DNA of 64,000 nucleotides, taken from contig CAZUJN010000001.1 of assembly GCA_964620475.1 (NCBI GenBank), positions 4,651-68,650 on the forward strand, given 5' to 3'. This document shows positions 1 through 64,000 of the stretch, one piece after another (position 1 is the stretch's first letter; each line of letters opens with the position of its first letter). The stretch is from an uncultured Candidatus Saccharibacteria bacterium (lineage in GTDB: Bacteria; Patescibacteriota; Minisyncoccia; Phycocordibacterales; CAIZLB01). The notes under the pieces were generated by a model. That model did not search any database and had not been told where the DNA came from. It was given only the letters and a program-made list of their open reading frames with translations. The position numbers were made by a program, and so were the translations under genes.

Positions 1-89
1 GGCTTTGTGATCTTCTTTTTCACAACTTTCTTTACAGGTTTTTTAATAGTCTTTTTGATAGTCTTTTTTACGGGTTTTTTCTTGGCCAT
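1..89 (-). CDS. Partial CDS (N-terminal 29 codons only), very lysine-rich basic protein (MAKKKPVKKTIKKTIKKPVKK...); continues beyond window start
   Basis: ATG at 87-89 on minus strand followed by open Lys-rich frame running off the window; not in ORF track because truncated. Function not assignable (histone-like/basic protein guess only). Confidence 0.3.
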   Translation of the reverse strand, partial: MAKKKPVKKTIKKTIKKPVKKVVKKKITK

Positions 90-121
90 AGTATAAATAT
101 AACATTTTTAAACAGAAAAAT

Positions 122-152
122 AAAAAACCCTATAATTAATAGGGTTTTTTAT
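122..152. terminator. Bidirectional rho-independent terminator hairpin (aaccctat-aatta-atagggtt flanked by A/T runs)
   Basis: Perfect 8-bp stem with T-run on both strands, immediately 3' of rplL (minus) stop. Confidence 0.6.
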
Positions 153-166
153 TGATGTTTGGAGTA

Positions 167-589
167 TTATTTTAATTCTACTGTACCACCTGCTTCTTCG
201 ATTTGTTTTTTCAAAGCCTCAGCATCTTCTTTTTTCATACCTGCTTTAACTGGTGCTGGTGCGCCATCAACCATATCTTTAGCTTCTTTTAGTCCAAGAC
301 CAAGAACCTCTTTGATAACTTTGATAACTGCTATTTTGTTAGCACCACCGTCTTTTAGAACAACATCAAATGATGTTTTTTCTTCGGCTCCGGCACCACC
401 TGCTGCTGGTGCAGCAACTGCTACTGCAGATGCTGATACACCAAATTTCTTTTCTAAGAATTTTACTAATTCATGTAGTTCTAGAACTGACATTTTCTCT
501 ATAGCATCAACAACTGTTTTGAATTGAGCTGGAGTTTCTATAACTTCCTCAACTGTTGTATCTACTGTGTTTGTTGTTTCTTCGTTCAT
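167..589 (-). CDS. rplL: 50S ribosomal protein L7/L12
   Basis: 140 aa; Ala/Gly-rich hinge ([16 protein letters not shown]) and C-terminal domain [16 protein letters not shown]...GGTVELK typical of L7/L12. Confidence 0.95.
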
Positions 590-632
590 AATTTTATTTT
601 TAAATTATTATTAATTAATGAGTTGAATGTAT

Positions 633-1121
633 TTAATTCTTCTTATCTGCAATTGCATTAAGAGCCAATACAAAGCGTTGTATAGGTGAATTGATAAGTT
701 GAACAAATTGAGCTTGTAATGTCTTGAAATCTGGGATAGAAGCGATTGACATCATTTCTTCTTTTGATTTGTATTCATTATCAAATATACCACCGATGAT
801 TGAAAGTTTATTTTTGAATTTCTTTGTAAAATCCAAAACTTCACGTGCTGGTGCTAATAAATCTGTTCCATATACAACAGCTACCTCACCATCAAGTGAT
901 GGTAATTCGCCATTTATACCTAGATCAGACAATGCTCTTTTGATCAATGTTTTCTTAGCAACTCTATAGCCTACGCCAAGTTTTCTAAGTGTGTTTCTAA
1001 CCTCACTTGTTTCAGTAACATTTAATCCATGAAAATTCACGAATACCAATGTTTTTGAATCCTTAGCTATATTTGCTATATCGCCTACAACTTCAACTTT
1101 TTTATTTTTTGAAATTGCCAT
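633..1121 (-). CDS. rplJ: 50S ribosomal protein L10
   Basis: 162 aa, directly upstream of rplL in conserved rplJ-rplL order; L10-like N-terminal region. Confidence 0.85.
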   Translation of the reverse strand: MAISKNKKVEVVGDIANIAKDSKTLVFVNFHGLNVTETSEVRNTLRKLGVGYRVAKKTLIKRALSDLGINGELPSLDGEVAVVYGTDLLAPAREVLDFTKKFKNKLSIIGGIFDNEYKSKEEMMSIASIPDFKTLQAQFVQLINSPIQRFVLALNAIADKKN

Positions 1122-1241
1122 ATATTGATTTATGTTAAGTTTCTTTTAATTAGGCCAAGCATCTGCATAGGGTTTATGGCTTCAACTCTCGTTTAGCGCC
1201 ACCTATGGTATCCGAGACCGTGACATTACATTAACATTAAT
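1122..1241 (-). promoter_or_regulatory. Candidate rplJ (L10) leader / 5'-UTR region, relatively GC-rich 120-nt intergenic segment
   Basis: Intergenic segment upstream of rplJ is noticeably more GC-rich (ggccaagcatctgcatagggtttatggcttcaactctcgtttagcgccacctatggtatccgagaccgtg) than surrounding AT-rich DNA, consistent with a structured autoregulatory leader; not verified by folding. Confidence 0.3.
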
Positions 1242-3536
1242 CTAAGATTTTAGCAATAAGGTATAAAGATATAAATACTCCCCTCTTATGTATGTATATT
1301 TTCTTTTTATCAACTCATTTTCTATAACGCTCTTTAAATAAGATTTGATTTTATTTAAATTTTCATTATTTTCTATTTTTCTAATATATCTATCTTTTAT
1401 AGGCCTACTTATACTTGATAATTTAATCTCAGTAATGATGTCTTTTTTGGTTGTTGTAGAATTTATATCATAGAATTTTACAGTCTTACCGGATTCTAAA
1501 AAAGTTAAATCTAGAGTCTTATCATTATTTAATGTAATAGACTCTGAAATATTTTTATATACCGGTATATTTTCATATTTATGAGACATACTTGGATTTG
1601 AATTATTTTCTATAAACTCAACATCTATCAATTCATCTTTATTTGAATCTAATTTAAGACTATTAATATTTTTAGAAAATAAATATATCTGATTATCTAA
1701 GACTTCAAACCTAGAATTATTATCTGTCGATGTTTTTATGAAATCACTATTATCAATTGATAAAAAATCATTATCAGTCTTAATGGAAATATTTAAATTT
1801 ATAGAATCATATATTATCTTTATAAGATTGCTATGTACAGCATTAATAATACTATTGTAATTAAGTCCATTAAATATTCTAATGTCTCTTTGTTTTAATA
1901 TGTTATTAATATTTGATATTACATCTGGACTATTCATCATATTGGCGTGCAGATAATCTGTATTATTTAAATCTATATATGTAGTTGTTCCAAACCTAAA
2001 ACCTTTCATGTCCTGAACCGTTCCATCACCTTCTTTATTATACAGAGGTATATATTTATCATCTTGTTTTTTAATATCATATACAGTATCAACCCCATAG
2101 CCAACTATTTGATAAATAGATAAGTTTTCTGGATATATAAGATTGTCTATCTTTTCATGAAAATCTCTAGCCTTATTAAGTAAATAAGTATTTAACTCCG
2201 GATAAAACCAAGAATTTATTTTTTTATAGGATAAATATTTATCTGATGGTAATAATATATACGCTGTATACATATTAACACCCAACTTTTTTGCTATTTC
2301 AGATTTTAAAATAAGACCAGAAAGAATAGATTGACTATGTCCATACATCAATGATGTTATAGCTTGCGGTGTTCCATACTCAGGCATTGCAACAAAAATG
2401 ATGTTATCTATCATATATGATAGATTTTGTCTTTTTAACTCTGTAATAATATGTTTTGCTATTAAACCTCCGTTACTATGTGTGATTATAGTCACCTTTC
2501 CCGTTTTAGATGTTTTCGATAAAGATATTATCTGATCCACGAGATTTAACTCATCGGTTAATCTCCAATCATAAGGTATAATTTTATAGTCATTTATATA
2601 ATGATTAGTCTTTAATCTGTTTAAATAATCAATAAATTCTTTATGAAGACTTTTATCTATATATGGTATAGATAAAAAAATATTGGTTATATCTATAATA
2701 TCTTTGGTGTAAATATTATATAAACTATTTCCAAAATTATCTAAAAATAATTTTTTAACATCGGCATTTCTATTTGGTTCCCAAAGTTGATTATTATCTA
2801 AATAAAGCCTACTAGACATAATACCTGGTATAAACATGATATTCGAACAACAACTTTTATCTAATATGTTTGAGCTTGAAGAAAATGAATTTATTTTAAA
2901 ATTACCAGAGATTTTATTTATACCTTGGAAATAATTATTCTCAGCATTTGTCTTCATTGAATTTGAATTTATTGCAACTTCATTATATTCAAAATCATTG
3001 TAATTTATCTCTGCAAGTTTGGATGAATTAATATTTACAGCAGTATCATTATTTTTAAAAAAATTATTCTTTAAATAAATGTTTCGGGTACCAAAAAAAT
3101 ATAAAGCATCTTTGTAACCCTCTATTTGAGATGAGGACATAAAAAAATTTGTACCAGAATTTACAAAGAAAAACATATTCGAATTGTTATCTACACTTTT
3201 CAGATTTTCTATATCGACATCACTCATAGATGTAGATATATAATGATCAAGATCAAATTCTGCATGACGAATAGTCAAGGTTGATCTTTCTATATTTATC
3301 ATCTTATTCTGAACTCTATTATATGTACCATGTAACACCGAATTGTTTATTTTTAAACTTCCATTATAAATATTTAAACAACCATTATCAAAAACCACCT
3401 CAGTATTATTTATGGTTAAATTATCACCGTTTAGATTTATACATTCTTTAATTATTTGTTTTTGATCCCAAATAATATTTTTTGAATATACTGGTATGTG
3501 AAATATTATAAAAAATAATAATAAAAACTTTTTCAT
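1242..3536 (-). CDS. Secreted protein: signal peptide + N-terminal parallel beta-helix (Asn-rich PbH1-like repeats) + C-terminal alpha/beta-hydrolase lipase-like domain (ITHSNGG nucleophile-elbow motif, LCAT/PGAP1-like)
   Basis: 764 aa; MKKFLLLFFIIFHIPVYS signal; repeated N-x-N/F strands; GxSxG-type motif THSNGG with downstream Asp/His candidates. Confidence 0.55.
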   Translation of the reverse strand: MKKFLLLFFIIFHIPVYSKNIIWDQKQIIKECINLNGDNLTINNTEVVFDNGCLNIYNGSLKINNSVLHGTYNRVQNKMINIERSTLTIRHAEFDLDHYISTSMSDVDIENLKSVDNNSNMFFFVNSGTNFFMSSSQIEGYKDALYFFGTRNIYLKNNFFKNNDTAVNINSSKLAEINYNDFEYNEVAINSNSMKTNAENNYFQGINKISGNFKINSFSSSSNILDKSCCSNIMFIPGIMSSRLYLDNNQLWEPNRNADVKKLFLDNFGNSLYNIYTKDIIDITNIFLSIPYIDKSLHKEFIDYLNRLKTNHYINDYKIIPYDWRLTDELNLVDQIISLSKTSKTGKVTIITHSNGGLIAKHIITELKRQNLSYMIDNIIFVAMPEYGTPQAITSLMYGHSQSILSGLILKSEIAKKLGVNMYTAYILLPSDKYLSYKKINSWFYPELNTYLLNKARDFHEKIDNLIYPENLSIYQIVGYGVDTVYDIKKQDDKYIPLYNKEGDGTVQDMKGFRFGTTTYIDLNNTDYLHANMMNSPDVISNINNILKQRDIRIFNGLNYNSIINAVHSNLIKIIYDSINLNISIKTDNDFLSIDNSDFIKTSTDNNSRFEVLDNQIYLFSKNINSLKLDSNKDELIDVEFIENNSNPSMSHKYENIPVYKNISESITLNNDKTLDLTFLESGKTVKFYDINSTTTKKDIITEIKLSSISRPIKDRYIRKIENNENLNKIKSYLKSVIENELIKRKYTYIRGEYLYLYTLLLKS

Positions 3537-3595
3537 GAATAAATATTTTACTCATGATATGTAAAATAAATCAGAAGAAATTATAAAAAACAAAA

Positions 3596-3640
3596 ACCCA
3601 TCATTAAGTTATAATGATTAGGGTTTTTGAGGATTGTGAA
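3596..3640 (-). terminator. Probable terminator hairpin downstream of pilin gene
   Basis: Imperfect hairpin ccc-atcatt...aatgat-ggg flanked by T-runs on the minus-strand transcript. Confidence 0.4.
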
Positions 3641-3651
3641 GTTAATTTATA

Positions 3652-4092
3652 CTAAAATCCACAAGTTGATCCACTTATAGCAGAAGATGTTGCCGCAGCA
3701 GCACCTGTTGAATCAACACAGAAGTTAGATTTACCGCCAATAGCATTCTTCAAAACAGCTGAAACAGCCCATGATGATGAAGCGGTAGCATAACAAGTAA
3801 CTGTAGTTTTTGATTGAGCTGATGTAATTAGAGGCTTAAGACCACCTGTACCAGAGTTATTGAATATACCCGCTGAACACGCTGTGGCTGTAGCACCATA
3901 ATCATTGTTCAATGAATAATATAACTCAGCCTGTGCTCTCATATTTGATAGGGTTGACTGTATAGCCGCATCTTCACCCTTACTTCTTGCTGAAGATAGT
4001 GAGGCTAACACTATACTTGAAAGTATACCGATGATAGCGATCACCACCAATAGCTCGATAAGTGTAAATCCTTTTTTGTAATTTTTCTTCAT
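3652..4092 (-). CDS. Type IV pilin / pseudopilin (prepilin-type N-terminal cleavage-methylation domain)
   Basis: N-terminus MKKNYKKG|FTLIELLVVIAIIGIL is the canonical class III signal (G-1, F+1, E+5) followed by hydrophobic helix; 146 aa, C-terminal Cys pair. Confidence 0.9.
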   Translation of the reverse strand: MKKNYKKGFTLIELLVVIAIIGILSSIVLASLSSARSKGEDAAIQSTLSNMRAQAELYYSLNNDYGATATACSAGIFNNSGTGGLKPLITSAQSKTTVTCYATASSSWAVSAVLKNAIGGKSNFCVDSTGAAAATSSAISGSTCGF

Positions 4093-4232
4093 ATTGTTGA
4101 AATTTAAATTTAAATTTTTAATTAGTTAAACAAATTAGCTAATATTGTCTTTTATTAATTTGTTAAAATAAAAGATACATATATTATACCCTATATAATT
4201 TTTTTGTGCAACTTTTTGTGTGTATAAATACT

Positions 4233-4973
4233 TTAGAACTCTTTACTTCTGACAATACTCATGGCAAAGCCACCTAATTCTCTTGCTAACACTCTCATAT
4301 ATGTACCGCTTTTACATTTAACCTTCAGATTCAAAATCAAAAAATTATCTTCATGAAGATTAAAAAAATTACTCCACGAATTTTTTATCTCATCTAATCT
4401 AAAATCACCATCCATCTCACAAGAATTTAATTTATCAAAAATTTTCTCTTTTATATTTTTATTTTCAATACTCAATAGCTCTATATCATATATATAACCG
4501 TTCTGTTTTTTATTCTCAAAATTATCACCCTCTAAAACTTTTTTAATATTAGGAGATGAATATTTTGGATAATCATATTCAAAAGGACCGACAAATTTAT
4601 CTAGAACACTTTTATCAAAAGTATCGACTTTTTTATAATCCTCTATTAAACCTAAAACATCATCTGTGTCTGTATTTACACCTAATACAAACTCTACCTG
4701 ATATTCTTTATCTAGATTCATTAAAACCTCTTTCTCTTTCATATCACCACTCCATAATAGATGTATATACCCTTCTGCCATAGGATCAAGCCTACCTGCA
4801 AATGTTATCTTGCTGGCAGATTCATTATCTAAGTATTGTTTAATTTCTTTCAAAACCTGAAGTGGGGTGAATCCAAGTCTCTTATATATCAAAATACAGG
4901 TTTCTGTAATAAACCTGTATTCTGTGTAAGTATGACCCGTCTCGGGTATATGATTATTTTGAAGCTTCTTCAA
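4233..4973 (-). CDS. truB: tRNA pseudouridine(55) synthase TruB-like
   Basis: GRLDPMAEG catalytic-Asp motif (cf. GTLDPLA), KRLGFTPLQVLKEIKQ N-terminal motif; start codon uncertain (possible later start). Confidence 0.7.
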   Translation of the reverse strand: MKKLQNNHIPETGHTYTEYRFITETCILIYKRLGFTPLQVLKEIKQYLDNESASKITFAGRLDPMAEGYIHLLWSGDMKEKEVLMNLDKEYQVEFVLGVNTDTDDVLGLIEDYKKVDTFDKSVLDKFVGPFEYDYPKYSSPNIKKVLEGDNFENKKQNGYIYDIELLSIENKNIKEKIFDKLNSCEMDGDFRLDEIKNSWSNFFNLHEDNFLILNLKVKCKSGTYMRVLARELGGFAMSIVRSKEF

Positions 4974-5400
4974 TCTCTTTTACAGCCTCCATATCTATAT
5001 CTTCTGGAGTATTATCTAATAAATCATTATCTGGAGCAGCTTTGTCAGGTCTAACCATTTGCATTTTTAGACGTTTGTTAATCTCTTTAACAGCTTTGTC
5101 TCTTATATAATATAGTTTTGCTCTTCTAACTTTTGATCTCTTTACAAGCTCTATCTTGTCTACAAGTGGTGAGTATAGTGGAAATATTCTTTCTACACCG
5201 TAACCATTTGCTGATTTTCTAACTGTTAAAGTAGCACCTGCCTCTGTTCCGTGTTTACGTGCAAGTATCATACCTTCAAAAACCTGTAATCTTGTCTTTC
5301 CTTTTTCTTGAATCTTTTGATGAACTCTTACAGTATCACCTGTTCTTAGATCAAGGTTTTTTCTTGAATTTTTGTCTACTGTCGATAATGTTATAGCCAT
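4954..5400 (-). CDS. rplS: 50S ribosomal protein L19 (with C-terminal acidic extension)
   Basis: VDKNSRKNLDLRTGDTVRVHQKIQEKGKTRLQVFEGMILARKHGTEAGATLTVRK is the L19 signature region. Confidence 0.9.
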   Translation of the reverse strand: MAITLSTVDKNSRKNLDLRTGDTVRVHQKIQEKGKTRLQVFEGMILARKHGTEAGATLTVRKSANGYGVERIFPLYSPLVDKIELVKRSKVRRAKLYYIRDKAVKEINKRLKMQMVRPDKAAPDNDLLDNTPEDIDMEAVKEIEEASK

Positions 5401-5413
5401 AATAGACTAATTA

Positions 5414-6136
5414 TTAACATATTTGTATTATTAAATCAAGTATATCTTGCCTTATATTAGACTCAAATTCTCTAGTTTTGCCATGTATATCGGTGAATAC
5501 TATCTTAAAAGCATGTAAAGCTTGATATTTAAGGTTAAAATCAGGATTATTGGGCATATAAAGCTTATCAGCCACTATACCATGATGTATATGCTTCATA
5601 TGAACCCTGATCTGATGTGTACGGCCTGTTTTTGGAAATACACTTATATATGACAACTTCTCTTTCTGAACAGATCCTTGATTTAATACTTCATAATATG
5701 TCTCAGCCGAGCGCAATTCACCCCTTGCATGCCTACCACAAACATATTTTCTAAAATCACTTTTACTCCTGCCTATAGGGTCTTTTATATAACCTTTATC
5801 AATTTTAAAATGACCATAAACTATAGCCCTATATTCTTTTTGAACTTCATGATTTTGAAATTGTGTTTTTAAAATATCATAAAATTTTTGAGTACGCGCA
5901 ACAATCATCACTCCCGATGTATCAGCATCAAGCCTATGTATTATCCCAGACCTCTCATATCTATCATCTTGCTCCCCTATTCCTTTTATATCAGGATAAA
6001 TATTCATAATCTGTGCAGCCACAGAATCTTTGTTATTATCTTTACCATCATTATGTGTAATCAAACCAGCTGGTTTATTTATGATAATAAAATCTTTGTC
6101 TTCATGTATTATATCTATCTTTGGAGTTTTTTCCAT
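5414..6136 (-). CDS. RluA-family 23S rRNA/tRNA pseudouridine synthase
   Basis: HRLDADTSGVMIVA catalytic motif, 240 aa. Confidence 0.85.
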   Translation of the reverse strand: MEKTPKIDIIHEDKDFIIINKPAGLITHNDGKDNNKDSVAAQIMNIYPDIKGIGEQDDRYERSGIIHRLDADTSGVMIVARTQKFYDILKTQFQNHEVQKEYRAIVYGHFKIDKGYIKDPIGRSKSDFRKYVCGRHARGELRSAETYYEVLNQGSVQKEKLSYISVFPKTGRTHQIRVHMKHIHHGIVADKLYMPNNPDFNLKYQALHAFKIVFTDIHGKTREFESNIRQDILDLIIQIC

Positions 6137-6157
6137 AAATTGATATTAACATATAAA

Positions 6158-6186
6158 ACAAAAACAGGCAGTTGCCTGTTTTTATA
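6158..6186 (-). terminator. Rho-independent terminator downstream of RNR gene (aaaaacaggcagttgcctgttttta)
   Basis: GC stem caggca/tgcctg with T-run on minus-strand transcript. Confidence 0.55.
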
Positions 6187-6195
6187 TTTTCTAAA

Positions 6196-8469
6196 CTATA
6201 TCTCACACATACCACCCGCACATGCCAACTCTTTCTTAACTTCTGTTTCATCTGATTTTTCATAAGTCATAATCTTTGAGAAATCTAGGTCACCCATTTG
6301 TTTTTTCATTTCATCATATCTTTGTTTATCAATCTCTTCATATGGAGCAAGTTTGTAAACGTGATTTGATCTTGGCAAAAATGATAGACCACCAACCAAA
6401 TCCCAGTTTTCAAATACCCAGTTAGCAACACCAATCCATTCATCCTCACCTACTGATATTGTTACTGATGGATTATGCTCTGTAAAATGTTTCTTAACTT
6501 TCTTCCAATGTTCTAATTGATCTATAGCTGTTAAATCTTTATTACAGATAGCACCGTTTGGTGATTTTACAGGGAATTCTAGAACTACTGTTGTTGCATT
6601 TTCATATGTTTGACCAACTTCTGGATAATAAGGAACCCCTTGATCTTTCAACATACGGAATAATGAGTCATTGGCTGAGATTCTAATTCTTCTTATATAA
6701 TAAGGAGCATAACGAGTATGCATGCCTGATGCACAATCCACTGTTTGCGATACTGTACCTGATGGTTTTACACAAGTAACACATGTAGATGCATTTACTC
6801 CAAACTTTTTAGCATATTTTTTATTAACCTCTATAGCATAATCTCTTAGTCTCTCTAGAACTTTTTCATCACGAGCAACTTTTGAATCCCATTGACCTGT
6901 TATTGATACACCCAAGAGTCTCTCTTGTTCACAGTTTTTCTTCCACTCTTTTGAAAGATATGGGAAATATGTAAGTGTTGATTGATATGTACCAAGTATT
7001 GCTGCAACTTTTATTTTCTTCATCAATGTCTCTTCTGTATCTTCTGCACGAGCTACAACTTCTGATAGGTTACAGAATTGTTTTGATTGTAGGATAATCT
7101 CTCCACAAGGATTTGTTCCCCATTGAGGATATATGCCGCCCTTGAATTGATCTAATCTTCTCTTTGGCAATGTTTTAGCTAAACCACCTCTATTGAATAT
7201 TCCTCTTTCACCTGACCCACTTTTTACAAGAGCAACCCATTCATCCATAAATTCTGTGACAGATGGTTTTTCATGATACACAGCTGAGTTATTGGCGAGC
7301 ATTCTTTGTGCCTCATTTATATAGAATGCACCTTTCTTAGAATCACGTATAGCTTCGTCATTTAGATCCGACAAAGATATCATGGCTGAACGTCTAACAC
7401 CTCCCGCAACAACACATTCACCTATCTTACATATAATGTCATGGGCATCTAGGTTTGTAAGATGTTTACCTTGTTTTGAAAGAATCTTTTCTCTTGTAAA
7501 TGTAAGAAGTGATATAAGTGGTTCTGGACCTGAAGCTTTACCACCCATAGTTTTTAGACGGGATCCTGCTGGACGTATAAGTGAATAATCAAAATCTATA
7601 TCACCTCCCTCAAACCAAGTCTTCATACCAAGTGACAATGCATCTGCCCAACCTTCTTTACTATCAGGCACAACATGTTTTGTTGGTTTTTTACCTGTTT
7701 GCTTTTGTATTTGAGGTAAAGCTTGTATATTTTCACTTTCTACAGCCCAACCCACACCGGTACCACACATAGATATGTACATGATCTCAGCAAAATCTTG
7801 GAAATTTTTAGGGGCTATAAATGAACAGTTATAGGCACATACATTTGTTTTCCTAGCTGCAGGACCCGCAAATTGTAGAAGTCTCATAGAAGGCATAGCT
7901 TCTTGTTTTAATATAGACTCTTTTATCTCATTATATTCAGCGTTTGTTAATTTTCCATTAACATTGTCTTTCATAAAATCAATATATCTTTCCACTGTCT
8001 CTATCCATGTCTCGCGACGACCTTCTTCTGGTATCCATTTTGCATAAGTACGATAATACACGAACTCAGCTAAAGAGTTTCTAAAGTATTGCTTTGACTC
8101 TTTAACCAACTCTTTCAACTCACGTGACACAGAACCAACAACTTGTCTAACCTTGGCTCTCTCATTTCTATACAATATGTATGATTTAGCTGTTTTAATA
8201 AAACCAGCTTTTATAAGCTCACTCTCGACAACATCTTGTATCATCTCCACTGTAGGTATAAAAACCTTTGATTTTCCAAGGTCTTTTATAGAAATAAGGG
8301 CGTCTACTACACCATGCATAACCTGCTCAGCTTCCTTATCAGCACCCTCACCTGTTTGTTGTAAAGCTCTAAAAACAGCTCTGATAATTCTTTTTTCATC
8401 AAAAGGTACAAGTGTACCGTCTCTTTTTTTGATTTGCTGCAATGATGCATATTTCTTATTTTTTGACAT
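6196..8469 (-). CDS. nrdJ: Ribonucleoside-diphosphate/triphosphate reductase, class II (adenosylcobalamin-dependent) with N-terminal ATP-cone
   Basis: 757 aa; ATP-cone at N-terminus (VPFDEKRIIRAVFRA), active-site NPCGEI motif characteristic of class II RNR (class I has SNLCxEI). Confidence 0.85.
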   Translation of the reverse strand: MSKNKKYASLQQIKKRDGTLVPFDEKRIIRAVFRALQQTGEGADKEAEQVMHGVVDALISIKDLGKSKVFIPTVEMIQDVVESELIKAGFIKTAKSYILYRNERAKVRQVVGSVSRELKELVKESKQYFRNSLAEFVYYRTYAKWIPEEGRRETWIETVERYIDFMKDNVNGKLTNAEYNEIKESILKQEAMPSMRLLQFAGPAARKTNVCAYNCSFIAPKNFQDFAEIMYISMCGTGVGWAVESENIQALPQIQKQTGKKPTKHVVPDSKEGWADALSLGMKTWFEGGDIDFDYSLIRPAGSRLKTMGGKASGPEPLISLLTFTREKILSKQGKHLTNLDAHDIICKIGECVVAGGVRRSAMISLSDLNDEAIRDSKKGAFYINEAQRMLANNSAVYHEKPSVTEFMDEWVALVKSGSGERGIFNRGGLAKTLPKRRLDQFKGGIYPQWGTNPCGEIILQSKQFCNLSEVVARAEDTEETLMKKIKVAAILGTYQSTLTYFPYLSKEWKKNCEQERLLGVSITGQWDSKVARDEKVLERLRDYAIEVNKKYAKKFGVNASTCVTCVKPSGTVSQTVDCASGMHTRYAPYYIRRIRISANDSLFRMLKDQGVPYYPEVGQTYENATTVVLEFPVKSPNGAICNKDLTAIDQLEHWKKVKKHFTEHNPSVTISVGEDEWIGVANWVFENWDLVGGLSFLPRSNHVYKLAPYEEIDKQRYDEMKKQMGDLDFSKIMTYEKSDETEVKKELACAGGMCEI

Positions 8470-8513
8470 GTTGTTTCTGTTTTGTTTATTTGTGTATTAA
8501 TTTATAATTTCTT

Positions 8514-8539
8514 GATAAAAATTTTATAAAATTTTTATC
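8514..8539. promoter_or_regulatory. Perfect 26-bp palindrome GATAAAAATTTTA|TAAAATTTTTATC about 45 bp upstream of nrdJ start; candidate operator
   Basis: Read directly: the two 13-nt halves are exact reverse complements. Confidence 0.3.
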
Positions 8540-8740
8540 TATTGAGGTTTAATAAGTATACAAATTAAAAATAAGATGAGGCAATTTTTGCGATAGGCAG
8601 ACCATAATTTTAGAACTTGTAAATTTTAATTCTAAATTAGCTTTTTATTTTAATAAATTTTAAAAGTAAAGATGTAAAAAAATTTACAAAACGAAAAATC
8701 ATTTTCACAAAGCATGTATGATGAAAAAATTTTTATCTCA

Positions 8741-11700
8741 TTATGTCAACTCTAAAGCAAGCCTTGACATCTTTTCATAACCTTCAGGTGCCATATTATA
8801 AACAAAATTTTCAACCTTTATACCTCCTCTTATATTTTGTCCAGCTGAAAATATTTTATATTTTCTCTTAAAATCTTCAAAAGATATTAGTTGTCCATTA
8901 TCATAAGCCACTTCTGCAAAATCTCTAAATGCCTTTATGGCATCACCGCCATTTTGTAGTATCCAATATTCTACACCTATACCACCAAGTCCACCTTGTT
9001 GACCATTTTCTCCTAAGCCTTTTTTATAGCACCCAGCTTCTTTAAGTTTTTTCTTAGCAAATCTTATATTTGTAAGCACATCTAACAGTTTTTCTCTGCC
9101 ATAAATCCTCTCTATCGAGTTATACTTTTCATGAAGACCACTATGAGCATCGAAGGTTGCAGAGTCAGATTTTTTGACGAAACCTATATCTACCGTCATC
9201 TTATGACCATCCATCTCTAATTCTTTAGATCTAAACATTCTCATGCCCTTATTTTCATAAGAATCATTCTTTTCAAATATTGATTCGATGCCAATTATAA
9301 GATTATTCACCTTACTCCAATCCTTATCATCTAATTTAACAGCAAAATCAAAGTCAAACTTTTCATCCAAAGCCGAACCTCTTCCTGTTGATCCTGTATC
9401 GGTTATAATAGCCCCAAGTAAACTATCATCATATTCTCCTTTATGGAATAAAATATTATTTTCCTCTAGTAATGATTTTATCTTATCTATTAACTTATCT
9501 TTGACTCTGGTAATAGACTCTATATTTCCTTCAGTTTGTTTAGATTCTAATATTTTTTCATGTTTTTTCCATTCATCAGATAAAGATATAACTTCTTTTG
9601 ACTTACGTGTTCCGGCAAAAGTTTTCTTATATCTATTAAAATCATCCAAGGTGAATGTAACTTTACCTTCTGCATTACATATTGGTATATAAAAACCTTT
9701 TTGAGCTATGAAATATTTTACATTTTCAAACCCCTCACCATCTATACATATAGCATCTATATTAGTGGAGCCGAAACCTGTTCTTATTCCATAATGTTTA
9801 TTATTAATAACTCCGGTTTTAAATATATCTAATTCATCTTTTTTAAATTGTTCTTTCTGCTTTAATATCAAATACATATCACCATAACCCGTAAAACCCT
9901 CTTTCAATGCTTCACTTTCAAATATAGATAAATCAGTATCAAAAGGGGTTGAATCACTAGATTTTGCAGTTGATTTTGCATTATCGGTTTCAGCACCAAT
10001 GAACTCAGGAGAATAAACACCTTTATCCAGATAAGTATCTATAAAATTAGAAGAGATACCTTTAATCATATCACCCTGTTTTATTTTTATAACACCTTGA
10101 CTTGAATTTAATATATTTCTTTGATGAGCATTTTGCTTATATTCATCCATCTTTTGCAAAGCTTGTTCAACTGAACCTATATCAACCCTTCTTAAAAAAG
10201 CCTGTTCAAACCTAGAAATAATATCTGAGCCTTCTTTTACACCAAAGGCTTGAGATATGGATTCCAATTCTGACTTTAGAGTGTTATCGGACAAATTATC
10301 TTCTATCTCTAAACTATATCTACCTATATGGCCAGATAATACATTAATTTTCTTTATGAAAAATTTAATCTTTTGTCTTTCTTCATCCGAAACAGATTCA
10401 CCTGATTGAAAGCGTGATATAACAGACCTATTTTCAGATAAAAATTGTAAATATGAATACAGGTTTTCATCGCAACTGGCTATATGTGATCTTAATAAAT
10501 CTTTAAATATAATCAATCTTCTCTTTGAATTATCTTTAACGTTTTTCAAAGATTCAACCTTTGATCTATTCACACCAAAGTCTAATTCTTTATCACCATA
10601 CATCAATTCAAAAACTTTATACTGTTTACCCACAAGAGGTATATTGTTAGACAGAAATATTTGTTCTATACCACCCAAAACCTTCTTTGCTTCTTCGATA
10701 TTTTTATATTTAGCTAGCATTGGTATTATCTGATCAGATAAATTTTTCAATTCAGCCGACTGTGATTCAGTCATAATCTTAAATAAATCAATATATCTTT
10801 GCTGTTCAGGAGTGAATGAAAAATCTTTCGAGTTTAAAAGATCTAGAGGACAAGACTGTATTGCTGAATTAAATAGATTATTCAAATCTTCTTCATCAAA
10901 AACATCAGAATATTTATTTCTTATAAAATATATATTAATCACACACCGTAAAGGTTCTTTTACGATTATAATATTTAAGGCCGATCTCTTTTGTTGTTTA
11001 TCTAAAGTAAATTCATATTCTTCTGTGAGGATATTTGGGTAACAATTTAAAACATTATTAAACATAATATTTTCTTCATCTTTAGAAAGTACTATACCTT
11101 TTTCAGATAAAACCTTAGAAACATAATTAAAATTTATGAATGAATTATTTATTATATTATAATTATTATTCATAATACCTTTTTTGATATCACCAATATC
11201 AAAAGTTTCTAAACCCCTAGATGTATTATTTCCAAAAGCTTTATTGGACAAGGTAATCAAGTCAATATCTTTATCTGAATTAACCCAATCAGAATAATCC
11301 TTGATTTTTTGTAAATAATCTTCAGAAGAACCCATTACTCTAATATTTTCATGTATATCTAATCTATTAATAATATCAATAAACCACTTATAATCATTCC
11401 CAAAACTTTTATATACAGTTTTAGATATTGACCTTATCTCATTGAAATTTATATAGATTTTATCTTTAAAACCTTTGAATATATCTATAAATATATTGAA
11501 CTCTGTTTCGCTCAAAGTGTTCAATTCATCAAGATAATATTCGAGATTTTTGTAGCCTAAACCCTCTAAAGAGTCTATCTTATAGATTAAATCATGATTA
11601 AATTTATCGATTTTCTTCAATTCATACGAATTAGTCATTCTAATATAACCCTTTTTGACTAGATAAATTAATAAATCTATTTTATTACCATCTAATGTAT

Positions 11701-12751
11701 TAAATGTTTCAAATACCTTATCATAAGAAAGATTATTGAGTGAATAATTTTTATTTACGAACTCTTCTTTTATTAAATCCTGCAAACGTATATCATAATT
11801 TGATATTTTATTCACAAATAAAATAAAATCATTAATTTTTACTTCTCTAATATTCTTAAAAAAGACTTGCGCTTTGATCAGATTCTCTTCATTTATAATT
11901 TTTACCAAATCTTTTAAATAGTAAAAATCATTGTTCTCGAACTTAAATTTTATATATTTATTATTTATTAATATTTTCAATTGTTCTGATGATATATCGT
12001 CTAGATTGTATAGACTAAATTCATTCATTTCTCTATATACACCAGATTTATCAATAATCCTTATTTTTTCAATAGTATTTTCATCCACTCTATCAAAATT
12101 AAAAGTATGACGTATATCAATTTTCATCAGACATTCTAGAGAGATATTATTTTTTTTATTAAAAGAGTAAATTTGATTAGTTTTTTTTATTAAATCTTCT
12201 ACACTATAAAAATATTTTAATTCCCTTTGTTTGGAAGAAACCATCTTTAACAATTTCGCACCCTCATCATTTAACGGAAACTCAGCAAAATGTACCCCCC
12301 ACAAGTTATGAGATACCTTTTTCTTCTCAAACTCAGCTCTTAAATCTTCTTTGTTTTCTATATCCAAATTATCCAATATAAACTCAATTGTCTTAACCTT
12401 TTTTCTGTTTTCACCAAATCTATCACTATATGATTCAATAGTACTATTTATTCCTTTAGCTACACCCTCTAAAACCCTCTCTCCAAGTTTTTTTAACCTA
12501 TCTTTAAAATTCAGAGTATCTTTTTTTATAAGATCAAATTCACGCTCATACCCTCTTTTCTCTTCTTCGGATAGGTTTTCATCATTCAACAATGACTCGA
12601 TCTTCTGATTTGTTCCCTCTATATCATCAATAGTATTTTCCAAACCTATCACTGACTCATGTAGACGATTATTTATCACATCAGAAGCTACCTCTTTTTC
12701 GGTATCATTTATTCCTGTCTCATTTTTAATTATATCTCTTTCATCCTTCAT
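8741..12751 (-). CDS. Giant (1336 aa) mostly low-complexity K/E/N/I-rich protein with C-terminal polymerase-beta-superfamily nucleotidyltransferase domain
   Basis: C-terminal region has hG[GS]...D.D motif (IITDTGSTGRGSALDEKFDFDFAV) and downstream third-Asp strand (KMTVDIGFV), followed by a helical domain (GGLGGIGVEYWILQNGGD). Confidence 0.6.
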   Translation of the reverse strand: MKDERDIIKNETGINDTEKEVASDVINNRLHESVIGLENTIDDIEGTNQKIESLLNDENLSEEEKRGYEREFDLIKKDTLNFKDRLKKLGERVLEGVAKGINSTIESYSDRFGENRKKVKTIEFILDNLDIENKEDLRAEFEKKKVSHNLWGVHFAEFPLNDEGAKLLKMVSSKQRELKYFYSVEDLIKKTNQIYSFNKKNNISLECLMKIDIRHTFNFDRVDENTIEKIRIIDKSGVYREMNEFSLYNLDDISSEQLKILINNKYIKFKFENNDFYYLKDLVKIINEENLIKAQVFFKNIREVKINDFILFVNKISNYDIRLQDLIKEEFVNKNYSLNNLSYDKVFETFNTLDGNKIDLLIYLVKKGYIRMTNSYELKKIDKFNHDLIYKIDSLEGLGYKNLEYYLDELNTLSETEFNIFIDIFKGFKDKIYINFNEIRSISKTVYKSFGNDYKWFIDIINRLDIHENIRVMGSSEDYLQKIKDYSDWVNSDKDIDLITLSNKAFGNNTSRGLETFDIGDIKKGIMNNNYNIINNSFINFNYVSKVLSEKGIVLSKDEENIMFNNVLNCYPNILTEEYEFTLDKQQKRSALNIIIVKEPLRCVINIYFIRNKYSDVFDEEDLNNLFNSAIQSCPLDLLNSKDFSFTPEQQRYIDLFKIMTESQSAELKNLSDQIIPMLAKYKNIEEAKKVLGGIEQIFLSNNIPLVGKQYKVFELMYGDKELDFGVNRSKVESLKNVKDNSKRRLIIFKDLLRSHIASCDENLYSYLQFLSENRSVISRFQSGESVSDEERQKIKFFIKKINVLSGHIGRYSLEIEDNLSDNTLKSELESISQAFGVKEGSDIISRFEQAFLRRVDIGSVEQALQKMDEYKQNAHQRNILNSSQGVIKIKQGDMIKGISSNFIDTYLDKGVYSPEFIGAETDNAKSTAKSSDSTPFDTDLSIFESEALKEGFTGYGDMYLILKQKEQFKKDELDIFKTGVINNKHYGIRTGFGSTNIDAICIDGEGFENVKYFIAQKGFYIPICNAEGKVTFTLDDFNRYKKTFAGTRKSKEVISLSDEWKKHEKILESKQTEGNIESITRVKDKLIDKIKSLLEENNILFHKGEYDDSLLGAIITDTGSTGRGSALDEKFDFDFAVKLDDKDWSKVNNLIIGIESIFEKNDSYENKGMRMFRSKELEMDGHKMTVDIGFVKKSDSATFDAHSGLHEKYNSIERIYGREKLLDVLTNIRFAKKKLKEAGCYKKGLGENGQQGGLGGIGVEYWILQNGGDAIKAFRDFAEVAYDNGQLISFEDFKRKYKIFSAGQNIRGGIKVENFVYNMAPEGYEKMSRLALELT

Positions 12752-12955
12752 TTATTTGTTTAAATTAGATCTTATCTTTTTAAGCTTATTTAATTCTATA
12801 CTTTTTCTTATCCTATTTAGTAAACTGACTTGACGAGACCTTAAAACCCCGATATCAACCCTGAGATCTTTCAATAATATTGATATTTTATCAAACTCTA
12901 AATTCATATATTTATATATACATATTATCATATTTGTTAATAAAAATTGATTCAC
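12752..12955 (-). CDS. Small hypothetical protein (67 aa) immediately upstream of, and abutting, the giant NTase gene
   Basis: ORF ends 1 nt before the giant gene start; no recognisable motif; may be a spurious AT-rich ORF. Confidence 0.2.
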   Translation of the reverse strand: MNQFLLTNMIICIYKYMNLEFDKISILLKDLRVDIGVLRSRQVSLLNRIRKSIELNKLKKIRSNLNK

Positions 12956-13012
12956 TCACGTATATAAGTTCAAAGGTATAACCTTTTATTAAAAATAAAC
13001 AAAACAAACATA

Positions 13013-13288
13013 ATGACAATAAAAGAATTTGCATATAAACATAGCCTGACCTTCTTTTGGTCTACTATAGTTTTGGCGATAATAATATTATTAATGCTAG
13101 TTGCCGGTCTTGACAGAAACAGATTTGAAAACAAAAGAGACTTTGGAAACAGAGACCTTGATAGACGTGGTGGACAGATGATGGACCGATACAATACACG
13201 CGGTCAATATATGAGAAATCAACCACCACAAAAAGAACAAGTATTGCCATTGGATAACACATCCTCATCCTCTTCACAAACACAATAA
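13013..13288 (+). CDS. Small membrane protein (one TM helix, Arg/Gln-rich tail)
   Basis: 91 aa, hydrophobic segment FWSTIVLAIIILLMLVAGL; followed by terminator. Confidence 0.35.
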   Translation: MTIKEFAYKHSLTFFWSTIVLAIIILLMLVAGLDRNRFENKRDFGNRDLDRRGGQMMDRYNTRGQYMRNQPPQKEQVLPLDNTSSSSSQTQ

Positions 13289-13314
13289 TTTATTGATATA
13301 ATATAAGCAACATA

Positions 13315-13347
13315 AAAACCGCTATTAAAATCTTTGCAGCGGTTTTT
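13315..13347. terminator. Bidirectional terminator (aaccgct-loop-agcggtt with flanking T/A runs)
   Basis: Hairpin between convergent genes 13013..13288(+) and 13352..13681(-). Confidence 0.55.
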
Positions 13348-13351
13348 ATTT

Positions 13352-13681
13352 TTATAAATATTTTTCTCCGTATTTCAATAGAGCATTAACTATTGTTTTT
13401 AAACCCCTACCCCTTTCTGTTAGAGAATATTCAACATGGGGCGGTTTAGCTTTATATTCAGTCCTGAGAACTAATTTTTGATCTTCAAGTTGCTTTAGCT
13501 TTTGAGTAATAGTCCTAGTACTTACACCCTCAAGGTGATCACATAGAACACCGAATCTCTTTGATCCATTTAAAAGTTCTTTTATTATTATGAGTATCAC
13601 AGTATCACCTACAAGATTGGCTGCTTTGGCTATGGGACAGCCTGTGCAGATCTTTTTTTGTTGTGATTTAGTCCTAAGCAT
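13352..13681 (-). CDS. HxlR-family (MarR-like wHTH) transcriptional regulator
   Basis: CPIAKAANLVGDTVILIIIKELLNGSKRFGVLCDHLEGVSTRTITQKLKQLEDQKLV matches HxlR/DUF24 core. Confidence 0.85.
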   Translation of the reverse strand: MLRTKSQQKKICTGCPIAKAANLVGDTVILIIIKELLNGSKRFGVLCDHLEGVSTRTITQKLKQLEDQKLVLRTEYKAKPPHVEYSLTERGRGLKTIVNALLKYGEKYL

Positions 13682-13745
13682 ATATATAAAATAACATTTT
13701 TTCTAATACTTTACAAATGAAAGTATAAAGACTATAATTATCTCT

Positions 13746-14378
13746 ATGACAAATATAATAGAATCATTAAATTGGAGATATGCCACAAAAGCATATGATT
13801 CAAGTAAAAAATTAACACAAGAACAAATTAACAATTTATTGGAAGTGATAAGACTATCCCCTTCCTCATATGGATTACAGCCATATAAAGTAATACACGT
13901 TAAAACTCCAGAGATTAGAGAAAAGCTAAAAGCTGCATCTTGGGGACAAACACAGATAACAGATGCTTCTGATTTGTTTGTATTTGCAGTACCCACAAAT
14001 CTAAATGATAAAGATGTTGATGATTTTATAAATCTTGTTGCTACAGTTCGTGGAGCACAAGCTGAACAATTAAAAGGTTATGCAGATATGATAAAAGGTT
14101 CTATAAACGGAAGAGATGACGCTGGTAGAGTTTCTTGGGCAGCAAAACAAGCATATATAGCACTAGGTTTATTATTGGAAGCTGCTGCTTTAGAAAAAAT
14201 AGATGCTACCCCTATGGAAGGCTTTGATAATGCACAATACAATGAGATATTAGGTTTAAATGAACAAAACCTAACATCTGTAGTAGTCGCAGCGGTTGGT
14301 TATAGATCAGAGACAGATGAATATATAAATCTAAAAAAAGTCAGAAAAGATATAAAAGACTTGGTTATAGAGAAATAG
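13746..14378 (+). CDS. Nitroreductase-family NAD(P)H flavin oxidoreductase
   Basis: N-terminus ESLNWRYATKAYD...SSYGLQPYKVIHV typical of the nitroreductase fold; divergent from the HxlR regulator (classic pairing). Confidence 0.85.
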   Translation: MTNIIESLNWRYATKAYDSSKKLTQEQINNLLEVIRLSPSSYGLQPYKVIHVKTPEIREKLKAASWGQTQITDASDLFVFAVPTNLNDKDVDDFINLVATVRGAQAEQLKGYADMIKGSINGRDDAGRVSWAAKQAYIALGLLLEAAALEKIDATPMEGFDNAQYNEILGLNEQNLTSVVVAAVGYRSETDEYINLKKVRKDIKDLVIEK

Positions 14379-14389
14379 CAAAAAACCAC

Positions 14390-14905
14390 CTATTGGTGGT
14401 TTTTTAAATAACATTCCCACAAATATTTTATTCCGCTTCTAGTCAAAGTTTCCATAACATCTCTTTTATCTACCCAAACAAAATCAGCGATAGCCTTCTC
14501 ATCTTCTGAAACATCGTCTTTTTCTAAATCCTTAAGTTGAGTAATAACTAAATGATAGTGAGCCAAACGATTAACATTTTTAACAGGATGAAAAAATAAT
14601 CCATGTGATACAAAATCTGTTTTTTGTATTTCTCCTACATTTTTATATCCTGTTTCTTCATGTATTTCTTTTCTAACCGTATCTTCTAATGTATCTCCTT
14701 CTTCTATACCGCCTGTGACAAAACCATTCCAGACAGATTGTTTCCATTTTGCTATAAGATAAGAATCTTCTGTTGGGTGTTTTATGATTATAGCTATAGG
14801 ATCACGTTCTATAATAGGTTTGCCTTCCTGAAATTGATCAGATCCACCTTCTAAGTTTATATCTATACCCGGATATTTTTGTCTAAATTCTTCTATGGTT
14901 GTCAT
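14390..14905 (-). CDS. NUDIX hydrolase
   Basis: Nudix box GGIEEGDTLEDTVRKEIHEETG. Confidence 0.85.
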   Translation of the reverse strand: MTTIEEFRQKYPGIDINLEGGSDQFQEGKPIIERDPIAIIIKHPTEDSYLIAKWKQSVWNGFVTGGIEEGDTLEDTVRKEIHEETGYKNVGEIQKTDFVSHGLFFHPVKNVNRLAHYHLVITQLKDLEKDDVSEDEKAIADFVWVDKRDVMETLTRSGIKYLWECYLKNHQ

Positions 14906-14932
14906 GATATGATTATAATATATAATGAAAAT

Positions 14933-15553
14933 ATGGAAAAACCTGAAACAGAAAACCTAGAATTACAAAGAGAAAAGGTTAAAAAATTATACGACAAAGC
15001 CGCACCTGTTTATGATGAGCGCTACGAAGGCGAAGCTGATTATCAAGTTCCTGGGATATTACAAGATTTTTACAAAGAAAATGGAATAGGATCTGGCTTA
15101 GTTTTAGATATAGGTTGTGGTACAGGAAGTATCATGAATTATCTTGGTGATAATTTTACATATAAAGTAATAGATATGTCCCCTGCTATGGCAATAGAAG
15201 CAAAGAAAAAAGGATTAGATGTTGAAGTTGGTCCCGTTGAGGATGTTATTAAAAGATTTCCGGATAAATCCGTCGATCACATAACCGCGATGAGTATGCT
15301 TTATTTTGTAAAAGATTTTGCAGGGTTGATGAAAGAGTTTGAGAGGGTGGCAAGAAAAAGTATTTTTGTTTCTTTAGATAATTTTGATGATGAGACTGTA
15401 GAGATGATGAGAGGTTTAGGTATAAATCTATATAATCATGATTCATCTCTGATAGATGATCCAAAAGAGGTTAAGAAAAATGTTTACCTGTGGTGCAAGC
15501 CAGAGAATAAAGAAAAGATTTACGGTGATGTTGTGTTTAAGAGGTTGGGGTAA
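14933..15553 (+). CDS. Class I SAM-dependent methyltransferase
   Basis: Motif I VLDIGCGTGSIM; start chosen at ATG 14933 (MEKPETEN...) rather than the ORF-track 14879, which overlaps the convergent NUDIX start. Confidence 0.7.
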   Translation: MEKPETENLELQREKVKKLYDKAAPVYDERYEGEADYQVPGILQDFYKENGIGSGLVLDIGCGTGSIMNYLGDNFTYKVIDMSPAMAIEAKKKGLDVEVGPVEDVIKRFPDKSVDHITAMSMLYFVKDFAGLMKEFERVARKSIFVSLDNFDDETVEMMRGLGINLYNHDSSLIDDPKEVKKNVYLWCKPENKEKIYGDVVFKRLG

Positions 15554-15653
15554 AACTGCGGAGAGTCTCGGGTTAGAACCGTTTGATGTTAAGACCGGTA
15601 AGGTTGGTTTAAAACAATAGACCGTTGTTTAATTAATAGGTCTCGAGTGTGAC

Positions 15654-16070
15654 CTATATCTTTCTTTTTCTTAAAAACATTTTTAATCCCATAACAACAG
15701 TCCATATAAAAACACCCAAAGACAATAGAGGGTAAACAAATGAGGCGGAGATAATAGCATCTTCAGGGTTATCTAAATCATAATAAACGATAACAGTTTC
15801 GCCAACAACATATTGGTTGGTTTTTATACTGTCGTGCTGTGTAAAAGTATGTGCAATATTATTGCTATCAACATATGAAACATCAACAGCATAATCACTT
15901 CCTGCCTTCCTGTATCCACCCGAGTTTTCTCGCCAATCAGTCACAGTACCTTGAGCCTGATTACCACATAAAATCAATAAAATATCATTCACGGAAAAAT
16001 AAAACGCGCTGAGAGATAGTAATCCGATAAAAATTAAAACAAATGGATGGTATTTTTTATTTTTTTTCAT
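15654..16070 (-). CDS. Membrane protein, DUF3592-like (N- and C-terminal TM helices flanking a beta-rich domain)
   Basis: 138 aa, two hydrophobic segments; no catalytic motif. Confidence 0.4.
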   Translation of the reverse strand: MKKNKKYHPFVLIFIGLLSLSAFYFSVNDILLILCGNQAQGTVTDWRENSGGYRKAGSDYAVDVSYVDSNNIAHTFTQHDSIKTNQYVVGETVIVYYDLDNPEDAIISASFVYPLLSLGVFIWTVVMGLKMFLRKRKI

Positions 16071-16125
16071 ATGTAAATTATAACTTGCAAATCCTCAAAT
16101 TCCTACATCTCGAGCATGCTCGACT

Positions 16126-16217
16126 TGGCGGAGACGGAGGGATTCGAACCCTCGGGACCCTTTTAAAAGCCCACCTCTTTAGCAAAGAGGCACATTCGAC
16201 CACTCTGACACGTCTCC
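16126..16217 (-). tRNA. tRNA-Ser (anticodon GCU), CCA encoded
   Basis: Reverse complement reads GGAGACGTGTCAGAGTGGTCGAA...CCTCT-TTGCTAA-AGAGG...long variable arm...GGGTTCGAATCCCTCCGTCTCCGCCA; 92 nt. Confidence 0.85.
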
Positions 16218-16320
16218 ATATACCTATATATAACACAAAACCCTGAGATTCAATAATTGATTTTCCAAAAATATATTGATATGATTAAATTATTAGCAGC
16301 TAACTATTTAAATCAAATTT

Positions 16321-16512
16321 ATGGAATTATTTGGACTAGGAGTACCTGAAATCACTTTAATATTAGTAGTCTTTCTGGTTTTTTTTGGAAAAGACAAACT
16401 TCCTGAACTTGCAAGGAGTATAGGAACATCTTTCAAAGAACTTAAGAAAGGTTTTAGTACAGAAGCTGACTCAAAAGAAAAGACTGATGACAATACAAAA
16501 AAATCAAAATAG
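16321..16512 (+). CDS. tatA: Sec-independent (twin-arginine) translocase protein TatA/E
   Basis: MELFGLGVPEITLILVVFLVFFGKDKLPELARSIGTSFKELKKG is the TatA signature. Confidence 0.9.
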   Translation: MELFGLGVPEITLILVVFLVFFGKDKLPELARSIGTSFKELKKGFSTEADSKEKTDDNTKKSK

Positions 16513-17221
16513 TGATTTGAGTATATTGGAGCATATTATAGAACTTAGGAATAGAATAATTCTATGCGTGCTAGTTATTATTATTGGTTCAGCTATCGCT
16601 CATTTTTTTCATGAACAAATTATTAGTTTTATTTTAAAACCTATCGATGGGCAAAAACTTGTATTCCTTTCCCCTCTTGATCCTTTATTTTTTATTTTGA
16701 AAATTGATTTAGTAGTTGGAATTTTAATATCATTACCTATTATAGTTTGGTCTGTATTTTCATATATAAAACCGATTATAACAAATAAGCTCAACTATTT
16801 GATACATGTTATATATTTATCATCAACCTTATTAGTTTTGACGGCTCTTGGTTATGCATATTTTATAATAGTACCGCTTATATTAAAGTTTTTATCATCA
16901 ATCACAATCCCTGGAATAGAAAGTGCTATTACAGCTCAAAACTATCTTAGTTTTTTTATTACACAAATACTCATAATCACACTTGTATTTCAAATTCCTT
17001 TATTTATTATTCTTGGAATTTATATAGGAGTTTTTAATACAAGATTATTGGGCTCAAAACGAGGTTATATATATGTTGGTATGACTATAGTACTTTCAAT
17101 ACTAACACCGACACCAGACATATTTAGTCTTGGTATTATTCTAATTCCCGCTTTATTTATATTTGAAATAAGTTTAATTATAGGTAGAATTGTAGAGAAA
17201 TTTAAGAAGAAGAAAATTTAG
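16487..17221 (+). CDS. tatC: Twin-arginine translocase subunit TatC
   Basis: 244 aa, six TM helices, LEHIIELRNR start typical of TatC; overlaps tatA end. Confidence 0.85.
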   Translation: MTIQKNQNSDLSILEHIIELRNRIILCVLVIIIGSAIAHFFHEQIISFILKPIDGQKLVFLSPLDPLFFILKIDLVVGILISLPIIVWSVFSYIKPIITNKLNYLIHVIYLSSTLLVLTALGYAYFIIVPLILKFLSSITIPGIESAITAQNYLSFFITQILIITLVFQIPLFIILGIYIGVFNTRLLGSKRGYIYVGMTIVLSILTPTPDIFSLGIILIPALFIFEISLIIGRIVEKFKKKKI

Positions 17222-17299
17222 ACCCAAACCACGCGAACAAAAAAAACAGCACTTACTCGAAGTGTTGTTTTTTTATTATTGATGAGACCTTGTTTATAA

Positions 17300-19234
17300 T
17301 TATCTACCAATAGCTGCCAAGAATGTATCAACCCGAGCTTTAAATGCAACAATTTCATCTGTTGTAAGCGTTGAACCCGCTGCTGCTATTTTCAAGTTTG
17401 CATTACTATAGTTCAATGTAGTTCCGTTTCCGTTCAATGCCAACAAAAACAGATTGTGTGTTGACCTCCCTGTTGGAACAGAAGCATAACTGTTTGTCCA
17501 AGCATTATGACCTGCCAGTGTGGTTGTTCCGTTAGTTATGTTTACATATGAATGTCCCGCAAAGTTTGATACCGGTTGTGTAAACGTTGAACCTGTATTA
17601 TTCTCGTTAGCTCTAAATCGTATGTATTCAGTTCCACCTGGCTTATAACTATCAATAATCGAACGAGCAACACCGTTAGTCACCGCCCCTATAAATACAC
17701 CATTATCGGTTGGATCAACTGTACCATTTTTTAGATAAATAAACTGATCGTTTGTCCCACCAAAATCTGATGGCTTAAGTCCTGTATTACCGTAGGCATC
17801 TGTACCGTTACCTGTCACACCATTCGCGTCGTGTGTTGGGTTACCGGACCAAGTTATGTTATAAACACCTTTCAAATCCTTGCTTTGTGTTGTTCCCGTT
17901 GTTCCTTCAAATGTCCATATAGCAGCCAGCTTTGACCAGAGCCCGTCAGTTTTAAGTCCTGTAACAAAGTTATTGTATGCTGTCTGTCTTGCTGGATCCG
18001 TAACACTTGCAGCAGAAATAAATGCTGCAGCATCAGAATCAACTGCACCAGTGTAATTTAGATTGGCTTTCCAATAAATATAACTACCGTCATAATACCA
18101 TTCTAGAATATCTACAGCATCCGGAGCAGAAGATAAAGTTATAATACCGTTTCCGCCGTTAGGTGTTTTACTTCCACCTGGTAGAGTTAATGTCCTTGAA
18201 CCGTTTGAGTCTTGTGTCACGATCAATTTTCCACTCATCCCCTCTATCAATCCACTGAATGTCAAAGTTCTATTTCCTCCAAGTGTCACTTTGGCATTTT
18301 GACTATTATGAAATTTAGTTACTACCCAAGTTATAACAATGTCATCTGTTAGTGTTTGAAATGATGGATTAGTACCATTTGACCAGACACCTCTCTTACT
18401 GAAAGTAACCATATCAGCACCAGTAATCACACCGTTAGTAGTATTGTAACCACCATTTGCACCAGTAACTGTTCCTTTATGAAAGAATCTTAACTCTGTG
18501 TCATCACCTGATTGGTCAACAGGTACTGCTTGCCACTGAATACTGTTATCAACTTCGATCAACCGTGTTGCTGTTCCTGTTCCGCTTCCTGCACCTGTTG
18601 CAACGAATCTAACCCCGACAGTGTTTGATGATGCACCGATCGCGGTGAAATCAGTTGTACCTATAGTTTTGATTATGTAAGTGTATGGTGTTGGTGGTGC
18701 AAAAACAAAACTACCAGCATTAACCGGAGAACCGGTCTCCACAAGCGACTTCGTCTGCATCGATATAGCTTTTGAAGTCTTTTTAGGGTCGGTCACACTA
18801 GTCGCACCAGACACCATATGCAAATAGTTAGCATCACGAACGGAAGCGTTGTTACCAAACTGAACAGGTCCAGGAGCGATGATAGCCATACGCCAAGCCA
18901 AGTTAAAGATTAACTCACCGCCGACACCATCGTGACCTTCCCACATATAGATGTTGGTACCGGGTGCTCCTGTTCTTGTCAACCAAGTTATACCTTGCAT
19001 ATCAGGTATGTATATATTACCCACACCACCGAAAGCAGCTGAGTTTTCTGGGTTAGTCCAATCACCTGTTATCAAATTCCCATCTGCATTAAATTGTGGT
19101 ACCTTTAATGAACCTCCGTTTTGAGAAATATCAAATTTAAGGGTACCGTCTGTGTTATGTGATACCGATAAATATTCATTTAGTATTCCTCCCCATGTTC
19201 CTGAATCATCTCCTACATTAGGTAGTCTTGGCAT
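17300..19234 (-). CDS. Gly/Thr/Asn-rich beta-rich protein, phage tail-fibre / receptor-binding-like; compositionally atypical (markedly higher GC than surroundings); no signal peptide
   Basis: 644 aa; GC visibly ~40+% vs ~28% background; repetitive TGT/NGT beta-strand motifs; C-terminal ...TTDEIVAFKARVDTFLAAIGR. Confidence 0.4.
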   Translation of the reverse strand: MPRLPNVGDDSGTWGGILNEYLSVSHNTDGTLKFDISQNGGSLKVPQFNADGNLITGDWTNPENSAAFGGVGNIYIPDMQGITWLTRTGAPGTNIYMWEGHDGVGGELIFNLAWRMAIIAPGPVQFGNNASVRDANYLHMVSGATSVTDPKKTSKAISMQTKSLVETGSPVNAGSFVFAPPTPYTYIIKTIGTTDFTAIGASSNTVGVRFVATGAGSGTGTATRLIEVDNSIQWQAVPVDQSGDDTELRFFHKGTVTGANGGYNTTNGVITGADMVTFSKRGVWSNGTNPSFQTLTDDIVITWVVTKFHNSQNAKVTLGGNRTLTFSGLIEGMSGKLIVTQDSNGSRTLTLPGGSKTPNGGNGIITLSSAPDAVDILEWYYDGSYIYWKANLNYTGAVDSDAAAFISAASVTDPARQTAYNNFVTGLKTDGLWSKLAAIWTFEGTTGTTQSKDLKGVYNITWSGNPTHDANGVTGNGTDAYGNTGLKPSDFGGTNDQFIYLKNGTVDPTDNGVFIGAVTNGVARSIIDSYKPGGTEYIRFRANENNTGSTFTQPVSNFAGHSYVNITNGTTTLAGHNAWTNSYASVPTGRSTHNLFLLALNGNGTTLNYSNANLKIAAAGSTLTTDEIVAFKARVDTFLAAIGR

Positions 19235-19486
19235 TTTTTGTGTTTTTTAAATTTAAATTAATATTTACTAATTATCTTAATAATACTTTATATTAAACCC
19301 TAAGGCAAACTTGTTTGCTCTGAAAATATATACCGTGATATACTTTTTATATGTTAGACAAAAAAATCACTCGAAAACAATTTATTTTATCCGGACTTTC
19401 ACTTTTTGGAATACTTTTGATGAATAAAATACCTAAAAACATTGTTACTAACAATAAAACAAATAACTCTTATGGGGTAAGTACAT

Positions 19487-20584
19487 ATGGTGGTAAATAA
19501 TTTTTTAAAAGTCTTTTTTATATCTCTTTGTTTTACAATATCTTTACCTGTATTTGCCGACACTTACGGGGAGGGTTTATATGGATCAGGTAGATATTCT
19601 GGAGACAATTCGACAACAACAGTACCGAATGCACCAACATCTGTTATTGCTACCGCTGGGAATTCTCAAGCAAGTATATCTTTTACACCACCAGCAAATA
19701 ATGGAGGGGCAGCTATAACATCTTACATCGTTACATCTTCACCTGGTAACACAACTGCAACAGGTCTAACCTCACCCATTATTGTCACAGGACTTACAAA
19801 TGGCACATCTTATACTTTTACAATAGTAGCAATAAACTCTGTAGGAACATCGTCACCTTCAGCTGCATCAAACAGCATCATACCCATTGTTCCATCCAAC
19901 ACACAGTCAAATAATTCAAGTTACGGTGGTGGCGGTAGTACATCTGGATCATCTTACAATGTTGCAACAAACGCTCCAACAACACCAGTAGTAGTTGATC
20001 AAACCGTTAATCAGGTGACACAAAACACACAAAACAATTTATCTATTTTTAATTCAAACCTAACATTTGGTGCAATAAGTACCGAGATTCAAAACCTACA
20101 AAAGTTTTTGAATAAAAACGGATTCACAATATCATCATCAGGACCTGGATCTATTGGAAATGAAACAAATAAATTTGGACCTGCAACAAAAGCAGCATTA
20201 ATAAAGTTCCAAATAGCTAATAAGATATCACCTGCAATTGGATATTTTGGACCTATTACACGAGCATTAGTAAATTCTATATTGGAATTGGATTTAAACC
20301 TTAAAAAACCAACAGATACACAGAGTACAACAGCACCTTTATATACAAGAGATTTGGATTTAAACACATTAGGTGATGATGTTAAAGCATTACAACAGTT
20401 TCTAAATAAAGAAGGTTTTCTTGTATCAATATCAGGACCTGGATCTATTGGAAATGAAACAAATAAATTTGGACCTGCAACAAAAGCAGCATTAATAAAG
20501 TTCCAAATAGCTAATAAGATATCACCTGCAATTGGATATTTTGGACCTATCACTAGATCTGTTGTAATAAATAAATCAAAATAA
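19487..20584 (+). CDS. Secreted protein: signal peptide + fibronectin type III domain + two tandem peptidoglycan-binding (PGBD-like) repeats
   Basis: FN3-like PNAPTSVIATAGNSQASISFTPP...GGAAITSYIV; two near-identical units ...LQKFLNKNGF...GPATKAALIKFQIANKISPAIGYFGPITR. Confidence 0.65.
   Translation: MVVNNFLKVFFISLCFTISLPVFADTYGEGLYGSGRYSGDNSTTTVPNAPTSVIATAGNSQASISFTPPANNGGAAITSYIVTSSPGNTTATGLTSPIIVTGLTNGTSYTFTIVAINSVGTSSPSAASNSIIPIVPSNTQSNNSSYGGGGSTSGSSYNVATNAPTTPVVVDQTVNQVTQNTQNNLSIFNSNLTFGAISTEIQNLQKFLNKNGFTISSSGPGSIGNETNKFGPATKAALIKFQIANKISPAIGYFGPITRALVNSILELDLNLKKPTDTQSTTAPLYTRDLDLNTLGDDVKALQQFLNKEGFLVSISGPGSIGNETNKFGPATKAALIKFQIANKISPAIGYFGPITRSVVINKSK
20140..20555. repeat. Internal tandem repeat: ~119-bp identical core (20140-20258 and 20437-20555), period ~297 bp, encoding duplicated PG-binding domain
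   Basis: Identical protein segments SGPGSIGNETNKFGPATKAALIKFQIANKISPAIGYFGPI in two copies; minus-strand shadow ORF also duplicated. Confidence 0.8.
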
Positions 20585-20602
20585 TCGTATATAATACTAC
20601 AT

Positions 20603-20998
20603 ATGTATAAAAAAATAATCATCACGATATTATCAATCGCAGTAATAATAGGATTAATATTATTTATAAATAAAAACAATCAAAACAAACAACCAGATAT
20701 AACAGAGGTTCCAAGTAGAAACGATACGGCTCTCATACCAGAATCAGAAGCTTCAACAACAAAAAGTTATACATTGGCTGAAGTTGGTGCGCATAATACA
20801 TCAACTGATTGTTGGATGGTTATAGAGGGTAAAGTTATAGACGCAACGGGTTTTATAGCATCAGGACAACACCCAAACAACAAGATAGTAAACGGTTGTG
20901 GTAAAGACGCAACAGAGATGTTCAACAATGTTAAAAAACACAGCGGACCACAAGCTAAAGAAATAATGATGAGATCACAAATAGGTGTGCTAGAATAA
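20603..20998 (+). CDS. Membrane-anchored cytochrome b5-like heme-binding protein
   Basis: N-terminal TM helix; b5 core YTLAEVGAHNTSTDCWMVIEGKVIDATGFI..QHP...GKDATEMFNNVKKHS with both His ligands. Confidence 0.7.
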   Translation: MYKKIIITILSIAVIIGLILFINKNNQNKQPDITEVPSRNDTALIPESEASTTKSYTLAEVGAHNTSTDCWMVIEGKVIDATGFIASGQHPNNKIVNGCGKDATEMFNNVKKHSGPQAKEIMMRSQIGVLE

Positions 20999-21002
20999 TC
21001 TC

Positions 21003-22175
21003 ATGGAAAATTTATTTTATGAAATAGGACAAACCTGCGGAATGATAGGTTTTGTTCTTCTGACATTATTAATATTCTCAGGTGATACAGCTCGTTTTTG
21101 GAATAGATATATAGGATTAGATAAGATTATAAAATTTCAAAGAAAATTCTCTTATTTTGTAATGTTCTTTGTCTTTTTTCATCCAATATTCTTTATGTTG
21201 TCAACCGGAACATACAAAGGTTTTATAGTTCCTGACTTTGCATATCTGCCACTTGCTATAGGTATTATTGCTTTCTATATATTAGTAGGTGTAATGATAG
21301 CATCTGCATTATATAAACGTATCTCATATAGAGTTTGGCAATATATACATGTCGTAACTTATATATTATTCTTCTTTGCATTATTCCATGCGGTACTTTG
21401 GGGATCAGAAACTGCCGAAAATATGCCTATATACATATTGGCCACATTACTTGTGACAGTAGGTATTGTATATAGAACAAGATATAAAATTATAGCAGCT
21501 AGAACAACAAGGTTTTTTGTGAAAGATGTAAAAATGGAAACAGCCGACACTTTCACTGTTACCATTAAAGGTAATAAGGAATTTCAGGCCGGACAATTTT
21601 GTTTTCTAAGACTTAATAAAAACAAACTTTATGCAAGACATCCTTTTACCATATCCTCTGCTCCAGGTGATGATTTTGCATTTACTATCAAGCTCGCTGG
21701 AAGATTTACACAAACAGCTAAAGAATTAAAAGAAGGTGATGAAATATTTATAGACGGACCTTTTGGAAAATTCATACCACAGCCTAACAAAAATCTAGTA
21801 TTTATAGCTGGTGGGGTTGGTATAACACCTTTTATGAGTATACTTCGTGATCATATAAAAAGAGGTGTGTCACAAAACATAACTTTGATATATGGATCGA
21901 GATCACAAGCGGATATCATTTTCAAAGATGAAATAGAATCGATCAATCAGCCTTGGTTTAAAAAAGTTTACATGTTAAATGATATAAGTAATATGACAAT
22001 ACAATGTGAACAAGGTTATATATCACAAGATATAATCAAAAAATATGTAACTAATCCAAATGATTCACTATACTATATATGTGGCCCAGAAAGAATGAAA
22101 GATACAGCTAAAAAAGTTTTAAAAGACATGGGTGTTAAGTGGAGAAATGTTTTCGTCGAGGATTTCTTCTGGTAG
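21003..22175 (+). CDS. NOX/ferric-reductase-family flavocytochrome (6-TM bis-heme ferric reductase domain + FAD-binding HPFT motif + NAD(P)H-binding domain)
   Basis: 390 aa; paired His 13 residues apart in TM helices (HVVTYILFFFALFH); HPFTISS FAD motif; GGVGITPF NAD(P)-binding motif. Confidence 0.75.
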   Translation: MENLFYEIGQTCGMIGFVLLTLLIFSGDTARFWNRYIGLDKIIKFQRKFSYFVMFFVFFHPIFFMLSTGTYKGFIVPDFAYLPLAIGIIAFYILVGVMIASALYKRISYRVWQYIHVVTYILFFFALFHAVLWGSETAENMPIYILATLLVTVGIVYRTRYKIIAARTTRFFVKDVKMETADTFTVTIKGNKEFQAGQFCFLRLNKNKLYARHPFTISSAPGDDFAFTIKLAGRFTQTAKELKEGDEIFIDGPFGKFIPQPNKNLVFIAGGVGITPFMSILRDHIKRGVSQNITLIYGSRSQADIIFKDEIESINQPWFKKVYMLNDISNMTIQCEQGYISQDIIKKYVTNPNDSLYYICGPERMKDTAKKVLKDMGVKWRNVFVEDFFW

Positions 22176-22183
22176 AATGAATG

Positions 22184-22274
22184 GCGGAAAAGTGCTAGAG
22201 AGGTTGAATAGGTCGCTCTCGAAAAGCGATATGGAGGAAACTCCATCGAGGGTTCGAATCCCTCCTTTTCCGCT
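22184..22274 (+). tRNA. tRNA-Ser (anticodon CGA) with long variable arm
   Basis: GCGGAAA acceptor / D-arm GTGCTAGAGAGG / anticodon stem-loop TCGCT-CTCGAAA-AGCGA / variable arm TATGGAGGAAACTCCATC / T-arm GAGGGTTCGAATCCCTC / TTTCCGC. Confidence 0.8.
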
Positions 22275-22393
22275 ATTTTTACAAAAATCTAGAATCAAAA
22301 AATCCGTAGGATTTTTGGGATTCGAAAAGGTTTTATGTATTTTCGAGAATTTGAAAAATTTAAGAAAATATAAAACCTATACTGACCTCGTAG

Positions 22394-22416
22394 AGGTCGA
22401 ATCCCTCCTTTTCCGC
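22394..22416 (+). repeat. Direct repeat: truncated copy of the 3' end of tRNA-Ser(CGA) (gaggtcgaatccctccttttccgc), 120 bp downstream of the intact tRNA; att-site-like scar
   Basis: 19-nt exact match cgaatccctccttttccgc plus flanking near-match to tRNA T-arm/acceptor. Confidence 0.7.
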
Positions 22417-22475
22417 AGTATAAATAAAATGTTAAAATATACATATAATTATAAAAACTAAATTTAAATAAAATT

Positions 22476-22910
22476 ATGTTAACAACAATAATATTATTAT
22501 CATTATTAGGCTCAGTTATAGCATCAGCAATAGGTACGTTTTGGTATTCACCTATTACACCTATGGGCAAATGGCATATGTCTTATATAGGTTTTGACAA
22601 ACTTTCAAAAGAAGAGCAAGAGAAAAAAATAAAAGAAGTTAAACCACATATGTGGAAAAGTTATCTTGGTCAATTTATACTTTCTTTCTTTACATCCATG
22701 TTTATAATTTTCGTTACATTACAAACATACAAAGCTGCATATGTATTTGTAACAATGATATGGATTGCATTTATAATTCCAAATATAGGTTCAGCATTGA
22801 TTTGGGGAAAATGTGACAAAAAATTGGTTTGGAAAAAATTCTTTTCTGACTCATTAAATAACTTAGTGACATATTTATTGATTGTGTTCATGACCACATT
22901 GTTTATGTAA
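22476..22910 (+). CDS. Hypothetical integral membrane protein (4 TM helices)
   Basis: 144 aa, hydrophobic segments; no motif recognised. Confidence 0.4.
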   Translation: MLTTIILLSLLGSVIASAIGTFWYSPITPMGKWHMSYIGFDKLSKEEQEKKIKEVKPHMWKSYLGQFILSFFTSMFIIFVTLQTYKAAYVFVTMIWIAFIIPNIGSALIWGKCDKKLVWKKFFSDSLNNLVTYLLIVFMTTLFM

Positions 22911-22917
22911 AATAAAA

Positions 22918-22953
22918 AGGACCGCCTCCCCTATGATGGGGTGGCGGTTTTTT
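22918..22953. terminator. GC-rich bidirectional terminator (accgcctcccc-tatga-tggggtggcggt + T7)
   Basis: Strong hairpin with T-run; overlaps the stop of the convergent minus-strand gene. Confidence 0.65.
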
Positions 22954-23503
22954 TCTTGCCGTATCGAGGAACAAGATTGCCGACTTGTGTTGAGATAAAA
23001 TTTTCAGTAACTTCATCATGTTTGGCTAATTGAAATTCCATCTTAACTCCAAGAGTAAGAACTTTAGGAAAGAAATACACGCGAGCTCTTCCACGCAAAA
23101 TCGCAGATTGATTGTCGAACTCAGGTATCTCCCTAAGTCGACTCATGATTTCTTTTACAGAAGATTTGTTTATACCCTGTATCTTATGCATGGCGGTCTC
23201 CGACAATATAGCCAACTGCCACAGACTATGAAAACCTGCAGACTGAAGAGTTTTGTTAACCCGTGAAGGGAAATTAAACCACAACAAAGAATCGAACAAA
23301 TGATCATCCAGAGTGGACAGACTCATTGCCTTGTCCAAGGTTGTACGCTTACCTTTTTTGGTTACACTGAATTCAACCTTGGCATCGCCGGTAGCGTCAG
23401 TCTTTATCCTTTTGATAGCAAGCTCATATCCAGGATTTAGATCTCCGGCAAGATAAACCGCGATCAGATTATTAAACACATGGTTTGGAATTGTTCTTTT
23501 CAT
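22931..23503 (-). CDS. Hypothetical protein, compositionally atypical (higher GC); possible helix-hairpin-helix DNA-binding segment; start uncertain (ORF-track start 23572, likelier Met at ~23503)
   Basis: LSETAMHKIQGINKSSVKEIMSRL resembles an HhH motif; no confident family assignment. Confidence 0.35.
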   Translation of the reverse strand: MKRTIPNHVFNNLIAVYLAGDLNPGYELAIKRIKTDATGDAKVEFSVTKKGKRTTLDKAMSLSTLDDHLFDSLLWFNFPSRVNKTLQSAGFHSLWQLAILSETAMHKIQGINKSSVKEIMSRLREIPEFDNQSAILRGRARVYFFPKVLTLGVKMEFQLAKHDEVTENFISTQVGNLVPRYGKKKTATPS

Positions 23504-23558
23504 ATAAGGGTGTGAATGTGCTACACATAAAAATACCACACCCTCACACAAAATCAAC

Positions 23559-24725
23559 CTACACCTTAACACTCATAGCCACTTTCTTCATCACCCTTTT
23601 ATCAAAAGGTTTTGGTATAACGTAGTCTGCTTTTAATTCTTTTTTATTTATCAAACTTGCCAATGCATAAGCTGCCTTTATTTTCATATCATCAGTTATA
23701 CTTTTTACACCAGCATCAAGTGCGCCACGAAATATTCCAGGAAATACAAGCACGTTATTAATCTGATTTGGATAATCAGATCTACCTGTGGCAAATATTT
23801 TTATGTCTGCTTTTTTTGCATTTTCAAAACTTATTTCTGGATTTGGATTAGCCATAGCAAATACTATTCTATTTTCATTCATGGTTTTAACCCATTCTAC
23901 TTTCAAGACATCAGCCTTTGACACACCTATAAACACATCAGCGTTCTTCAAAGCATTTTCTAATCCTCCTTTTATATTTTCTTTATTTGTTATTTCAGCT
24001 AATTCTAATTTATATTTATTTAAATCAGTTCTATCTTTATTCAAAGTATCCACAGAATCTAAGACAATCATCTTATTTGGATTCACTCCAGCTTTTATTA
24101 AAAGTTTTGCTATAGCTAATGCTGCCGCCCCTGCCCCGTTTATAACTATTTTTATATTTTTCAAATCTTTCTTAACCAACTTGAGCGAGTTTATAAGCCC
24201 AGCTAAAACTACTATAGCTGTTCCATGCTGATCATCATGAAATACTGGTATATCGAGTTCTTTCTTTAATCTCTCTTCTATCTCAAAACATCTTGGAGCA
24301 GATATATCTTCTAGATTTATACCACCGAAGACCGGAGCTATGTTTTTTATAGTTTTAATTATTTCTTCTGTATCTTGTGTATTTAAACATATTGGAAATG
24401 CATCTATGTTTGCAAAATTTTTAAACAAAACAGCTTTACCTTCCATAACCGGTATAGCAGCTTCTGGACCAATATTTCCAAGTCCGAGCACCGCTGAACC
24501 GTCCGAGATCACCGCAACAGTGTTAGCTTTTATGGTATGAGTATATACAGACTTTTTATCTTGATGTATAAGACGACATACTTCTGCAACACCTGGAGTA
24601 TATGCTACCGATAAATCTTCTTTGTTTTTAGTCTTTACTTTTGAGACAACCTCAAGTTTACCTTTATGTTTTTTGTGTAGACCTAGGGATAATTTTTTGT
24701 AGTTTTTTGAAGATTTTGTGGGCAT
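23559..24725 (-). CDS. NAD(P)-dependent malic enzyme (short form)
   Basis: LSVAYTPGVAEVC, dinucleotide-binding VINGAGAAALAIAKLL, 388 aa. Confidence 0.85.
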   Translation of the reverse strand: MPTKSSKNYKKLSLGLHKKHKGKLEVVSKVKTKNKEDLSVAYTPGVAEVCRLIHQDKKSVYTHTIKANTVAVISDGSAVLGLGNIGPEAAIPVMEGKAVLFKNFANIDAFPICLNTQDTEEIIKTIKNIAPVFGGINLEDISAPRCFEIEERLKKELDIPVFHDDQHGTAIVVLAGLINSLKLVKKDLKNIKIVINGAGAAALAIAKLLIKAGVNPNKMIVLDSVDTLNKDRTDLNKYKLELAEITNKENIKGGLENALKNADVFIGVSKADVLKVEWVKTMNENRIVFAMANPNPEISFENAKKADIKIFATGRSDYPNQINNVLVFPGIFRGALDAGVKSITDDMKIKAAYALASLINKKELKADYVIPKPFDKRVMKKVAMSVKV

Positions 24726-24733
24726 GGGTTTGA

Positions 24734-25456
24734 TTATAGCATATTCATACCTGTTGATTTCCTCAACCTCTCCATCGCATAACTATATGTTACTCTATGC
24801 ATCTTTTCTTTATTTTCTCTTATAAAACTTATGAGATCTAGCTCACTACATCTTTTACCAGATTCTCTAAGCATCCATCCTATCGCCTTATGTATAAGAT
24901 GATGTTCATCTTTAAAAAGTTTTTTGGAAATGTAAAATATCTCTTCGTTAGAATGATTTTTAATCTGATAAAATGAACTCACAACAATAACCCTTCTCAT
25001 CCACATATCTTTGTGATCAATACAACTATCTGTAAAATCTTTTAATTCTTTTTTATTCATATGATTATAAATATAATCCCCTGCTATATGATAAGCAGAA
25101 GTATCGACAAGATCCCAATTATTTATTCCCTTACCAAAACCAACATTGTCAATATATATATCAAATATTTTCTTTTTATCTTTTGAATTTTTATATAAAT
25201 GATGTAAGAAAAATAAAGCAATTAACCTTTCTTCATGATATTTACTTTTTAAAAGTTGTTGTACCTCTTTTAGGGTTATACCGTTTTTATATTTGGCAAA
25301 TATTTTCCTGGTGTCTGGTACTGTTACACCCATAAATATATCACCTTCCCCATAACCACCTTTATGTGTTTGGAAAAATGACTGACAGACGTCTCGTCGA
25401 GGTTTGGTTGAGAGTTTTTTTAAGTCTTTGGAGATGAGTTGAACTGTATTTTTCAT
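24734..25456 (-). CDS. DNA alkylation repair protein (AlkD/AlkC-like HEAT-repeat glycosylase family)
   Basis: INNWDLVD and IGWMLRE motifs typical of the DNA_alkylation family. Confidence 0.6.
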   Translation of the reverse strand: MKNTVQLISKDLKKLSTKPRRDVCQSFFQTHKGGYGEGDIFMGVTVPDTRKIFAKYKNGITLKEVQQLLKSKYHEERLIALFFLHHLYKNSKDKKKIFDIYIDNVGFGKGINNWDLVDTSAYHIAGDYIYNHMNKKELKDFTDSCIDHKDMWMRRVIVVSSFYQIKNHSNEEIFYISKKLFKDEHHLIHKAIGWMLRESGKRCSELDLISFIRENKEKMHRVTYSYAMERLRKSTGMNML

Positions 25457-25507
25457 GATCTATTTATAACATAAAAACCTCAAACCCATCATGCTATAAT
25501 ATACCCA

Positions 25508-27775
25508 ATGCTTCAAAAACCCCTTACAGACATTATCAAAAACATAAGTACAGCTCATAAAATAGCCTTGTCTAGACTGGGCATAAAAACTGTATCTGAT
25601 ATTCTATACCACTTCCCAACTCGCTATGGCGATGCTTTTAAAGCCACATACATCAAAGATATTATTCCGGACACAAACGTGGTTCTATATGGTGAGATCT
25701 ACAACATAGATTCTCAAAAGAGTTTTAAGACAAAAGTTTTAATGGTAAATGCAACACTTCGCGATGATACTGGTTCCATAAAACTAACTTGGTTCAATCA
25801 GATATATATAAGTAAAATGTTTAAGGACGGAGATATTGTAAAAATATCAGGCATAGCCAAAGAACAAGGTAAACAAAAAGTTATAGTAAACCCTCTCATA
25901 GAAAAAACCAAAGCAGACCCCATAGCACAAGGTACAAATCTTTTTGGTCAAAAAGAAGAAATATTATTTCAACCAATATATAAAGAAACAAAAAGTATTA
26001 CTTCAAAATATATTCATTCATTAATACAAAAAATATTTACACATCCTGATTTTAAAGACATAAAAGATAATATTCCAGAATCAGTCTTGAAAAAATATTC
26101 TCTACCAAACCTACATGATGCTTTGATCTATATACATACACCAAAAAAAGATCAACATGTTGAAGCAGCTAAAAAAAGATTTGCCTTTGAAGAAGTATTT
26201 TATATACAACTTCAAAATGCAAAAAGAAAAAAAGAAGCTTCCGAAGCCTTATCATATTCTTTTGTTGGTTTAGAAAATGCTTTAAAAGATTTTAAATCAC
26301 ATATACCCTTCACTCTTACTGATTCACAAGAAAATGCCATAAATTCTATATTGAATGATTTTAAAAGAACTCATCCTATGAGTAGACTTGTTGAGGGTGA
26401 TGTAGGTTCTGGTAAAACCGCAATAGCTGCTGCTGCGGCCTATGCTATAGTTGCCTCACGTGTAAACAGTATGAGATCACAGGATCAAAAGAACTCTCGT
26501 TTACAAGTTGCATATATGGCACCTACCGAGATACTCGCCAAACAACATTATGAATCATTTACACAGATGTTTGCCAAATTACCTATAAATATAGGACTAT
26601 TAACAGGATCAGGTTGTAAAAAATTCCCCTCAAAATCTTCTCTATTAACACAAAAACAAGGCACCGATATATCTAAGACTCAACTTTTAAAATGGATAGC
26701 ATCGGGCGATATATCTATAGTCATAGGTACTCATGCACTTATACAAAAGTCTGTAGTATTTCGTGATCTCGCTTTTGTTATCATCGATGAGCAACATCGC
26801 TTCGGTACAAAACAAAGACAAAAACTTGCAAACAAACATATAGCTGACGAAGAGATAAAAAGTAAACTTAAGAAAAAAGACACTTTGAGAATAAATAAAA
26901 AAGCATATATAGATAATAAACTCGATGAACCTAAAGAGAAAATAATACAAACACCACATCTTTTATCGATGACCGCCACTCCTATTCCCCGCACCCTGGC
27001 TTTAACACTTTATGGTGACCTTGATCTATCTGTTGTTGATCAAATGCCATCAGGCCGTAAACCAATAATCACAGAAATAATTTCCGAAGATAAAAGAAAT
27101 GAAATGTATGAAAAAGTTCATAAAGAACTTGAAGCAGGTAGACAAGCTTATGTTATCTGTGCTCGTATAGAAGACCCTGATCCAGATCTTATGAGTAAGT
27201 TAAATATCAAATCAGTCAAAGAAGAGGCCGATAGATTATCTCGTGAACATTTTAAAAAATATAAAATTGCTACACTTCATGGAAAAATGAAAACTGCAGA
27301 GAAAGATAAAGTGATGAAAGATTTTCTTGATAAGAAAATAGATATACTTGTAGCCACTTCTGTTATAGAGGTTGGTGTGAATGTTCCAAATTCAACAACT
27401 ATCATTATAGAAGGAGCAGATAGATTTGGACTCTCACAAATACATCAGTTACGTGGTCGTGTTATCAGAGGTACACATCAAGCTTATTGTTATTTATGTA
27501 CCAACAACGCCAGTGAAAAAACCATGGACAGATTAAAGGCTTTGAAAAATGCTAAAAACGGATTTGAGTTGGCGGAACTTGATCTGAAACTACGTGGTGC
27601 TGGAGAGTTATATGGTGATAAACAATGGGGTTTAAGTGATATAGGTATGGAAGCCATAAAGAATATAAAGATGGTTGAAGCAGCCAGAGAAACCGCAAAG
27701 GAGTTAGTTGATGAAGGATTGACACCTGAGTTGACAAAACTACTGGAGGAAAATGAAAAGGTTCATATGGAGTAA
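25508..27775 (+). CDS. recG: ATP-dependent DNA helicase RecG
   Basis: N-terminal wedge domain (LGIKTVSDILYHFPTRYGD), Walker A GDVGSGKT, DEQHRFG, helicase motifs through QLRGRVIRG. Confidence 0.9.
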   Translation: MLQKPLTDIIKNISTAHKIALSRLGIKTVSDILYHFPTRYGDAFKATYIKDIIPDTNVVLYGEIYNIDSQKSFKTKVLMVNATLRDDTGSIKLTWFNQIYISKMFKDGDIVKISGIAKEQGKQKVIVNPLIEKTKADPIAQGTNLFGQKEEILFQPIYKETKSITSKYIHSLIQKIFTHPDFKDIKDNIPESVLKKYSLPNLHDALIYIHTPKKDQHVEAAKKRFAFEEVFYIQLQNAKRKKEASEALSYSFVGLENALKDFKSHIPFTLTDSQENAINSILNDFKRTHPMSRLVEGDVGSGKTAIAAAAAYAIVASRVNSMRSQDQKNSRLQVAYMAPTEILAKQHYESFTQMFAKLPINIGLLTGSGCKKFPSKSSLLTQKQGTDISKTQLLKWIASGDISIVIGTHALIQKSVVFRDLAFVIIDEQHRFGTKQRQKLANKHIADEEIKSKLKKKDTLRINKKAYIDNKLDEPKEKIIQTPHLLSMTATPIPRTLALTLYGDLDLSVVDQMPSGRKPIITEIISEDKRNEMYEKVHKELEAGRQAYVICARIEDPDPDLMSKLNIKSVKEEADRLSREHFKKYKIATLHGKMKTAEKDKVMKDFLDKKIDILVATSVIEVGVNVPNSTTIIIEGADRFGLSQIHQLRGRVIRGTHQAYCYLCTNNASEKTMDRLKALKNAKNGFELAELDLKLRGAGELYGDKQWGLSDIGMEAIKNIKMVEAARETAKELVDEGLTPELTKLLEENEKVHME

Positions 27776-27779
27776 TAAA

Positions 27780-27802
27780 AAACACCCTCATCGGGTGTTT
27801 TT
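27780..27802 (+). terminator. Terminator after recG (acaccc-tcat-cgggtgt + T-run)
   Basis: Hairpin plus tttttcttt. Confidence 0.5.
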
Positions 27803-27805
27803 CTT

Positions 27806-27881
27806 TGGTGCAAGCACTAGGATTCGAACCTAGGACCGGTCGTGTATAAGACGACTGCTCTACCAACTGAGCTATGCTTGC
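27806..27881 (-). tRNA. tRNA with anticodon UAU as read (tRNA-Ile2-type), CCA encoded
   Basis: Reverse complement GCAAGCATAGCTCAGTTGGTAGAGCA-GTCGT-CTTATAC-ACGAC-CGGTC-CTAGGTTCGAATCCTAG-TGCTTGCACCA; 76 nt. Confidence 0.65.
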
Positions 27882-27921
27882 GATGCTATATAATATAGCA
27901 CTTTTTAGATTTTCTGCAATA

Positions 27922-28317
27922 TTACTCTTCCTCCCTGTTTATATATAACAATATAGGCAATTTCTTGGAAGGTGAATAAAAACCTATTTCACCTCTTCGG
28001 CAGGCTTTATCAAACCAAACATTAAACTCACCCTTACCTTCGGCACCTTTCAATTTAAAATATTCCTTAAAAGTTTTTTCAAATATCGGTAATGGCACAA
28101 CAACCTTTTCTAATGCTTCAGACATAACACCTGTTCTTTTTATGGCTAGTTTGAAAAATTCATCATAACTTGGTTTTTCTTTATCTTTAAAAGACAAACC
28201 CATAACTTCTAACATATCGGCAGGTTTCTCTATTTTCATCTTTTTAGGTGTTTCTGTTTCTGATTCAGATTCGTAATTTCCACCAGGCAATTGACTAAGA
28301 TCTTTGTATTCTTCCAT
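27922..28317 (-). CDS. Hypothetical protein (131 aa)
   Basis: ORF only; no motif recognised. Confidence 0.35.
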   Translation of the reverse strand: MEEYKDLSQLPGGNYESESETETPKKMKIEKPADMLEVMGLSFKDKEKPSYDEFFKLAIKRTGVMSEALEKVVVPLPIFEKTFKEYFKLKGAEGKGEFNVWFDKACRRGEIGFYSPSKKLPILLYINREEE

Positions 28318-28331
28318 ATATTTATATGATA

Positions 28332-30194
28332 TTATTTTTCTATATTTATCCCAAACCCTTTAACAATCTCCTCATACTCCGCCTGCTCTAAAGTCTCCTT
28401 CTCCATCAATGCGGCAGATATAGCATCTAGACAAGGACGATTTGTATTTATTATATCTTGAACTCTTTGATAAGCTTCATTCATTATTTTTGAAACCTCA
28501 TTGTCTATAAACTCATTTGTTTTTTCACTATAATTTTTAGATTCTACATTATTTCCAAACATTGCTCGGCCGCCGGCAGGCTCTAATGCTATAGGGCCAA
28601 CAGCATCACTCATGCCATATTTTGTTACCATGTCCCTGGCCAAAGCAGAGGCAACCTGAAGATCATTTGATGAACCTGTTGTAAGATCACCATATATAGT
28701 TTTCTCAACAACATAACCACCAAGTGACACAGCTATATCATCCAAGAATTCTAATTTTGATTGCATCTTCTTATCTTCGTTTGGAAGTTTTAGGGTGTAA
28801 CCTGCAGCACGACCACGAGATATAACAGATACTTTGTGTACAGGATCAGCATATGGAAGTATAGATGCAACTATAGCGTGCCCTGCTTCATGATAAGCGG
28901 TAAGTTCTTTTTCTTTTTTACTCATAACATGGGTTTGACGAACTGGACCCAACATAACTTTTTCTATAGACACAATAAGATCATTTTGCAATATCTCTTT
29001 TCTGTTATGACGTGCTGCCATGATAGCAGCCTCATTCATAATAGAGTGAAGATCGGCACCAGAAAAACCAGGTGTTCTCTCAGCCACAGTTTCAAGCCTA
29101 ACCTCTTTTGAAAGAGGCTTATTCTTTGCGTGAACTTTAAGTATCTCAAGTCTATCTTTTCTGTCTGGTAATTCAACATTTACCCTTCTATCAAAACGTC
29201 CAGGACGTAGAAGCGCAGGATCCAGAACATCTGGTCTGTTTGTAGCAGCCATGATTATTACGGAATCACTTGGCTCAAAACCATCCATCTCTACAAGTAT
29301 CTGATTAAGTGTTTGTTCTCTCTCATCATTACCACCACCCATACCAACACCACGTACACGTCCAACAGCATCGATCTCATCTATGAAAATGATCGCAGGT
29401 TGAGCTGCACGAGCAACTTTAAACATATCTCTAACACGTGAAGCACCAACACCAACGAACAGCTCCACAAACTCAGAACCAGATATAGAAAAGAAAGAAA
29501 CGTTTGCCTCCCCTGCCACAGCTCTCGCTAACAAAGTTTTACCTGTACCTGGAGCACCCATCAAAAGTATTCCACGAGGTATACGAGCACCTATTGATAA
29601 AAACTTTTTAGGATTTTTTAAAAAATCAACAACCTCTTCAAGTTCATGTTTTGCCTCTTTAACACCAGCAACGTCTTTAAAAGTAATCTTTTGTTTTTGG
29701 CCATCAGGATGCATAAGTCTAGCTTTTGAAGAACCAAAAGAGAAAGCTTGTCCACCAGCACCTTTCATACCACGAGATAAAAACCATATTATAAACACAA
29801 ATAATAATATAGGAAACAAAAACGGCAACAGACTAGCTGCTATATAACCTGCACTTCTATCGTCTTTTATTTCTATATTTGTTAAAGCAAGTTTGGTTTT
29901 ATCAACACCAAGATTTGAAAGTGTTTCGGTTAAAGATGATTGTGCTTCTTTTTTAGAAAATTTTACAGTTTCATCTTTATAGGTAACCTCTATTTTATCA
30001 TTAATGTTTTTGATATTAGAAACTTTCTCTAAATTTATATCATTTACCAATTCTGTTAAAGTTATATTTTTGTTTTCTGTGCTACCTTTATTTAAGTAAT
30101 CACTTATAGCAAATATTAATAAGAAAAATATTATTATTCCAAATATATTCTTTAATAAAATTGTTTTGAATCCACTCTTTTTTACTTTTACCAT
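28332..30194 (-). CDS. ftsH: ATP-dependent zinc metalloprotease FtsH
   Basis: AAA+ Walker [12 protein letters not shown] region, HEAGHAIV zinc-binding motif, N-terminal TM helices. Confidence 0.95.
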
Positions 30195-30238
30195 AAACTG
30201 ATATTAACATTATTTTATGGTATTATCTATATAAATAT

Positions 30239-31357
30239 ATGGCTATAATACAGAACAAAAAGGCTTATCATAACTATGAAATACTTGAAAAGATAGAGAC
30301 AGGTATGATTCTTTTAGGTTTTGAAGTTAAGGCTATAAGATCAGGTCAAATGACATTAGATGGTTCATACATAAAGATAGGTAAACATGACAGAGTTTTT
30401 TTGATAGGTGCCAATATAAAACCATTACAACAAGAAAATATTCCTGATTCATATTCGGAAACAAGAGATAGAGAATTACTGTTGACAAAAAAAGAAATAA
30501 AGCACCTAAAACAAAAGACTGAGACAATTGGTAATACTTTGATACCAATTTCCGTATATAATAAAGAGGGTTTGATAAAACTCGAGATAGCTCTCGCTCG
30601 TGGTAAGAAAAAACATGATAAAAGAGAAAGTATTAAAAAAAGAGAGGCCAACATAGAAATAAACAGAATGTTACATCACAAATCAAAATTCATATTTTTA
30701 CTATTAATATCAAGCCTGTTTGGTCTTTCAAACACAGTTGATGCAAAAGTATTATTAAAAGTTCCTTATTATCAACAACAATACACAAACAGTTGTGAAG
30801 CCGCTGCTACAAAAATGGTATTAGAATATCATGGTATTTATCTAGATGAAGATGAGATATTAAAATCTTTCAACTATAATCCCAGACAAAAAGATACAAC
30901 AAATAATGTATGGGATGATCCAAATGAAATGTTTGTTGGTTTTGTTGATAAAAAAGGACCAGAAAATGGATATGGTGTTTATGGCCCGGCGGTGGTTAAA
31001 GGTATAAAAAAGTTTGAGGTAGATGCAACACATCATGCAAGCTCAAGTATAAACCTGAAACTTATTGCACAAAGTATAAAAGATGATAAACCAGTTATAT
31101 TCTGGGGTTATACTTCCCTAACACAAAAACCATACACATGGAAAACAGAATCCGGTAAAACCATTAAGGCTTTTAGAGGTGAGCATGCACGTGTGGTGGT
31201 TGGTTTTGAAGGTACAGTAAATAACCCAACAGGATTTTATGTACATGACCCCATAAACGGTAAGAAAAACGAGTATTGGTCTAAAAATAAACTATTAACA
31301 AACCTGACTGCGGTACCAGATGTTACTGATCAATTGGTTATAATAGATTCAGATTAA
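30239..31357 (+). CDS. smpB: SsrA-binding protein SmpB (aa 1-~145) continuing in-frame, with no stop, into a signal-peptide/TM segment plus C39-like cysteine peptidase (Peptidase_C39_2/YvpB-like) domain; either a fusion or two genes (second start at ATG ~30665)
   Basis: N-terminus IIQNKKAYHNYEILEKIETGMILLGFEVKAIRSG is canonical SmpB; downstream MLHHKSKFIFLLLISSLFGLSNTVDA looks like a signal peptide; YYQQQYTNSCEAAATKMVLEYHG is a C39-like catalytic Cys motif. Confidence 0.75.
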   Translation: MAIIQNKKAYHNYEILEKIETGMILLGFEVKAIRSGQMTLDGSYIKIGKHDRVFLIGANIKPLQQENIPDSYSETRDRELLLTKKEIKHLKQKTETIGNTLIPISVYNKEGLIKLEIALARGKKKHDKRESIKKREANIEINRMLHHKSKFIFLLLISSLFGLSNTVDAKVLLKVPYYQQQYTNSCEAAATKMVLEYHGIYLDEDEILKSFNYNPRQKDTTNNVWDDPNEMFVGFVDKKGPENGYGVYGPAVVKGIKKFEVDATHHASSSINLKLIAQSIKDDKPVIFWGYTSLTQKPYTWKTESGKTIKAFRGEHARVVVGFEGTVNNPTGFYVHDPINGKKNEYWSKNKLLTNLTAVPDVTDQLVIIDSD

Positions 31358-31404
31358 AACTTGTTTATGTAATATATATAAAGTATACTCGTTTATATCA
31401 ATAC

Positions 31405-31791
31405 GGGGATGACCGGATTCGATATATAGAACTTTGACATGTATGCGTAATAGAGTATTCTCAAATCTCTTAAAACTTTGAGGAACCTTAAGTGCACAAG
31501 CACAAAAAGCTGTTGTATCGCCTTTCGCGTTCAACATGTCTTTCGCAACTGCTAGAGCATAACCTCTAGTCGCGCATCTTACTTTTATCTACTTTGTGTA
31601 AAAGATAGGGTGTAATATAGCAAAGTTGGATTAAGGTAGTAATCTTGATCCTTAATCGAGATAAAAGATTATATTATATGATGTTTCGATATATATTTTG
31701 AGTCATATAATGAATTTTAAAAATATATCTATATTACGTAGAGTTACATGTTTAAACTATATAGACGTGGGTTCGACTCCCACCATCTCCA
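31405..31791 (+). ncRNA. ssrA: tmRNA (ssrA), ~387 nt, immediately downstream of smpB
   Basis: 5' end GGGGATGACCGGATTCGA (cf. GGGGcTGAttctGGATTCGAC) and 3' tRNA-like end GTGGGTTCGACTCCCACCATCTCCACA pairing with the 5' GGGGATG to form the acceptor stem; candidate tag frame ...AFNMSFATARA-stop ending at 31562. Confidence 0.75.
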
Positions 31792-31796
31792 CATCA

Positions 31797-31830
31797 ACAA
31801 AAACCACCCTCGCAGGTGGTTTTTTGTTTA
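31797..31830 (+). terminator. Terminator after tmRNA (aaaaccaccctcgcaggtggtttttt)
   Basis: ccacc/ggtgg stem + T-run. Confidence 0.6.
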
Positions 31831-31832
31831 GA

Positions 31833-34800
31833 TTATTTTTCTTTTACATCTGGATTAACACGACAGATTATCGAGGTTGTTATCGGAGAAGGAACCAAAT
31901 TTGTTCCAGAACATTTTAATGTATACTTCTGATTTGTTGTTAAACCTGAAACAGTTTTACTTCCACCGCTGGCACCATCAGTAAGTGTTATTGGATAAAC
32001 AGTTGAATCACCTCCGCCAATATTTATATTCCAACCACTAAGATTACATGATGATCCTGAAGGGATGTTTGATATATCCCATGATATTGTACAGTTACCA
32101 TTTTTATTTAATGAAACTTTAGGGTCTTTAGATAGATTAATAACAGGAGGATTAACAACTGTATTATTACACTGAGGTGAAGTGTCCCCTGGCTGACAAC
32201 CTGTTACTGTTGTTGGAGTATATGAACATGTTTTAGAAACAATTTTTCCATCATATAAATCCTTAAGTTCAACAGTCATTGAATCACTTGTTGTTGGTAA
32301 TGCTTTTGTATATACATATGAACCATCTTTGTTTGTGGTTGCAACAAGTGTACCATCTTTCCTGTATTCAACATTACCCAACGTTGTTTTTCTGTCTGGT
32401 GTAAATGTATATGTTAGATTTGTATCACTTGAAGACATAACACAATATGCATTAAAAGCACAAGCAGGATCATTTGTAACTTTATTTACCTGAACACCAT
32501 TTTCTTTATAGACCATATCTCTACCTACACAAGAATTAGTTTTAGTCACCGTTGGGGGTGTACAGGTTGTTCCATCAAAATATCCCATCCAATCACCTGT
32601 TGGGTCTGAACATGTACCAATTGGTTTACATGTTTTACCTGCATCCATAAGATTCTTAAAGAAAGGTGCTATATTTCTGTATTTACCACCATCACTACCA
32701 CTAGGTATATTATATCGAGCTGCTGTAGGTGTGTAAGTACTATCATATCCATCTGAATCAATTTTTGACTGAAACTCAATCTGATAAGGTGAAATACCTT
32801 CCCCATCTAATTTGTACACACTCCAATCACTATTATTAGAAACAGTTGTGGGTTTAACAAGCTCAGGATCATAACAGGTTGCCTCATCAGTCAAACCAGC
32901 TTCTATTATCTTATAAGTTGATGTCCAGCTTTTAGTATCATCACCTCTATTATCTAATCTAAATGTTATAGTACAATTACCATCATATTTCATACCAGGA
33001 ACGTTTTCTTTTTTACCGCCATATCTATAAAGGTTTTTAGAAGCATATTCAGGTGTTAAACCACTTATATCACCATATATTCTATTATCCGGCTGACCAA
33101 ACATAAATCTAAATATTGGATATCTAATCATCTTCCATGAACCAAGTTGTTCAGCTACAACATAAAATCTTTTATTTTCTGTTATAGATGGTCTAGTATC
33201 AGATGTATAGCCAAGATATTTACATATATTTATACTTTTATCATGCCAAGCAGCCCTGTCTGTACCATCTATATTATAAAGAGGAGAAAAAACCTTAGAA
33301 CCAGCTATAAAAGTATTCCTAAGCTCTCCATCAGTACAAAAACTTCTGTCTAAGATAGAATCAACATTACTCTCAAAAACATCTCTTGTTGTAGCAACAG
33401 AACGACACACATCAGAAGACATCTTTCCAGCTTCTACTATTTTTAGATAAACTCTATCATAATCAGTGTCATCTCCTTGATATTTTGTATAAACAGTAAC
33501 ATTACATCCCCCATTATATGTCGCATAATTAACATTTCTCTTTCTTCCACCCGGGTCAAAAGTTATTGTTTTAGATTCATTTTTAACAAATCTATATATA
33601 TGAAATCTCTTATATGTCCAACCAGATCTACCAGAATCAGATATAACATAAAACGGTGATCCGTTGTCTATGGTACCAGCTATTGTTGAACATATATTTA
33701 TACTTGCACTTATAGGCCCACCTGTACTACCTGTACCAGGAGCAGTTATATCAACGACTTCACCAGAAGAAAAATATTTTTTTGCTCTAACATCTTCAAC
33801 AGTACAAGCGTCTCTCAAGAATCTATTACATGCCCATTTCTTAACAAACCACTCATTTGTAGCCGAATCTTCTATACACTCATTGGTTGGTTTAGTGCCA
33901 CACACCTCAACATCAGTAAGAGCTTTAACAGAATGAGCTCCAACAAAAGCAACCGAGGACATCAATAATATCATTAACATCATCAATGATTTTTGTTTTT
34001 TCTTTTTAAAAACCATAAACACTATTATTAGTAATAATATCAATACGGACAGGATCATATAATATATTTTATTTGAATTTACATGTGTAATGTTAACAGT
34101 TTTTGTTTTTGTTAAAATAATACTTCCGTCTTTATCAAGTATATCAACCTTTACCAAGACTTCACCGACCATATTTTTCAACACCTCAACTCTTTCATTC
34201 ACATTTATTGTACCTTCTTTATAAAAAGTTTTATCTATTTCCTTTTTAAAAATCTCTTTTTCATATTGAGAAACAGAAATAACAACTTTATTATTTTCTT
34301 CTTTTTCTAATTTTGATTCATATCCAATATTTGCATAAACATCTAAATCCTCAACCAATATTTGTGTATCAGTAAAATTATAAGCTGAATTAGATAATAT
34401 AAATTTATAATCAACAGATATCTTTGGATAATTAGTTGATGTTATTTTTAATCTATATTCTCCACCATTTATATTCAAAGGCACCTTAATATTCAACACG
34501 TTTTTGGTGAAAGAAACCGCTTTAAAAAAGTTTTTATTTTTTTCTAGATATTTATCAAACTCATCTGGTTGTTTTTGAGGATTTGGGGCCTTTGTCTTAG
34601 GACTAGATGCTGACCAAACGGTGTTATTTTGGACATCAAACACTTCTATATTCAACTCTGGCTCAACCACTTCATAATCAACCCCATCCTGAGCTATTAA
34701 TTTTACAAAAAGATTTGACCCTTTTATTAAATTTAATTTTTCATTAAAAGTAGTAAAGGAATCAGAACTTATTTCCATGTTATCAGTAGAGTACACAACA

Positions 34801-34877
34801 GACTCTTCTGCTTTAATGATTTTATTACCAATAAAAAAACTTAACAATAAAATCAAAAATAAAATATTTTTTTTCAT
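31833..34877 (-). CDS. Large (1014 aa) secreted/surface protein: signal peptide, ~240-aa domain, TM/second signal-like segment (~aa 275-320), then long Cys-rich Thr/Asn/Gly-rich extracellular region
   Basis: MKKNILFLILLLSFFIGNKIIKA signal; hydrophobic YYMILSVLILLLIIVFMVF-KKKKQKS-LMMLMILLMSSVAFVGAHS; many Cys in C-terminal 700 aa. Confidence 0.5.
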   Translation of the reverse strand: MKKNILFLILLLSFFIGNKIIKAEESVVYSTDNMEISSDSFTTFNEKLNLIKGSNLFVKLIAQDGVDYEVVEPELNIEVFDVQNNTVWSASSPKTKAPNPQKQPDEFDKYLEKNKNFFKAVSFTKNVLNIKVPLNINGGEYRLKITSTNYPKISVDYKFILSNSAYNFTDTQILVEDLDVYANIGYESKLEKEENNKVVISVSQYEKEIFKKEIDKTFYKEGTINVNERVEVLKNMVGEVLVKVDILDKDGSIILTKTKTVNITHVNSNKIYYMILSVLILLLIIVFMVFKKKKQKSLMMLMILLMSSVAFVGAHSVKALTDVEVCGTKPTNECIEDSATNEWFVKKWACNRFLRDACTVEDVRAKKYFSSGEVVDITAPGTGSTGGPISASINICSTIAGTIDNGSPFYVISDSGRSGWTYKRFHIYRFVKNESKTITFDPGGRKRNVNYATYNGGCNVTVYTKYQGDDTDYDRVYLKIVEAGKMSSDVCRSVATTRDVFESNVDSILDRSFCTDGELRNTFIAGSKVFSPLYNIDGTDRAAWHDKSINICKYLGYTSDTRPSITENKRFYVVAEQLGSWKMIRYPIFRFMFGQPDNRIYGDISGLTPEYASKNLYRYGGKKENVPGMKYDGNCTITFRLDNRGDDTKSWTSTYKIIEAGLTDEATCYDPELVKPTTVSNNSDWSVYKLDGEGISPYQIEFQSKIDSDGYDSTYTPTAARYNIPSGSDGGKYRNIAPFFKNLMDAGKTCKPIGTCSDPTGDWMGYFDGTTCTPPTVTKTNSCVGRDMVYKENGVQVNKVTNDPACAFNAYCVMSSSDTNLTYTFTPDRKTTLGNVEYRKDGTLVATTNKDGSYVYTKALPTTSDSMTVELKDLYDGKIVSKTCSYTPTTVTGCQPGDTSPQCNNTVVNPPVINLSKDPKVSLNKNGNCTISWDISNIPSGSSCNLSGWNINIGGGDSTVYPITLTDGASGGSKTVSGLTTNQKYTLKCSGTNLVPSPITTSIICRVNPDVKEK

Positions 34878-34918
34878 ATATATATTTTATATTAAAAAAA
34901 ATTCAAACACCAGAGATT

Positions 34919-35323
34919 TTACCTTATTTCAATCTTTCTGTTGTCTTTATCTATGTGTTCGAAATATATATTTATATCAGCTTCAAAATTATTATCATTT
35001 ATTAATTCAGGCCATTCTATAAAAATAAGATTATTTTGATCATTTAAATATTCTTCAAATTTTAATTTTTGTAAATCTTTATAACTATTTAACCTATAAG
35101 CATCTATGTGTATAAGGTTTTTAAATCCAAGATTATCAAAACCATATCTCTTTAAAATAACAAAAGTTGGACTTTGTATATCTATATTCATTTTTAAAAA
35201 TTCACAAAAGTTCTTTGTAAAAGTGGTCTTCCCTGCACCTAAATCACCAAATAAAAAAACAACAGTTGCTCTATTTGTATTTTTCTTGTCTTTAATCAAA
35301 TTAATAAAGTCATCAAAAATCAT
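34919..35323 (-). CDS. tsaE: tRNA threonylcarbamoyladenosine biosynthesis ATPase TsaE (YjeE)
   Basis: Walker A GDLGAGKTTFTK, SPTF motif, ~134 aa. Confidence 0.85.
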   Translation of the reverse strand: MIFDDFINLIKDKKNTNRATVVFLFGDLGAGKTTFTKNFCEFLKMNIDIQSPTFVILKRYGFDNLGFKNLIHIDAYRLNSYKDLQKLKFEEYLNDQNNLIFIEWPELINDNNFEADINIYFEHIDKDNRKIEIR

Positions 35324-35382
35324 ATATTAACAATAAACAAAAACACCCTATTTTACAAGGGTGCATTTGTTTTATTGAGTTT

Positions 35383-36600
35383 TTATGCAGTCATTAATCT
35401 TTTCTTTGATTGATAAACAAATGTTCCAACCGCAGTTAATATCAATACCATCGTAGCAACCATATAATGTATCCAAGATAGAGATAGACCTGTTGCAGGA
35501 AGATCTCCTAGATATACACCTGACACAGGAGTACCTGATGATATTTTTTGTGTAAATATACCTGATACTGGTGACCCTGATGATATAGAAGATGTATATC
35601 CTGAATAGTTATTTATGTAAGTTGAACAATTTGCTGTTGTTGATCTACCGTTTGAATATACTGTTACCTGTGCATTTTTAGCACCAGCATATGAATAGGT
35701 TTTGTTTATAGCCTGATCATTACCATATAAACTGTCTGTACCTGACCAATAATATGAATAGTTACCATTTCCACCATTCACATTAACCCTCCAAGTAACT
35801 GTTTGATTTATACCAGCATTTGATGGATTAGCATAACATGTTGCTGATAAATTATCATTATAATAATTATCGTTCTCAAATGTAACATCACATGTTTTTG
35901 TAACAGTCTCTTGACCTGATCTTATTGTAACAACAGCTGTTTTAGTACCAGTAGTATATGAGGTAAATGATGTAGCAGAATATGAAGAATAATTCACATC
36001 ACCACTCCAAGAATATGTATAGTTACCAACACCACCTGATGCATAAGCTGTAGCTGTAACAGTTTGACCAACTTTAGGGTTTGAAGGAACTATATTACAA
36101 TAACCAGTTAGATTTACGTGTGTTGGGTTATAAACAACGGCATTACCTCCTGGGTTTGTATAAACATAAACGTTGTTATTGTTAATGTTGTTGTTTATGT
36201 TTGTGCTTGAAGCAACAGCAGTAGCTGTGTTTTTATTATTATTTTTGTTGTTATTCTTATTATTGTTTTTTACAGAAGTGTTTGAATATGAAGGTGTTGC
36301 TGATGTATAAGGGTTATAACCTGAGTAACCAGCGTAATAAGAATATGGCATAGAATATGAACTATATGATGGGTATGAGTATGAGGAATATGAAGGATAT
36401 GAGTATGTAGGTGTGTATGAGTATGATGTATAAGGAACATAATCAGTATAACCACCAGAAGTAGTCCAACCAGAACCAGAATTCCAACTATCTGTACCAT
36501 ATGAACCTGTTGGTCCAGCAAAAGTAACAGTAGGAAACATAAATACAGCAAAAACCGCAGTAAATATTAGTTTTTTAGTTTGTGTGTTTGTTTTTAACAT
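35383..36600 (-). CDS. Cell-surface protein with N-terminal signal peptide, Tyr/Ser-rich (SYSYPSYSSYSYP) and (NNNK)n repeats, Ig-like repeats, and C-terminal LPATG sorting signal + hydrophobic helix + KKR tail (sortase substrate)
   Basis: C-terminus ...DLPATGLSLSWIHYMVATMVLILTAVGTFVYQSKKRLMTA. Confidence 0.7.
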   Translation of the reverse strand: MLKTNTQTKKLIFTAVFAVFMFPTVTFAGPTGSYGTDSWNSGSGWTTSGGYTDYVPYTSYSYTPTYSYPSYSSYSYPSYSSYSMPYSYYAGYSGYNPYTSATPSYSNTSVKNNNKNNNKNNNKNTATAVASSTNINNNINNNNVYVYTNPGGNAVVYNPTHVNLTGYCNIVPSNPKVGQTVTATAYASGGVGNYTYSWSGDVNYSSYSATSFTSYTTGTKTAVVTIRSGQETVTKTCDVTFENDNYYNDNLSATCYANPSNAGINQTVTWRVNVNGGNGNYSYYWSGTDSLYGNDQAINKTYSYAGAKNAQVTVYSNGRSTTANCSTYINNYSGYTSSISSGSPVSGIFTQKISSGTPVSGVYLGDLPATGLSLSWIHYMVATMVLILTAVGTFVYQSKKRLMTA

Positions 36601-36703
36601 GATGTATATATATTAGCATACTTGATACTATTTGTCAAGCACTTATATAACCCCAAAAGATAATACAAGTGACAAAAAGCCTTTATTTATATAAATAAAA
36701 TTA

Positions 36704-36723
36704 CCTCGGTGTTTCCACCGAGG
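36704..36723 (-). terminator. Strong terminator hairpin (cctcggtg-gaaa-caccgagg) followed by T-rich tract on minus-strand transcript
   Basis: 8-bp GC-rich stem 3' of the L,D-transpeptidase gene. Confidence 0.6.
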
Positions 36724-36759
36724 CTGTGCCAGATTTATACGTACCGGCTCAAAAAAACG

Positions 36760-37428
36760 TTAATTTTGAACAACTGTCACTTTTATGCCCACAGACACAA
36801 GACGAAACAATTGAACACCAGCGGGTTCAGACACCCTGATACAACCACGGGATGCAAAGGACAGGTCACCACAATGGATGTATATACCGCGATCTTTAGA
36901 TACAAGTAACGCTTTGGGCATTCTTGCACCTTTGATTTCACGAGATACATGTAGGGACTCCTTGTCGGAAATGGTATAATCTCCTGCACTGATCTGCCTG
37001 TGTTCACCCTCTCTCTCTGAGGTTTGGCAGCGAACCCTACCCATGATTTCACCTTTACCAAAACAGATGATTTCACCTTTTCCGTTGGTATCAAAGGAGA
37101 TTTTAAGGGTGTCAATCGCTGCACCGACAACAAAAAAGCTTGATTTTGTCGACATTGCCTTTGTCACAAGGTTTTTATCAACCTTCCACAGAAACTCTGC
37201 GAAGGTCTCTTTGTCGACCATTTCCTGGAGATCCAGTTTATCAACCTTACCCCAGTTCTTTTGGAGGATAGAGACAACAGCCTCTTTGGAATATTTTCCC
37301 TTGTCCTTTCCGGACCACCCCCACTCAGCTTCATCGCCACCAAAAGTGGAAACTTGTGCAAAACAAGAAGAGGCAAAGGCGGCAAAAAACATGAGAAAAG
37401 CGAACAGAAGTTTTTGAGATGTGTTCAT
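36760..37428 (-). CDS. Secreted L,D-transpeptidase (YkuD-fold) domain protein; GC-rich relative to genome
   Basis: Signal peptide; catalytic motif IYIHCGDLSFASRGCIRVSEPAG (His...Cys of L,D-TPase). Confidence 0.65.
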   Translation of the reverse strand: MNTSQKLLFAFLMFFAAFASSCFAQVSTFGGDEAEWGWSGKDKGKYSKEAVVSILQKNWGKVDKLDLQEMVDKETFAEFLWKVDKNLVTKAMSTKSSFFVVGAAIDTLKISFDTNGKGEIICFGKGEIMGRVRCQTSEREGEHRQISAGDYTISDKESLHVSREIKGARMPKALLVSKDRGIYIHCGDLSFASRGCIRVSEPAGVQLFRLVSVGIKVTVVQN

Positions 37429-37547
37429 GATTGTTGGTTGTTATTGATTGAAGTTTGACTTTTATATACTATCATATTTAACTTAAAAAGTCAATAGTGT
37501 TTATTTAAAATACCTATATTTAATATATATAAAATAAAAAACCCGCC

Positions 37548-37580
37548 AAAAAAGGCGGTAATTTTTTAGGATGTTTTTTT
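37548..37580. terminator. Bidirectional terminator (cccgcc-aaaaaa-ggcgg with flanking A/T runs)
   Basis: Hairpin 3' of 37593..38054(-). Confidence 0.55.
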
Positions 37581-37592
37581 CATCCCGAAGAC

Positions 37593-38054
37593 TCAATTGA
37601 GTCCAGGTTGGTACCTGGTTATTGCAAAACCACCAGGTTGACCGAAGCTAGAAGGCCTTAGGCTGCACCCTTGCTGAGAGTACAAACCCTGTGCGGCACT
37701 AGTCAGCTGACCCTGAGAAGGCCACCTTCCTGTGCGACGAAACACCCCCTCGGCATAATCTTCAAGCCCTGCCCTTACGTTGTTGGTGGCACCTTGTGGA
37801 GCATCGCCCGAAACCTCAATATAGGCACGGCGGTTCACGGTGTGGGCTTGGCGGGTATAACCGCTAACTTGAGGTTCACCCCCGCCATACGGGTTATACC
37901 CGCGGTAGGGGTTGTAACCCATATATTGTTGAGGGCCCTGGAAACCAGGATATGGAGGTTGTGCACCCACCGGACCATATTGGATCGGCGGCACACATGA
38001 AGTGGTGATGAAGGCAAACAGAGAGACGGCGATAGAGGAGACGATGGTTTTCAT
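37593..38054 (-). CDS. Secreted/lipoprotein-like Pro/Gly/Tyr/Gln-rich protein; GC-rich relative to genome
   Basis: Signal peptide with possible lipobox (ITTSC); no catalytic motif. Confidence 0.4.
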   Translation of the reverse strand: MKTIVSSIAVSLFAFITTSCVPPIQYGPVGAQPPYPGFQGPQQYMGYNPYRGYNPYGGGEPQVSGYTRQAHTVNRRAYIEVSGDAPQGATNNVRAGLEDYAEGVFRRTGRWPSQGQLTSAAQGLYSQQGCSLRPSSFGQPGGFAITRYQPGLN

Positions 38055-38225
38055 GATTCGATTGGATTGATTGTTGGTTGGTGCGTGGAACTCATACTTA
38101 TGAGTCCCTTACATGCTTATATATTAACATATTTGTAACCAAAAGTCAACCCTTATACTGCCCCACACAAACAACAAAAACACACACCCCTAGCACAAAA
38201 ACACATAAACATTTACAATTAGTAC

Positions 38226-39908
38226 ATGAATGTAATCTTTGATGAAGAAAAAAAGAATCAACAACTAAAACAAATGAGACAGGACGAAGATGAAAGACTT
38301 GTTCAGATGTTATCGGACAGATATTCTATACCCTATATAAATCTCTCTACTTTTTCTATAAACACAGACGCATTAAGATTATTAGATCAAGAAATAGCCA
38401 AAAAATCAGAATGTGTAATATTTGATATAGTTGGTAAAAAAATACACCTAGCAATATATAACCCCTCAAACGAGTCACTCGAGGATACAGTTGATGGACT
38501 AAAAAGAAAAGGATATGAAATAATTTTTCACATAGCTTCTAAGTTTAGCTTGGATAAAGCTTATGCTTTATACAAAGATTTATCTTTTGCTGTTGAAACA
38601 GAGGCTGGGTCTCTTGATATATCAGACGATGAAATAGAAGAACTTGTTGAAAAAACAGAAAACCTAGAAGATATAAAGAAGTTTTTAACAGAGGCATTAC
38701 AAGAAAAAAAGAGTCATAAACTTTCTAAGTTGTTAGCTGTTATAATGGCTGGAGGTCTTGCCACAAAAGCTTCTGATATACACATAGAAGCTGAAGATGG
38801 TTTCTCTAAGTTAAGATATAGAATAGATGGTGTTTTAATAGAAGCAACACAATTTGATTTAGATACATATCATTCATTGCTTTCTAGATTAAAACTTTTG
38901 TCAGGCTTAAAACTAAATGTAAAAGATAATGCACAAGACGGAAGATTTACTATTAAAATATACACAAATGATATAGAGATTCGTGTATCTACAATACCCG
39001 GATCATATGGTGAATCAATAGTTATGCGTATATTGAATCCAAAATCTATATCTTCAGGTTTAGAAGAACTTGGTTTTAATAAAAGACTTTACGATATAGT
39101 TATAAAAGAAATAAACAGACCAAACGGTATGATACTTTTAACAGGTCCAACCGGTTCTGGTAAGACAACAACACTATATGCTTTCTTAAAAAAGACAATG
39201 TCTCCTGAATATAAAATCATAACCATAGAAGATCCTGTTGAATATCATTTACCAGGTATAGTTCAAACACAAGTTGATGAGAAAAAAGGTTATACCTTTG
39301 GCGAAGGATTAAGATCTATAGTTAGACAAGACCCTGATATTATATTAGTTGGTGAGATTCGTGATGGAGAAACTGCTCAAACAGCAATACAGGCCTCACT
39401 CACAGGTCACCTTGTTTTTTCAACACTACACACTAACAACGCTGCCGGAACTTTTATAAGACTTATAGACTTAGGTGCTGATCCAAAAACACTCACCTCA
39501 TCCCTTCATTTAGCTATAGCACAAAGATTAGTAAGAACTCTTTGTCCAAAATGTAAACAATTAAAAGACATAGACGAAAAACAAAATAAAATAATACAAG
39601 AAACCATAGATTCACTTGAAGGATATGAGGAAAGAAGTGAGGTAACAGAGATACCAAAACAACTTTATGCCGCAGTTGGTTGTGCCGAATGTAACAACAC
39701 AGGATATAAAGGGCGTGTTGGTGTTCATGAAGGAATATTATCTACAGAAAAGATAGAACAAGTTGTATCATCAAACCCTAGTGAGAGAGAAATAAAAGAA
39801 GCTGCTTTAGAACAAAAAATATTAACAATGAAACAAGACGGTGTTTTGAAAATATTAAAAGGAATTACCACATTAGACGAGCTAGAAAGGATTGTTGATA
39901 TATATTAA
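38226..39908 (+). CDS. pilB: Type II/IV secretion-system ATPase (PilB/GspE family; type IV pilus assembly ATPase)
   Basis: Walker A LLTGPTGSGKTTT, Asp box, His box, CPxC...CxxC tetracysteine (CPKC...CAEC) typical of GspE/PilB. Confidence 0.85.
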   Translation: MNVIFDEEKKNQQLKQMRQDEDERLVQMLSDRYSIPYINLSTFSINTDALRLLDQEIAKKSECVIFDIVGKKIHLAIYNPSNESLEDTVDGLKRKGYEIIFHIASKFSLDKAYALYKDLSFAVETEAGSLDISDDEIEELVEKTENLEDIKKFLTEALQEKKSHKLSKLLAVIMAGGLATKASDIHIEAEDGFSKLRYRIDGVLIEATQFDLDTYHSLLSRLKLLSGLKLNVKDNAQDGRFTIKIYTNDIEIRVSTIPGSYGESIVMRILNPKSISSGLEELGFNKRLYDIVIKEINRPNGMILLTGPTGSGKTTTLYAFLKKTMSPEYKIITIEDPVEYHLPGIVQTQVDEKKGYTFGEGLRSIVRQDPDIILVGEIRDGETAQTAIQASLTGHLVFSTLHTNNAAGTFIRLIDLGADPKTLTSSLHLAIAQRLVRTLCPKCKQLKDIDEKQNKIIQETIDSLEGYEERSEVTEIPKQLYAAVGCAECNNTGYKGRVGVHEGILSTEKIEQVVSSNPSEREIKEAALEQKILTMKQDGVLKILKGITTLDELERIVDIY

Positions 39909-40171
39909 AAAAAAATTTTAGTCAATTGACTAATAAAAAAATAAAACATATCATAAAAAAAGAATGACCCTTTAAATCTCCAAGCAAAACTTTTTTAGTT
40001 AATAAAAAAGCTCAATATGTTTTCAAGGATAGCCTCAGGAATATAGTAAACTATACACCAAAGCGTCCTCTAACTCATACCAAAAACCCGGAGGGTTCAT
40101 TGCTTGGAGACTTAAAAAGTCATTACATCTTTATCAAATAACTAAGACTAGTATAGCACAATGCTACCCCT

Positions 40172-41179
40172 ATGTCAAGCGACCTAAATAACATCAAAAA
40201 TAAGGCTCCAGAAGACAAGGTTTTGGACCAAACACTCCGACCTTCTTCTTTTGATGAATATATAGGACAAGAAAATATAAAGAATAACTTAAAAATACTT
40301 CTTCAGGCTGCAAAAGGTAGAAACCATGCACCAGAACATATACTTTTTTATGGTTCACCAGGTTTAGGCAAGACAACTTTAGCTTATCTTATAGCAAAAG
40401 AATTAGGTGTTCAAATGAAAGTTACATCCGGACCGGCAATAGAAAGAGTTGGTGATCTTGCGTCGATATTAACAAACCTTTCACCGGGAGATATTTTGTT
40501 TATAGATGAGATACATAGATTAAACAAAGCTGTTGAAGAGATACTCTACCCCGCCATGGAATCAGGACAAATGGATATAATAGTTGGAAAAGGACCAGCA
40601 GCAAGAACAATACAATTAGAATTACCACCTTTTACATTAATAGCAGCGACAACAAGAGTTGCGATGATATCATCACCTCTTAGGTCTCGTTTTTCTGGTG
40701 GGGTTTTTAAATTAGAATTTTATAATAACAAAGAAATACAATCTATAGTAGAAAGATCTGCTAATATTTTAAATATAAAACTTGAAAAAAATGCAGCAAA
40801 ATACATAGCAGATAGAAGCAGAAAAACCCCAAGAACAGCAAACTATTTATTAAAAAGATGTCGTGATTTAGCTCAAGTTTATGAAAAAGATTTAGATGAA
40901 GATATAGTTATAGAAGCTTTAAACATGATAGGAACAGACAGTGTTGGTTTAAATAAATCAGATATAGATCTTTTAGAAATTATAATACACAAGTACAACG
41001 GTGGTCCTGTTGGTCTTTCAACTATAGCAGCCTCTTTATCAGAAGATGAAGCAACCATAGAAGATTTCAATGAACCATATTTAATACAGTTGGGTTTTTT
41101 AGACAGAACACCTCGCGGTCGTGTTGTAACAAAATCAGCTTATGATCATTTAAATATTACTTATACAAAAAATGATTAA
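40172..41179 (+). CDS. ruvB: Holliday junction branch migration ATPase RuvB
   Basis: LRPSSFDEYIGQE, Walker A GSPGLGKTTLA, DEIHRL. Confidence 0.95.
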   Translation: MSSDLNNIKNKAPEDKVLDQTLRPSSFDEYIGQENIKNNLKILLQAAKGRNHAPEHILFYGSPGLGKTTLAYLIAKELGVQMKVTSGPAIERVGDLASILTNLSPGDILFIDEIHRLNKAVEEILYPAMESGQMDIIVGKGPAARTIQLELPPFTLIAATTRVAMISSPLRSRFSGGVFKLEFYNNKEIQSIVERSANILNIKLEKNAAKYIADRSRKTPRTANYLLKRCRDLAQVYEKDLDEDIVIEALNMIGTDSVGLNKSDIDLLEIIIHKYNGGPVGLSTIAASLSEDEATIEDFNEPYLIQLGFLDRTPRGRVVTKSAYDHLNITYTKND

Positions 41180-41684
41180 AAATAACAAAAAAATAATTTT
41201 ATCTATTGATCCTGGTTTTGAAAGGTTAGGTATATGTATTTTGGAAAAAGATTATAGTTTATCAAACAAAAATATAAAAATTATTTATTCGGAATGTTTC
41301 AAAACATCAAAAGAATTGGTTTTTGAGGAGAGGTTGTTAAATATAGGTAAACACATAGAATCAATAATAAAAAAACATAAACCAACAGGTTTGGCTATAG
41401 AAAACCTTTTTATGACAACAAATCAAAAAACTGCCTTTAGGGTTTCTGAAGTTAGAGGTGTTTTATTATATATATCAAAAATCAATCAAATGAATGTTTT
41501 TGAATATACCCCTCTTCAAATAAAATCCGCCATAACAGGTTCTGGCAAAAGCGACAAAACGGCGGTTCAGAAAATGTTATTGATTTTATTACCTGAATTA
41601 AAGAATTCAAGCAAAAAAATAGATGATGAGTATGATGCCATAGCTTGTGGATTAACACACTTTGCATTAGAGAAAAGATTATGA
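41172..41684 (+). CDS. ruvC: Holliday junction resolvase RuvC
   Basis: IILSIDPGFERLGICILE N-terminal catalytic Asp region; 170 aa; overlaps ruvB stop. Confidence 0.85.
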   Translation: MIKNNKKIILSIDPGFERLGICILEKDYSLSNKNIKIIYSECFKTSKELVFEERLLNIGKHIESIIKKHKPTGLAIENLFMTTNQKTAFRVSEVRGVLLYISKINQMNVFEYTPLQIKSAITGSGKSDKTAVQKMLLILLPELKNSSKKIDDEYDAIACGLTHFALEKRL

Positions 41685-41699
41685 TTAAATATTAAAATC

Positions 41700-41981
41700 A
41701 TGCCAAAGAAAAAAGATCTAAATATACAACAACCAGTAGTAAACAATAACGAGGATGAGTTGCAAGATGTTTTGTCTTTAGGTGATTTAGGTATAGATTT
41801 AGGTGACGATGATTTACTCATAACAACAGAAGAAACAATAACTGTTATAACAGAGGAAGATGAAGAATTATTAGAAGATGAAGAATTTTTACTCGGCTAT
41901 AATAAGAAAAAAAATAAAAAAAACAGTTCTGAAGAAGACGATATAGAGGATTTTGATAGTTATTTTTATCAAGAAGAATAA
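41700..41981 (+). CDS. Small highly acidic hypothetical protein
   Basis: 93 aa, D/E-rich; no motif. Confidence 0.35.
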   Translation: MPKKKDLNIQQPVVNNNEDELQDVLSLGDLGIDLGDDDLLITTEETITVITEEDEELLEDEEFLLGYNKKKNKKNSSEEDDIEDFDSYFYQEE

Positions 41982-41997
41982 ATGTTACTATATATAC

Positions 41998-44445
41998 ATG
42001 TTAAAGAAAGTAAAAAAACTGGTTTATAAACTTGAGGATTTTTTGATTAATACTATAACTTATATAATTAGGTTTTTAAGGAAAAGAAAAAAAGGTTATA
42101 CAAAAACAGAAGATTTTATTTATAAAAGTTTTATTGTTTTATTATCTGTTTTTATGTTATCTGCTGGTGTATTCATGATATGGTTTTCGACTTTAAAAAC
42201 ACCGGATATAAACATGTTTGATGATAAACTTCTAGGTCAATCCGCAAAAATATATGATAGGACAGGTAACATCTTGTTATATGATTTAAGTCAAAAAGTA
42301 AGAAGATCTGTTGTGCCTTTGGATCAAATTTCTCCTTATATAGTAAATGCTACAATAGCTATAGAGGATAATGATTTTTATAATCATGATGGTATAAAAA
42401 TAAAATCTCTTTTAAGAGCTGTTTTAGCAAATGTTTTAGATAGAGGTTATAGTCAAGGTGGTTCAACAATAACACAACAAGTTGTTAAAAACTCACTATT
42501 AACAACCGATAAAAAAATAACAAGAAAAATAAAAGAGATTTTCCTTGCTCTTAAATTGGAAAGAAATTTAACAAAGAATGAAATTCTTACATTATATTTA
42601 AATAACTCACCTTATGGTGGAAACATATATGGTGTTGAGGAAGCAACACAATTATTTTTTGATAAAAAAGCTTCTGATGTTACCTTAGCCGAAGCTGCTG
42701 TTATAGCATCTTTACCACAAGCACCATCTAGATATAATCCGTATAGTGGAAAAAAAGAGGCTTTGTTAGAAAGAAAAAATCTTGTGTTAGCAAATATGCT
42801 TAGATTAAAAATGATTAATGAGGATCAATATAATCAAGCTAAAAACGAAAACATAGTTTTTCAACCAAGAAATCTAGGTTCAATAAAAGCGCCTCATTTT
42901 GTGATGTATATAAAAGATCAACTTGAAAAAAAATATGGGTTGGAAAAATTATCAGAAGGTGGTTTTAAGGTTATAAGTACAATAGATTATGATATACAAA
43001 AAAAGGGTGAGGAAATAGCCTCAAATTACATAAAATCAAATCAAAAACGCTTTAATGCAGAGAATGGTGCAATGGTTGCTATAGACCCTAAAACAGGGCA
43101 AATATTAGCAATGATAGGCTCTAGAGACTACTTTGATACAGACATAGATGGTAACTTTAATGTTGCTACCGCTTATAGACAACCAGGTTCTTCTTTTAAA
43201 CCTTTTGTTTATGCCGAAGCTTTTAATAAAGGCTTTTTACCTCAAACAATACTTTTCGATACACCCACAGAATTTTCTTCAGAATGTACACCATCAGGAA
43301 CACCAAAACACCCAGAAGCCGTGTGTTATAAACCTCAAAACTATGAAGGGGGTTATAAAGGTCCTATAACAATAAGATATGCACTTGGTGCCTCAAGAAA
43401 CATACCTGCTGTAAAAGCTATATATTTGGTAGGAATACAACCTGTTATAAATCTAGCAAAAATAATGGGTGTATCAAATCTAGAAGACGCATCAAAATAT
43501 GGTTTATCTCTAGCCTTAGGTTCAGCTGATGTTTCCCTTCTTGATATGACAAGTGCTTATGGTGTCTTTGCCAATGATGGTATAAGAAACAATGTTACAG
43601 GTATATTAAAAATAGAGGATGAGAATGGAAAAATTTTAGAAGAATATGAACCATCACCTAAAAAAGTATTAAACGAACAGGTGGCACGTATGATGAATGA
43701 TATTTTATCTGATCCCGCAGCAAGAAATTCTATTTTTGTTAAAAATTATTTCAAAGATGATATTGTTGCATTAAAGACAGGAACAACAAACAATTCTCGT
43801 GATGCTTGGACTATAGGTTACACACCAACAGTGGTTATGGGTGCTTGGATGGGTAATAACAATAATAAACCCATGTCACAAATAGCTTCTGCGTTGATAG
43901 TCTCACCTATGTGGAAACAATATATGGATTTTATATTAACAAAAGTTAATAAAGAAGATTTTATAAAACCAGACGAAATAACAGAAGATGTTAAACCATT
44001 TTTTAAAGGATCTTATAAAACAGCAGATGGTGTTGCACACAGTGAGTTGTATTGGATAGACAGAGATGATATATCAGGTGCACAACCATCCAACCCTGCA
44101 AAAGATCCGTTGTTTTATAATTTTGAAAATTCTATATACAACGATAGTCAAACTTTTAGTAGTGGTAATAATAATTCAGGATTATCTATAAGTTTATCAA
44201 ATAAAACATTAAATAAAAAAGATAATTTATCTATAACAGTTTCTGGTTATGATGAAAAAACAAGTAAAATTGATTATATTATTAATAATAATAAAATAGT
44301 TAGCTTAGGTAATCCTCCTTATAATTACACTGTTAATATTGGTTTATTATCAAACATAGAACCAGAAAACGAATTAAAGGTTGTTGAATATAGAAACGAT
44401 GGAACAACAAGAATATCCACATCATACTTTACAGTTCAAGAATAA
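41998..44445 (+). CDS. Class A penicillin-binding protein (PBP1A: glycosyltransferase + transpeptidase) with C-terminal extra domain; start probably ATG 41998 (MLKKVKK...) rather than ORF-track 41953
   Basis: GT51 motifs IAIEDNDFYNHDGI, RKIKE; transpeptidase SSFKP (SxxK), SRN, KTGT motifs. Confidence 0.9.
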   Translation: MLKKVKKLVYKLEDFLINTITYIIRFLRKRKKGYTKTEDFIYKSFIVLLSVFMLSAGVFMIWFSTLKTPDINMFDDKLLGQSAKIYDRTGNILLYDLSQKVRRSVVPLDQISPYIVNATIAIEDNDFYNHDGIKIKSLLRAVLANVLDRGYSQGGSTITQQVVKNSLLTTDKKITRKIKEIFLALKLERNLTKNEILTLYLNNSPYGGNIYGVEEATQLFFDKKASDVTLAEAAVIASLPQAPSRYNPYSGKKEALLERKNLVLANMLRLKMINEDQYNQAKNENIVFQPRNLGSIKAPHFVMYIKDQLEKKYGLEKLSEGGFKVISTIDYDIQKKGEEIASNYIKSNQKRFNAENGAMVAIDPKTGQILAMIGSRDYFDTDIDGNFNVATAYRQPGSSFKPFVYAEAFNKGFLPQTILFDTPTEFSSECTPSGTPKHPEAVCYKPQNYEGGYKGPITIRYALGASRNIPAVKAIYLVGIQPVINLAKIMGVSNLEDASKYGLSLALGSADVSLLDMTSAYGVFANDGIRNNVTGILKIEDENGKILEEYEPSPKKVLNEQVARMMNDILSDPAARNSIFVKNYFKDDIVALKTGTTNNSRDAWTIGYTPTVVMGAWMGNNNNKPMSQIASALIVSPMWKQYMDFILTKVNKEDFIKPDEITEDVKPFFKGSYKTADGVAHSELYWIDRDDISGAQPSNPAKDPLFYNFENSIYNDSQTFSSGNNNSGLSISLSNKTLNKKDNLSITVSGYDEKTSKIDYIINNNKIVSLGNPPYNYTVNIGLLSNIEPENELKVVEYRNDGTTRISTSYFTVQE

Positions 44446-44686
44446 TATCTTTGTTTAAAGATTTTAAAGATTGATTTAGTTTATTAAGATTTAGAAATAA
44501 AACAAACTTTTTATTAGAGTTTGTTTTTATTTTTATTTTATTTTTATTTAAAAATATCTCATTGCTATAAATATCTATACTAGTATTATTTTTAATAATA
44601 TTTAATATATCATTAATTAGTTTATCAAAATCTTTTTTTTGATTTTTAATGTCTAATATGTTTGATAAATCTTTTATATTCTTCAT
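44429..44686 (-). CDS. Small hypothetical protein downstream of dnaN
   Basis: 85-aa AT-rich ORF; weak. Confidence 0.2.
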   Translation of the reverse strand: MKNIKDLSNILDIKNQKKDFDKLINDILNIIKNNTSIDIYSNEIFLNKNKIKIKTNSNKKFVLFLNLNKLNQSLKSLNKDIILEL

Positions 44687-44694
44687 ATAAATAA

Positions 44695-45819
44695 CTATTT
44701 ATTCATAGGCATAACCATGTAAACATAACTATTATCATTCTTAGGTTTAATAACAGTAGGTGTTGTTTTTCCACTAATACCTATATTAACCTTATCTGAT
44801 TTTATTTTATTTAGGAAATCTGATAAATATCTATGATTATAGTTTTGTGTTATATTTTCACCTTTTTTAATTATATTTTTTGTTGAAAAAGTCTCACCTA
44901 TTTTATTGTTTTTAGAATAAAATTCTATATCATTATCTTTTATATCAACTTTAACATAGTTAAAATCATCAGAAAAAATATTAGATGCTTTTAAAGCATT
45001 AACAACATCATTTGTTTCAACTTCTATTTCAGTAATAAATTGGGTTGGTATTATTGCTTTATAATTAGGATATAAACCTGAAACAGTTCTAACACATAAC
45101 AAACTGTCGGATGTTTTTACACAAAATAAACCTTTTTCAAGAAAAATCGATATTGATATGTTTGAATATATAACTTTCAATAAATCATTTAATATTTTAG
45201 CTGATATAAGTATTTGTTTAAAATCTTCAATATTTTTGATATCATCTTTATTTATTTTTTTCTTTTTTTCAGCTAATCTAAAACCATCTGTTGCAACAAA
45301 ATATATAGTTTCATTGTCATAAGACATAAGAACACAAGATAGTTCTGGTTTTATACTAGATAGAGCAGCTGCAAAAGAAACTGATTGTATACCATCTATT
45401 AAAATATCCGAGTTAATAACCAAATTATTATCGTTATTTACATTAAAACTGGTCAAATTTGGATAGTTTGAAGCTGAAACGGTTTGTATATTAGATTCTT
45501 GGTTTTTAACCTTTATTTTAAGAGAATTTTCATTAAATTCTAAAATAACATTTTCATTTTTATCAAATAAGTTTAAATAACTTAAAATAATATTAGGATT
45601 TATACATATTTTTTTTGTTTTTCCTTCTGATAAGGTTTTAATGAAAACCTCTTGAGTATAAAATATATCTAGATTATAACTTGTTATCTTAAGATTGGAT
45701 GAATCAACAACTTCTAAAAGAATATTTTCTAAAATAGGTTGATTAGGATTCTTAATTGTTACCTTAGAAGCCTTACCTATTACATCTATTAATAATTCGT
45801 TTATTGTTTCTATCTGCAT
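44695..45819 (-). CDS. dnaN: DNA polymerase III beta sliding clamp
   Basis: 374 aa, position immediately downstream of dnaA; N-terminal pattern ...LENILLEVVDSSNLKITSYNLDI typical of beta clamp. Confidence 0.8.
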   Translation of the reverse strand: MQIETINELLIDVIGKASKVTIKNPNQPILENILLEVVDSSNLKITSYNLDIFYTQEVFIKTLSEGKTKKICINPNIILSYLNLFDKNENVILEFNENSLKIKVKNQESNIQTVSASNYPNLTSFNVNNDNNLVINSDILIDGIQSVSFAAALSSIKPELSCVLMSYDNETIYFVATDGFRLAEKKKKINKDDIKNIEDFKQILISAKILNDLLKVIYSNISISIFLEKGLFCVKTSDSLLCVRTVSGLYPNYKAIIPTQFITEIEVETNDVVNALKASNIFSDDFNYVKVDIKDNDIEFYSKNNKIGETFSTKNIIKKGENITQNYNHRYLSDFLNKIKSDKVNIGISGKTTPTVIKPKNDNSYVYMVMPMNK

Positions 45820-45925
45820 TTTTCTTTTTTTATTTAATTATACACAATACAGACTATTATGTCTGTGGATATCTTGATAACTGTATTATATGCATATAAC
45901 ACAAGGTTTTATTGTTTATAGATCA

Positions 45926-46082
45926 TGTGGATAATATTGTGGATATATGTGGATAAATAAGGTGTATAACTTTATATATGTGGATATATCTATATTAATT
46001 AACATTTTATACAGTATTTATACAAAGATATACAATATATATCAACATATTTATACATATATTATACACTTGATATCCACTT
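45926..46082. promoter_or_regulatory. oriC-like region: cluster of DnaA boxes (TGTGGATAA at 45926-45934 and 45948-45956; TGTGGATAt at 45938-45946 and ~45979-45987; aTATCCAC at ~46072-46080) with very AT-rich unwinding-element-like tract 45990-46070
   Basis: Exact matches to TTATCCACA consensus read on both strands, between dnaN and dnaA. Confidence 0.7.
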
Positions 46083-46097
46083 ATTTATACACAATTA

Positions 46098-47465
46098 TTA
46101 CATTCTTAACATTGATTTTATTTGACTTATTTCATCAAATAATGTCTGGTTTGAGGAAAGTTCATCCTTTATCTTTTCACAGGCATGCATGACTGTTGTA
46201 TGATCCCTACCCCCTAGTTTTTGACCTATATTTGATAATGAATAATTGAAATATTCTCTTAAAATATACATCAAAACCTGTCTAGGTTTAACAATCTCTT
46301 GTTTTCTGTTTTTTTCTATTAATAGTTTTTCATCTGTTTTATAAAAAGATGAAACTGCTTTAATTATATCTTTAAAAGAGGTATTTTCAGCTGTTTTTAC
46401 TATGTTTTTAGTCAGATTTTTAACTTCATCTAAAGAAAGTGTTCTACCTCTTATTTGAGATTGTATTGATATATTGTTTATTATACCTTCTATTTCTCTT
46501 ATACTACCATCTAACCCTTCAGCTAAATATTGTATAGTCTCTTGATCTAGTTTTGTATCACTTTGCTCTAGTTTTGACCTTATTATAGCTATTTTTGATT
46601 CAACATCTATTCTAGGTATATCTATGATCATACCTTGAGAAAACCTTGATTTTAAACGACTTTCTAGGTTTTGTAGATAATTTGGGTGTTGATCTGATGA
46701 AAAAATAATTTGTCTTTGATTATCATAAAGATGATTAAATAAATGAAATAATTCCTCCTGAGTTCTCTCTTTGTTTGATAAAAATTGTATATCATCCATT
46801 ATTAAAAGATCATATTTTTTATATTTTTCCTTAAAAACATTGGTTTTATTGTTTTGTAATGATGAAATATAGTCTGTTGTAAACCTCTCACTTGTTACAT
46901 AAAAAACCTTCTTATTAAGAGTGTTTTTATAATAATTACCAACAGCCTGCATAAGATGGGTTTTTCCTACCCCTGTACTACCATAGAAGAATAAAGGGTT
47001 GTAAAAACCAGGTTTTTTTATAATAGCTTGTGCCGAGGCATAAGCTAACTCATTAAAAGAACCAACAACAAAGGTATCAAATATGTATTTAGGGTTTAAA
47101 TTATCGTTTAAATCTATATAATTATCTTTTATAGGTAATTCATTCTTTTTATTATCATCTTTCTTGTTATCCCCTTCTTTTTCTTCGTTTTTTAATACTT
47201 TTTCTATTTTTGGAACAGATGGCAGTATAACAAATTCAACGTTTTTTATGTGTTCATTGTTTTTTCTTAAACTATTTAATATTTTTGTATAACATTTACT
47301 CTTAATCCAGTCTACAGCAAATGAGTTTTGAACCAAAACCTTAAAAACACCGTCTTCAAATGAGTCAACTTTGGTGTTTTTTAGCCAAGTATTATAACCA
47401 GATGGTGTAACAAAGGTTTTTATTTCCTCTAATGTTTTTTTCCAAATATTGTTATAAGCTTCCAT
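46098..47465 (-). CDS. dnaA: Chromosomal replication initiator DnaA
   Basis: AAA+ Walker A GSTGVGKTHL, LLIMDDIQFL, C-terminal DnaA-box binding domain (LGGRDHTTVMHACEKI). Confidence 0.95.
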   Translation of the reverse strand: MEAYNNIWKKTLEEIKTFVTPSGYNTWLKNTKVDSFEDGVFKVLVQNSFAVDWIKSKCYTKILNSLRKNNEHIKNVEFVILPSVPKIEKVLKNEEKEGDNKKDDNKKNELPIKDNYIDLNDNLNPKYIFDTFVVGSFNELAYASAQAIIKKPGFYNPLFFYGSTGVGKTHLMQAVGNYYKNTLNKKVFYVTSERFTTDYISSLQNNKTNVFKEKYKKYDLLIMDDIQFLSNKERTQEELFHLFNHLYDNQRQIIFSSDQHPNYLQNLESRLKSRFSQGMIIDIPRIDVESKIAIIRSKLEQSDTKLDQETIQYLAEGLDGSIREIEGIINNISIQSQIRGRTLSLDEVKNLTKNIVKTAENTSFKDIIKAVSSFYKTDEKLLIEKNRKQEIVKPRQVLMYILREYFNYSLSNIGQKLGGRDHTTVMHACEKIKDELSSNQTLFDEISQIKSMLRM

Positions 47466-47492
47466 GTGGATAAATTATATACCTGTGGATAA
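47465..47492. promoter_or_regulatory. Two DnaA boxes (TGTGGATAA at 47465-47473 and 47484-47492) in dnaA promoter/upstream region
   Basis: Exact 9-mers read from sequence. Confidence 0.65.
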
Positions 47493-47540
47493 CTTTTTTT
47501 ACCTTGTTTTTTTTATAAAATAATGTATATTGTTTATATT

Positions 47541-47693
47541 ATGTCAGTAACATATCAACCTAAAAAAAGAAAAAGAGCAAAAAAGCATGGTTTTCTATCT
47601 AGAACAAAAACACATGGCGGAAAGAGGGTTTTGCAAGCTAGAAGAAGAAAAGGTAGAAAAGATCTATCAAAAGTTGTAAAAAAAGTTAAATAA
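47541..47693 (+). CDS. rpmH: 50S ribosomal protein L34
   Basis: 50-aa [53 protein letters not shown], too short for the ORF track; canonical rpmH-rnpA order. Confidence 0.85.
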
Positions 47694-47728
47694 TTCAATA
47701 AAACCTTATAAAATAAGGATTTTAAGTT

Positions 47729-48007
47729 ATGTTATACTCAATAAAAACAATAAATCAGAAAGAAAAGTCTGGTTTTTTTGTTTATTTTGTGGCCAAAAAG
47801 AAGGTTTTTAAAACAGCTGTTTTAAGAAATAGAGCTAAAAGAATAGCAAGACATGGTTTTTATAAAGCAAAAAAAGACTTAATTTCAGACATTTTTCCTA
47901 ATAAACAGGTTATTTTCTTTCTAGAAAATGGTATTATTCAAGAGTCATTTGAAAATGTTGTAGAATCTTTTAAAAATGATTTATTAAAGATAATAAATAA
48001 AAAATAA
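47729..48007 (+). CDS. rnpA: Ribonuclease P protein component
   Basis: RNR motif AVLRNRAKRIARH; 92 aa; follows rpmH. Confidence 0.85.
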   Translation: MLYSIKTINQKEKSGFFVYFVAKKKVFKTAVLRNRAKRIARHGFYKAKKDLISDIFPNKQVIFFLENGIIQESFENVVESFKNDLLKIINKK

Positions 48008-48021
48008 ACTATAATTTATAT

Positions 48022-48756
48022 ATGTTCCACACATTATTTTATAAACCAATGTATAATGCATTGATTTTTATATTAGATATTTTACCTAACCACGATGTAG
48101 CTATTGCGGTAATAATTTTAACTGTTTTTATTAAAATTGTATTATTACCCCTTTCTCATAAAATGTTTAAAACACAAATATTACAAAGAAAGGTTCAACC
48201 TATAATATCTAAAATTCAAGAGGAATATAAAGATAATAGACAGATGCTTGGTATAAAATTATTAGAGGTTTATAAAGAACATAAACTAAACCCCTTCTCT
48301 TCTATATTGTTAATGTTAATACAAATACCTATAGTATTTGCTTTATATTTTGTTTTTTATAAAGGTGGTTTACCAAACATAAACACCATAGATCTATATA
48401 GTTTTACACCTTTTGTTAATAATGTTAACCATATATTATTTAATGTTGATTTTACAAAAGCAAATAGCTTTGTTGGATTGGTTGCTGCTTTGTTTCAATA
48501 TGCTCAAATACGTTTATCTCTTCAAAACATACAAACAACAGATAAACCTATTAATGAATTAAAACCTGAAGAAATAATGCAAAAACAAATGAGTTTTATG
48601 ATGAAGTGGTTTATACCGGTTTTGATCTTTATAGCCTCTTTAAAGGTTTCCGCAGCTGTAGCGTTGTATTGGATAGTCTCTTCTGTTTTTATGATAATAC
48701 AAGAATTATATTTTAGAAATAAATATAAAGAAGAGTTATTAAGCTTGAAGAAATAA
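48022..48756 (+). CDS. yidC: Membrane protein insertase YidC/Oxa1 (short form)
   Basis: 244 aa multi-TM protein immediately after rnpA; conserved synteny; hydrophilic-face TM pattern. Confidence 0.65.
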   Translation: MFHTLFYKPMYNALIFILDILPNHDVAIAVIILTVFIKIVLLPLSHKMFKTQILQRKVQPIISKIQEEYKDNRQMLGIKLLEVYKEHKLNPFSSILLMLIQIPIVFALYFVFYKGGLPNINTIDLYSFTPFVNNVNHILFNVDFTKANSFVGLVAALFQYAQIRLSLQNIQTTDKPINELKPEEIMQKQMSFMMKWFIPVLIFIASLKVSAAVALYWIVSSVFMIIQELYFRNKYKEELLSLKK

Positions 48757-48775
48757 TGAATTGTATCTAATAATA

Positions 48776-48812
48776 AAAATAAATCCATACTTTTTCGTAT
48801 GGATTTATTTTT
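48776..48812. terminator. Bidirectional terminator (aaatccatac-ttttc-gtatggattt)
   Basis: 10-bp perfect stem with T-runs, between convergent yidC and 48817..50130(-). Confidence 0.65.
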
Positions 48813-48816
48813 GGAA

Positions 48817-50130
48817 TTAGATTTCGTATTTCCACAAACTTAAAGAGTTTTTATCTTGAAACAATAAGTATTTGTTTGTATTTGATATTTTAATTTTATA
48901 TATATCTATGGAATTACTTACCATGTCTTGTAATGGAATTATTAATTTAAACTCACCGTTTACTGGATTTATTGACCAGATATTATCTGTAAATTCTATA
49001 TTATTTTTATACCAAGCCTCTGGGTAAGGTGCTTGATATAGTTTTTGTGGTATACCACAGAAAATAAGTTTAGAGTCGTTTGACCAAACACATTTATCTA
49101 CTATTGTTGCCTGTGATAAATATGTGTTTGTTTTTGATTTTATATCATAAATAAACGTTTCCAATGTGTTATTTATTATTTCATTATATATAACCTTTTT
49201 ACCATCAGGAGATACTAATGTATTAAATCCATACTTCTCACCTATTATATAAGTGTTTTTACCTTTACCATCAGGGTTTAAAAAGAATAAATACCCAGGA
49301 AAATAAGCACTTGGTTTTGTTGTTAAAGCTATTGTTGTTTTGTTTACATATTGAGATAACCACTCTGATAATACAGTATTTAATACATTTGTTCTTACTC
49401 CACCATCAAAACTAGATAATACACCTGTACCGGTATTATTTATAAAATAAAACAACCTTTTTGTTTCTTTTGATAAAGATAAGTTTGATGAACTTATATT
49501 AATATTACCCACATTTGCATTATATAAAGTTGAGGTTGCTGTATCTTTTATTAGTTTTAAATATGTTGTTGATATTGTCTCGTTGTCATCAGAAACCTTT
49601 CTGATTATTGCTGATATATTGTCTATAAACAAAACTTCTTCTGCCCCTATGAGTGTGAAGTAGGATAGCTTGTTTAAATCTGTTGTAGAGGCCAAATTTT
49701 CGTAAATATTACCTGTTTTCCTATCCCATAAGTATATGAATTCTTGATTCTTATAAATTTTTTTGTTTTTTATAGCCTGAATTACACTTGTTGTGGAATT
49801 ATTTGTGGAGGTAGCGACTTCTTCTATATCTTTATAAACAAAATCAAAACCACTAACAGGTTCTTTCCATATTTGTACTAATTTAGTTTTTGTTGTGTTA
49901 GTTGTTGGATTTTCTACAGATTTTTCATCACCTTCTTGTACATCATTTGACTGTGTTGATGTTGAGACTCTGGTTTGAAAAGGTGTTCTTGTTGGGTTTG
50001 TGTTTGTAACAGTGTTGTAATCAGATAAGTCACCTTGTGACACTTTATAGAATTTATATCCAAAATAAACTCCAAGACCAAATATGATTATAATTAATAT
50101 TATTATTGTTTTTTTGATTATATTTTGCAT
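48817..50130 (-). CDS. Membrane-anchored (N-terminal TM) beta-propeller-like protein (TolB-like PDGK repeats); last gene of the T4SS-like locus
   Basis: 437 aa; N-terminal TM IIILIIIIFGLGVYFGY; repeated ...PDGKxxxY... motifs. Confidence 0.4.
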   Translation of the reverse strand: MQNIIKKTIIILIIIIFGLGVYFGYKFYKVSQGDLSDYNTVTNTNPTRTPFQTRVSTSTQSNDVQEGDEKSVENPTTNTTKTKLVQIWKEPVSGFDFVYKDIEEVATSTNNSTTSVIQAIKNKKIYKNQEFIYLWDRKTGNIYENLASTTDLNKLSYFTLIGAEEVLFIDNISAIIRKVSDDNETISTTYLKLIKDTATSTLYNANVGNINISSSNLSLSKETKRLFYFINNTGTGVLSSFDGGVRTNVLNTVLSEWLSQYVNKTTIALTTKPSAYFPGYLFFLNPDGKGKNTYIIGEKYGFNTLVSPDGKKVIYNEIINNTLETFIYDIKSKTNTYLSQATIVDKCVWSNDSKLIFCGIPQKLYQAPYPEAWYKNNIEFTDNIWSINPVNGEFKLIIPLQDMVSNSIDIYKIKISNTNKYLLFQDKNSLSLWKYEI

Positions 50131-50147
50131 TTTATGTTTTTATTATA

Positions 50148-51341
50148 TTATGGATTTGAAATCTGCGCCCTTGCGGTTCCAAATGTTATATTCCATTGAC
50201 CGGCCGGTATGTTCTTTAAGACACTATTACTACCTATTGTTCCGTTTTCATCGTATATGTCTATTGTATTTGCAAACATTATTCCGTTATAAGAAGAGGC
50301 TGTTGCGTCTTCATAAAAACCAACACATGTTCCGTTTATAAAAACAGCTTGACCTGTTGATGGTCTGTATTTTGATATTAAATCAGGTGAAAGAGCTACT
50401 GAACCTTCTCTTAATAAATTATTTGCATTACCTCTTCTTTGTGCTGTGTTTGAATCCGTAATCGAATCTTTTGTTGCACTATACACAGTAACAACAAGTC
50501 TACCATCTGTTGATCTTACTCCGTTTGGTAAGCTTCTTATAAAATTTTCAGCACCAGATTCGGTCCAGCCAAAAACTGAGTTAAACATTGGGTTGTCTGT
50601 AGGGTTTCCTGTGTAAGGTATATTAGGTATTCCGTTGTTTGGAAAACTCCACCCAGGATTTTGATTTAAAACAGCATCTATACCACTAATGTTCCCTACC
50701 CAACTTGATGTTGCTACTGTTAAAACCTGATTTATACCTTTTTGTATTGATTTATCTACATCTATCTCAGATGGATTAAAATCAAACTCAACAAGCTTTT
50801 TATTAACTGTATACAATATTGTGTATGACAACAGACCTAAACCTAAAGCAATGAAACTGTTTGTTAATCTCTTCTTGGCCGCACCTTTTTTACCTACAGC
50901 TTCCTCTGTCATGTATTGTATACCTGATACAGCTATACTTATTACTGTTAACATTATTATTACAGTTATACCAACAGTAAAAAGCATTTTAACTATATCT
51001 TCTGTAGCGTTTGATACATTAACACAGGTTACATTTGGATTCTGTTTACTTTTTGTTAAAGATGAACCTATACCAGGAAAAGAGGTGTCTATACCTGAAA
51101 AAGGTTGATATTGCTTATCTTTTACATAATTACAATCTTTAGATGTAAACAACATTTGAACCAAAGTTTTTTGTTGTTCTGGTGCTGTTGGTGTTATGGA
51201 TGATCCTGGTGTTGTGGCAGGTTGAAGATTTGCAACACCACCTGGAATATTGGTGTTTGTTGGAAGATTAACAGCCGCTGAAACAGATATTGTTGTTAAA
51301 AATATTAGTATATATACTAGAGTGAATAATTTTTTATTCAT
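50148..51341 (-). CDS. Cell-wall hydrolase paralogue A: shared N-terminal module (signal peptide + two TM helices) + C-terminal 3D/MltA-like (Asp-rich double-psi beta-barrel) domain
   Basis: N-terminal 233 aa identical to next gene; C-terminal VALSPDLISKYRPSTGQAVFINGTCVGFYEDATASSYNGIMFANTIDIYDENG resembles 3D-domain motif. Confidence 0.55.
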   Translation of the reverse strand: MNKKLFTLVYILIFLTTISVSAAVNLPTNTNIPGGVANLQPATTPGSSITPTAPEQQKTLVQMLFTSKDCNYVKDKQYQPFSGIDTSFPGIGSSLTKSKQNPNVTCVNVSNATEDIVKMLFTVGITVIIMLTVISIAVSGIQYMTEEAVGKKGAAKKRLTNSFIALGLGLLSYTILYTVNKKLVEFDFNPSEIDVDKSIQKGINQVLTVATSSWVGNISGIDAVLNQNPGWSFPNNGIPNIPYTGNPTDNPMFNSVFGWTESGAENFIRSLPNGVRSTDGRLVVTVYSATKDSITDSNTAQRRGNANNLLREGSVALSPDLISKYRPSTGQAVFINGTCVGFYEDATASSYNGIMFANTIDIYDENGTIGSNSVLKNIPAGQWNITFGTARAQISNP

Positions 51342-51342
51342 A
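50641..51342. repeat. Copy 1 of ~702-bp direct repeat (identical 5' gene module)
   Basis: Identical translations in two frames (main ORF and shadow ORFs 50821..51108 / 52109..52396) imply nucleotide identity. Confidence 0.85.
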
Positions 51343-51378
51343 TCTAGATTATATCAAATTATTATGAGAGTTTGTATT

Positions 51379-52629
51379 TTATACTTTCTGACAAGATCTA
51401 TAAACATAAGTTTGTAGTCTCTTTTGTAGGTTATAATAACTAAACCACGATTGTGGTGTGAAGTGATCATCAACCATAGCCTGAGATGAACTGTTTGAAA
51501 CTATTTTACCTGTGCTTGTGTATATACCAACATGACCATGATTTGTTCCAACTGTTGGTGAGATTATTATATCTCCTGGTGTTGCTGCTGAAGGGTCTTG
51601 GCTCACCATACAAAAATAAATACTTGATGATAATGCATTGTTCATATCTATGGTGCTTTTTCCGTATGTATCCTCATCTCTTGTTATTGGCATACCCAAA
51701 GCTTTGTTTATAATATCATTCACAACAAAAGCACAAGCTAAAGCGCCACCAGATGTACCAGTATAATTACATGTCTTTGTACCAAGCATGTCTAAGGCCT
51801 CTTGATTTATTCTTTGGGCTGCCAATGTGTTTATTGATCCAGAACCAAAACCTGCTGTTGGTATTCCTCCTGAAAATGGATTGTTCGGGTTGGTTATTGA
51901 ACCTGGTGTTGTCGGTAAACCTCCTGAAGGAAAACTCCACCCAGGATTTTGATTTAAAACAGCATCTATACCACTAATGTTCCCTACCCAACTTGATGTT
52001 GCTACTGTTAAAACCTGATTTATACCTTTTTGTATTGATTTATCTACATCTATCTCAGATGGATTAAAATCAAACTCAACAAGCTTTTTATTAACTGTAT
52101 ACAATATTGTGTATGACAACAGACCTAAACCTAAAGCAATGAAACTGTTTGTTAATCTCTTCTTGGCCGCACCTTTTTTACCTACAGCTTCCTCTGTCAT
52201 GTATTGTATACCTGATACAGCTATACTTATTACTGTTAACATTATTATTACAGTTATACCAACAGTAAAAAGCATTTTAACTATATCTTCTGTAGCGTTT
52301 GATACATTAACACAGGTTACATTTGGATTCTGTTTACTTTTTGTTAAAGATGAACCTATACCAGGAAAAGAGGTGTCTATACCTGAAAAAGGTTGATATT
52401 GCTTATCTTTTACATAATTACAATCTTTAGATGTAAACAACATTTGAACCAAAGTTTTTTGTTGTTCTGGTGCTGTTGGTGTTATGGATGATCCTGGTGT
52501 TGTGGCAGGTTGAAGATTTGCAACACCACCTGGAATATTGGTGTTTGTTGGAAGATTAACAGCCGCTGAAACAGATATTGTTGTTAAAAATATTAGTATA
52601 TATACTAGAGTGAATAATTTTTTATTCAT
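51379..52629 (-). CDS. Cell-wall hydrolase paralogue B: shared N-terminal module + C-terminal CHAP (Cys/His-dependent amidohydrolase/peptidase) domain; VirB1/PrgK-like function inferred
   Basis: C-terminal TGTSGGALACAFVV...GDIIIS...GHVGIYTSTG is a CHAP-domain pattern (catalytic Cys then His). Confidence 0.6.
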   Translation of the reverse strand: MNKKLFTLVYILIFLTTISVSAAVNLPTNTNIPGGVANLQPATTPGSSITPTAPEQQKTLVQMLFTSKDCNYVKDKQYQPFSGIDTSFPGIGSSLTKSKQNPNVTCVNVSNATEDIVKMLFTVGITVIIMLTVISIAVSGIQYMTEEAVGKKGAAKKRLTNSFIALGLGLLSYTILYTVNKKLVEFDFNPSEIDVDKSIQKGINQVLTVATSSWVGNISGIDAVLNQNPGWSFPSGGLPTTPGSITNPNNPFSGGIPTAGFGSGSINTLAAQRINQEALDMLGTKTCNYTGTSGGALACAFVVNDIINKALGMPITRDEDTYGKSTIDMNNALSSSIYFCMVSQDPSAATPGDIIISPTVGTNHGHVGIYTSTGKIVSNSSSQAMVDDHFTPQSWFSYYNLQKRLQTYVYRSCQKV

Positions 52630-52630
52630 A
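51929..52630. repeat. Copy 2 of ~702-bp direct repeat
   Basis: See copy 1; 586-bp unique spacer between copies. Confidence 0.85.
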
Positions 52631-52633
52631 TTC

Positions 52634-53635
52634 TTATTTGTTTGTGTCTATGATATACAATATGTCTTTTGATTGTAGTATTGAGTTTTGGTTTTTTATT
52701 TTTATAGAAAGTTTAGATAATTCATCATCCTTCTTTTTTCTAAAAGATAACTCATTTGATGAATTTTTTATTTGTACATCATTTATATACCAACTATATA
52801 TTGTTGCTAAAGTTGAGTTTATTCCATAATAGAATGGATATGATACTATGGTTGCTTCGTTTTTACTTAATCTAAATTGAGGCTTGATTGTTTTGTTGAA
52901 TAATATTCCTAATAAAGGACTTTTTTCATAACTAATAATTTCTGTATCTAATGTTGGTATTCTTAATATAGCCTCATTGTTGTATGTTTTTGTTACAGTA
53001 TCTTTGTATGAATTTAATGCTGAAACAACCACACTAAATAAAGGCTCTTTTTTTAAGATATCACCTTTGTATGAAAAAGATGAATAACCAGCACCCGAAA
53101 CACTTCCTTTAACAACACCATCAACGCTCCACTTATAATTATTATATGTGTTTGTTAAAGGATTTTCTTGATCAAGGTTTATGGCATTTAGAATAATAGA
53201 TGATTCTGGTGTATACATTGATTTTCCTTTATAAAAAGGTGGTGTATAAGTTCTTGATTCCCATATTAATATAATTTTTTTAGGATCAAATACGAATTGT
53301 TTTTGTATTTTTGAACCATAATTTGTTGTAATCTCTAAATCAACCGTACTTTTTTTATCCAACACAAAATTTATTTTATTTAAACCCACACCAGATTTAA
53401 ATGATTTGTTGTTGATTTTCCAATCAAAAGCGGAATCAGAAATATTTGTACCATACATTTCTGCTGATATTGTGATTGTGTCACCTATGTTTGGTCTTTC
53501 TGGGTAAATATTAAAATATGTTTTCTCTTCTAATTCTGAAAAGTTTTCGGGCCCTGTTGCAGCATATGTATTTGAGGTTAAAAAATAGAAAAAAACTATT
53601 ATAAATATAAGTATAGATTTATAATTTAAATTCAT
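52634..53635 (-). CDS. Secreted hypothetical protein of the T4SS-like locus
   Basis: 333 aa; signal peptide SILIFIIVFFYFLTSNTYA; beta-rich. Confidence 0.4.
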   Translation of the reverse strand: MNLNYKSILIFIIVFFYFLTSNTYAATGPENFSELEEKTYFNIYPERPNIGDTITISAEMYGTNISDSAFDWKINNKSFKSGVGLNKINFVLDKKSTVDLEITTNYGSKIQKQFVFDPKKIILIWESRTYTPPFYKGKSMYTPESSIILNAINLDQENPLTNTYNNYKWSVDGVVKGSVSGAGYSSFSYKGDILKKEPLFSVVVSALNSYKDTVTKTYNNEAILRIPTLDTEIISYEKSPLLGILFNKTIKPQFRLSKNEATIVSYPFYYGINSTLATIYSWYINDVQIKNSSNELSFRKKKDDELSKLSIKIKNQNSILQSKDILYIIDTNK

Positions 53636-53654
53636 AAATTAATTATAACAGACT

Positions 53655-54029
53655 TTAATCTGAATAATAAGTAAAAAACACATTTGCTGTTATACAAGGT
53701 AGATTTCCTATAACTGGTATACCCTCCCCTAATGCAGTAAACGCCATTGATGTTATTTTTGTTAAATCACTAACTTTTAAAATACCAGAAAAAGCAAACC
53801 AAGGTATAAAAATTACTAAACTTAATATAGAGAATGCTATACCAACACCCGGAATCTCACTTAAAAAGAAACTAAACAAATCTAAAACAACAGCAACTAA
53901 AACCATACATATAAAATTTAATGTCACCCCTTTTTTTAAAAGGTTTTGACCTGCATTTACTGCTTGGGTTGCTTTGTTTGCTGGGTTTAATCTCTCTACC
54001 CTGCTTGGTGTTGCTAATTGTGTAGCCAT
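53655..54029 (-). CDS. Small membrane protein with two hydrophobic helices (VirB2/VirB3-like candidate)
   Basis: 124 aa; overlaps VirB4 stop by 16 nt; no motif. Confidence 0.35.
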   Translation of the reverse strand: MATQLATPSRVERLNPANKATQAVNAGQNLLKKGVTLNFICMVLVAVVLDLFSFFLSEIPGVGIAFSILSLVIFIPWFAFSGILKVSDLTKITSMAFTALGEGIPVIGNLPCITANVFFTYYSD

Positions 54030-55837
54030 TCTTTATTTTTGTCTTTATTAGCATTAGCTAATAATTCTTCTGGGTTAGATGTAATAATGTCATGTTCTGT
54101 TCCTGATGATACAACTTTTAATGCGACGTGTTTTTGACCGGCGAAGAATATACCCTCTCCAACCCCGGACTCCAATAATAAATATTTTTCCTCATCTGTA
54201 AGATTGAATGTCTTTTGAACCATATCTATGGATGAAGGTGATTGTTTTAAAAGAAATTGCATAGATGAGTTTGTTATGATTGGTAGACCATAAGGAGATC
54301 TCAAGAAATCTTCAACATCTTGGGTTATTGTTGAAATACCTAAATAGTATTTACGACCTCTTTTTGCCAATCCAAACAAGAACGAGGCTGTATCTTCAGA
54401 TTTCATCATATACCATGCCTCATCAACAACCAAAAGCCTCTTTTTCAACTCTTTTCTAACAAGATTCCATATGTGATGCATAACTATATACATAGCCACA
54501 GGTTTTAATTCTTCTTCCATATCTCTAAGTGAAAAAACCACAAGCTTTTTGTTTATGTCTAGGTTAGATGGTTTATTTATAAAGCCAGACCAAGTACCTT
54601 TTGTATATTTTGTAAGCCTTTGTACAAGCGACTCTCCTCCCTCCATACCAGCTAATACAAGTTCAAAATCAGACATAAGCGGTGGTTCTATTGCAGCAAA
54701 ATTTGATTCTGGGGTTATGTCTTTAAGTGCATATGTTTCTGTTATTGCTCTATCTATAACAGAATCCTCTTCTGGTGTAAGTCCTCCAAGCATAAGCCTA
54801 AACAACCCTACTAGATTTACTATATGTGATCTTAAAACATCTGCTGGAGACTCATCTTCTCTTGGTACAGGAAGATCGAACGGGTTGATGTGGTTTTCTG
54901 AAGTAAGTGATATGTTAAAATATCTACCACCAAGTGTTTCGGTCATTCTCTCATATTCTCTTTCGGGGTCTAGAACTATAACATCAACATCAAACATTAA
55001 AGATCTCAATATTTCTAATTTTGTTGCGTATGATTTACCTGAACCAGACTTTGCAAAAGTTACTGAGTTGTAGTTTTCAAGCGAAAATCGATCAAATAAC
55101 ACTAAACCGTTGTTGTGTCTGTTTAAACCATATAAAATACCTTTATCTGATGTTAAATCAAAAGATATAAAAGGAAATATACTTGATAATGGTGCAGAAT
55201 TTAGTTTTGAATGCACAGCCATCTCATCAGTTGCTACAGGTATAGTTGTTTTGAAACCTTGTTCTTGTTGAAATAGTGATGGTTTTATAAATACAAGTGA
55301 AGCCTCAAGTGTTGATTTTATTTCTGATTCAACTTTGTTTAATTCTTCTTCGCTATCACCGTATACTGATATATATATTCCCACATCAAATATTTTCTCT
55401 TGTGCTTGTTGTAAATTATCACGCAGCTGCTCTAAGTTTTGATAAGATGCATCAAGTTGAGGGTCACGAACCAAACCTTTTTCCTCTCTATCGTTTATTT
55501 GACTTTGAACTTCTGCAACTTTCTTTTTGAATTCGTTTAATATAACTGATGTATCTATAGGGTGTACAAATATAGAAACATCAAAAGCTTTATCTAGATT
55601 TATTATAGGAGAAAACCAAGAGTCTGAAAGGTATTTTGGGTATGACATGACGAAGAAGCTTCTAACTAGCTTCTCCCCTAAATTAAGGGTCTTGGGACTT
55701 ATTTTTAGTGCAGAGGGTGCGATAATGTCTTTTAATTCTAATACCGCAGATCTATAAATATCTTTCGGTAATATAGAAGTTATTTGTTGAGTTTTGTTTG
55801 TGTTGTTTTTTGGTTTTAAAAAATCTAGAAATCCCAT
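54014..55837 (-). CDS. VirB4/TrbE/PrgJ-family type IV secretion ATPase
   Basis: Walker A FAKSGSGKSYAT, Walker B LLVVDEAW, length 607 aa typical of Gram-positive VirB4. Confidence 0.85.
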   Translation of the reverse strand: MGFLDFLKPKNNTNKTQQITSILPKDIYRSAVLELKDIIAPSALKISPKTLNLGEKLVRSFFVMSYPKYLSDSWFSPIINLDKAFDVSIFVHPIDTSVILNEFKKKVAEVQSQINDREEKGLVRDPQLDASYQNLEQLRDNLQQAQEKIFDVGIYISVYGDSEEELNKVESEIKSTLEASLVFIKPSLFQQEQGFKTTIPVATDEMAVHSKLNSAPLSSIFPFISFDLTSDKGILYGLNRHNNGLVLFDRFSLENYNSVTFAKSGSGKSYATKLEILRSLMFDVDVIVLDPEREYERMTETLGGRYFNISLTSENHINPFDLPVPREDESPADVLRSHIVNLVGLFRLMLGGLTPEEDSVIDRAITETYALKDITPESNFAAIEPPLMSDFELVLAGMEGGESLVQRLTKYTKGTWSGFINKPSNLDINKKLVVFSLRDMEEELKPVAMYIVMHHIWNLVRKELKKRLLVVDEAWYMMKSEDTASFLFGLAKRGRKYYLGISTITQDVEDFLRSPYGLPIITNSSMQFLLKQSPSSIDMVQKTFNLTDEEKYLLLESGVGEGIFFAGQKHVALKVVSSGTEHDIITSNPEELLANANKDKNKEWLHN

Positions 55838-55847
55838 AATGTATATA

Positions 55848-56465
55848 TTACATCTTTATTGGTTTTTCTGCATCTCCTGGATTAAATATTCTATAAAACA
55901 ATTCAACCAATTCCTCACTTCCTAGTCTTGCAACTTTAACACCACATCTTGCTAAACCTTGTTCAACCACAGATATTCTTTGTTCTAGCTGACTCTTTAT
56001 TTCTTCAAACTCATCATTTTTGTTTTTTGTTTCGTCTTTGTCTTTTTTTAGTATATTTGCAATTCCTTTTGTTGGACTTGATACAGGGTCATAAGGAATA
56101 ACCAAAAAGAAACTCTTTGTCATAATATTTGAACCTTCTGTTAAACCTTTAATGAACATTATGTATTCACTAATTTGTATTTTCATCAAATCACTGGTTT
56201 GAGCCTTTAGTCTCTCCTCCAATAATGCTATATAAGGTCTAATATCTAATTTTCTTGATTGTACATATATTTGTACTGAAAAATCCAGAGAGTTCAAGAA
56301 GTTTTGAAATTGATATATAACAGATTCTTGTTCCTCTGTTGATTTTAATGCAAAGTTTATTGACGTAGCCAATACAACCGCTCTCATAGAGCCATCTTTT
56401 AAGATCATAATACCTTCACGTATTTCATTTATAGGTACAAATTCTTGTGATGGGTTTATTGCCAT
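55848..56465 (-). CDS. Hypothetical protein (205 aa), possibly VirB4 N-terminal-domain-like, 10 bp upstream of VirB4
   Basis: EIREGIMILKDGSMRAVVLATSINFAL resembles the VirB4 N-terminal consensus (..tkdGsl.a..ev.gi.f..); weak. Confidence 0.3.
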   Translation of the reverse strand: MAINPSQEFVPINEIREGIMILKDGSMRAVVLATSINFALKSTEEQESVIYQFQNFLNSLDFSVQIYVQSRKLDIRPYIALLEERLKAQTSDLMKIQISEYIMFIKGLTEGSNIMTKSFFLVIPYDPVSSPTKGIANILKKDKDETKNKNDEFEEIKSQLEQRISVVEQGLARCGVKVARLGSEELVELFYRIFNPGDAEKPIKM

Positions 56466-56537
56466 GGGCGACTAGAGAGAATCGAACTCTCGATACAGGA
56501 TCCACAAACCTGAGTTTTGCCACTAAACTATAGTCGC
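56466..56537 (-). tRNA. tRNA-His (anticodon GUG) with genomically encoded G-1 opposite C73; CCA not encoded
   Basis: Reverse complement G-GCGACTA-TA-GTTT-AGTGGCA-AAAC-T-CAGGT-TTGTGGA-TCCTG-TATC-GAGAG-TTCGATT-CTCTC-TAGTCGC-C; one U-U mismatch at 31:39. Confidence 0.8.
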
Positions 56538-56578
56538 CATGCTTGTATTTATATCATATATACAAGCTTTTTTCAATT

Positions 56579-57001
56579 TTACTCTTTATTGGTTGGGTAG
56601 ACATTTTTGTTAACATCCAAACTCCAAGCCAAATCTTTTAACTTACTTTGTGATAGTGAAGGTGCAATTATTGAATCAATACTCTTTGTTTCAATTTCTT
56701 TCTTCTCTGCTGTGACTGGTTTATCTATTTTTTTCCATATATATAATTTTGATTTTGTTACATAAGCAAACCCTGCTGCCAAAATATCAACAAAATCTTT
56801 ATTATTTATTTTTACAAAAGCCAATGAACCTGCTAAGATCCACAAAACTATCATTAATATTATTCCAGGAAAGAAGCCTAATATTTTGTATATTATATAA
56901 GTACCACCTAATCCACCTAATATATAGATAAATTGCTTAAAACTAAATGGTCCTATTATTTTACTATCGAATTCTATAAATTGTGGTACTTGATATCTCA
57001 T
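56579..57001 (-). CDS. PrgI/VirB3-like small membrane protein of Gram-positive-type T4SS
   Basis: MRYQVPQFIEFDSKIIGPFSFKQFIYIL N-terminus resembles the PrgI family; two TM helices; 140 aa. Confidence 0.45.
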   Translation of the reverse strand: MRYQVPQFIEFDSKIIGPFSFKQFIYILGGLGGTYIIYKILGFFPGIILMIVLWILAGSLAFVKINNKDFVDILAAGFAYVTKSKLYIWKKIDKPVTAEKKEIETKSIDSIIAPSLSQSKLKDLAWSLDVNKNVYPTNKE

Positions 57002-57002
57002 A

Positions 57003-57755
57003 TTATTCTATTGGTTCTCTATATATATCGTTTAGGTTTATATTAATTGGTTTTTTAATTTCTGACTGTGTTTTGGTTTCGGATTCCTTAACAATTTTTT
57101 CTTCATGAAATGGTGTCTCTAGCTCTTTGTTTTGTAGTTGATGGTCTGGTTCTATTGGTTTTATTTCTGGTTGTGGGGCTGTAAATTTAATCTCGGTCTC
57201 CACTCTAGGTTTTACTGGTTCTGGTGATTCTATGGCTTTTAATATATCATCTTTTTCTTGATCTATATTTTCAGGTATTTCTTTTATCTCTTCTTTTACA
57301 GGTTCTTTTGCTAATTCCTCTTCTACTTCTTGGTTTATTTTTTCAGCTTCTTTGTAGAATTGTGCATAGGTCTCTGCTTCCTCTTTTTGTTCTATTTCTT
57401 CTTCAGACATAAGCGCTTTTTCAAACTCTTCCTCCTCTTCTTCACTTTTTTCCATCGATTCTAGTCGTTCTCTTATTTTTTTTAATATTTGCATATCAAC
57501 ATCTAGCAATATATCAGCGGCTGTTTCAGAGTTTACGTGTCCGTTGTTGAACATGTTTGAGATAAAATCAGGGGCATCTATATCACCAAACATAAGTTTA
57601 ATAACTGAATCCTCTAAGACTTGTGTCTGGTCTATGTGCAATTTATATTTGTTTTGTATATTAATTAATGATTCCTCCCAATCGGACATCATTACTGCAT
57701 ATTGTAAGTTTTCGGGTAGAGTTTTTAATTTTTCTTCGTAATATGTTTGATTCAT
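57003..57755 (-). CDS. Acidic Glu-rich hypothetical protein
   Basis: 250 aa, E/K-rich coiled-coil-like. Confidence 0.35.
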   Translation of the reverse strand: MNQTYYEEKLKTLPENLQYAVMMSDWEESLINIQNKYKLHIDQTQVLEDSVIKLMFGDIDAPDFISNMFNNGHVNSETAADILLDVDMQILKKIRERLESMEKSEEEEEEFEKALMSEEEIEQKEEAETYAQFYKEAEKINQEVEEELAKEPVKEEIKEIPENIDQEKDDILKAIESPEPVKPRVETEIKFTAPQPEIKPIEPDHQLQNKELETPFHEEKIVKESETKTQSEIKKPININLNDIYREPIE

Positions 57756-57775
57756 TTTTTTTGTTTTTTTACTTT

Positions 57776-60748
57776 CTACTTATTTTCTTTTTTTGCATCT
57801 TCTATTTTTTGTAGATGTTCGCTTAATTTCATCTTTTTTTCTATTAACTCTTCTTCATGTTTGTTTAATTTCTCTATGTACTTATTTTTTGATTCTTCAA
57901 GATTATCTTCTAGTTTTTTGATTGCTTCAGGACTGATATTACCTCTTTTTTTGGCTGATTTTAGGTATATTATGTTTTTATTTATTTCTTTTATTTCATC
58001 TGTATTGTCACCGTCTCCAACATATTTACTGTCTTGTGATATACATTCTTTTATTTTGTCTTCTGTAGGCAGTTTACTTAATTTAGATTCTATTGTCTTT
58101 ATATCTTTTTCATATTTTTTCGTCCTATCCTCGTTTCTTTGTGTTGAAGCTGTGGTGCTCTTACTGTTTTTTATTTTAGATGATATTGCTGTGATTCTTG
58201 CTTTTGCTTTTTCATTCTTTCTTCTAAATGTTTCTAATGCCCTCTTTTGATCATTGGTTATATCAGCACCATTTTGTGCCCCTTCGCCATCTGTGTGATA
58301 TTTAACAACGTTTTCTAATTCGGTGTGCATTGCATGCTCGTTTAATCTTACTGTTATTTTCTTGTTACCTTGATCGTCTGTTGTTTCTGATTTTATAACA
58401 GCTGCTCTTCTTATATTATCTAGATGTGATAATGCATTACCTTTATCATCTTTTTTGCCTGAGTTTATTTGTACGACACCTTTGCCAAGTAATGCTGATG
58501 ATCTATCTTCTATTAATTTATTTAGATAGTTTTCATAATCATCTGTGGTTTTGTTTTTATTTTTCTTCATCCATTCATCTTGTGACATAGCTTTGTATTT
58601 TGCGTCTATTGCATCATATACAGCATCACGTGTTTCTTTAACACCTTTATCTCTTCTTTCGTCTGCTTGTTTTCTTGTCTCGCCAGCAGAGTTTTTAGGA
58701 TCTTTGAGTTGTGTTGCCATTTTTGCAGCTCTCTCCCCTAATATATTATTTGGATTGTTTGCTGCTATAGATCGGGCAAGATCTCTCATACCTTCTTTAA
58801 CAGTTATGCTTGGATTATAAAAACCTTCACTAAATGTTTTACCTCTCAGTTTACTTAATCCACCTGTTGCTGTTCCTGCTGTCAACTTGGCCGCACCTAT
58901 ACCAACACCGGCCGCTGCTGATGATGATTTCTCCCAAGTTTTTTTGGCTAAGCCTTTTGTGGCTGCATCTTGCCAGCTGCCAAATTTATTTGCAACACTT
59001 TGGCTCCATTTGCCCCCAATGGTCTCACCTGTTCCTGCTGCGTGTTTAACACCATAACTTATAGCTCTCATCATAAATATAATGACTATGACAAATACAG
59101 CAAATACTGATATGGTCTCAGTAGACATACCGCTCGTACCAGCTGCCGGCGGCTGACATATTATCTGTAAGAAGCTTGTTCCGTTTGCTCCTGATCCTAA
59201 TTTTTCAAATATTATAATAGCTACCAACATCCAAAAAAGATATGCTATTGGAAATGTTAATACATGCTTCATTTCTGCCCACCAACTGTCTTTGAACTTA
59301 GAAACATGCGGGTTGTTTGGTAACACATAACCCCAAACCCATAAAGGTGATTTTATAAACAATACTATTATGTTTACTAATCTGACCAAAAACAATACCG
59401 CTGCCAAACCTAAAGCCAAACACAATATAACTAAGAATATTGAACCCAGAACAGATATTGTTATCAATGCCCCAGGATTATTTGCACAAGCGTTTGTACC
59501 AGCCAGACCGCTGTCGGCAAATATTTGGTTTATGTTATATAAAGCAGATAGACCAACAGTGTTCATTACTCTAGCTGATATAGAAGCTGTTGCATCCTGT
59601 GTGCTGCTTGCTTTCATTGTCTCGTATATTTTCAGGGATACTATGTTTGAACCATCAACCATAATCTTGGCCGCAAATAAACTGAAGTTTATTAATATGG
59701 CAACAACCACAACATTCATCAATACTTTTTTTGCATTGTATTGAGCTTCATTACCTATCAATATCTGTATAGCTGCCCACAACAATATAAATATAAAAGT
59801 TATATTTAATATATCCCTTAGAAATGTCCATGTAACCTCTATCACACCAAGTTTTTTGAAAAATTCTGCTGAGTTTATAGAGAGCTCTAATGAGTAGTCA
59901 AACAATACTCCGACTATATATGTGATAAAAGACATCAACTTGAATATGATGTTTGTGCCTTGTGCAACTAACCACATCATACAGTGTGGGGTGAACATAC
60001 TTAAGACAGTGCTGCATTGTGTTTGTGAAGCCTGCCAACCTTGTGTTTGATTGATCTGATTTTCTATTCCAGCCAGCTGACCTCCAGCCTGAACAACCGC
60101 CCTACCGGCCTCATCCGCTGCTTGTCTTGCTGTTCTTGCTGCTGTTATGGCCTGGTCTATTTGGGCCTGTGTTGCATTAGGATCGTTTTGTAATGTTGCA
60201 GCTTCCTGCTCTTTCTGTTTTGCTATTTCTGCTAATCTGTCGTACTCATTTTGTTTTTCTTGTTTTGCTAATTCTGCATTATATCTTTCGTTTTTTAGTT
60301 TAACTGTGGTGCCAGGCTCTAGTCCCTGAGCTTTATCAACTCGATCAAAAAACCCCTCAGCCTCTTTAGATTCTTTGTACATATTAGGATCTTCTGGAAC
60401 AAACATATAGTCTTTTGTTCCATCTTTTTCTTGCACCATTGTTCCTAATACAACAGCATCTCTATTTTTTGTGTTTTCAGGGGTCGGGTCATATATAAAG
60501 ATGTTGTTTTGACCTGTATTAATTCTATAAACATTGTTTGTGTTCCACTTAGCTTCTCTTACATTAAATTTTGAATTAGAAGCCTCCAGTCTTTCTTGTA
60601 ACATTGATAGTTGATAAGGTGCTAGTTCAGAAACTGTCCTATCACCAGAGTATAAGTTCTCTGCCTTTATGGATGTTACTGGTACCAAAAAAACACACAA
60701 GAAGATTATTCCTAAAAAAATATTTTTTATAGATTTATACATATGCAT
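57776..60748 (-). CDS. VirB6/TrbL-like polytopic membrane protein (990 aa): signal peptide, ~250-aa extracytoplasmic domain, 6+ TM helices, long charged/coiled-coil C-terminal tail
   Basis: Architecture matches TrbL/VirB6 and Gram-positive PrgH/TcpH; multiple long hydrophobic helices aa ~250-620. Confidence 0.5.
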   Translation of the reverse strand: MHMYKSIKNIFLGIIFLCVFLVPVTSIKAENLYSGDRTVSELAPYQLSMLQERLEASNSKFNVREAKWNTNNVYRINTGQNNIFIYDPTPENTKNRDAVVLGTMVQEKDGTKDYMFVPEDPNMYKESKEAEGFFDRVDKAQGLEPGTTVKLKNERYNAELAKQEKQNEYDRLAEIAKQKEQEAATLQNDPNATQAQIDQAITAARTARQAADEAGRAVVQAGGQLAGIENQINQTQGWQASQTQCSTVLSMFTPHCMMWLVAQGTNIIFKLMSFITYIVGVLFDYSLELSINSAEFFKKLGVIEVTWTFLRDILNITFIFILLWAAIQILIGNEAQYNAKKVLMNVVVVAILINFSLFAAKIMVDGSNIVSLKIYETMKASSTQDATASISARVMNTVGLSALYNINQIFADSGLAGTNACANNPGALITISVLGSIFLVILCLALGLAAVLFLVRLVNIIVLFIKSPLWVWGYVLPNNPHVSKFKDSWWAEMKHVLTFPIAYLFWMLVAIIIFEKLGSGANGTSFLQIICQPPAAGTSGMSTETISVFAVFVIVIIFMMRAISYGVKHAAGTGETIGGKWSQSVANKFGSWQDAATKGLAKKTWEKSSSAAAGVGIGAAKLTAGTATGGLSKLRGKTFSEGFYNPSITVKEGMRDLARSIAANNPNNILGERAAKMATQLKDPKNSAGETRKQADERRDKGVKETRDAVYDAIDAKYKAMSQDEWMKKNKNKTTDDYENYLNKLIEDRSSALLGKGVVQINSGKKDDKGNALSHLDNIRRAAVIKSETTDDQGNKKITVRLNEHAMHTELENVVKYHTDGEGAQNGADITNDQKRALETFRRKNEKAKARITAISSKIKNSKSTTASTQRNEDRTKKYEKDIKTIESKLSKLPTEDKIKECISQDSKYVGDGDNTDEIKEINKNIIYLKSAKKRGNISPEAIKKLEDNLEESKNKYIEKLNKHEEELIEKKMKLSEHLQKIEDAKKENK

Positions 60749-60787
60749 ACTTACATATAGTATACTATATTAATTTAATAAATTAAA

Positions 60788-62053
60788 TTAATACCCTGTT
60801 TGATTTTGTTGCAACACTCTTCCTAATGCTTGATTTATAAATTGATTAACCAAAGCTGTTACAACTTGATCGAATTTGTCTGCGAAAGCTAATCTTTGTT
60901 TTGGTAAATTAAGTGTTGATTCAAGTTGTCCTTGTATAACTCTTCCTGGTGTTATTGTCTGACAATCTTTTTTATTTGTCTTTGGATTATTTGTACAGGT
61001 TGTGTAATTTAAGAATCCACTGTTCCAATTTAAATCTCTCATTTGACTATTTTGACTAGCGACTATAGCCCCTGTTAATCCACTTGTAGTTCTAAACAAT
61101 GTGTCATACGGATTACCTTGTTGTGTTTGTGTGATATTATACCAAGAATTCCAGCCACCACCTTGTATAAAGTTTCCTTGCATAAAACTATTTAGTTGTC
61201 CTGGGTTTTGATCAAAAGTACAACCAAGGAATCCGTTGCTTAAACCCCTGTTTACGTATCCACCTGTTTGATATCCATATCCATAAGGCTGATTTGCTCC
61301 GTATTGAGCCAATGTTGCCCTAACCATAGCTTCCCTGTATACATCACATACATTTGTCCCACCTGATAAACCATAAGCCAGATTCTGTATAAAAGATGCC
61401 GCTTCTTCATCAGCCAACTGTTTGAAGAACATGTCAGGATTATTTAGAAAGGCCGGGTTTCCGTCAAAACCTGTGTTAATCCATAATATTGTTGAATCAG
61501 CTATGTAACCAATCATTGAATTTACTATACAATATGCTACAGAATCCCAACTGGGTAATGATAAGACACCGCCAAGACCTACTGTACCAACAGATGCACT
61601 TGTCTGGGCTTTTATATTTTCTCCAACAACACCTTGTTCGGATGTTGGAACTAGCGTTAATGATCCGGCAATATTTTGTGTTGCTTTACCTAAAGCTTTA
61701 GATACACTACCTGTTATAAGGTTTGATAAGACTTGTCCGGCACCGCAACCACCCACTTGTGCAGCTATTGATCCTGCTGCGCCAGTACCTGTTGAGGTTG
61801 CTGTTGATGTTGCGTTCGCAACTATCCCACTTATTTGATTTTGTACATATGCTGAGTTTAGAAAAGGGTTACCAGATGTTTGATAAGGATTATATGTGTT
61901 ATAAGCATTTTGGTTATATACTCCTGTATTGAATCCATTAACTGTGTTTAGGAGTTGTTGATTTTGTATTGTTGTGGTTGGATAATCAATAGCAAAAACC
62001 GACAAAGGTCCAAAAATAATAGTTAGAATTAAGAATATGTTTATTGTTTTCAT
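60788..62053 (-). CDS. Secreted Gly/Asn/Gln/Thr-rich hypothetical protein (T4SS-like locus)
   Basis: 421 aa; signal peptide INIFLILTIIFGPLSVFA. Confidence 0.4.
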   Translation of the reverse strand: MKTINIFLILTIIFGPLSVFAIDYPTTTIQNQQLLNTVNGFNTGVYNQNAYNTYNPYQTSGNPFLNSAYVQNQISGIVANATSTATSTGTGAAGSIAAQVGGCGAGQVLSNLITGSVSKALGKATQNIAGSLTLVPTSEQGVVGENIKAQTSASVGTVGLGGVLSLPSWDSVAYCIVNSMIGYIADSTILWINTGFDGNPAFLNNPDMFFKQLADEEAASFIQNLAYGLSGGTNVCDVYREAMVRATLAQYGANQPYGYGYQTGGYVNRGLSNGFLGCTFDQNPGQLNSFMQGNFIQGGGWNSWYNITQTQQGNPYDTLFRTTSGLTGAIVASQNSQMRDLNWNSGFLNYTTCTNNPKTNKKDCQTITPGRVIQGQLESTLNLPKQRLAFADKFDQVVTALVNQFINQALGRVLQQNQTGY

Positions 62054-62057
62054 TTTT

Positions 62058-62891
62058 TTATTCTATTTTTATGGTTTCATTATTTATGTTATTGTTAGTC
62101 CAAATCATCCCAGGATCATCTGCTGTGTAACTTACTTTATTAAGTATAATTGTTTTTCGGATTTTTTCAAAACCGTTTGTTAATTCAGTGGTAGCTGTTT
62201 GTAAACTGTTTATTCCTAAGAGAGCTCTTGCTGGGTCAGAGTTTTGATACTCTAATAGAGACATGCCTTCTGAATATTTTATATATCCGTTCACAATCAA
62301 TAAATGATTTTCAGCCAATATGTCTGGCACGACAACAGTTTTTAAGACATCTGCCGCGCCCCTATATGCCGCAGCCACATAAGGTGTTTTATCTTTTTTT
62401 GTGTTGATATTTGATATGACCTTAGTTAAGGCATCTTGAACTATAGCCAGGTTTGTACCATATATTTTTAAATTTTCTACACTAGATGATGTTGTTTTTA
62501 TCTGATTTATTGTTATTGTGTTGGCCGATTGAATCTTATTTTTCAATAAATCATTAGTCATTTTCGCTATCTCGTCGGTTTTTATCTCGCCAGAGGTATT
62601 GTATTTTATGTATTGTGTAAAAACATCCTTAGATAGACTATCAGTCAGATTATCGCTACTGTTTTTTTGAAAAGATTTTGAAAATTTTTGAAAGTTTTTG
62701 ATGTTTTCTTCTGTCACTGTTGCTAATATGTTTTCTTGATATCTATCTGCTTTAGTTACAATCTTTCCGTTTTCATCAACAACTATGTTGTCGGAGAATT
62801 TGTCTATTAATTTATCTTTTTGGGTAATCGAAAAAACTATTATAAGAAGAAAAACGCAAACCGCTGCTATGTTTAAAGTATGCTTATTCAT
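62058..62891 (-). CDS. Membrane-anchored/secreted hypothetical protein (first gene of T4SS-like locus)
   Basis: 277 aa; N-terminal hydrophobic LNIAAVCVFLLIIVFSI. Confidence 0.4.
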   Translation of the reverse strand: MNKHTLNIAAVCVFLLIIVFSITQKDKLIDKFSDNIVVDENGKIVTKADRYQENILATVTEENIKNFQKFSKSFQKNSSDNLTDSLSKDVFTQYIKYNTSGEIKTDEIAKMTNDLLKNKIQSANTITINQIKTTSSSVENLKIYGTNLAIVQDALTKVISNINTKKDKTPYVAAAYRGAADVLKTVVVPDILAENHLLIVNGYIKYSEGMSLLEYQNSDPARALLGINSLQTATTELTNGFEKIRKTIILNKVSYTADDPGMIWTNNNINNETIKIE

Positions 62892-63669
62892 TAATGTTAT
62901 TATATAACAATTCTGTTATATAAATCCAATCAACAGGTTTTAACTCTTCTGGTCTTCTGTTTTTATATTTTTCATCTTTTATTTTTAGTGTAGATCCGAG
63001 CTGCTTTCTTTTACTATTGAACGCTTTTTTTGCTATGTCCCAATATTTTTTCTCAAAATCTGTGTTTTTGTTTAAGAATAGATTTCTATTTATATTTTTT
63101 ATTATCATAACCACCGAATCTACATTTGGTACAGGGGTAAAGTTGCCACGAGATACTTTTAAAAAATTATATGATTCGCCATATGTGTTTATCCCGAGAG
63201 AAAACAGGCTCTTTTTGCTATCTTTTGCTCTGTCACCTATTTCTTTCTGTACCATCAGTATCATGGATTTTGGTTGATTTTTTGATTCCAGGAACTGTCT
63301 TATGATATATCCTGTAAGATAATAAGGTATGTTTGCAATTATTATATAATCTTTTATGTCTTTTTCTGTGTCTATATTAAACCCTCTTATATCTCTATGT
63401 ATTATTTTTAGGTTTTTGTGGTCTTTTTTAGGAAATCTGTCTTCTAGTATTGGTATTGCCCTGTCATCGGCCTCTATGCATATAACCTTATTTTCTTTAC
63501 ACTTCTCTAGTATCTCTGCGGTTAATTCACCTGTTCCTGGTCCTATTTCTAATATTTGTGTATTTTTATCTATATATTGCAAAGATTCTTTAACTATTTT
63601 TTGTATAATCGTTTTGTTACTCAGAAAATTTTGGCCCAGTGATTTTTTTGCTTGCAATATATGTTTCAT
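62884..63669 (-). CDS. rsmA: 16S rRNA (adenine1518/1519-N6)-dimethyltransferase RsmA/KsgA
   Basis: LGQNFL motif, SAM-binding EIGPGTGELT, NIPY motif. Confidence 0.9.
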   Translation of the reverse strand: MKHILQAKKSLGQNFLSNKTIIQKIVKESLQYIDKNTQILEIGPGTGELTAEILEKCKENKVICIEADDRAIPILEDRFPKKDHKNLKIIHRDIRGFNIDTEKDIKDYIIIANIPYYLTGYIIRQFLESKNQPKSMILMVQKEIGDRAKDSKKSLFSLGINTYGESYNFLKVSRGNFTPVPNVDSVVMIIKNINRNLFLNKNTDFEKKYWDIAKKAFNSKRKQLGSTLKIKDEKYKNRRPEELKPVDWIYITELLYNNINE

Positions 63670-63679
63670 TGATATTGTT

Positions 63680-64000
63680 TTACCAATCTATCTCTGATAA
63701 ATCAAGTAAATCCCTTTTTCCATTATTATTATGCTGAGGTTTATTTGAATAAAAGCTTGTATTGTCTGTATAGTCCAATAACTCGTCACCGATATCTTTT
63801 ATAAAACCTGATATAGTCCTGATCTGTCGGGCCCCAAATATTGTTCTCATCACCGCGTTTGATAAATGTAATTTTCTTTTTGCTCTTGTTATGGCAACAT
63901 AAAACAGTCTCCTCTCCTCCTCTTCGTCGGTGTCTGTGTTATTTTCTCCGGCTCTTTCGTATGGAAATAGACTCTCCTCCATTCCCACTATGAATATATA
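63680..64000 (-). CDS. Partial CDS: C-terminal end of a UvrD/PcrA/Rep-family helicase (continues beyond window end)
   Basis: Motif VI region RRLFYVAITRAKRKLHLS. Confidence 0.6.
   Translation of the reverse strand, partial: YIFIVGMEESLFPYERAGENNTDTDEEEERRLFYVAITRAKRKLHLSNAVMRTIFGARQIRTISGFIKDIGDELLDYTDNTSFYSNKPQHNNNGKRDLLDLSEIDW

Follow-up and report, generated by a model that had tools for sequence, protein, structure and literature searches.

SmpB, a ribosome-rescue factor, normally works inside the cell and needs the free end of its tail. In the locus described here the smpB frame does not stop at the tail but continues through a segment that resembles a signal peptide into a cysteine peptidase domain. 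The locus lies in a stretch of 64,000 nucleotides, termed here the window, from an uncultured Candidatus Saccharibacteria bacterium (GCA_964620475.1, CAZUJN010000001.1:4651-68650). It raises the questions of whether this open reading frame is a genuine fusion, how it originated, and how a cytoplasmic factor and a predicted exported enzyme may both be obtained from it.

The features of the locus are listed below, with positions counted from the first letter of the window.

28332..30194, minus strand: ftsH, divergent, 44 nt from the smpB start; a neighbor conserved in fused and unfused relatives
30198..30226, plus strand: site resembling an smpB promoter (CTGATA and TGg-TATTAT, separated by 17 nt), recognized by consensus scan only
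30239..31357, plus strand: smpB-peptidase open reading frame, 372 codons from ATG to TAA, comprising SmpB, signal peptide and C39_2-like peptidase; predicted precursor of 42.4 kDa
30239..30688, plus strand: SmpB moiety, aa 1–150, core and basic C-terminal tail GKKKHDKRESIKKREANIEINRMLHHKSK, recognized by Pfam and by an NCBIfam equivalog
30668..30670, plus strand: internal in-frame ATG (Met144), the former start codon of the peptidase, which may serve as a secondary start; its homologue in locus L001 is the ATG at which the peptidase begins there
30668..30745, plus strand: signal-peptide-like segment, M144–A169, with n-region MLHHKSK, h-region FIFLLLISSLFGL (13 aa) and c-region SNTVDA; signal peptidase I site predicted between A169 and K170
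30746..31354, plus strand: mature papain-fold cysteine peptidase, aa 170–372, 23.0 kDa, as predicted from the A169-K170 site
30776, 30794, 31184 and 31247, plus strand: candidate catalytic residues Gln180, Cys186, His316 and Asp337, from sequence conservation
31405..31792, plus strand: tmRNA gene (ssrA), found by ARAGORN and by Rfam RF00023 (105 bits), with an intact tag open reading frame
31799..31824, plus strand: intrinsic-terminator-like hairpin and T-run, closing the smpB-peptidase-ssrA block

The fused open reading frame and its two halves

A preliminary description of this DNA had claimed that smpB reads in frame into a signal peptide and a C39-like domain. This is borne out: no in-frame stop codon is present on the plus strand between the ATG and the TAA of the 372-codon frame at positions 30239–31357. 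The translated sequence consists of a complete SmpB (aa 2–147), a signal-peptide-like segment (M144–A169) and a papain-fold peptidase of the C39_2/YvpB type (aa 170–372). From base composition, the probability that a 229-codon stop-free run would follow SmpB by chance is about 4e-8; stop-free runs of at least 229 codons number 33 of 8319 in the window.

The SmpB domain was also said to be complete before the extension begins, and the profile searches agree. The Pfam SmpB family (PF01668) covers aa 3–146 with an E-value of 5e-46, and TIGR00086 scores 148.8 bits (cut-off 119.1). The NCBIfam equivalog NF003843 gives 160.9 bits (cut-off 130) over model positions 12–155 of 156, position 155 falling on residue 147; since the match reaches practically to the end of the model, the SmpB part is complete with its tail included. 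The tail is basic and has the conserved motif (G122-KKKHDKR-ESIKKREANIEINRMLHHKSK150), which in SmpB is defined as KGKK / (H/F/Y)DKR (PMC4151336). In our own alignment of the tails, aa 144–150 occupy the place of the ancestral ending VFKR, and the last residue of E. coli SmpB corresponds approximately to K150, directly before the hydrophobic region. The AF2 model is uninformative over the SmpB half, where the scarcity of SmpB sequences in the alignment leaves the pLDDT below 50.

With the stand-alone SmpBs, e.g. that of E. coli and the 147-aa proteins P0181 and P0183–P0201 of related Patescibacteria, this half shares the full-length HMM match, the GKKxHDKR basic tail, strong purifying selection, and adjacency of the gene to ssrA and to ftsH. 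It differs in that a signal peptide's n-region stands in place of the four terminal ancestral residues, VFKR, and in that the chain then goes on for another 222 residues. Where a free C-terminus is expected at about 145–160 aa, the frame runs on for 222 codons past the tail. All the other sequence tests place the SmpB half in its family; it departs from them only in lacking an end after the tail.

The segment that follows has the tripartite n-h-c layout of a signal peptide, as judged by inspection, with small residues at –1 and –3. Amino acid positions 151–163 are the sole strongly hydrophobic stretch of the protein (KD11 maximum of 2.8 at aa 156). The –1 residue is Ala, and the –3 residue V, L, T or A, in all six aligned fused sequences (the window, L041, L006, L002, L003 and L004; handles of loci are explained below). 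The folded peptidase domain starts at +1 after the predicted cleavage site. Read from the smpB start, the signal segment is internal (aa 144–169); it is N-terminal only if Met144 is used.

The peptidase half matches Peptidase_C39_2 (PF13529) at aa 173–338 with an E-value of 4e-20 and 73–75 bits (cut-off 24), over model positions 1–142 of 143. The catalytic-Cys motif QQYTNSCEAAATKMVL noticed earlier is present, and its Cys is residue 186. No variation is seen at Q180, C186, H316 and D337, the candidate oxyanion Gln, catalytic Cys and His, and Asp, either in 14 homologues or among the fused orthologues. The AF2 model has a pLDDT above 90 for aa 170–370. In a Foldseek search the best match is 3ERV, a putative C39-like peptidase of Bacillus anthracis (E = 1e-12, target TM 0.82), followed by staphopains and the C39 domains of PCAT/ComA; a profile search with the peptidase also matches 3ERV, at 3e-20.

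On these grounds the peptidase half is a member of Peptidase_C39_2, its enzymatic role being putative. A literature search found no characterized substrate for this YvpB-like family. With its relatives such as 3ERV it has in common the Pfam match, the invariant Gln/Cys/His/Asp and the papain fold, but here there is no linker and no accessory Big_5 domain. An N-terminal signal peptide or membrane anchor is present in all the homologues, which indicates that the peptidase domain works outside the cytoplasm. In the fused protein, unlike in these relatives, the signal peptide is internal and has a whole SmpB ahead of it.

Assignment of the peptidase to the classical double-glycine, bacteriocin-processing C39 family (PF03412), whose domain forms the N-terminus of ABC transporters, was considered and rejected. 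The PF03412 match gives 21.4–22.3 bits (cut-off 22) and covers only model positions 2–41 of 133. The open reading frame ends after the peptidase domain and has no ABC transporter domain.

Conservation and origin of the fusion

The in-frame junction is common to seven loci from separate assemblies, which display 68%–100% aa identity:

Window: fused, the reference sequence
L005 and L006: fused, 95%–100% identity to the window protein; representatives of two other GTDB species
L041: fused, 91% identity to the window protein
L002: fused, 76% identity to the window protein
L003: fused, 74% identity to the window protein
L004: fused, on a poor contig whose ends diverge, so that only the junction is usable

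In addition, the cluster formed around the window protein at 90% identity has six members from NCBI, ENA and Logan assemblies, and all six have a chain length of 372 aa.

A sequencing error, raised as a possibility in the preliminary description, or an assembly error is ruled out by the recurrence of the frame in seven loci of separate assemblies and by the uniform length of the six cluster members. All of the data are metagenome assemblies, and the contig of L004 is a poor one; nevertheless, that the fusion is an artefact, or that smpB is dying in this lineage, is scarcely credible. The frame persists across about 25% aa divergence, the equivalog-level HMM score of SmpB is intact, and the tmRNA gene is conserved. 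Pairwise dN/dS values are 0.06–0.15 for the SmpB part and 0.06–0.16 for the mature peptidase. Among the window, L002, L003 and the split locus L001 described below, dS is about 1 or more, i.e. synonymous sites are saturated. These values together indicate that both halves have long been kept by selection while fused.

The evidence thus supports an in-frame fusion that is genuine at the DNA level and evolutionarily retained in one clade of uncultured ultra-small Patescibacteria. The earlier suggestion of a real SmpB-peptidase fusion stands for the DNA, through the seven loci and the purifying selection on both halves. The suggestion of a lost stop codon is likewise correct, in the evolutionary sense that stand-alone relatives end in RVFKR and a stop codon after 147 aa.

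The gene neighborhood is also conserved. The divergent arrangement of ftsH and smpB is found in L001, L003, L040, L046 and L048. The tmRNA gene follows directly, as the preliminary description had it: on the plus strand at 31405..31792, 47 nt past the stop codon of the open reading frame. It is conserved downstream in L001, L002, L003, L005 and L048. In the window it encodes a tag of 22 aa, AQAQKAVVSPFAFNMSFATARA.

Stand-alone relatives were sought with the SmpB part alone. Many were found, at 63%–79% identity and with a chain length of 146–147 aa (146–150 aa for the closest ones) and ends of the type ...IEIQRVFKR or ...REIGRIFKR followed by the stop codon. In L046 and L048 the order is ftsH (minus strand), smpB and tmRNA, with no peptidase gene between; the distance from the smpB stop codon to the tmRNA gene is 43 nt in L046 and 54 nt in L048. 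Conversely, smpB was found within 4 kb of none of the 33 loci of more distant peptidase homologues (56% identity or less). On both counts, the lack of smpB near the distant peptidases and the lack of a peptidase gene beside the close stand-alone smpB genes, a widespread conserved smpB-peptidase pair is rejected.

In the peptidase tree the fused loci group together as a single clade, with a bootstrap of 100%. The SmpB tree, with its 143 aa, is too short for the stand-alone P0181 and P0183 to be placed relative to the fused group: the monophyly of the fused loci together with L001 has 3% bootstrap, and a wider clade that includes P0181 and P0183 has 52%.

Judged from gene order and phylogeny, these comparisons show a single insertion that placed a peptidase gene, complete with Met and signal peptide of its own, between smpB and ssrA: the unfused relatives have no peptidase, the distant peptidases have no smpB, and the fused peptidases constitute one fully supported clade. 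By the alignment of the tails, the insertion replaced the last four codons of smpB (VFKR) and its stop codon. The junction in L003 is instructive. There the SmpB sequence ends in ...ANIEIKR, four residues short of the ancestral end, and is followed by MINKTKFIF..., an apparently complete N-terminus of a pre-peptidase; the called peptidase of L001 starts with MQNKIKF. These two sequences point to Met144 as the original start codon of the peptidase gene. The basic n-region of the peptidase (MLHHKSK in the window, MINKTK in L003) occupies the former place of the SmpB VFKR, and the basic SmpB tail doubles as the positively charged n-region of the signal peptide.

One related locus is split. L001 (ENA ERZ4198739, NODE_18344) has an smpB of 150 aa and a peptidase gene that overlap by 11 nt (ATGCAAAATAA) in different frames. 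The genes, their order and the flanks (ftsH, tmRNA) are those of the fused loci, and the peptidase ATG is homologous to Met144. DNA alignment places a 3n+1 indel at the junction, i.e. one extra A that changes AGAATG to AGAAATG. Deletion of this A produces a continuous fused frame of 371 aa, and the remaining difference is an in-frame 12-nt repeat.

The preliminary description had named an orthologue with a stop codon after SmpB as the observation that would speak against fusion. L001 is formally such an orthologue, but a single A separates it from the fused frame, it is nested among the fused loci in both trees (81% and 87% bootstrap), and its contig has a coverage of 3.2x. For these reasons L001 is rejected as the ancestral two-gene state. 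It is either a secondary split or an assembly error.

Among the best 150 matches from 1.84 billion representatives, no SmpB-C39_2 fusion was found outside the window cluster, and a literature search found no description of any SmpB fusion. The closest parallel is P0152 (317 aa), in which smpB also runs in frame into the next gene: SmpB at aa 4–145 is followed by the HhH, zinc-finger and Toprim regions of RecR. In that case the partner is a cytoplasmic protein, unlike the peptidase here, and P0152 is a single cluster representative that may be an error. Literature searches on SmpB in Patescibacteria, on YvpB function and on leaderless Patescibacteria found nothing directly relevant.

Expression and proposed processing of the fused product

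Start signals were compared between the 51 long open reading frames of the window and 310 internal in-frame ATGs. Shine-Dalgarno-like 4-mers precede 4% of the gene starts and 8% of the internal ATGs. A –10 box (TAnnnT, at least 5/6, 5–9 nt upstream) is present at 35% of the starts as against 4% of the internal ATGs, and a perfect TATAAT at 22% as against 0%. This –10 signature suggests that leaderless mRNAs are the mode of starting genes in the window. The –10 boxes often lie within the 3′ end of the preceding gene. The promoter-like site of smpB at 30198..30226 would leave the mRNA with little or no 5′ leader ahead of the ATG at 30239, which fits the window-wide signature.

An internal ATG had been placed at about 30665 in the preliminary description. 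The ATG exists, but its position is 30668 and it is codon 144. A Met is present near the junction in every fused lineage, at codon 144 or, in L002 and L004, at codon 142. Consensus and –10 scans found neither a Shine-Dalgarno motif nor a promoter of its own at this ATG. Its –10 score is 4/6 (TAGAAA) in the window and in L003 and 3.5 in L002 and L004, with a similar value for the peptidase ATG of L001, short of the TATAAT-like box 5–9 nt upstream that marks leaderless genes. The peptidase is therefore without a recognizable promoter or ribosome-binding site.

The main rival of the reading preferred below, possible though on the doubtful side, is that the locus represents nested genes. Most of the peptidase would then come from ribosomes that initiate independently at Met144 (30668), and it would be a usual pre-protein whose signal peptide is N-terminal. 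The complete chain from the smpB start would be SmpB itself or a tolerated by-product whose C-terminal part is not productively exported. The history of the codon is in keeping with this, as Met144 is the ancestral start and the homologous ATG starts the peptidase in L001; so is the retention of a Met in all fused lineages even where it has been repositioned (L002 and L004). In the 18 nt upstream, A makes up 67% and G 11%; at least this much A precedes 16% of real starts, as against 2.9% of internal ATGs. However, an A-rich context is expected in any case from the Lys/Arg/Glu/Asn-rich SmpB tail encoded there, a Shine-Dalgarno motif is lacking, and there is no –10 box at leaderless spacing, the 4/6 score of TAGAAA being reached by 35% of internal ATGs as well. 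Furthermore, read-through from the smpB start makes the precursor regardless, with a signal peptide that looks functional.

Recoding was weighed as a way of obtaining an SmpB of normal length. With a frameshift at the A7 run of 30634–30640, or with transcriptional slippage there, most ribosomes would terminate. The run lies in the KKRE codons, and a TAG in the +1 frame is found a few codons downstream in the window, L002 and L003, with a stop codon slightly further on in L001. In the +1 product, however, the final ~12 residues would be missing from the tail, which is indispensable in E. coli (PMC4151336). The –1 products are not conserved, that of the window ending in ...KHS and that of L003 stopping at KKRG, and the window, L002 and L003 have no conserved alternative-frame product in common. 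The conserved KKRE..NIE codons account for both the A-run and the off-frame TAG, which are present in unfused relatives too, and off-frame stop codons are everywhere at 31.6% GC. Recoding is thus very improbable.

The reading preferred here, to which a probability of about one half is assigned, is that translation begins at smpB and that the resulting precursor is exported and cleaved between A169 and K170 by signal peptidase I. Ribosomes that start at smpB meet no stop codon before 31355, so that a 42.4-kDa precursor must be made; it spans the junction after the tail, e.g. in the peptide SKFIFLLLISSLFGLSNTVDAK. As the hydrophobic segment at aa 151–163 emerges, the Sec machinery would take it as an internal signal, with the SmpB tail supplying the positive charge on its N-terminal side. 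The peptidase domain would be translocated, and cleavage by signal peptidase I would release an extracytoplasmic peptidase of 23 kDa (23.0). Its predicted N-terminus is KVLLK..., and a semi-tryptic peptide from this end would start with KVLLKVPYYQQQYTNSCEAAATK.

The other product of the proposed cleavage would be a 19-kDa (19.4) SmpB that carries a 19-residue remnant of the signal peptide and stays on the cytoplasmic side. As such or after trimming, it would support trans-translation together with the tmRNA encoded next to it. As selection acts on both SmpB and tmRNA, this form of SmpB must be active, either directly or once trimmed. In addition, the internal ATG, which is retained, may serve as the start for some of the peptidase. 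The layout of n-, h- and c-regions, the Ala at –1 and the small or aliphatic residue at –3, kept in all fused orthologues, are in accordance with export. On the other hand, a hydrophobic extension of 19 residues, or a membrane tether, might interfere with the SmpB tail.

Some features of the junction hint that independent initiation matters and in this respect speak against the precursor route: the Met is kept, and repositioned in L002 and L004, and the 18 nt upstream of it are richer in A than those of 97% of internal ATGs.

Instead of being cleaved, the hydrophobic segment could remain as a type II signal anchor of a bifunctional membrane protein, with SmpB in the cytoplasm, the peptidase outside, and ribosome rescue tethered to the membrane. 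AF2 draws the SmpB tail and the h-region as one continuous helix (aa 130–160), and the product of the conserved neighbor ftsH is itself a membrane protease. But the h-region has 12–13 residues, the length of a signal peptide and not of a membrane span, and the conserved site with Ala at –1 and V/L/T/A at –3 lies directly before the folded domain. A tail fixed at the membrane could, moreover, hardly enter the mRNA channel of the 30S subunit (PMC4151336). An uncleaved protein is accordingly rated as improbable.

Processing by signal peptidase has viral parallels. Flavivirus polyproteins and the signal peptide of MMTV Rem are known examples of polyproteins processed by signal peptidase and of long functional signal peptides. 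There, as is proposed here, signal peptidase divides one translation product at the membrane, so that one part lies on the cytoplasmic side and the other is lumenal or exported; these are eukaryotic viral systems, in contrast to the bacterial locus described here. We know of no bacterial cellular polyprotein with a housekeeping translation factor as its N-terminal part. A literature search found no precedent for bacterial signal-peptidase cleavage behind a folded cytoplasmic domain of 143 residues, and nothing directly relevant on internal signal peptides or polyproteins in bacteria.

As a tentative extension of the cleavage model, SmpB may be viewed as a giant cytoplasmic “n-region” of a cleavable signal peptide, and the whole as a bacterial cellular polyprotein split by signal peptidase I. 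The synthesis of the rescue factor would then be coupled to peptidase export both stoichiometrically and spatially. Its synthesis would take place at the membrane, beside the translocon and FtsH.

Tsp/Prc of E. coli offers an analogue for a role in tag-dependent proteolysis. It may be speculated that the peptidase is likewise an extracytoplasmic protease for proteins that carry the unusual 22-residue tmRNA tag of this lineage.

Implications of the fusion

The tail at the C-terminus of SmpB has to become helical within the empty mRNA channel, and its truncation or mutation abolishes function (PMC4151336). The free basic tail is the key functional element, the one that probes the empty channel. 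The locus described here presents a natural SmpB that is clearly under purifying selection and has a hydrophobic signal peptide and a predicted exported enzyme joined to its tail. As read from its sequence, it is a lineage-specific fusion of unusual topology, in which a cytoplasmic ribosome-rescue factor and a predicted exported enzyme are joined at a functionally critical free end.

The scope of the finding is narrow, one small clade of uncultured Patescibacteria. If SmpB works in the fused form, then either large extensions are compatible with the function of its tail, or signal peptidase can serve in bacteria to part a secreted protein from a cytoplasmic protein with which it was made as one chain. 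If the latter is true, it would represent one way for genes to share expression where starts are leaderless and there are no Shine-Dalgarno sites.

Gene starts, stop codons and tRNA-Ile

Shine-Dalgarno motifs are found at 4% of gene starts across the window. A TATAAT box located 6–8 nt 5′ of the ATG is very common at gene starts, and it is present even where it falls inside the preceding gene. Four genes serve as examples of the pattern:

23559..24725, minus strand, example of the start-signal pattern
25508..27775, plus strand, example of the start-signal pattern
52634..53635, minus strand, example of the start-signal pattern
62058..62891, minus strand, example of the start-signal pattern

The architecture of the window looks like a leaderless one, with one promoter per gene. 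A second class of starts displays an A-rich, G-poor sequence on the 5′ side. The window has a GC content of 31.6%, and TGA is rare among the predicted stop codons of its 51 long open reading frames (TAA 36, TAG 13, TGA 2).

One tRNA-Ile gene in the window and one in L003, a separate assembly with the same SmpB-peptidase frame, have a UAU anticodon, in contrast to the usual lysidine-modified CAU type:

window 27806..27881, minus strand, tRNA-Ile (UAU)
L003 3262..3337, tRNA-Ile (UAU)

A putative further smpB read-through and the neighboring open reading frames

P0152 (317 aa), a single cluster representative from the representative search, shows SmpB at aa positions 4–145, followed in frame by RecR HhH, zinc-finger and Toprim domains. 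P0152 is a second putative smpB stop-loss read-through among public data.

The fused open reading frame and the tmRNA gene are separated by merely 47 nt in the window, whereas in L005, a nearly identical strain (98%–100% aa identity), an extra 202-aa SAM-methyltransferase-like open reading frame (L005 4701..5309) lies between them. A Cys-rich open reading frame is also conserved in L005. Its product has a signal peptide at the N-terminus and a hydrophobic segment in its interior, and a search for a Pfam match gave none:

window 31833..34877, minus strand, 1014-aa open reading frame

The tmRNA tag and a short ssrA in L046

The tag-coding stretch lies inside the tmRNA gene:

window 31494..31562, tmRNA tag-coding stretch

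The tag, A[QK]AQKAV[VA]SPFAFNMSFATARA, is nearly invariant over the window, the split locus L001, the fused loci L002 and L003, and L048, a relative with a stand-alone smpB. It is of unusual length (22 residues) and ends in ARA, as opposed to the common LAA.

L046, from the genome encoding the stand-alone SmpB P0181, has a tmRNA gene without a tag-coding region, and the 3′ end of the tmRNA occurs again ~150 nt downstream:

L046 1157..1368, short tmRNA gene (212 nt, 48.5 bits)
L046 ~1505..1552, duplicate tmRNA 3′ end

This arrangement could represent a deletion, or the scar of a mobile-element insertion at ssrA. If either is the case, the intactness of trans-translation in this relative would be in question.

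Follow-up and report, generated by a model that had tools for sequence, protein, structure and literature searches.

An LPATG-tailed PKD-repeat protein of Patescibacteria, encoded beside a YkuD-type gene: a putative sortase-anchored surface protein

Results

Organisation of the locus

The window, by which we mean the whole 64-kb stretch of DNA that was analysed (64,000 nucleotides), carries on its minus strand a gene for a protein in which a signal peptide, a Ser/Tyr stretch, an Asn/Lys stretch, two PKD/Ig-like beta-sandwiches, a linker and a terminal unit of LPATG, transmembrane (TM) helix and KKR follow one another (Table 1). The exact coordinates of this open reading frame had been proposed in a first-pass annotation and were borne out, and to these the strand, which had been left unstated, can be added. 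The gene is real: it has 170 homologues in metagenome-assembled genomes (MAGs) of Patescibacteria/Parcubacteria, the best of these at an E-value of 1e-162. The family is conserved and specific to Patescibacteria, and the encoded protein is of an ordinary kind, namely a surface protein of an ultra-small (Patescibacteria/CPR) bacterium. In a promoter scan of positions 34800-38300 the site directly upstream of the ATG was joint-best (10/12, tied with two others), and it is the only one of these three sites to combine a perfect TTGACA with a TG preceding the -10; it is furthermore one of three similar 37-nt elements (D1), each of which precedes one of three consecutive genes. Upstream lie a gene for a YkuD-type protein, which has its own promoter and terminator, and a gene for a putative lipoprotein, while the neighbourhood also includes genes for a class A PBP and for a type IV pilus PilB-type T2SSE ATPase.

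Table 1. Coordinates of the gene, of the parts of its product and of neighbouring features in the window.
Feature	Coordinates	Strand	Basis
Whole gene, 405-aa secreted PKD-repeat protein with LPATG-type C-terminal signal	35383..36600	-	ORF, ATG start
Signal peptide, residues 1-28 (MLKTNTQTKK, hydrophobic core, TFA/G)	36517..36600	-	read from sequence
Ser/Tyr/Thr/Gly/Pro-rich low-complexity region, residues 29-107	36280..36516	-	composition; predicted disordered
Tandem repeats of 24 and 9 nt	36356-36407		
Asn-rich region with (NNNK)3, residues 108-143	36172..36279	-	50% Asn
(TTA)10.7 tract	36233-36264		
Invariant NNVYVYTNPGGNAVVYNP motif, residues 142-159, marking the window's subfamily 'type A' ('NNVYVYT')	36124..36177	-	alignment A3
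PKD/Ig-like beta-sandwich domain 1, residues 164-245, with Y-x-Y-x-W-x-G-D	35866..36111	-	AF2, Foldseek
PKD/Ig-like beta-sandwich domain 2, residues 250-332	35605..35853	-	alignment A3, AF2, Foldseek
Disordered linker, residues 333-366, with duplicated SG(S/T)PVSG(I/V)(F/Y)	35503..35604	-	pLDDT
LPATG pentapeptide, residues 367-371	35488..35502	-	motif search
Transmembrane segment, residues 374-396	35413..35481	-	hydrophobicity 1.93 over 19 aa; AF2 helix 374-404
Short basic cytoplasmic tail QSKKRLMTA, residues 397-405	35386..35412	-	read from sequence
Intrinsic-terminator-like hairpin and T-run	35343..35364	-	just past LPATG-gene stop codon
Promoter-like site TTGACA-17-TAATAT, extended -10 TG	36610..36638	-	directly upstream of LPATG-gene ATG
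Secreted 222-aa YkuD-type (L,D-transpeptidase-like) protein, upstream neighbour	36760..37428	-	Pfam YkuD
Terminator of the YkuD-type gene	36703-36724		
153-aa Pro/Gly/Gln-rich putative lipoprotein, conserved second neighbour	37593..38054	-	alignment A2, synteny
Class A PBP gene	41953-44445		

The N-terminal half and the PKD/Ig-like domains

The signal peptide has the features of a Sec signal peptide, with a basic n-region, a Kyte-Doolittle maximum of 2.0 and an AF2 helix over residues 2-25, and it is kept in the relatives aligned in A3. The Tyr/Ser repeats and Asn-Lys repeats that had been noted in the N-terminal half are reflected in its composition, as residues 29-107 (79 aa, pLDDT <50 in AF2) consist of 26.6% Ser, 25.3% Tyr, 12.7% Thr, 11.4% Gly and 10.1% Pro and include SYSYTPTYSYPSYSSYSYPSYSSYSMPYSYY, and as residues 108-143 contain VKNNNKNNNKNNNKN, which corresponds to the (TTA)10.7 tract in the DNA. 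Both regions vary: the first ~65 residues of the Ser/Tyr-rich region, inside which the tandem repeats lie, diverge between near-identical strains (window versus L005), and the length of the Asn-rich region is strongly variable across homologues (A3 columns 200-320). The columns from N142 to P159 are invariant in A3, and the NNVYVYTNPGGNAVVYNP motif is present in 72 of the 121 family members.

The Ig-like beta repeats described at first pass, for which structural modelling had been advised, are real PKD-like domains, judging by AF2 pLDDT, Foldseek and the occurrence of PF18911 in relatives. AF2 gave a pLDDT of ~90 for residues 160-245 and 250-332, which form two PKD-like beta-sandwiches of 6-7 strands and ~85 residues each, and Foldseek returned 227 PDB matches at E<=1e-3, the best being the SorCS2 ectodomain (6fg9, E 1e-8), which contains PKD domains, ahead of tandem Ig, Fn3 and S-layer domains. 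PF18911 matches 9 of 26 close relatives (best E 7e-6), and many more distant relatives have precomputed PF18911/PF00801 matches. Like known PKD proteins (PF18911 PKD_4, PF00801 PKD), the window protein thus has ~85-residue beta-sandwiches and the Y-x-Y-x-W-x-G-(T)-D signature; it differs from them in having no Pfam match, so that it stays below the thresholds of both PKD profiles, and in having two invariant Cys residues on either side of each domain, one pair per domain (C168/C237 in domain 1 and C255/C325 in domain 2; A3). The four invariant Cys residues fit an extracytoplasmic protein.

The C-terminal signal

The C-terminus had been described as a canonical sortase signal, a description that holds for its anatomy and fails for curated profiles. 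LPATG is located 34 residues short of the C-terminus, inside the expected 30-40, and is followed by the hydrophobic helix and a positively charged tail with KKR; the window protein has no Pfam/NCBIfam match at E<=1, the anchor models PF00746 and TIGR01167 included, and PF00746 touches only 1 of 26 relatives (E 0.14). As both models are short, carry little information and were built mostly from Firmicutes and Actinobacteria, the non-match counts against profile membership and not against the mechanism.

Conservation of the motif in orthologues, on which the first-pass proposal had been made to depend in advance, is evident: L367, P368, T370 and G371 are invariant in A3 (26 relatives, identity down to 49%; mean column identity 47%), and [LIVM]Px[TS]G stands near the C-terminus in 111/121 family members and in 72/72 of the 'NNVYVYT' subfamily to which the window belongs. 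Variants of the pentapeptide across the family are VPYTG, VPATG, IPATG, VPDTG, IPSTG and LPETG; ahead of the pentapeptide stands a conserved G(V/I)(Y/F)L within the hexamer G[VI][YF]L[SNG][QDE], and K400 in the tail is nearly invariant. In the window protein the second copy of the linker repeat leads into GVYLGD immediately ahead of LPATG, residues 334-373 have a pLDDT <50 (AF2), and the signal profile matches twice. From these alignments the C-terminal signal is judged to be under strong selection.

The signal profile (alignment A5) collects 451 clusters at 50% identity, which defines the gene as a member of a widespread CPR-specific PKD-repeat family with the same C-terminal signal. The conserved block exceeds the pentapeptide, with GTPVSGVYL upstream and a patterned TM segment (K..LF..GL..WSAF.AY) downstream, and 115 of the best 149 profile matches run from 9 to >300 residues beyond the basic patch, some of them into conserved cytoplasmic domains. 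Such features would suit an uncleaved type I membrane protein held by its C-terminal helix, in which G(V/I)(Y/F)Lxx[LIV]PxTG would serve Patescibacteria-specific single-pass PKD proteins as a conserved juxtamembrane element on the extracellular side, perhaps in docking or oligomerisation, since a sortase would sever the extensions; the unmatched LPXTG models and the failure to find a sortase near any examined locus of the window's subfamily (see below) agree with this. We nevertheless regard an uncleaved protein as unlikely, because the exact spacing of [LIV]PxTG ahead of a TM segment and a basic patch is the signature of a sortase substrate, because the window tail belongs to the short canonical class (34 of the best 149 matches) and because family genes are found beside sortase genes at six loci. 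In addition, the PKD relatives P0043, P0056 and P0065 keep the TM segment without the motif, which indicates that the motif is dispensable for membrane anchoring itself.

Sortase genes

That the window lacks a sortase gene, as had been stated, was confirmed by three scans, which revealed no ORF of >=60 aa with a TLxTC motif, no PF04203 match among the 51 window ORFs scanned and, for an HMM built from 21 patescibacterial sortases, no match among the six-frame ORFs of >=50 aa. Equally, the TLxTC regex and the sortase HMM detected no sortase in the 10 kb to each side of the gene at the 18 distinct loci that represent the window's subfamily; the regex overlooks the sortase at L019, and the HMM detects it. 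None of the best 120 patescibacterial sortase matches was traced to the four long contigs, of 110-618 kb, on which the window's subfamily occurs, and none had an NCBI locus tag in common with the three annotated MAGs of that subfamily, which weighs weakly against a sortase in it. Long contigs with subfamily genes include JAZKJG010000002.1 (276 kb), CALRFG010000001.1 (175 kb), CAYVEK010000003.1 (142 kb) and ERZ4208449 NODE_1 (618 kb), and the MAG CAZSTO01 is a relative of the source genome at ~95% identity. A pairing of sortase P0135 with P0022, a member of the subfamily, in one genome (GCA_040384045.1) was considered and rejected, as this is a metagenome-level assembly and the two accessions lie 20,067 apart, which places them in different MAGs.

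Sortase genes do adjoin more distant family members in six loci. A PF04203 sortase lies directly upstream of the family gene in the P0079 context and in L024, L019 and L026; in L022 it is one gene away and in L025 three. In related genomes the sortase gene is placed between gyrB and thrS/dnaE, adjoining a gene for a CARDB-domain protein. Five sortase/family pairs apparently share contigs, including that of L024, where the locus tags are consecutive (RL094_306/307); all five are in the distant subfamily, and no pair of this kind was found in the window's subfamily. The sortase-adjacent members share the layout of the window protein, namely a signal peptide, Tyr/Ser low-complexity and Asn-rich regions, two PKD domains, GTPVSGV(Y/F)Lxx[LIV]PxTG and a TM segment. 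The presence of members with the same architecture beside sortase genes suggests that the window tail is most likely a sortase signal, for which the enzyme would be encoded elsewhere in the genome; according to published work (PMC6744442), more than half of CPR genomes encode a sortase, and its distribution among CPR groups outside the Microgenomates is patchy.

The patescibacterial sortases beside the family (e.g. P0123, P0135, P0141 and P0165) contain the catalytic H and R together with TLSTC and are recognised by TIGR01076, the model for sortases in general; they reach no NCBIfam class A-F threshold, scoring ~50 bits versus cut-offs of 140-166. As Ig-like domains with an LPXTG-type signal are also the layout of pilins, and as a pilus ATPase gene is located nearby, the possibility was considered that the protein is polymerised by sortase into a pilus, as one of its subunits, and is not anchored to the wall as a monomer. 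This was dropped as highly improbable: the window protein has neither a pilin motif (WxxxVxVYPK; YPKN Lys) nor an E-box, the patescibacterial sortases fall below the class C threshold, and the sortase loci each hold a single substrate gene and no pilin cluster, while the neighbouring ATPase, being of the type IV pilus PilB type, belongs to unrelated machinery.

The YkuD-type neighbour and the exchanged cassette

The YkuD-type gene is located immediately upstream of, and co-oriented with, the gene for the LPATG protein at every one of the 18 distinct loci of this subfamily, to which the window protein belongs. Its secreted product has a YkuD catalytic domain, with PF03734 scoring 24.7 bits against a cut-off of 23.4, and H185, G187, G195, C196 and R198 (the HxG...GC(I/V)R motif) are invariant in A4 (19 sequences; mean identity 28%). 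A profile of the protein matches more than 30 solved L,D-transpeptidases, including LdtMt3, LdtMt2 and Ldtfm, at E-values of 7e-5 to 5e-3, and L,D-transpeptidase activity (YkuD/ErfK, PF03734) is accordingly predicted, although only the ~100 C-terminal residues match these enzymes, the N-terminal ~120 being without a match. Of the six sortase loci, L022 and L025 also hold a YkuD gene next to the PKD gene, L025 together with an analogous small lipoprotein, and the other four have no YkuD gene within 10 kb.

The YkuD-type protein is far more divergent than the products of neighbouring genes and its gene has an anomalous GC3, which for this gene and that of the small lipoprotein is two- to three-fold above the rest of the genome in five genomes. 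Between strains of otherwise ~95% identity the YkuD-type gene has been exchanged for an allele with ~24% identity to it, its allele class co-varies with the class of the N-terminal tip of the LPATG protein, and where the window is compared with L005 the recombination tract spans both the YkuD gene and the tip. Two other origins of the GC-rich cassette (36641-38046) were considered. A chimeric assembly at the GC jump at 36.6-38.1 kb is contradicted by independent assemblies with the same two genes, GC3 contrast and position, and a phage origin found no backing in PHROG, which gave no match for the window genes and one weak match in L023 only.

L,D-transpeptidases attach E. coli Lpp and outer-membrane proteins to peptidoglycan. 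The high GC3, the allele swap and the co-variation with the tip point toward a pairing of the LPATG protein with the YkuD-type enzyme, in which this Cys/His enzyme would be the functional partner and would covalently couple an amine of the variable N-terminal tip to peptidoglycan, be it that of its own cell or of a host cell, or would replace sortase at LPATG in lineages without a sortase nearby. The adjacency in 18/18 loci, the catalytic residues kept despite a mean identity of 28%, the YkuD genes in two sortase loci and the recombination tract would be in keeping with such a partnership. Physical linkage alone would yield the co-variation, however, and a promoter and a terminator for each of the three genes mark them as separate transcription units; a YkuD gene is missing within 10 kb at four of the six sortase loci, and the enzyme may merely remodel its own cell wall, a PBP gene being located nearby. 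We know of no L,D-transpeptidase with a protein LPXTG site as acyl donor, which likewise counts against the pairing, and we consider it improbable. If it did apply, the locus would represent an attachment module that evolves fast and is exchanged horizontally, in a bacterium with an epibiotic way of life.

Discussion

On balance we hold it to be rather probable, for the explanation as a whole, that the protein is exported by Sec to the surface of its bacterium, a member of the Patescibacteria of Parcubacteria/Paceibacteria type, and is there anchored to the wall by a sortase with its tip projecting outward. According to this proposal the signal peptide would be removed and the protein held in the membrane by the C-terminal helix and the KKR stop-transfer tail, whereupon a membrane sortase encoded elsewhere would cut LPATG between Thr370 and Gly371 and transfer the protein onto peptidoglycan precursors. 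The ~34-residue linker and the two PKD/Ig-like domains, presumed to be braced by disulfides, would then project from the wall and present at their distal end the ~115-residue disordered Tyr/Ser-rich and Asn-rich tip as the likely contact surface with cells or polymers. The class A PBP gene in the window indicates that the genome makes peptidoglycan, and this was counted in favour of wall anchoring. That the protein acts as an adhesin is our guess from its architecture.

The protein resembles the LPXTG proteins of Gram-positive bacteria in its signal peptide, its [L]PxTG followed by ~23 hydrophobic residues and a Lys/Arg tail, its Ig-like passenger domains and the position of relatives by sortase genes. 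Unlike those proteins it is not matched by PF00746 or TIGR01167, and its conserved signal is longer, with GTPVSGVYLxx before the pentapeptide; the organism that encodes it, moreover, belongs to the Patescibacteria, with a poorly understood envelope. Some observations stand against sortase anchoring: the disordered low-complexity region is distal and N-terminal instead of wall-proximal as in many Gram-positive LPXTG proteins, long conserved cytoplasmic extensions past the TM segment, as carried by many superfamily members, are unusual for sortase substrates, and the negative results for sortase genes in the 64-kb window and near the 18 subfamily loci, as well as for the anchor profiles, belong here too. 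Patescibacterial sortases (PF04203; TIGR01076) were found next to the more distant members, and none in the window or the subfamily loci.

To our knowledge experiments have so far revealed next to nothing about how Patescibacteria/CPR bacteria build their surface or attach to a host, and in a searchable collection of the literature the publications that mention LPXTG together with the candidate phyla radiation described no such proteins. The family has an extended, recognisable signal that in part of its members is genomically tied to unclassified sortases, and it provides a concrete candidate contact protein, anchored to the wall as proposed, as well as a motif with which CPR sortase substrates can be listed. 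If the protein is simply anchored by sortase, it would represent an ordinary extension of Gram-positive biology to the CPR, and the part from which something new could be learned is the YkuD-type cassette, linked to it and hypervariable. The YkuD-type gene, an invariable neighbour in the subfamily, had gone unmentioned in the first-pass annotation.

Architecture of the LPATG protein

The LPATG protein is, in our judgement, somewhat more probably than not a PKD-repeat surface protein that is anchored to the wall by a sortase and carries a disordered Tyr/Ser-rich tip at its distal end, a reading that refines the first-pass annotation and is supported by the anatomy of the sorting signal, its strict conservation and the physical association of sortase genes with other members of the family. 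The ORF lies exactly where it had been placed, and it represents a real gene, as a homologue search returned 170 matching database proteins (best E 1e-162) from MAGs labelled Patescibacteria, Parcubacteria or Paceibacteria. From its own promoter-like site and terminator-like hairpin the gene is predicted to be a monocistronic unit. The Tyr/Ser-rich and Asn-Lys repeats described for the N-terminal half were recovered as two adjoining stretches of biased composition. The second of these, which is encoded in part by a trinucleotide tract, varies from 0 to >60 residues among the homologues in alignment A3 of LPATG-protein relatives, and this suggests in-frame slippage.

Positions of the LPATG gene, the parts of its product and other features of the window (nt, window nucleotides; aa, residues of the LPATG protein)
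Feature	Position	Strand	Remarks
LPATG gene	35383-36600 nt	minus	ATG start, 405 aa
Promoter-like site of LPATG gene	36638-36610 nt		TTGACA-17-TAATAT, extended -10 TG
Terminator-like hairpin of LPATG gene	35364-35343 nt		
(TTA/AAT) tract	36233-36264 nt		~10.7 units; codes for Asn/Lys run
Signal peptide	1-28 aa		MLKTNTQTKK, hydrophobic core, TFA-G; KD maximum 2.0; AF2 helix 2-25
Low-complexity stretch	29-107 aa		26.6% Ser, 25.3% Tyr, 12.7% Thr, 11.4% Gly, 10.1% Pro (composition)
Asn-rich stretch	108-143 aa		50% Asn, with VKNNNKNNNKNNNKN (composition; (TTA)~10.7 tract)
Invariant motif	142-159 aa		NNVYVYTNPGGNAVVYNP (alignment of relatives)
Two N/G/Y/T-rich repeats	164-245, 250-332 aa		Alignment and AF2
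Linker	333-366 aa		SG(S/T)PVSG(I/V)(F/Y) twice (AF2; signal-profile match)
LPATG pentapeptide	367-371 aa		Motif search
Hydrophobic segment	374-396 aa		Hydrophobicity; AF2
Tail	397-405 aa		QSKKRLMTA (read from translation)
YkuD-type gene	36760-37428 nt	minus	222 aa, secreted; immediately upstream of LPATG gene
Pro/Gly/Gln-rich lipoprotein gene	37593-38054 nt	minus	153 aa, second cassette gene
~37-nt elements	36602-36638, 37458-37494, 38113-38149 nt		Promoter-like
tRNA-Ile	27806-27881 nt	minus	Anticodon TAT (ARAGORN)
SmpB fusion	30239-31357 nt	plus	SmpB domain 3-146; Peptidase_C39-like domain 173-338
tmRNA	31405-31792 nt		
1014-aa ORF	31833-34877 nt	minus	N-terminal signal peptide
Conjugation/type IV secretion-like cluster	50148-57001 nt	minus	Adjoins yidC and dnaA

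An AlphaFold2 model built on an alignment of 26 relatives shows two beta-sandwiches of high confidence (160-245 and 250-332, pLDDT ~90) and a C-terminal helix (374-404), with disorder predicted for residues 23-152 and 334-373. Foldseek comparison with the PDB gave 227 matches at E<=1e-3, headed by the SorCS2 ectodomain, which contains PKD domains; tandem Ig, Fn3 and S-layer domains ranked next. The LPATG protein itself has no Pfam or NCBIfam match; PKD_4 is matched by 9 of the 26 close relatives, and PF18911/PF00801 matches are precomputed for many more distant relatives. On the strength of these folds, structural matches and PKD matches, the repeats previously described as Ig-like, NG/NY-rich and beta can be specified as PKD-like domains. 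Four cysteines (168, 237, 255 and 325), invariant in the 26-sequence alignment, bracket the two domains, an arrangement that would fit disulfide-stabilised extracytoplasmic domains. Sortases have been reported from CPR genomes, and sortase substrates with Ig-like domains are well known. A sortase-assembled pilin was rejected as highly improbable because pilin motifs are lacking. Judged from architecture alone, an adhesin role would be plausible for an epibiotic lineage. The protein belongs to a large CPR-specific family, and no description of this PKD/LPATG family was found in the literature searched.

Sorting signal and associated sortases

The C-terminus had been called a canonical sorting signal, which holds for its anatomy (LPATG, hydrophobic segment and KKR tail) but not for its match to curated models, as no LPXTG model of Pfam or NCBIfam matches the tail. 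L364, L367, P368, T370, G371, L374 and Y379 are invariant in the 26-sequence alignment, where mean column identity is 47%. The motif [LIVM]Px[TS]G occurs within the last 95 residues in 111 of 121 proteins (the LPATG protein and the 120 homologues listed), its variants among these being LPATG (73), VPYTG (9), VPATG (9), IPATG (7), VPDTG (4), IPSTG (3), LPETG (2), IPYTG (2), LPNTG (1) and LPSTG (1), and in the motif-bearing proteins listed G[VI][YF]L[SNG][QDE] always stands before the pentapeptide. All 72 listed proteins of the window's subfamily, type A, which is marked by NN[VI][YF]VYT, carry the motif; it is thus strictly kept in orthologues, where its loss had been named as evidence against anchoring.

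Conservation extends over a longer block than in a classical sorting signal. A 53-position profile of this block, run against 1.84 billion representative proteins, matched 451 clusters at E<=1e-3, 191 of them at E<=1e-10, and the 30 new matches inspected were PKD-repeat proteins of 300-1330 aa, save one repetitive non-PKD sequence. Among the 149 best matches the basic patch lies at most 8 residues from the end in 34, as in the LPATG protein, and is followed by more than 8 residues in 115, of which 90 have an extension of 9-45 residues that includes a conserved AFK..NM.KKG motif and the remaining 25 have longer cytoplasmic regions. Many PKD proteins among the profile matches (P0259, P0262, P0263, P0317, P0329, P0338, P0349 and others) combine [LIV]PxTG-TM with 75 to >300 residues of conserved cytoplasmic sequence, for example ...LISRDG.EAIV...GDYATLN.EKIN. 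Cytoplasmic extensions are unusual among sortase substrates and unexpected in targets of sortase cleavage; together with the conservation beyond the pentapeptide, these long tails in the superfamily support an alternative, in which the protein stays in the membrane uncleaved, as a type I protein whose juxtamembrane motif is conserved. We regard this alternative as rather unlikely.

That the window holds no sortase gene was borne out, with no TLxTC motif in its ORFs, no PF04203 match among 51 of its ORFs and none of its six-frame ORFs matched by a sortase HMM built from patescibacterial sequences. Nor is a sortase encoded within 10 kb of the gene at the 18 distinct type A loci (the window and related loci L001, L003, L005-L009, L011-L018, L021 and L023), which have the order dnaA-dnaN ... 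PBP1A - ruvC - ruvB - pilB-type ATPase - small lipoprotein - YkuD-type - LPATG gene - tsaE. The one apparent co-occurrence of a type A protein and a sortase under GCA_040384045.1 was discarded, as this is a metagenome-level assembly in which the two accessions are 20,067 apart, indicating different MAGs. Over half of CPR genomes have a sortase, which is near-ubiquitous in Microgenomates and patchy in other CPR groups (PMC6744442).

The more distant type B members share the overall architecture at ~40-47% identity. They have a PF04203 sortase gene that is co-oriented and directly upstream in the context of protein P0079 and at loci L024, L019 and L026, and that lies one gene away at L022 and three genes away at L025. 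These loci always lie between gyrB and thrS/dnaE, beside a CARDB-domain gene. At L022, L024, L025 and L026 the latter (369-420 aa) is divergent and adjoins the sortase gene, between it and gyrB, and could belong with it to one envelope module. At least five sortase/family pairs were found on contigs of equal size (41788, 2840, 33604, 17801 and 509474), the last being L024 with consecutive locus tags RL094_306/307. The type B sortases possess the catalytic His, TLSTC and Arg, and score above the cut-off of the general sortase model and below every class-specific cut-off. Since the gyrB-thrS region is absent from the scanned window ORFs, a sortase could sit there, outside the window, and a sortase serving the LPATG protein would probably be encoded at that locus elsewhere in the genome.

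A strain-variable cassette beside the LPATG gene

The C-terminal ~100 residues of the YkuD-type protein correspond to the catalytic domain of L,D-transpeptidases: the Pfam YkuD score narrowly exceeds its threshold, the family profile gives more than 30 matches to solved L,D-transpeptidases (E 7e-5 to 5e-3), and H185, G187, G195, C196 and R198 are invariant in 19 sequences of only 28% mean identity. Its gene adjoins the LPATG gene at 18/18 type A loci, and a YkuD gene is also present at two of the six sortase loci (L022 and L025). With the lipoprotein gene it forms a two-gene cassette (36641-38046) of GC3 0.43-0.50, as against 0.16-0.18 for all neighbours, a contrast repeated in four other genomes (L001, L003, L005 and L023). 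L005, a contig of 14 kb from MAG CAZSTO01, is the nearest public relative, with ~95% nucleotide identity. Flanks at that level of identity enclose swapped cassette alleles, amino-acid identity being 100% for PilB and 99.7% for residues 96-405 of the LPATG protein, as compared to 43% for the small lipoprotein and ~24% for the YkuD-type protein. The replaced tract reaches into the mature LPATG protein, whose first ~65 residues also differ, and in the loci examined the N-terminal tip class goes with the YkuD allele class. This co-variation is compatible with functional coupling or, equally, with simple linkage in one recombination tract, and we see only a slight chance that the YkuD-type enzyme is a functional partner of the LPATG protein. 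Linked, compositionally anomalous and strain-variable, the cassette is the unusual element of the locus.

One of the three ~37-nt elements, each a TTGAC(A/T)-17-TA(A/G)TAT promoter-like site with extended -10 TG, precedes each of the three consecutive minus-strand genes, and a terminator-like hairpin follows each. By these signals the LPATG, YkuD-type and lipoprotein genes would each have a similar promoter and terminator and would not form an operon.

Further features of the window

SmpB, stand-alone at related loci (146-157 aa), is fused in the window, beside the tmRNA, to a C-terminal cysteine protease domain. The 1014-aa ORF has no Pfam, NCBIfam or PHROG family; at residues ~270-330 a TM segment and KKKKQK precede a second signal-peptide-like segment, and it may represent two fused or adjacent secreted proteins. 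At L001 and L002 a 1197-aa protein without Pfam match occupies the same place after tsaE. The secretion-like cluster encodes two paralogous T4SS_pilin-like proteins (one with an NlpC/P60 domain), a TraG/VirB4-type P-loop ATPase, a TraC-like protein and a PrgI-like protein. The window also carries a tRNA-Ile with anticodon TAT, an uncommon means of reading AUA in bacteria.

Follow-up and report, generated by a model that had tools for sequence, protein, structure and literature searches.

A probable Patescibacteria-clade type IV secretion system encoded by a gene cluster between ksgA and yidC

The T4SS locus at positions 48817–62891 of the analyzed stretch of DNA (64,000 nucleotides, referred to as the window) is a genuine, origin-proximal gene cluster. 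It is probably (estimated probability ~0.85) the form belonging to the class Paceibacteria (Parcubacteria) of the “Patescibacteria-clade” T4SS, chromosomally fixed, vertically inherited, and derived from monoderm MPF-FATA conjugation machinery. The system type has been described in 2023–2025 (Wang et al., 2023, PMC10633639; Quinonero-Coronel et al., 2025, PMC12102498), and the Patescibacteria T4SS was reviewed as a new T4SS subgroup (PMC12857230).

Components of the gene cluster

The ORF table contains 12 co-directional protein ORFs in the locus. With the tRNA-His(GTG) gene detected by ARAGORN and Rfam, the cluster amounts to the 13 minus-strand genes counted in the earlier note (Table 1). Its flanks are housekeeping genes, namely ksgA and uvrD (the UvrD helicase gene, just past the window end) on one side and yidC, rnpA, dnaA, and dnaN on the other. 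The ATG of the first cassette gene, m277, overlaps the end of ksgA, and the final gene, bp437, is convergent with yidC. The cassette promoters are likely leaderless. The G-1 of the tRNA-His is encoded at 56538, and a single C lies between its discriminator base and the ATG of the next ORF. A tRNA-His at this cluster position was found only in the closest clade (L001, L003–L010, and L012).

Table 1 Features of the T4SS gene cluster (window coordinates).
Feature	Position	Strand	Basis or description
m277	62058..62891	-	N-terminally membrane-anchored, exported, all-helical protein
s421, secreted, large uncharacterised family	60788..62053	-	signal-like N-terminus
Extended VirB6-like polytopic membrane protein, 990 aa	57776..60748	-	hydropathy, family profile
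ac250, acidic cytoplasmic protein	57003..57755	-	composition, conservation
PrgI/VirB3-like small membrane protein	56579..57001	-	PF12666
tRNA-His(GTG)	56466..56537	-	ARAGORN; Rfam RF00005, 62.4 bits
TrsD-like, stand-alone VirB4 N-terminal domain, 205 aa	55848..56465	-	TrsD, VirB4/TraC models
VirB4 ATPase, C-terminal ATPase portion, 607 aa	54014..55837	-	NF045971 CD1110 family, P-loop_TraG
m124, small 3-TM membrane protein	53655..54029	-	hydropathy; overlaps virB4 stop codon
s333, exported or anchored, ~3 Ig-like beta-sandwich repeats	52634..53635	-	profile, period
VirB2-like pilin hairpin (residues 118–182) + C-terminal NlpC/P60 peptidoglycan endopeptidase domain	51379..52629	-	Pfam, NCBIfam
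Paralogue, pilin hairpin + unassigned 165-aa C-terminal domain	50148..51341	-	T4SS_pilin E=2.8e-4
bp437, N-terminally anchored, probable TolB-like beta-propeller	48817..50130	-	PDB profile
Exact direct repeat, 703 bp	50641-51343 = 51929-52631	.	spans 5' parts of both pilin-hairpin genes

The VirB4 ORF scored 368 bits (cutoff 325) with the NCBIfam model NF045971, “VirB4-like conjugal transfer ATPase, CD1110 family”, and matched the Pfam TraG P-loop at E=1e-24. The Walker A (AKSGSGKS) and Walker B (LLVVDE) motifs were located at residues 262 and 468, respectively, in agreement with the previous reading of this gene as a VirB4 ATPase bearing both. The ORF covers positions 179–734 of the CD1110 model, and the TrsD-like ORF matches its positions 2–120 as well as those of TraC_F_IV (14–175) and VirB4_CagE (9–180). 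The latter ORF also matches NCBIfam TrsD at E=1e-7, and its precomputed annotation is PF26593 TraC-like. As read from these models, VirB4 is split here into a TrsD-like N-terminal ORF and an ATPase portion, and both assignments are firm. The TrsD-like ORF was absent from the gene assignments of the earlier note.

The PrgI/VirB3-like protein alone gave 24.8 bits with PF12666, under the Pfam cutoff of 27. All of its orthologues match this family (73/73, best E=1.8e-13), 15 of them matching TcpE too, and the PrgI/VirB3-like assignment made earlier is firm at family level. The VirB6-like protein consists of an N-terminal ectodomain (~30–260), a TM core (~265–565) with 6–7 hydrophobic segments, and a charged coiled-coil C-terminal tail. 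The polytopic nature proposed for it was thereby confirmed, while the family support for VirB6/TrbL is weak but consistent, with low scores (20 bits, E=0.003): the protein itself has zero Pfam matches, TrbL and TrbL_4 were each matched by 2 of 60 orthologues (4/60 together), and a PDB search with the TM-core family profile gave TrwI (VirB6 of R388, 7o3v_F; E=0.003) as the only non-coiled-coil match and the only one below 0.1. Among 80 Paceibacteria loci compared, the VirB6-like protein is present in 59. It is a mosaic protein; relative to L001, the core is 91% identical, the ectodomain 36%, and the tail 41%.

Six conserved cassette proteins (m277, s421, ac250, m124, s333, and bp437) are without a family. 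Four of the unknowns were previously suspected to be system-specific, and they proved to be conserved cassette members: s333 directly downstream of virB4 in 72/80 loci, bp437 in 61/80, s421 at a constant position in 55/80, and ac250 between the VirB6-like and PrgI genes in 36/80. The statement that these four have no recognizable family held for s421 and ac250, whereas weak fold signals were obtained for s333 (Ig-like) and bp437 (TolB-like). In s421, the motif W-I-N-x-G-F-x-G-N-P-A-F and cysteines are conserved. Its profile search retrieved 5369 clusters (50% identity) at E<=1e-3 and 2404 at E<=1e-30, with no Pfam or PDB match, and its AlphaFold2 model (pLDDT 52) was unusable. ac250 contains 65 D+E residues vs. 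30 K+R and zero TM segments; a conserved N-terminal domain of ~100 aa is followed by an acidic/proline-rich middle that varies and by a DPYREP motif conserved at the C-terminus. Its profile had no match in the PDB, and its sole Pfam match, COG2_C, was weak and spurious. The s333 profile matched the Ig-like phage T4 Hoc (E=8.5e-5), BiPBP_C, PKD_3, or Ig_3 accounted for 20 matches among 69 orthologues, and conserved tryptophans (72, 169, and 282) give a period of ~100 aa. For bp437, which has two invariant cysteines, the top 12 PDB profile matches were all TolB (E=0.02–0.1), and 4/59 orthologues contain a PD40 repeat. Small membrane ORFs resembling m124 were found by jackhmmer in the virB4–s333 gap of 34 loci at >=30 bits, 31 of them beyond the close relatives L001, L002, and L004; m124 and its homologues showed no consistent Pfam family.

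The two tandem proteins upstream of bp437 had been described as peptidoglycan hydrolases. The NlpC/P60 domain of the first was confirmed (NLPC_P60, 23.3 bits; cutoff 23), with predicted catalytic Cys and His assigned by eye in the motifs ALACAFVV (residue 296) and GHVGIY (365). The 3D domain attributed to its paralogue was not: the C-terminus of that protein remained without a Pfam match at a threshold as lenient as E<=5 and without a PDB profile match. Orthologues of this C-terminus occur in L001, L014, and L017. The first 233 codons of the two genes are identical, hairpin included. L082, an independent Logan assembly, matches the window from 52602 to 64000 at 100% identity and stops 30 nt inside the 703-bp repeat. 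The VirB2-like hairpin on both proteins is a feature that the earlier note did not contain. In the NlpC/P60 protein it matches T4SS_pilin (E=5e-4) and the Mbov_0395 pilin-like model (E=1e-4), and PF18895 matches 32/40 orthologues (best E=2.4e-10). At least 100 aa follow the hairpin in 34/40 Paceibacteria orthologues, the domains borne by relatives being SLT, CHAP, amidase, and S8 protease. Such large hairpin-fused domains argue against a classical VirB2 pilus.

Inheritance and relation to known systems

The nearest relatives of every cassette gene are from Parcubacteria, Paceibacteria, or Patescibacteria MAGs. Essentially all 80 loci share the gene order ksgA-m277-s421-VirB6-ac250-PrgI-TrsD-VirB4-(m124)-s333-(pilin-hydrolase)-bp437-yidC-(rnpA)-dnaA-dnaN. 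VirB4 is 73–100% identical across these loci, although their selection by VirB4 similarity may modestly inflate its apparent conservation. The median identities are 75% for VirB4, 61% for TrsD, 50% for DnaA, 40% for KsgA, 37% for YidC, and 32% for DnaN, and those of VirB4 and DnaA co-vary (rho=0.62, p=8.5e-7). The T4SS cluster thus appears to evolve at the pace of core replication genes or more slowly, as these values show in part. The GC content of the locus (0.325) is not anomalous relative to the remaining window (0.314). The identity of this VirB4 to plasmid VirB4s does not exceed 35%, the nearest of these being CD1110-family proteins of Firmicutes and Actinobacteria. The conserved order, the conservation of VirB4 above that of DnaA, and the distance from plasmid VirB4s together point to a chromosomal machine that is inherited vertically and under strong constraint, and not to an ICE.

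It is highly improbable that the cluster is what is left of an ancient integrated conjugative element, now decaying and functionless. The division of VirB4 into two ORFs and the missing T4CP, relaxase, and VirB8 would fit such a remnant, but every ORF is intact, VirB4 is conserved above DnaA across Paceibacteria orders, and the split itself is kept in 79 of the 80 loci, TrsD being a separate ORF of 184–230 aa where complete. Moreover, the homologous Saccharibacteria cluster is essential (PMC10633639).

Conjugative DNA transfer with a T4CP and a relaxase encoded elsewhere in the genome, as a dispersed ICE or chromosomal-transfer system, is also improbable. The VirB4 scores above the curated cutoff set for a family of conjugal-transfer ATPases, the DNA examined amounts to 64 kb plus ~2 kb, and VirD4-like proteins, common in Patescibacteria genomes, are in most of them encoded far from virB4 (PMC12102498). 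Yet relaxases occur in only 103/3035 Patescibacteria genomes (PMC12102498), and in Southlakia epibionticum the T4CP is non-essential while the T4SS is essential (PMC10633639). In our data, the fixed housekeeping site in ~80 genomes and the co-divergence with DnaA speak against this explanation. As stated previously for coupling ATPases and relaxases, the window ORFs of >=300 aa contain no T4CP, relaxase, or integrase domains; att-like repeats were not seen in the window, and a VirB8-like component was not found at the locus. The earlier preference for an apparatus of a CPR episymbiont over a self-transmissible element is supported by the nearest relatives of the genes, synteny, GC content, co-divergence with DnaA, and the lack of mobility genes in the window.

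The published Patescibacteria-clade T4SS has the same repertoire (TrsD, VirB4, PrgI/VirB3, VirB6, and a VirB2-like pilin) and a chromosomal location near dnaA, dnaN, rnpA, and ksgA, with no relaxase or T4CP at the locus and wall hydrolases encoded downstream of virB4 (PMC12102498, PMC10633639). In Saccharibacteria, the cluster includes six small, divergent pilins in an array, whereas the hairpins here occur only inside 397- and 416-aa proteins with enzyme-sized C-terminal domains. The Paceibacteria extras s421, s333, bp437, m124, m277, and ac250 are not named in those accounts, and the tRNA-His inside the cluster is a feature of this subclade.

Monoderm MPF-FATA systems (pGO1 trsC-trsD-trsE, pCF10 prgH-prgI-prgJ-prgK-prgL, and the CD1110 type of C. 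difficile and C. perfringens) share the CD1110-family VirB4, a PrgI/TcpE-type VirB3, a polytopic VirB6/PrgH analogue, a membrane-tethered NlpC/P60- or CHAP-type hydrolase (PrgK/TraG), and, in pGO1, a separately encoded TrsD-like N-terminal protein. In contrast to these systems, the present locus lacks a T4CP, relaxase, oriT, VirB8-like protein (PrgL/TcpC), and PrgB-type adhesin, has a VirB2-like hairpin that is missing from Gram-positive systems, and is not on a mobile element. The Mollicutes ICE (Mbov_0395 pilin-like, Mbov_0397 VirB4) gave the next-best NCBIfam matches (VirB4_plasma, 265 bits, in addition to the pilin-like model), both far under the curated cutoffs (590 and 40 bits). It likewise combines MPF-FATA-derived machinery and a pilin-like hairpin in wall-reduced or small-genome lineages, but the mycoplasma systems are true ICEs that carry a T4CP and a DDE transposase. 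Bordetella Ptl and Brucella VirB resemble the locus in being chromosomal, dedicated to host interaction, and functional without VirD4 or relaxase; however, they are diderm MPF-T systems with a VirB7/9/10 core complex and VirB11, and their sequence kinship is limited to the VirB4 superfamily.

Possible role at the symbiont–host interface

The absence of a T4CP and relaxase at the locus and its evolution like core genes suggest a housekeeping host-interaction machine and not a conjugation module. By analogy with S. epibionticum, whose epibiotic growth requires the homologous origin-adjacent cluster (SEML1_0006–0019; Wang et al., 2023, PMC10633639), the machine most likely mediates contact-dependent macromolecule transfer across the symbiont–host interface. 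From known T4SS architecture, the TrsD-like domain would complete the VirB4 ATPase in trans, PrgI/VirB3 would dock VirB4 to the membrane, and VirB4 would sit on the extended VirB6-like protein, the latter forming the membrane channel or platform. Judging by their domain content, the VirB2-like hairpins would hold exchangeable wall-degrading domains in place at the machine, in this case NlpC/P60 and a domain of unknown type, and these domains may open the peptidoglycan of the symbiont, the host, or both. Five to six conserved exported or membrane proteins (s421, m277, s333, the TolB-like propeller, and m124) could, in view of their export signals and conserved synteny, constitute an extracellular host-facing part. 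The cargo may be exported effectors or hydrolases, or imported host nucleic acid or other material.

An organelle for export and attachment is a tentative possibility; it would secrete or display proteins, among them the hairpin-tethered hydrolases and the Ig-like and propeller proteins, that attach to and breach the host envelope. Most cassette products bear export signals in the hydropathy and N-terminus profiles, and the catalytic domains on the hairpin vary (NlpC/P60, SLT, CHAP, amidase, and S8). The hypervariability of the VirB6 ectodomain between near-identical strains, set against the conserved core, is a pattern expected of host-specificity surfaces, and Wang et al. favoured protein export or an alternative role (PMC10633639). 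On the other hand, there is no known effector or secretion signal recognized by a T4CP, most T4SS protein translocators need VirD4 (Ptl and the Brucella system excepted), and the Sec-type N-termini would let the exported proteins cross the membrane without a T4SS.

A T4SS-derived conduit for taking up DNA, RNA, or nucleotides of the host, comparable to Helicobacter ComB or Sulfolobales Ced, is rather unlikely. Import systems need no T4CP or relaxase, wall hydrolases are tethered at the machine, and nucleotide biosynthesis is missing in these organisms. A cultivated member of the phylum acquires host RNA, and tubules at the host interface were tentatively called T4SS pili (2026 preprint 10.64898/2026.06.21.733656), but the preprint explicitly leaves open whether RNA uptake is linked to the T4SS. 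Against uptake, the VirB4 scored 43 bits with the CedB model (cutoff 700) vs. 368 bits with the conjugative CD1110 model, and the cassette yielded no nucleic-acid-binding or nuclease domain with Pfam and NCBIfam. Loss of comEC in S. epibionticum abolishes competence and spares viability, so the essential function is something other than DNA uptake by this route (PMC12857230).

For the host-interaction machine proposed here, the hairpin-tethered hydrolases, operon-internal tRNA-His, likely leaderless promoters, and mosaic VirB6 were not found in the published accounts of the Patescibacteria T4SS (PMC10633639, PMC12102498). The T4SS locus is biologically important, and ultra-small Paceibacteria carry it in the chromosome and not on a mobile element.

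Layout and chromosomal setting of the T4SS cluster

The T4SS cluster consists of twelve co-directional ORFs on the minus strand, with very short or overlapping junctions between them. The earlier note had described thirteen co-directional genes at 48817-62891; the one-strand cluster at this position stands, and its content is corrected to twelve ORFs plus a tRNA-His(GTG) gene. The positions of the cluster genes, their flanks and other features of the window are listed in the table. The placement near dnaA, dnaN, rnpA and ksgA, with the flanking genes identified by Pfam, is as in the Patescibacteria-clade T4SS described previously (PMC12102498). UvrD is encoded by the DNA immediately past the window end. 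GC contents are 0.325 for the locus and 0.314 for the rest of the window, which is ordinary chromosome, carrying the genes for ribonucleotide reductase, RecG, FtsH, SmpB with tmRNA, PilB, RuvB, TatC, malic enzyme and pseudouridine synthases.

Features of the T4SS cluster, its flanks and the rest of the window.
Feature	Position	Strand	Size	Assignment or setting
UvrD helicase gene (end)				Upstream flank in transcription order, after the ksgA/rsmA side
ksgA/rsmA	62884-63669			Upstream flank in transcription order; Pfam
m277	62058-62891	-		Cassette protein
s421	60788-62053	-		Cassette protein
VirB6-like gene	57776-60748	-	990 aa	Polytopic protein
ac250	57003-57755	-		Acidic cassette protein
prgI	56579-57001	-		PrgI/VirB3-like
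tRNA-His(GTG)	56466-56537	-		Between prgI and trsD; encoded G-1 extends to 56538
trsD	55848-56465	-	205 aa	TrsD-like, separate ORF
virB4	54014-55837	-		VirB4 ATPase
m124	53655-54029	-		Cassette protein
s333	52634-53635	-		Cassette protein
First pilin-hairpin gene	51379-52629	-		VirB2-like hairpin, NlpC/P60
Second pilin-hairpin gene	50148-51341	-		VirB2-like hairpin
Exact direct repeat, two copies	50641-51343 and 51929-52631		703 bp	233 codons and 2 nt upstream of both pilin-hairpin genes
bp437	48817-50130	-		Cassette protein
yidC	48022-48756			Other flank, convergent with the cassette; Pfam
dnaA	46098-47465			Same flank as yidC, rnpA, dnaN and a class A PBP; Pfam
PilB-like ATPase	38226-39908	+		Type IV pilus/T2SS assembly
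Large ORF	35383-36600	-	405 aa	
Large ORF	31833-34877	-	1014 aa	
tmRNA gene	31405-31794	+		
SmpB-peptidase fusion	30239-31357	+		Directly upstream of the tmRNA gene
tRNA-Ile	27806-27881	-		Anticodon TAT (UAU)
Large ORF	17300-19234	-	644 aa	
Large ORF	8741-12751	-	1336 aa	

Several features outside the cluster were also recorded. The PilB-like ATPase (T2SSE, 397 bits, with an MshEN domain) is encoded ~9 kb from the T4SS cluster, so that both envelope machines lie near the replication origin. Four large ORFs without a Pfam match at E<=1e-3 may code for giant or surface proteins specific to the CPR. In the fusion protein encoded upstream of the tmRNA gene, SmpB spans residues 3-146 and a C39-like papain-fold peptidase domain spans residues 173-338, an unusual combination for a trans-translation factor. 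The tRNA-Ile with its UAU anticodon is an uncommon bacterial means of reading AUA without lysidine-modified tRNA-Ile2.

Components of the machine

The VirB4 protein scored 368 bits against the cutoff of 325 of the NCBIfam CD1110-family model, which describes VirB4-like conjugal transfer ATPases, and it also matched the Pfam TraG P-loop domain (1e-24). With its Walker A (AKSGSGKS) and Walker B (LLVVDE) motifs located, the initial assignment as a VirB4 ATPase was confirmed. The alignment is restricted to positions 179-734 of the CD1110 model. The TrsD-like ORF lies 10 nt upstream of virB4 and was found in 79 of the 80 related loci compared below. It matches the CD1110 model at positions 2-120 and TraC_F_IV at positions 14-175, as well as the TrsD model. 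It thus supplies the N-terminus missing from the VirB4 ORF, and VirB4 is split in a manner resembling TrsD/TrsE of pGO1. No CedB-type ATPase of the archaeal Ced (DNA import) kind was recognized, as the model NF041017 reached 43 bits (cutoff 700) over only ~85 residues. The PrgI/VirB3-like protein on its own scored 24.8 bits, under the Pfam cutoff of 27. All 73 of its orthologues examined matched PrgI (PF12666; best E=1.8e-13), and the PrgI call therefore holds at the family level while the window protein itself remains below the cutoff.

In the 990-aa protein, a signal-like N-terminus is followed by an ectodomain of ~230 aa, then by 6-7 hydrophobic segments and a charged tail of ~425 aa. The VirB6/TrbL reading given in the earlier note agrees with this polytopic architecture and with weak signals in the family, although the window protein by itself has no Pfam match. 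Specifically, profiles built from the 60-member family and from its transmembrane core found TrwI, the VirB6 of R388, as the sole non-coiled-coil match in the PDB (E=0.003, 20 bits), and 4 of 60 orthologues matched TrbL or TrbL_4 (E>=3.5e-4). The position of the gene in the cluster is also consistent with VirB6, and homology to VirB6 is probable on these profile matches.

The other cassette proteins were examined by family profiles and structure prediction. The s333 profile matched the Ig-like Hoc protein of phage T4 (8.5e-5), 20 matches to BiPBP_C, PKD or Ig_3 were found among 69 orthologues, and three conserved Trp residues are spaced ~100 aa apart; s333 can be read as about three Ig-like domains. 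For bp437, TolB accounted for all of the best PDB profile matches (E=0.02-0.1), and 4 of 59 orthologues contained PD40 repeats, which lends weak support to its original description as a beta-propeller protein. The s421 profile had no PDB match and the family has no Pfam model, and the AlphaFold2 model had a mean pLDDT of 52 despite an alignment of 53 sequences. The family of this secreted protein is very large, with 5369 clusters at 50% identity (E<=1e-3), and shares an invariant W..GF.GNPAF motif and conserved cysteines. The m124 protein has three transmembrane segments, its gene overlaps the virB4 stop codon, and an iterative search found it conserved between virB4 and s333 in 34 loci, 31 of them outside the close relatives L001, L002 and L004. 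The acidic protein ac250 is cytoplasmic with a conserved N-terminal domain of ~100 aa; neither ac250 nor m124 has a PDB or Pfam family. In total, seven of the twelve cassette proteins have no family, yet their position is conserved in 18 to 72 of the 80 related loci.

A VirB8-like bitopic protein with an NTF2 fold, of the PrgL/TcpC/TraM type, was not found among these proteins: s333 appears Ig-like, bp437 TolB-like, and the s421 model is poor. On architecture the best candidate was m277, whose predicted structure (mean pLDDT 74) is all-helical and resembles generic bundles only. It was ruled out for this reason as the missing VirB8.

The N-terminal 233 codons of the two pilin-hairpin genes are identical, and part of them encodes a hairpin of two helices with the loop KKGAAKKR. 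The hairpin matches T4SS_pilin (PF18895) and a Mollicutes ICE pilin-like model; among 40 orthologues, PF18895 was matched by 32 and TrbC/VirB2 by 3. Within the window, the VirB2-like hairpin exists only as a domain of these two larger proteins. The C-terminus of the first protein is NlpC/P60 (PF00877; 23.3 bits vs a cutoff of 23), and its motifs ALACAFVV (296) and GHVGIY (365) were read by eye as containing the putative catalytic Cys and His, respectively. The 165-aa C-terminus of the second protein has no Pfam match at E<=5 and no PDB profile match. A 3D domain (PF06725, 3D/DPBB) was accordingly rejected there, and the stretch SVALSPDLI...IDIYD, which by eye resembles such a domain, is only a lead. 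Of the two peptidoglycan hydrolases initially proposed, one is thus retained, as an NlpC/P60 enzyme, and the 3D enzyme is unconfirmed. The C-terminal domain differs among genomes (NlpC/P60, SLT, CHAP, Amidase_5 or Peptidase_S8) and comprises 100 aa or more in 34 of 40 orthologues, which makes a classical thin VirB2 pilus built from these proteins unlikely.

The identity of the two N-termini is part of the exact 703-bp direct repeat. Recent gene conversion is a plausible origin, and tandem pairs of an NlpC/P60 protein and a protein with another domain, with diverged N-termini, are present in L006, L014 and L017. An assembly artefact joining two strain variants is a live alternative; an independent Logan assembly (SRR12487046) is 100% identical to the window until 30 nt inside the repeat and ends there. 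In the closest related locus, L001, a lone pilin-hairpin/hydrolase gene (L001:13209-14144), split by gene callers, is without the hairpin segment (0 residues aligned), reflecting either a deletion or a repeat collapsed in assembly.

Inheritance, mobility and expression across Paceibacteria

VirB4 has thousands of homologues. The 120 best share 78-100% identity with it and are ~605 aa long, and all their source names are Parcubacteria, Paceibacteria or Patescibacteria except for one Arenimonas-labelled record. A scan with one genome per species gave 80 loci (L001-L080) from Paceibacteria MAGs, including Kaiser-, Adler-, Taylor-, Nomura- and Wolfebacteria. A tblastn comparison of all window proteins with these loci revealed a single gene order: ksgA - m277 - s421 - VirB6-like - ac250 - PrgI - TrsD - VirB4 - (m124) - s333 - (pilin-hairpin proteins) - bp437 - yidC - (rnpA) - dnaA - dnaN. 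The synteny with Patescibacteria loci suggested earlier thus extends to the same position and order in ~80 genomes. The median identities in the 80 loci were 75% for VirB4, 61% for TrsD, 50% for DnaA, 46% for PrgI, 40% for KsgA, 37% for YidC, 32% for DnaN and ~28% for the VirB6-like protein, s333, s421 and bp437. These values are evidence that VirB4 is more constrained than DnaA, in a set of loci that was itself picked by VirB4 similarity. The identities of VirB4 and DnaA are correlated (rho=0.62). The plasmid VirB4s nearest to the window protein share at most 35% identity with it and are all CD1110-family proteins from Firmicutes and Actinobacteria. Judged by identity, the window VirB4 appears to group with its Patescibacteria counterparts, apart from plasmid or ICE clades. 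Taken together, the synteny, the co-variation with DnaA, the low identity to plasmid proteins and the median identities indicate that the cassette is a set of chromosomal operons that is inherited vertically and kept under very strong purifying selection, and not a mobile element.

This result bears on two alternatives, a conjugation system and a decaying ICE remnant. The former would suit the conjugal transfer ATPase family to which VirB4 was assigned. In agreement with the earlier note, which saw no coupling protein or relaxase, no VirD4/TcpA-type ATPase, relaxase or integrase domain was present in any window ORF of at least 300 aa, and no T4CP domain in any of at least 500 aa. Likewise, the locus contains no notable inverted repeats of the kind sought as an oriT, as had been stated. 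An ICE was ruled out by synteny, the co-divergence of VirB4 and DnaA, GC composition and the absence of mobility genes from the window: position and order are fixed in ~80 genomes, no integrase domain occurs in the window, and the GC content is like that of the flanks. Both alternatives are unlikely, and we retain the vertically inherited chromosomal operon set.

The VirB6-like protein is a mosaic between the window and its near-identical relative L001. VirB4 and TrsD are 100% and PrgI is 99% identical between them; the VirB6-like protein (L001 4948-8073) shows 91% identity in the transmembrane core, 36% in the ectodomain and 41% in the tail. At the DNA level, the left half, from ksgA to the VirB6-like gene, is ~83% identical and the right half ~95%. 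Recombination as the sole cause of this mosaic was rejected, since the ectodomain and tail are outliers even against the divergence of the left half. The pattern hints at a recombination breakpoint combined with fast-evolving VirB6 termini.

One nucleotide separates the discriminator base of the tRNA-His from the trsD ATG, and an extended -10-like sequence, TGATATAAAT, ends 9 nt before the tRNA-His within a covarying 8-bp inverted repeat. Only the clade whose VirB4 is at least 85% identical (the window, L001, L003-L010 and L012) has the operon-internal tRNA-His; in L006-L010 the tRNA is located at the 5' end of a spacer of 195-794 nt between prgI and trsD. We hypothesize that 3' processing of the tRNA-His regenerates a near-leaderless trsD-virB4 mRNA in this clade. 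In the 80 loci, -10-like hexamers with at least 5/6 matches to TATAAT are concentrated 6-8 nt before the start codons of trsD (24/75), prgI (37/73), s333 (28/71), yidC (24/59) and dnaA (11/51), all ATG; virB4, s421 and the VirB6-like gene show no such concentration. In the window, TATAAT lies 6-7 nt before the ATG of m277 (62891), s333 (53635) and the second pilin-hairpin gene (51341), and no Shine-Dalgarno sequence is visible at these three starts. The accumulation of hexamers at this distance points to probable leaderless mRNAs and to more than one promoter within the cassette, and suggests that leaderless mRNAs are widespread in Paceibacteria. Scanning the locus for promoter and terminator consensus sequences was uninformative, with counts below or at the shuffle expectation.

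Relation to published systems and proposed function

Southlakia epibionticum has an origin-proximal T4SS cluster, SEML1_0006-0019, with pilins and no recognizable coupling protein or relaxase (Wang et al. 2023, PMC10633639), and this cluster is essential for epibiotic growth (PMC10633639). A survey of 3035 Patescibacteria genomes found a monophyletic VirB4 clade nested in MPF-FATA, the monoderm conjugation class (Quinonero-Coronel et al. 2025, PMC12102498). TrsD, PrgI/VirB3, VirB6, VirB2-like and VirB1-like genes were catalogued around virB4, VirB8 and relaxases were scarce, and a neighbourhood of dnaA, dnaN, rnpA, ksgA and rpmH was described in Paceibacteria (PMC12102498). A 2025 review treats these systems as a new T4SS subgroup (PMC12857230). 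The interpretation of the locus as T4SS-like and non-mobile agrees with these studies (PMC10633639, PMC12102498) and is supported here. Since the locus matches both descriptions, the system type is already known and the window provides a further, well-resolved instance. We found no mention in these papers of the VirB6 mosaic between near-identical strains, the operon-internal tRNA-His and probable leaderless mRNAs, or the exact 703-bp repeat.

The analysis establishes which genes the cluster contains, that VirB4 is split, that mobility genes are lacking locally, that the chromosomal position is fixed and that the constraint is strong. From the general architecture of T4SSs, the VirB4/TrsD ATPase would be docked by PrgI onto a platform formed by the VirB6-like protein. 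The domain content suggests that the pilin-like hairpins serve to anchor wall-degrading domains at the machine. Based on export signals and conservation, s421, m277, s333, bp437 and m124 may form its extracytoplasmic, host-facing part. By analogy with the essential saccharibacterial system, the function would be contact-dependent transfer of macromolecules at the host interface. As to direction, export of effectors or hydrolases, or attachment, and import of host nucleic acids or other material carry comparable weight. A cultivated member of the phylum acquires host RNA and forms tubular structures at the interface, and the role of the T4SS there was left open (2026 preprint, 10.64898/2026.06.21.733656).

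A bolder proposal, which we regard as rather improbable, is that the cassette is a distinct conduit breaching the host envelope, possibly importing, and built from uncharacterized conserved proteins. In this proposal, the cassette would not simply be a reduced T4SS of the Gram-positive type; the hairpins would dock interchangeable enzymes that degrade the host wall, the s421 family and the Ig-repeat, TolB-like and 3-TM proteins would be components found in no published T4SS, and the VirB6 ectodomain would set host range. If true, the conduit could carry host RNA or other macromolecules into nucleotide-auxotrophic cells.

The Patescibacteria T4SS belongs to a small number of machines with demonstrated essentiality for epibiotic life in a very large, mostly uncultured radiation. 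The window leaves that picture unchanged and adds a clean, complete Paceibacteria example with a testable list of components: twelve proteins, including the pilin-hairpin/hydrolase fusions and a VirB6 with a hypervariable ectodomain.
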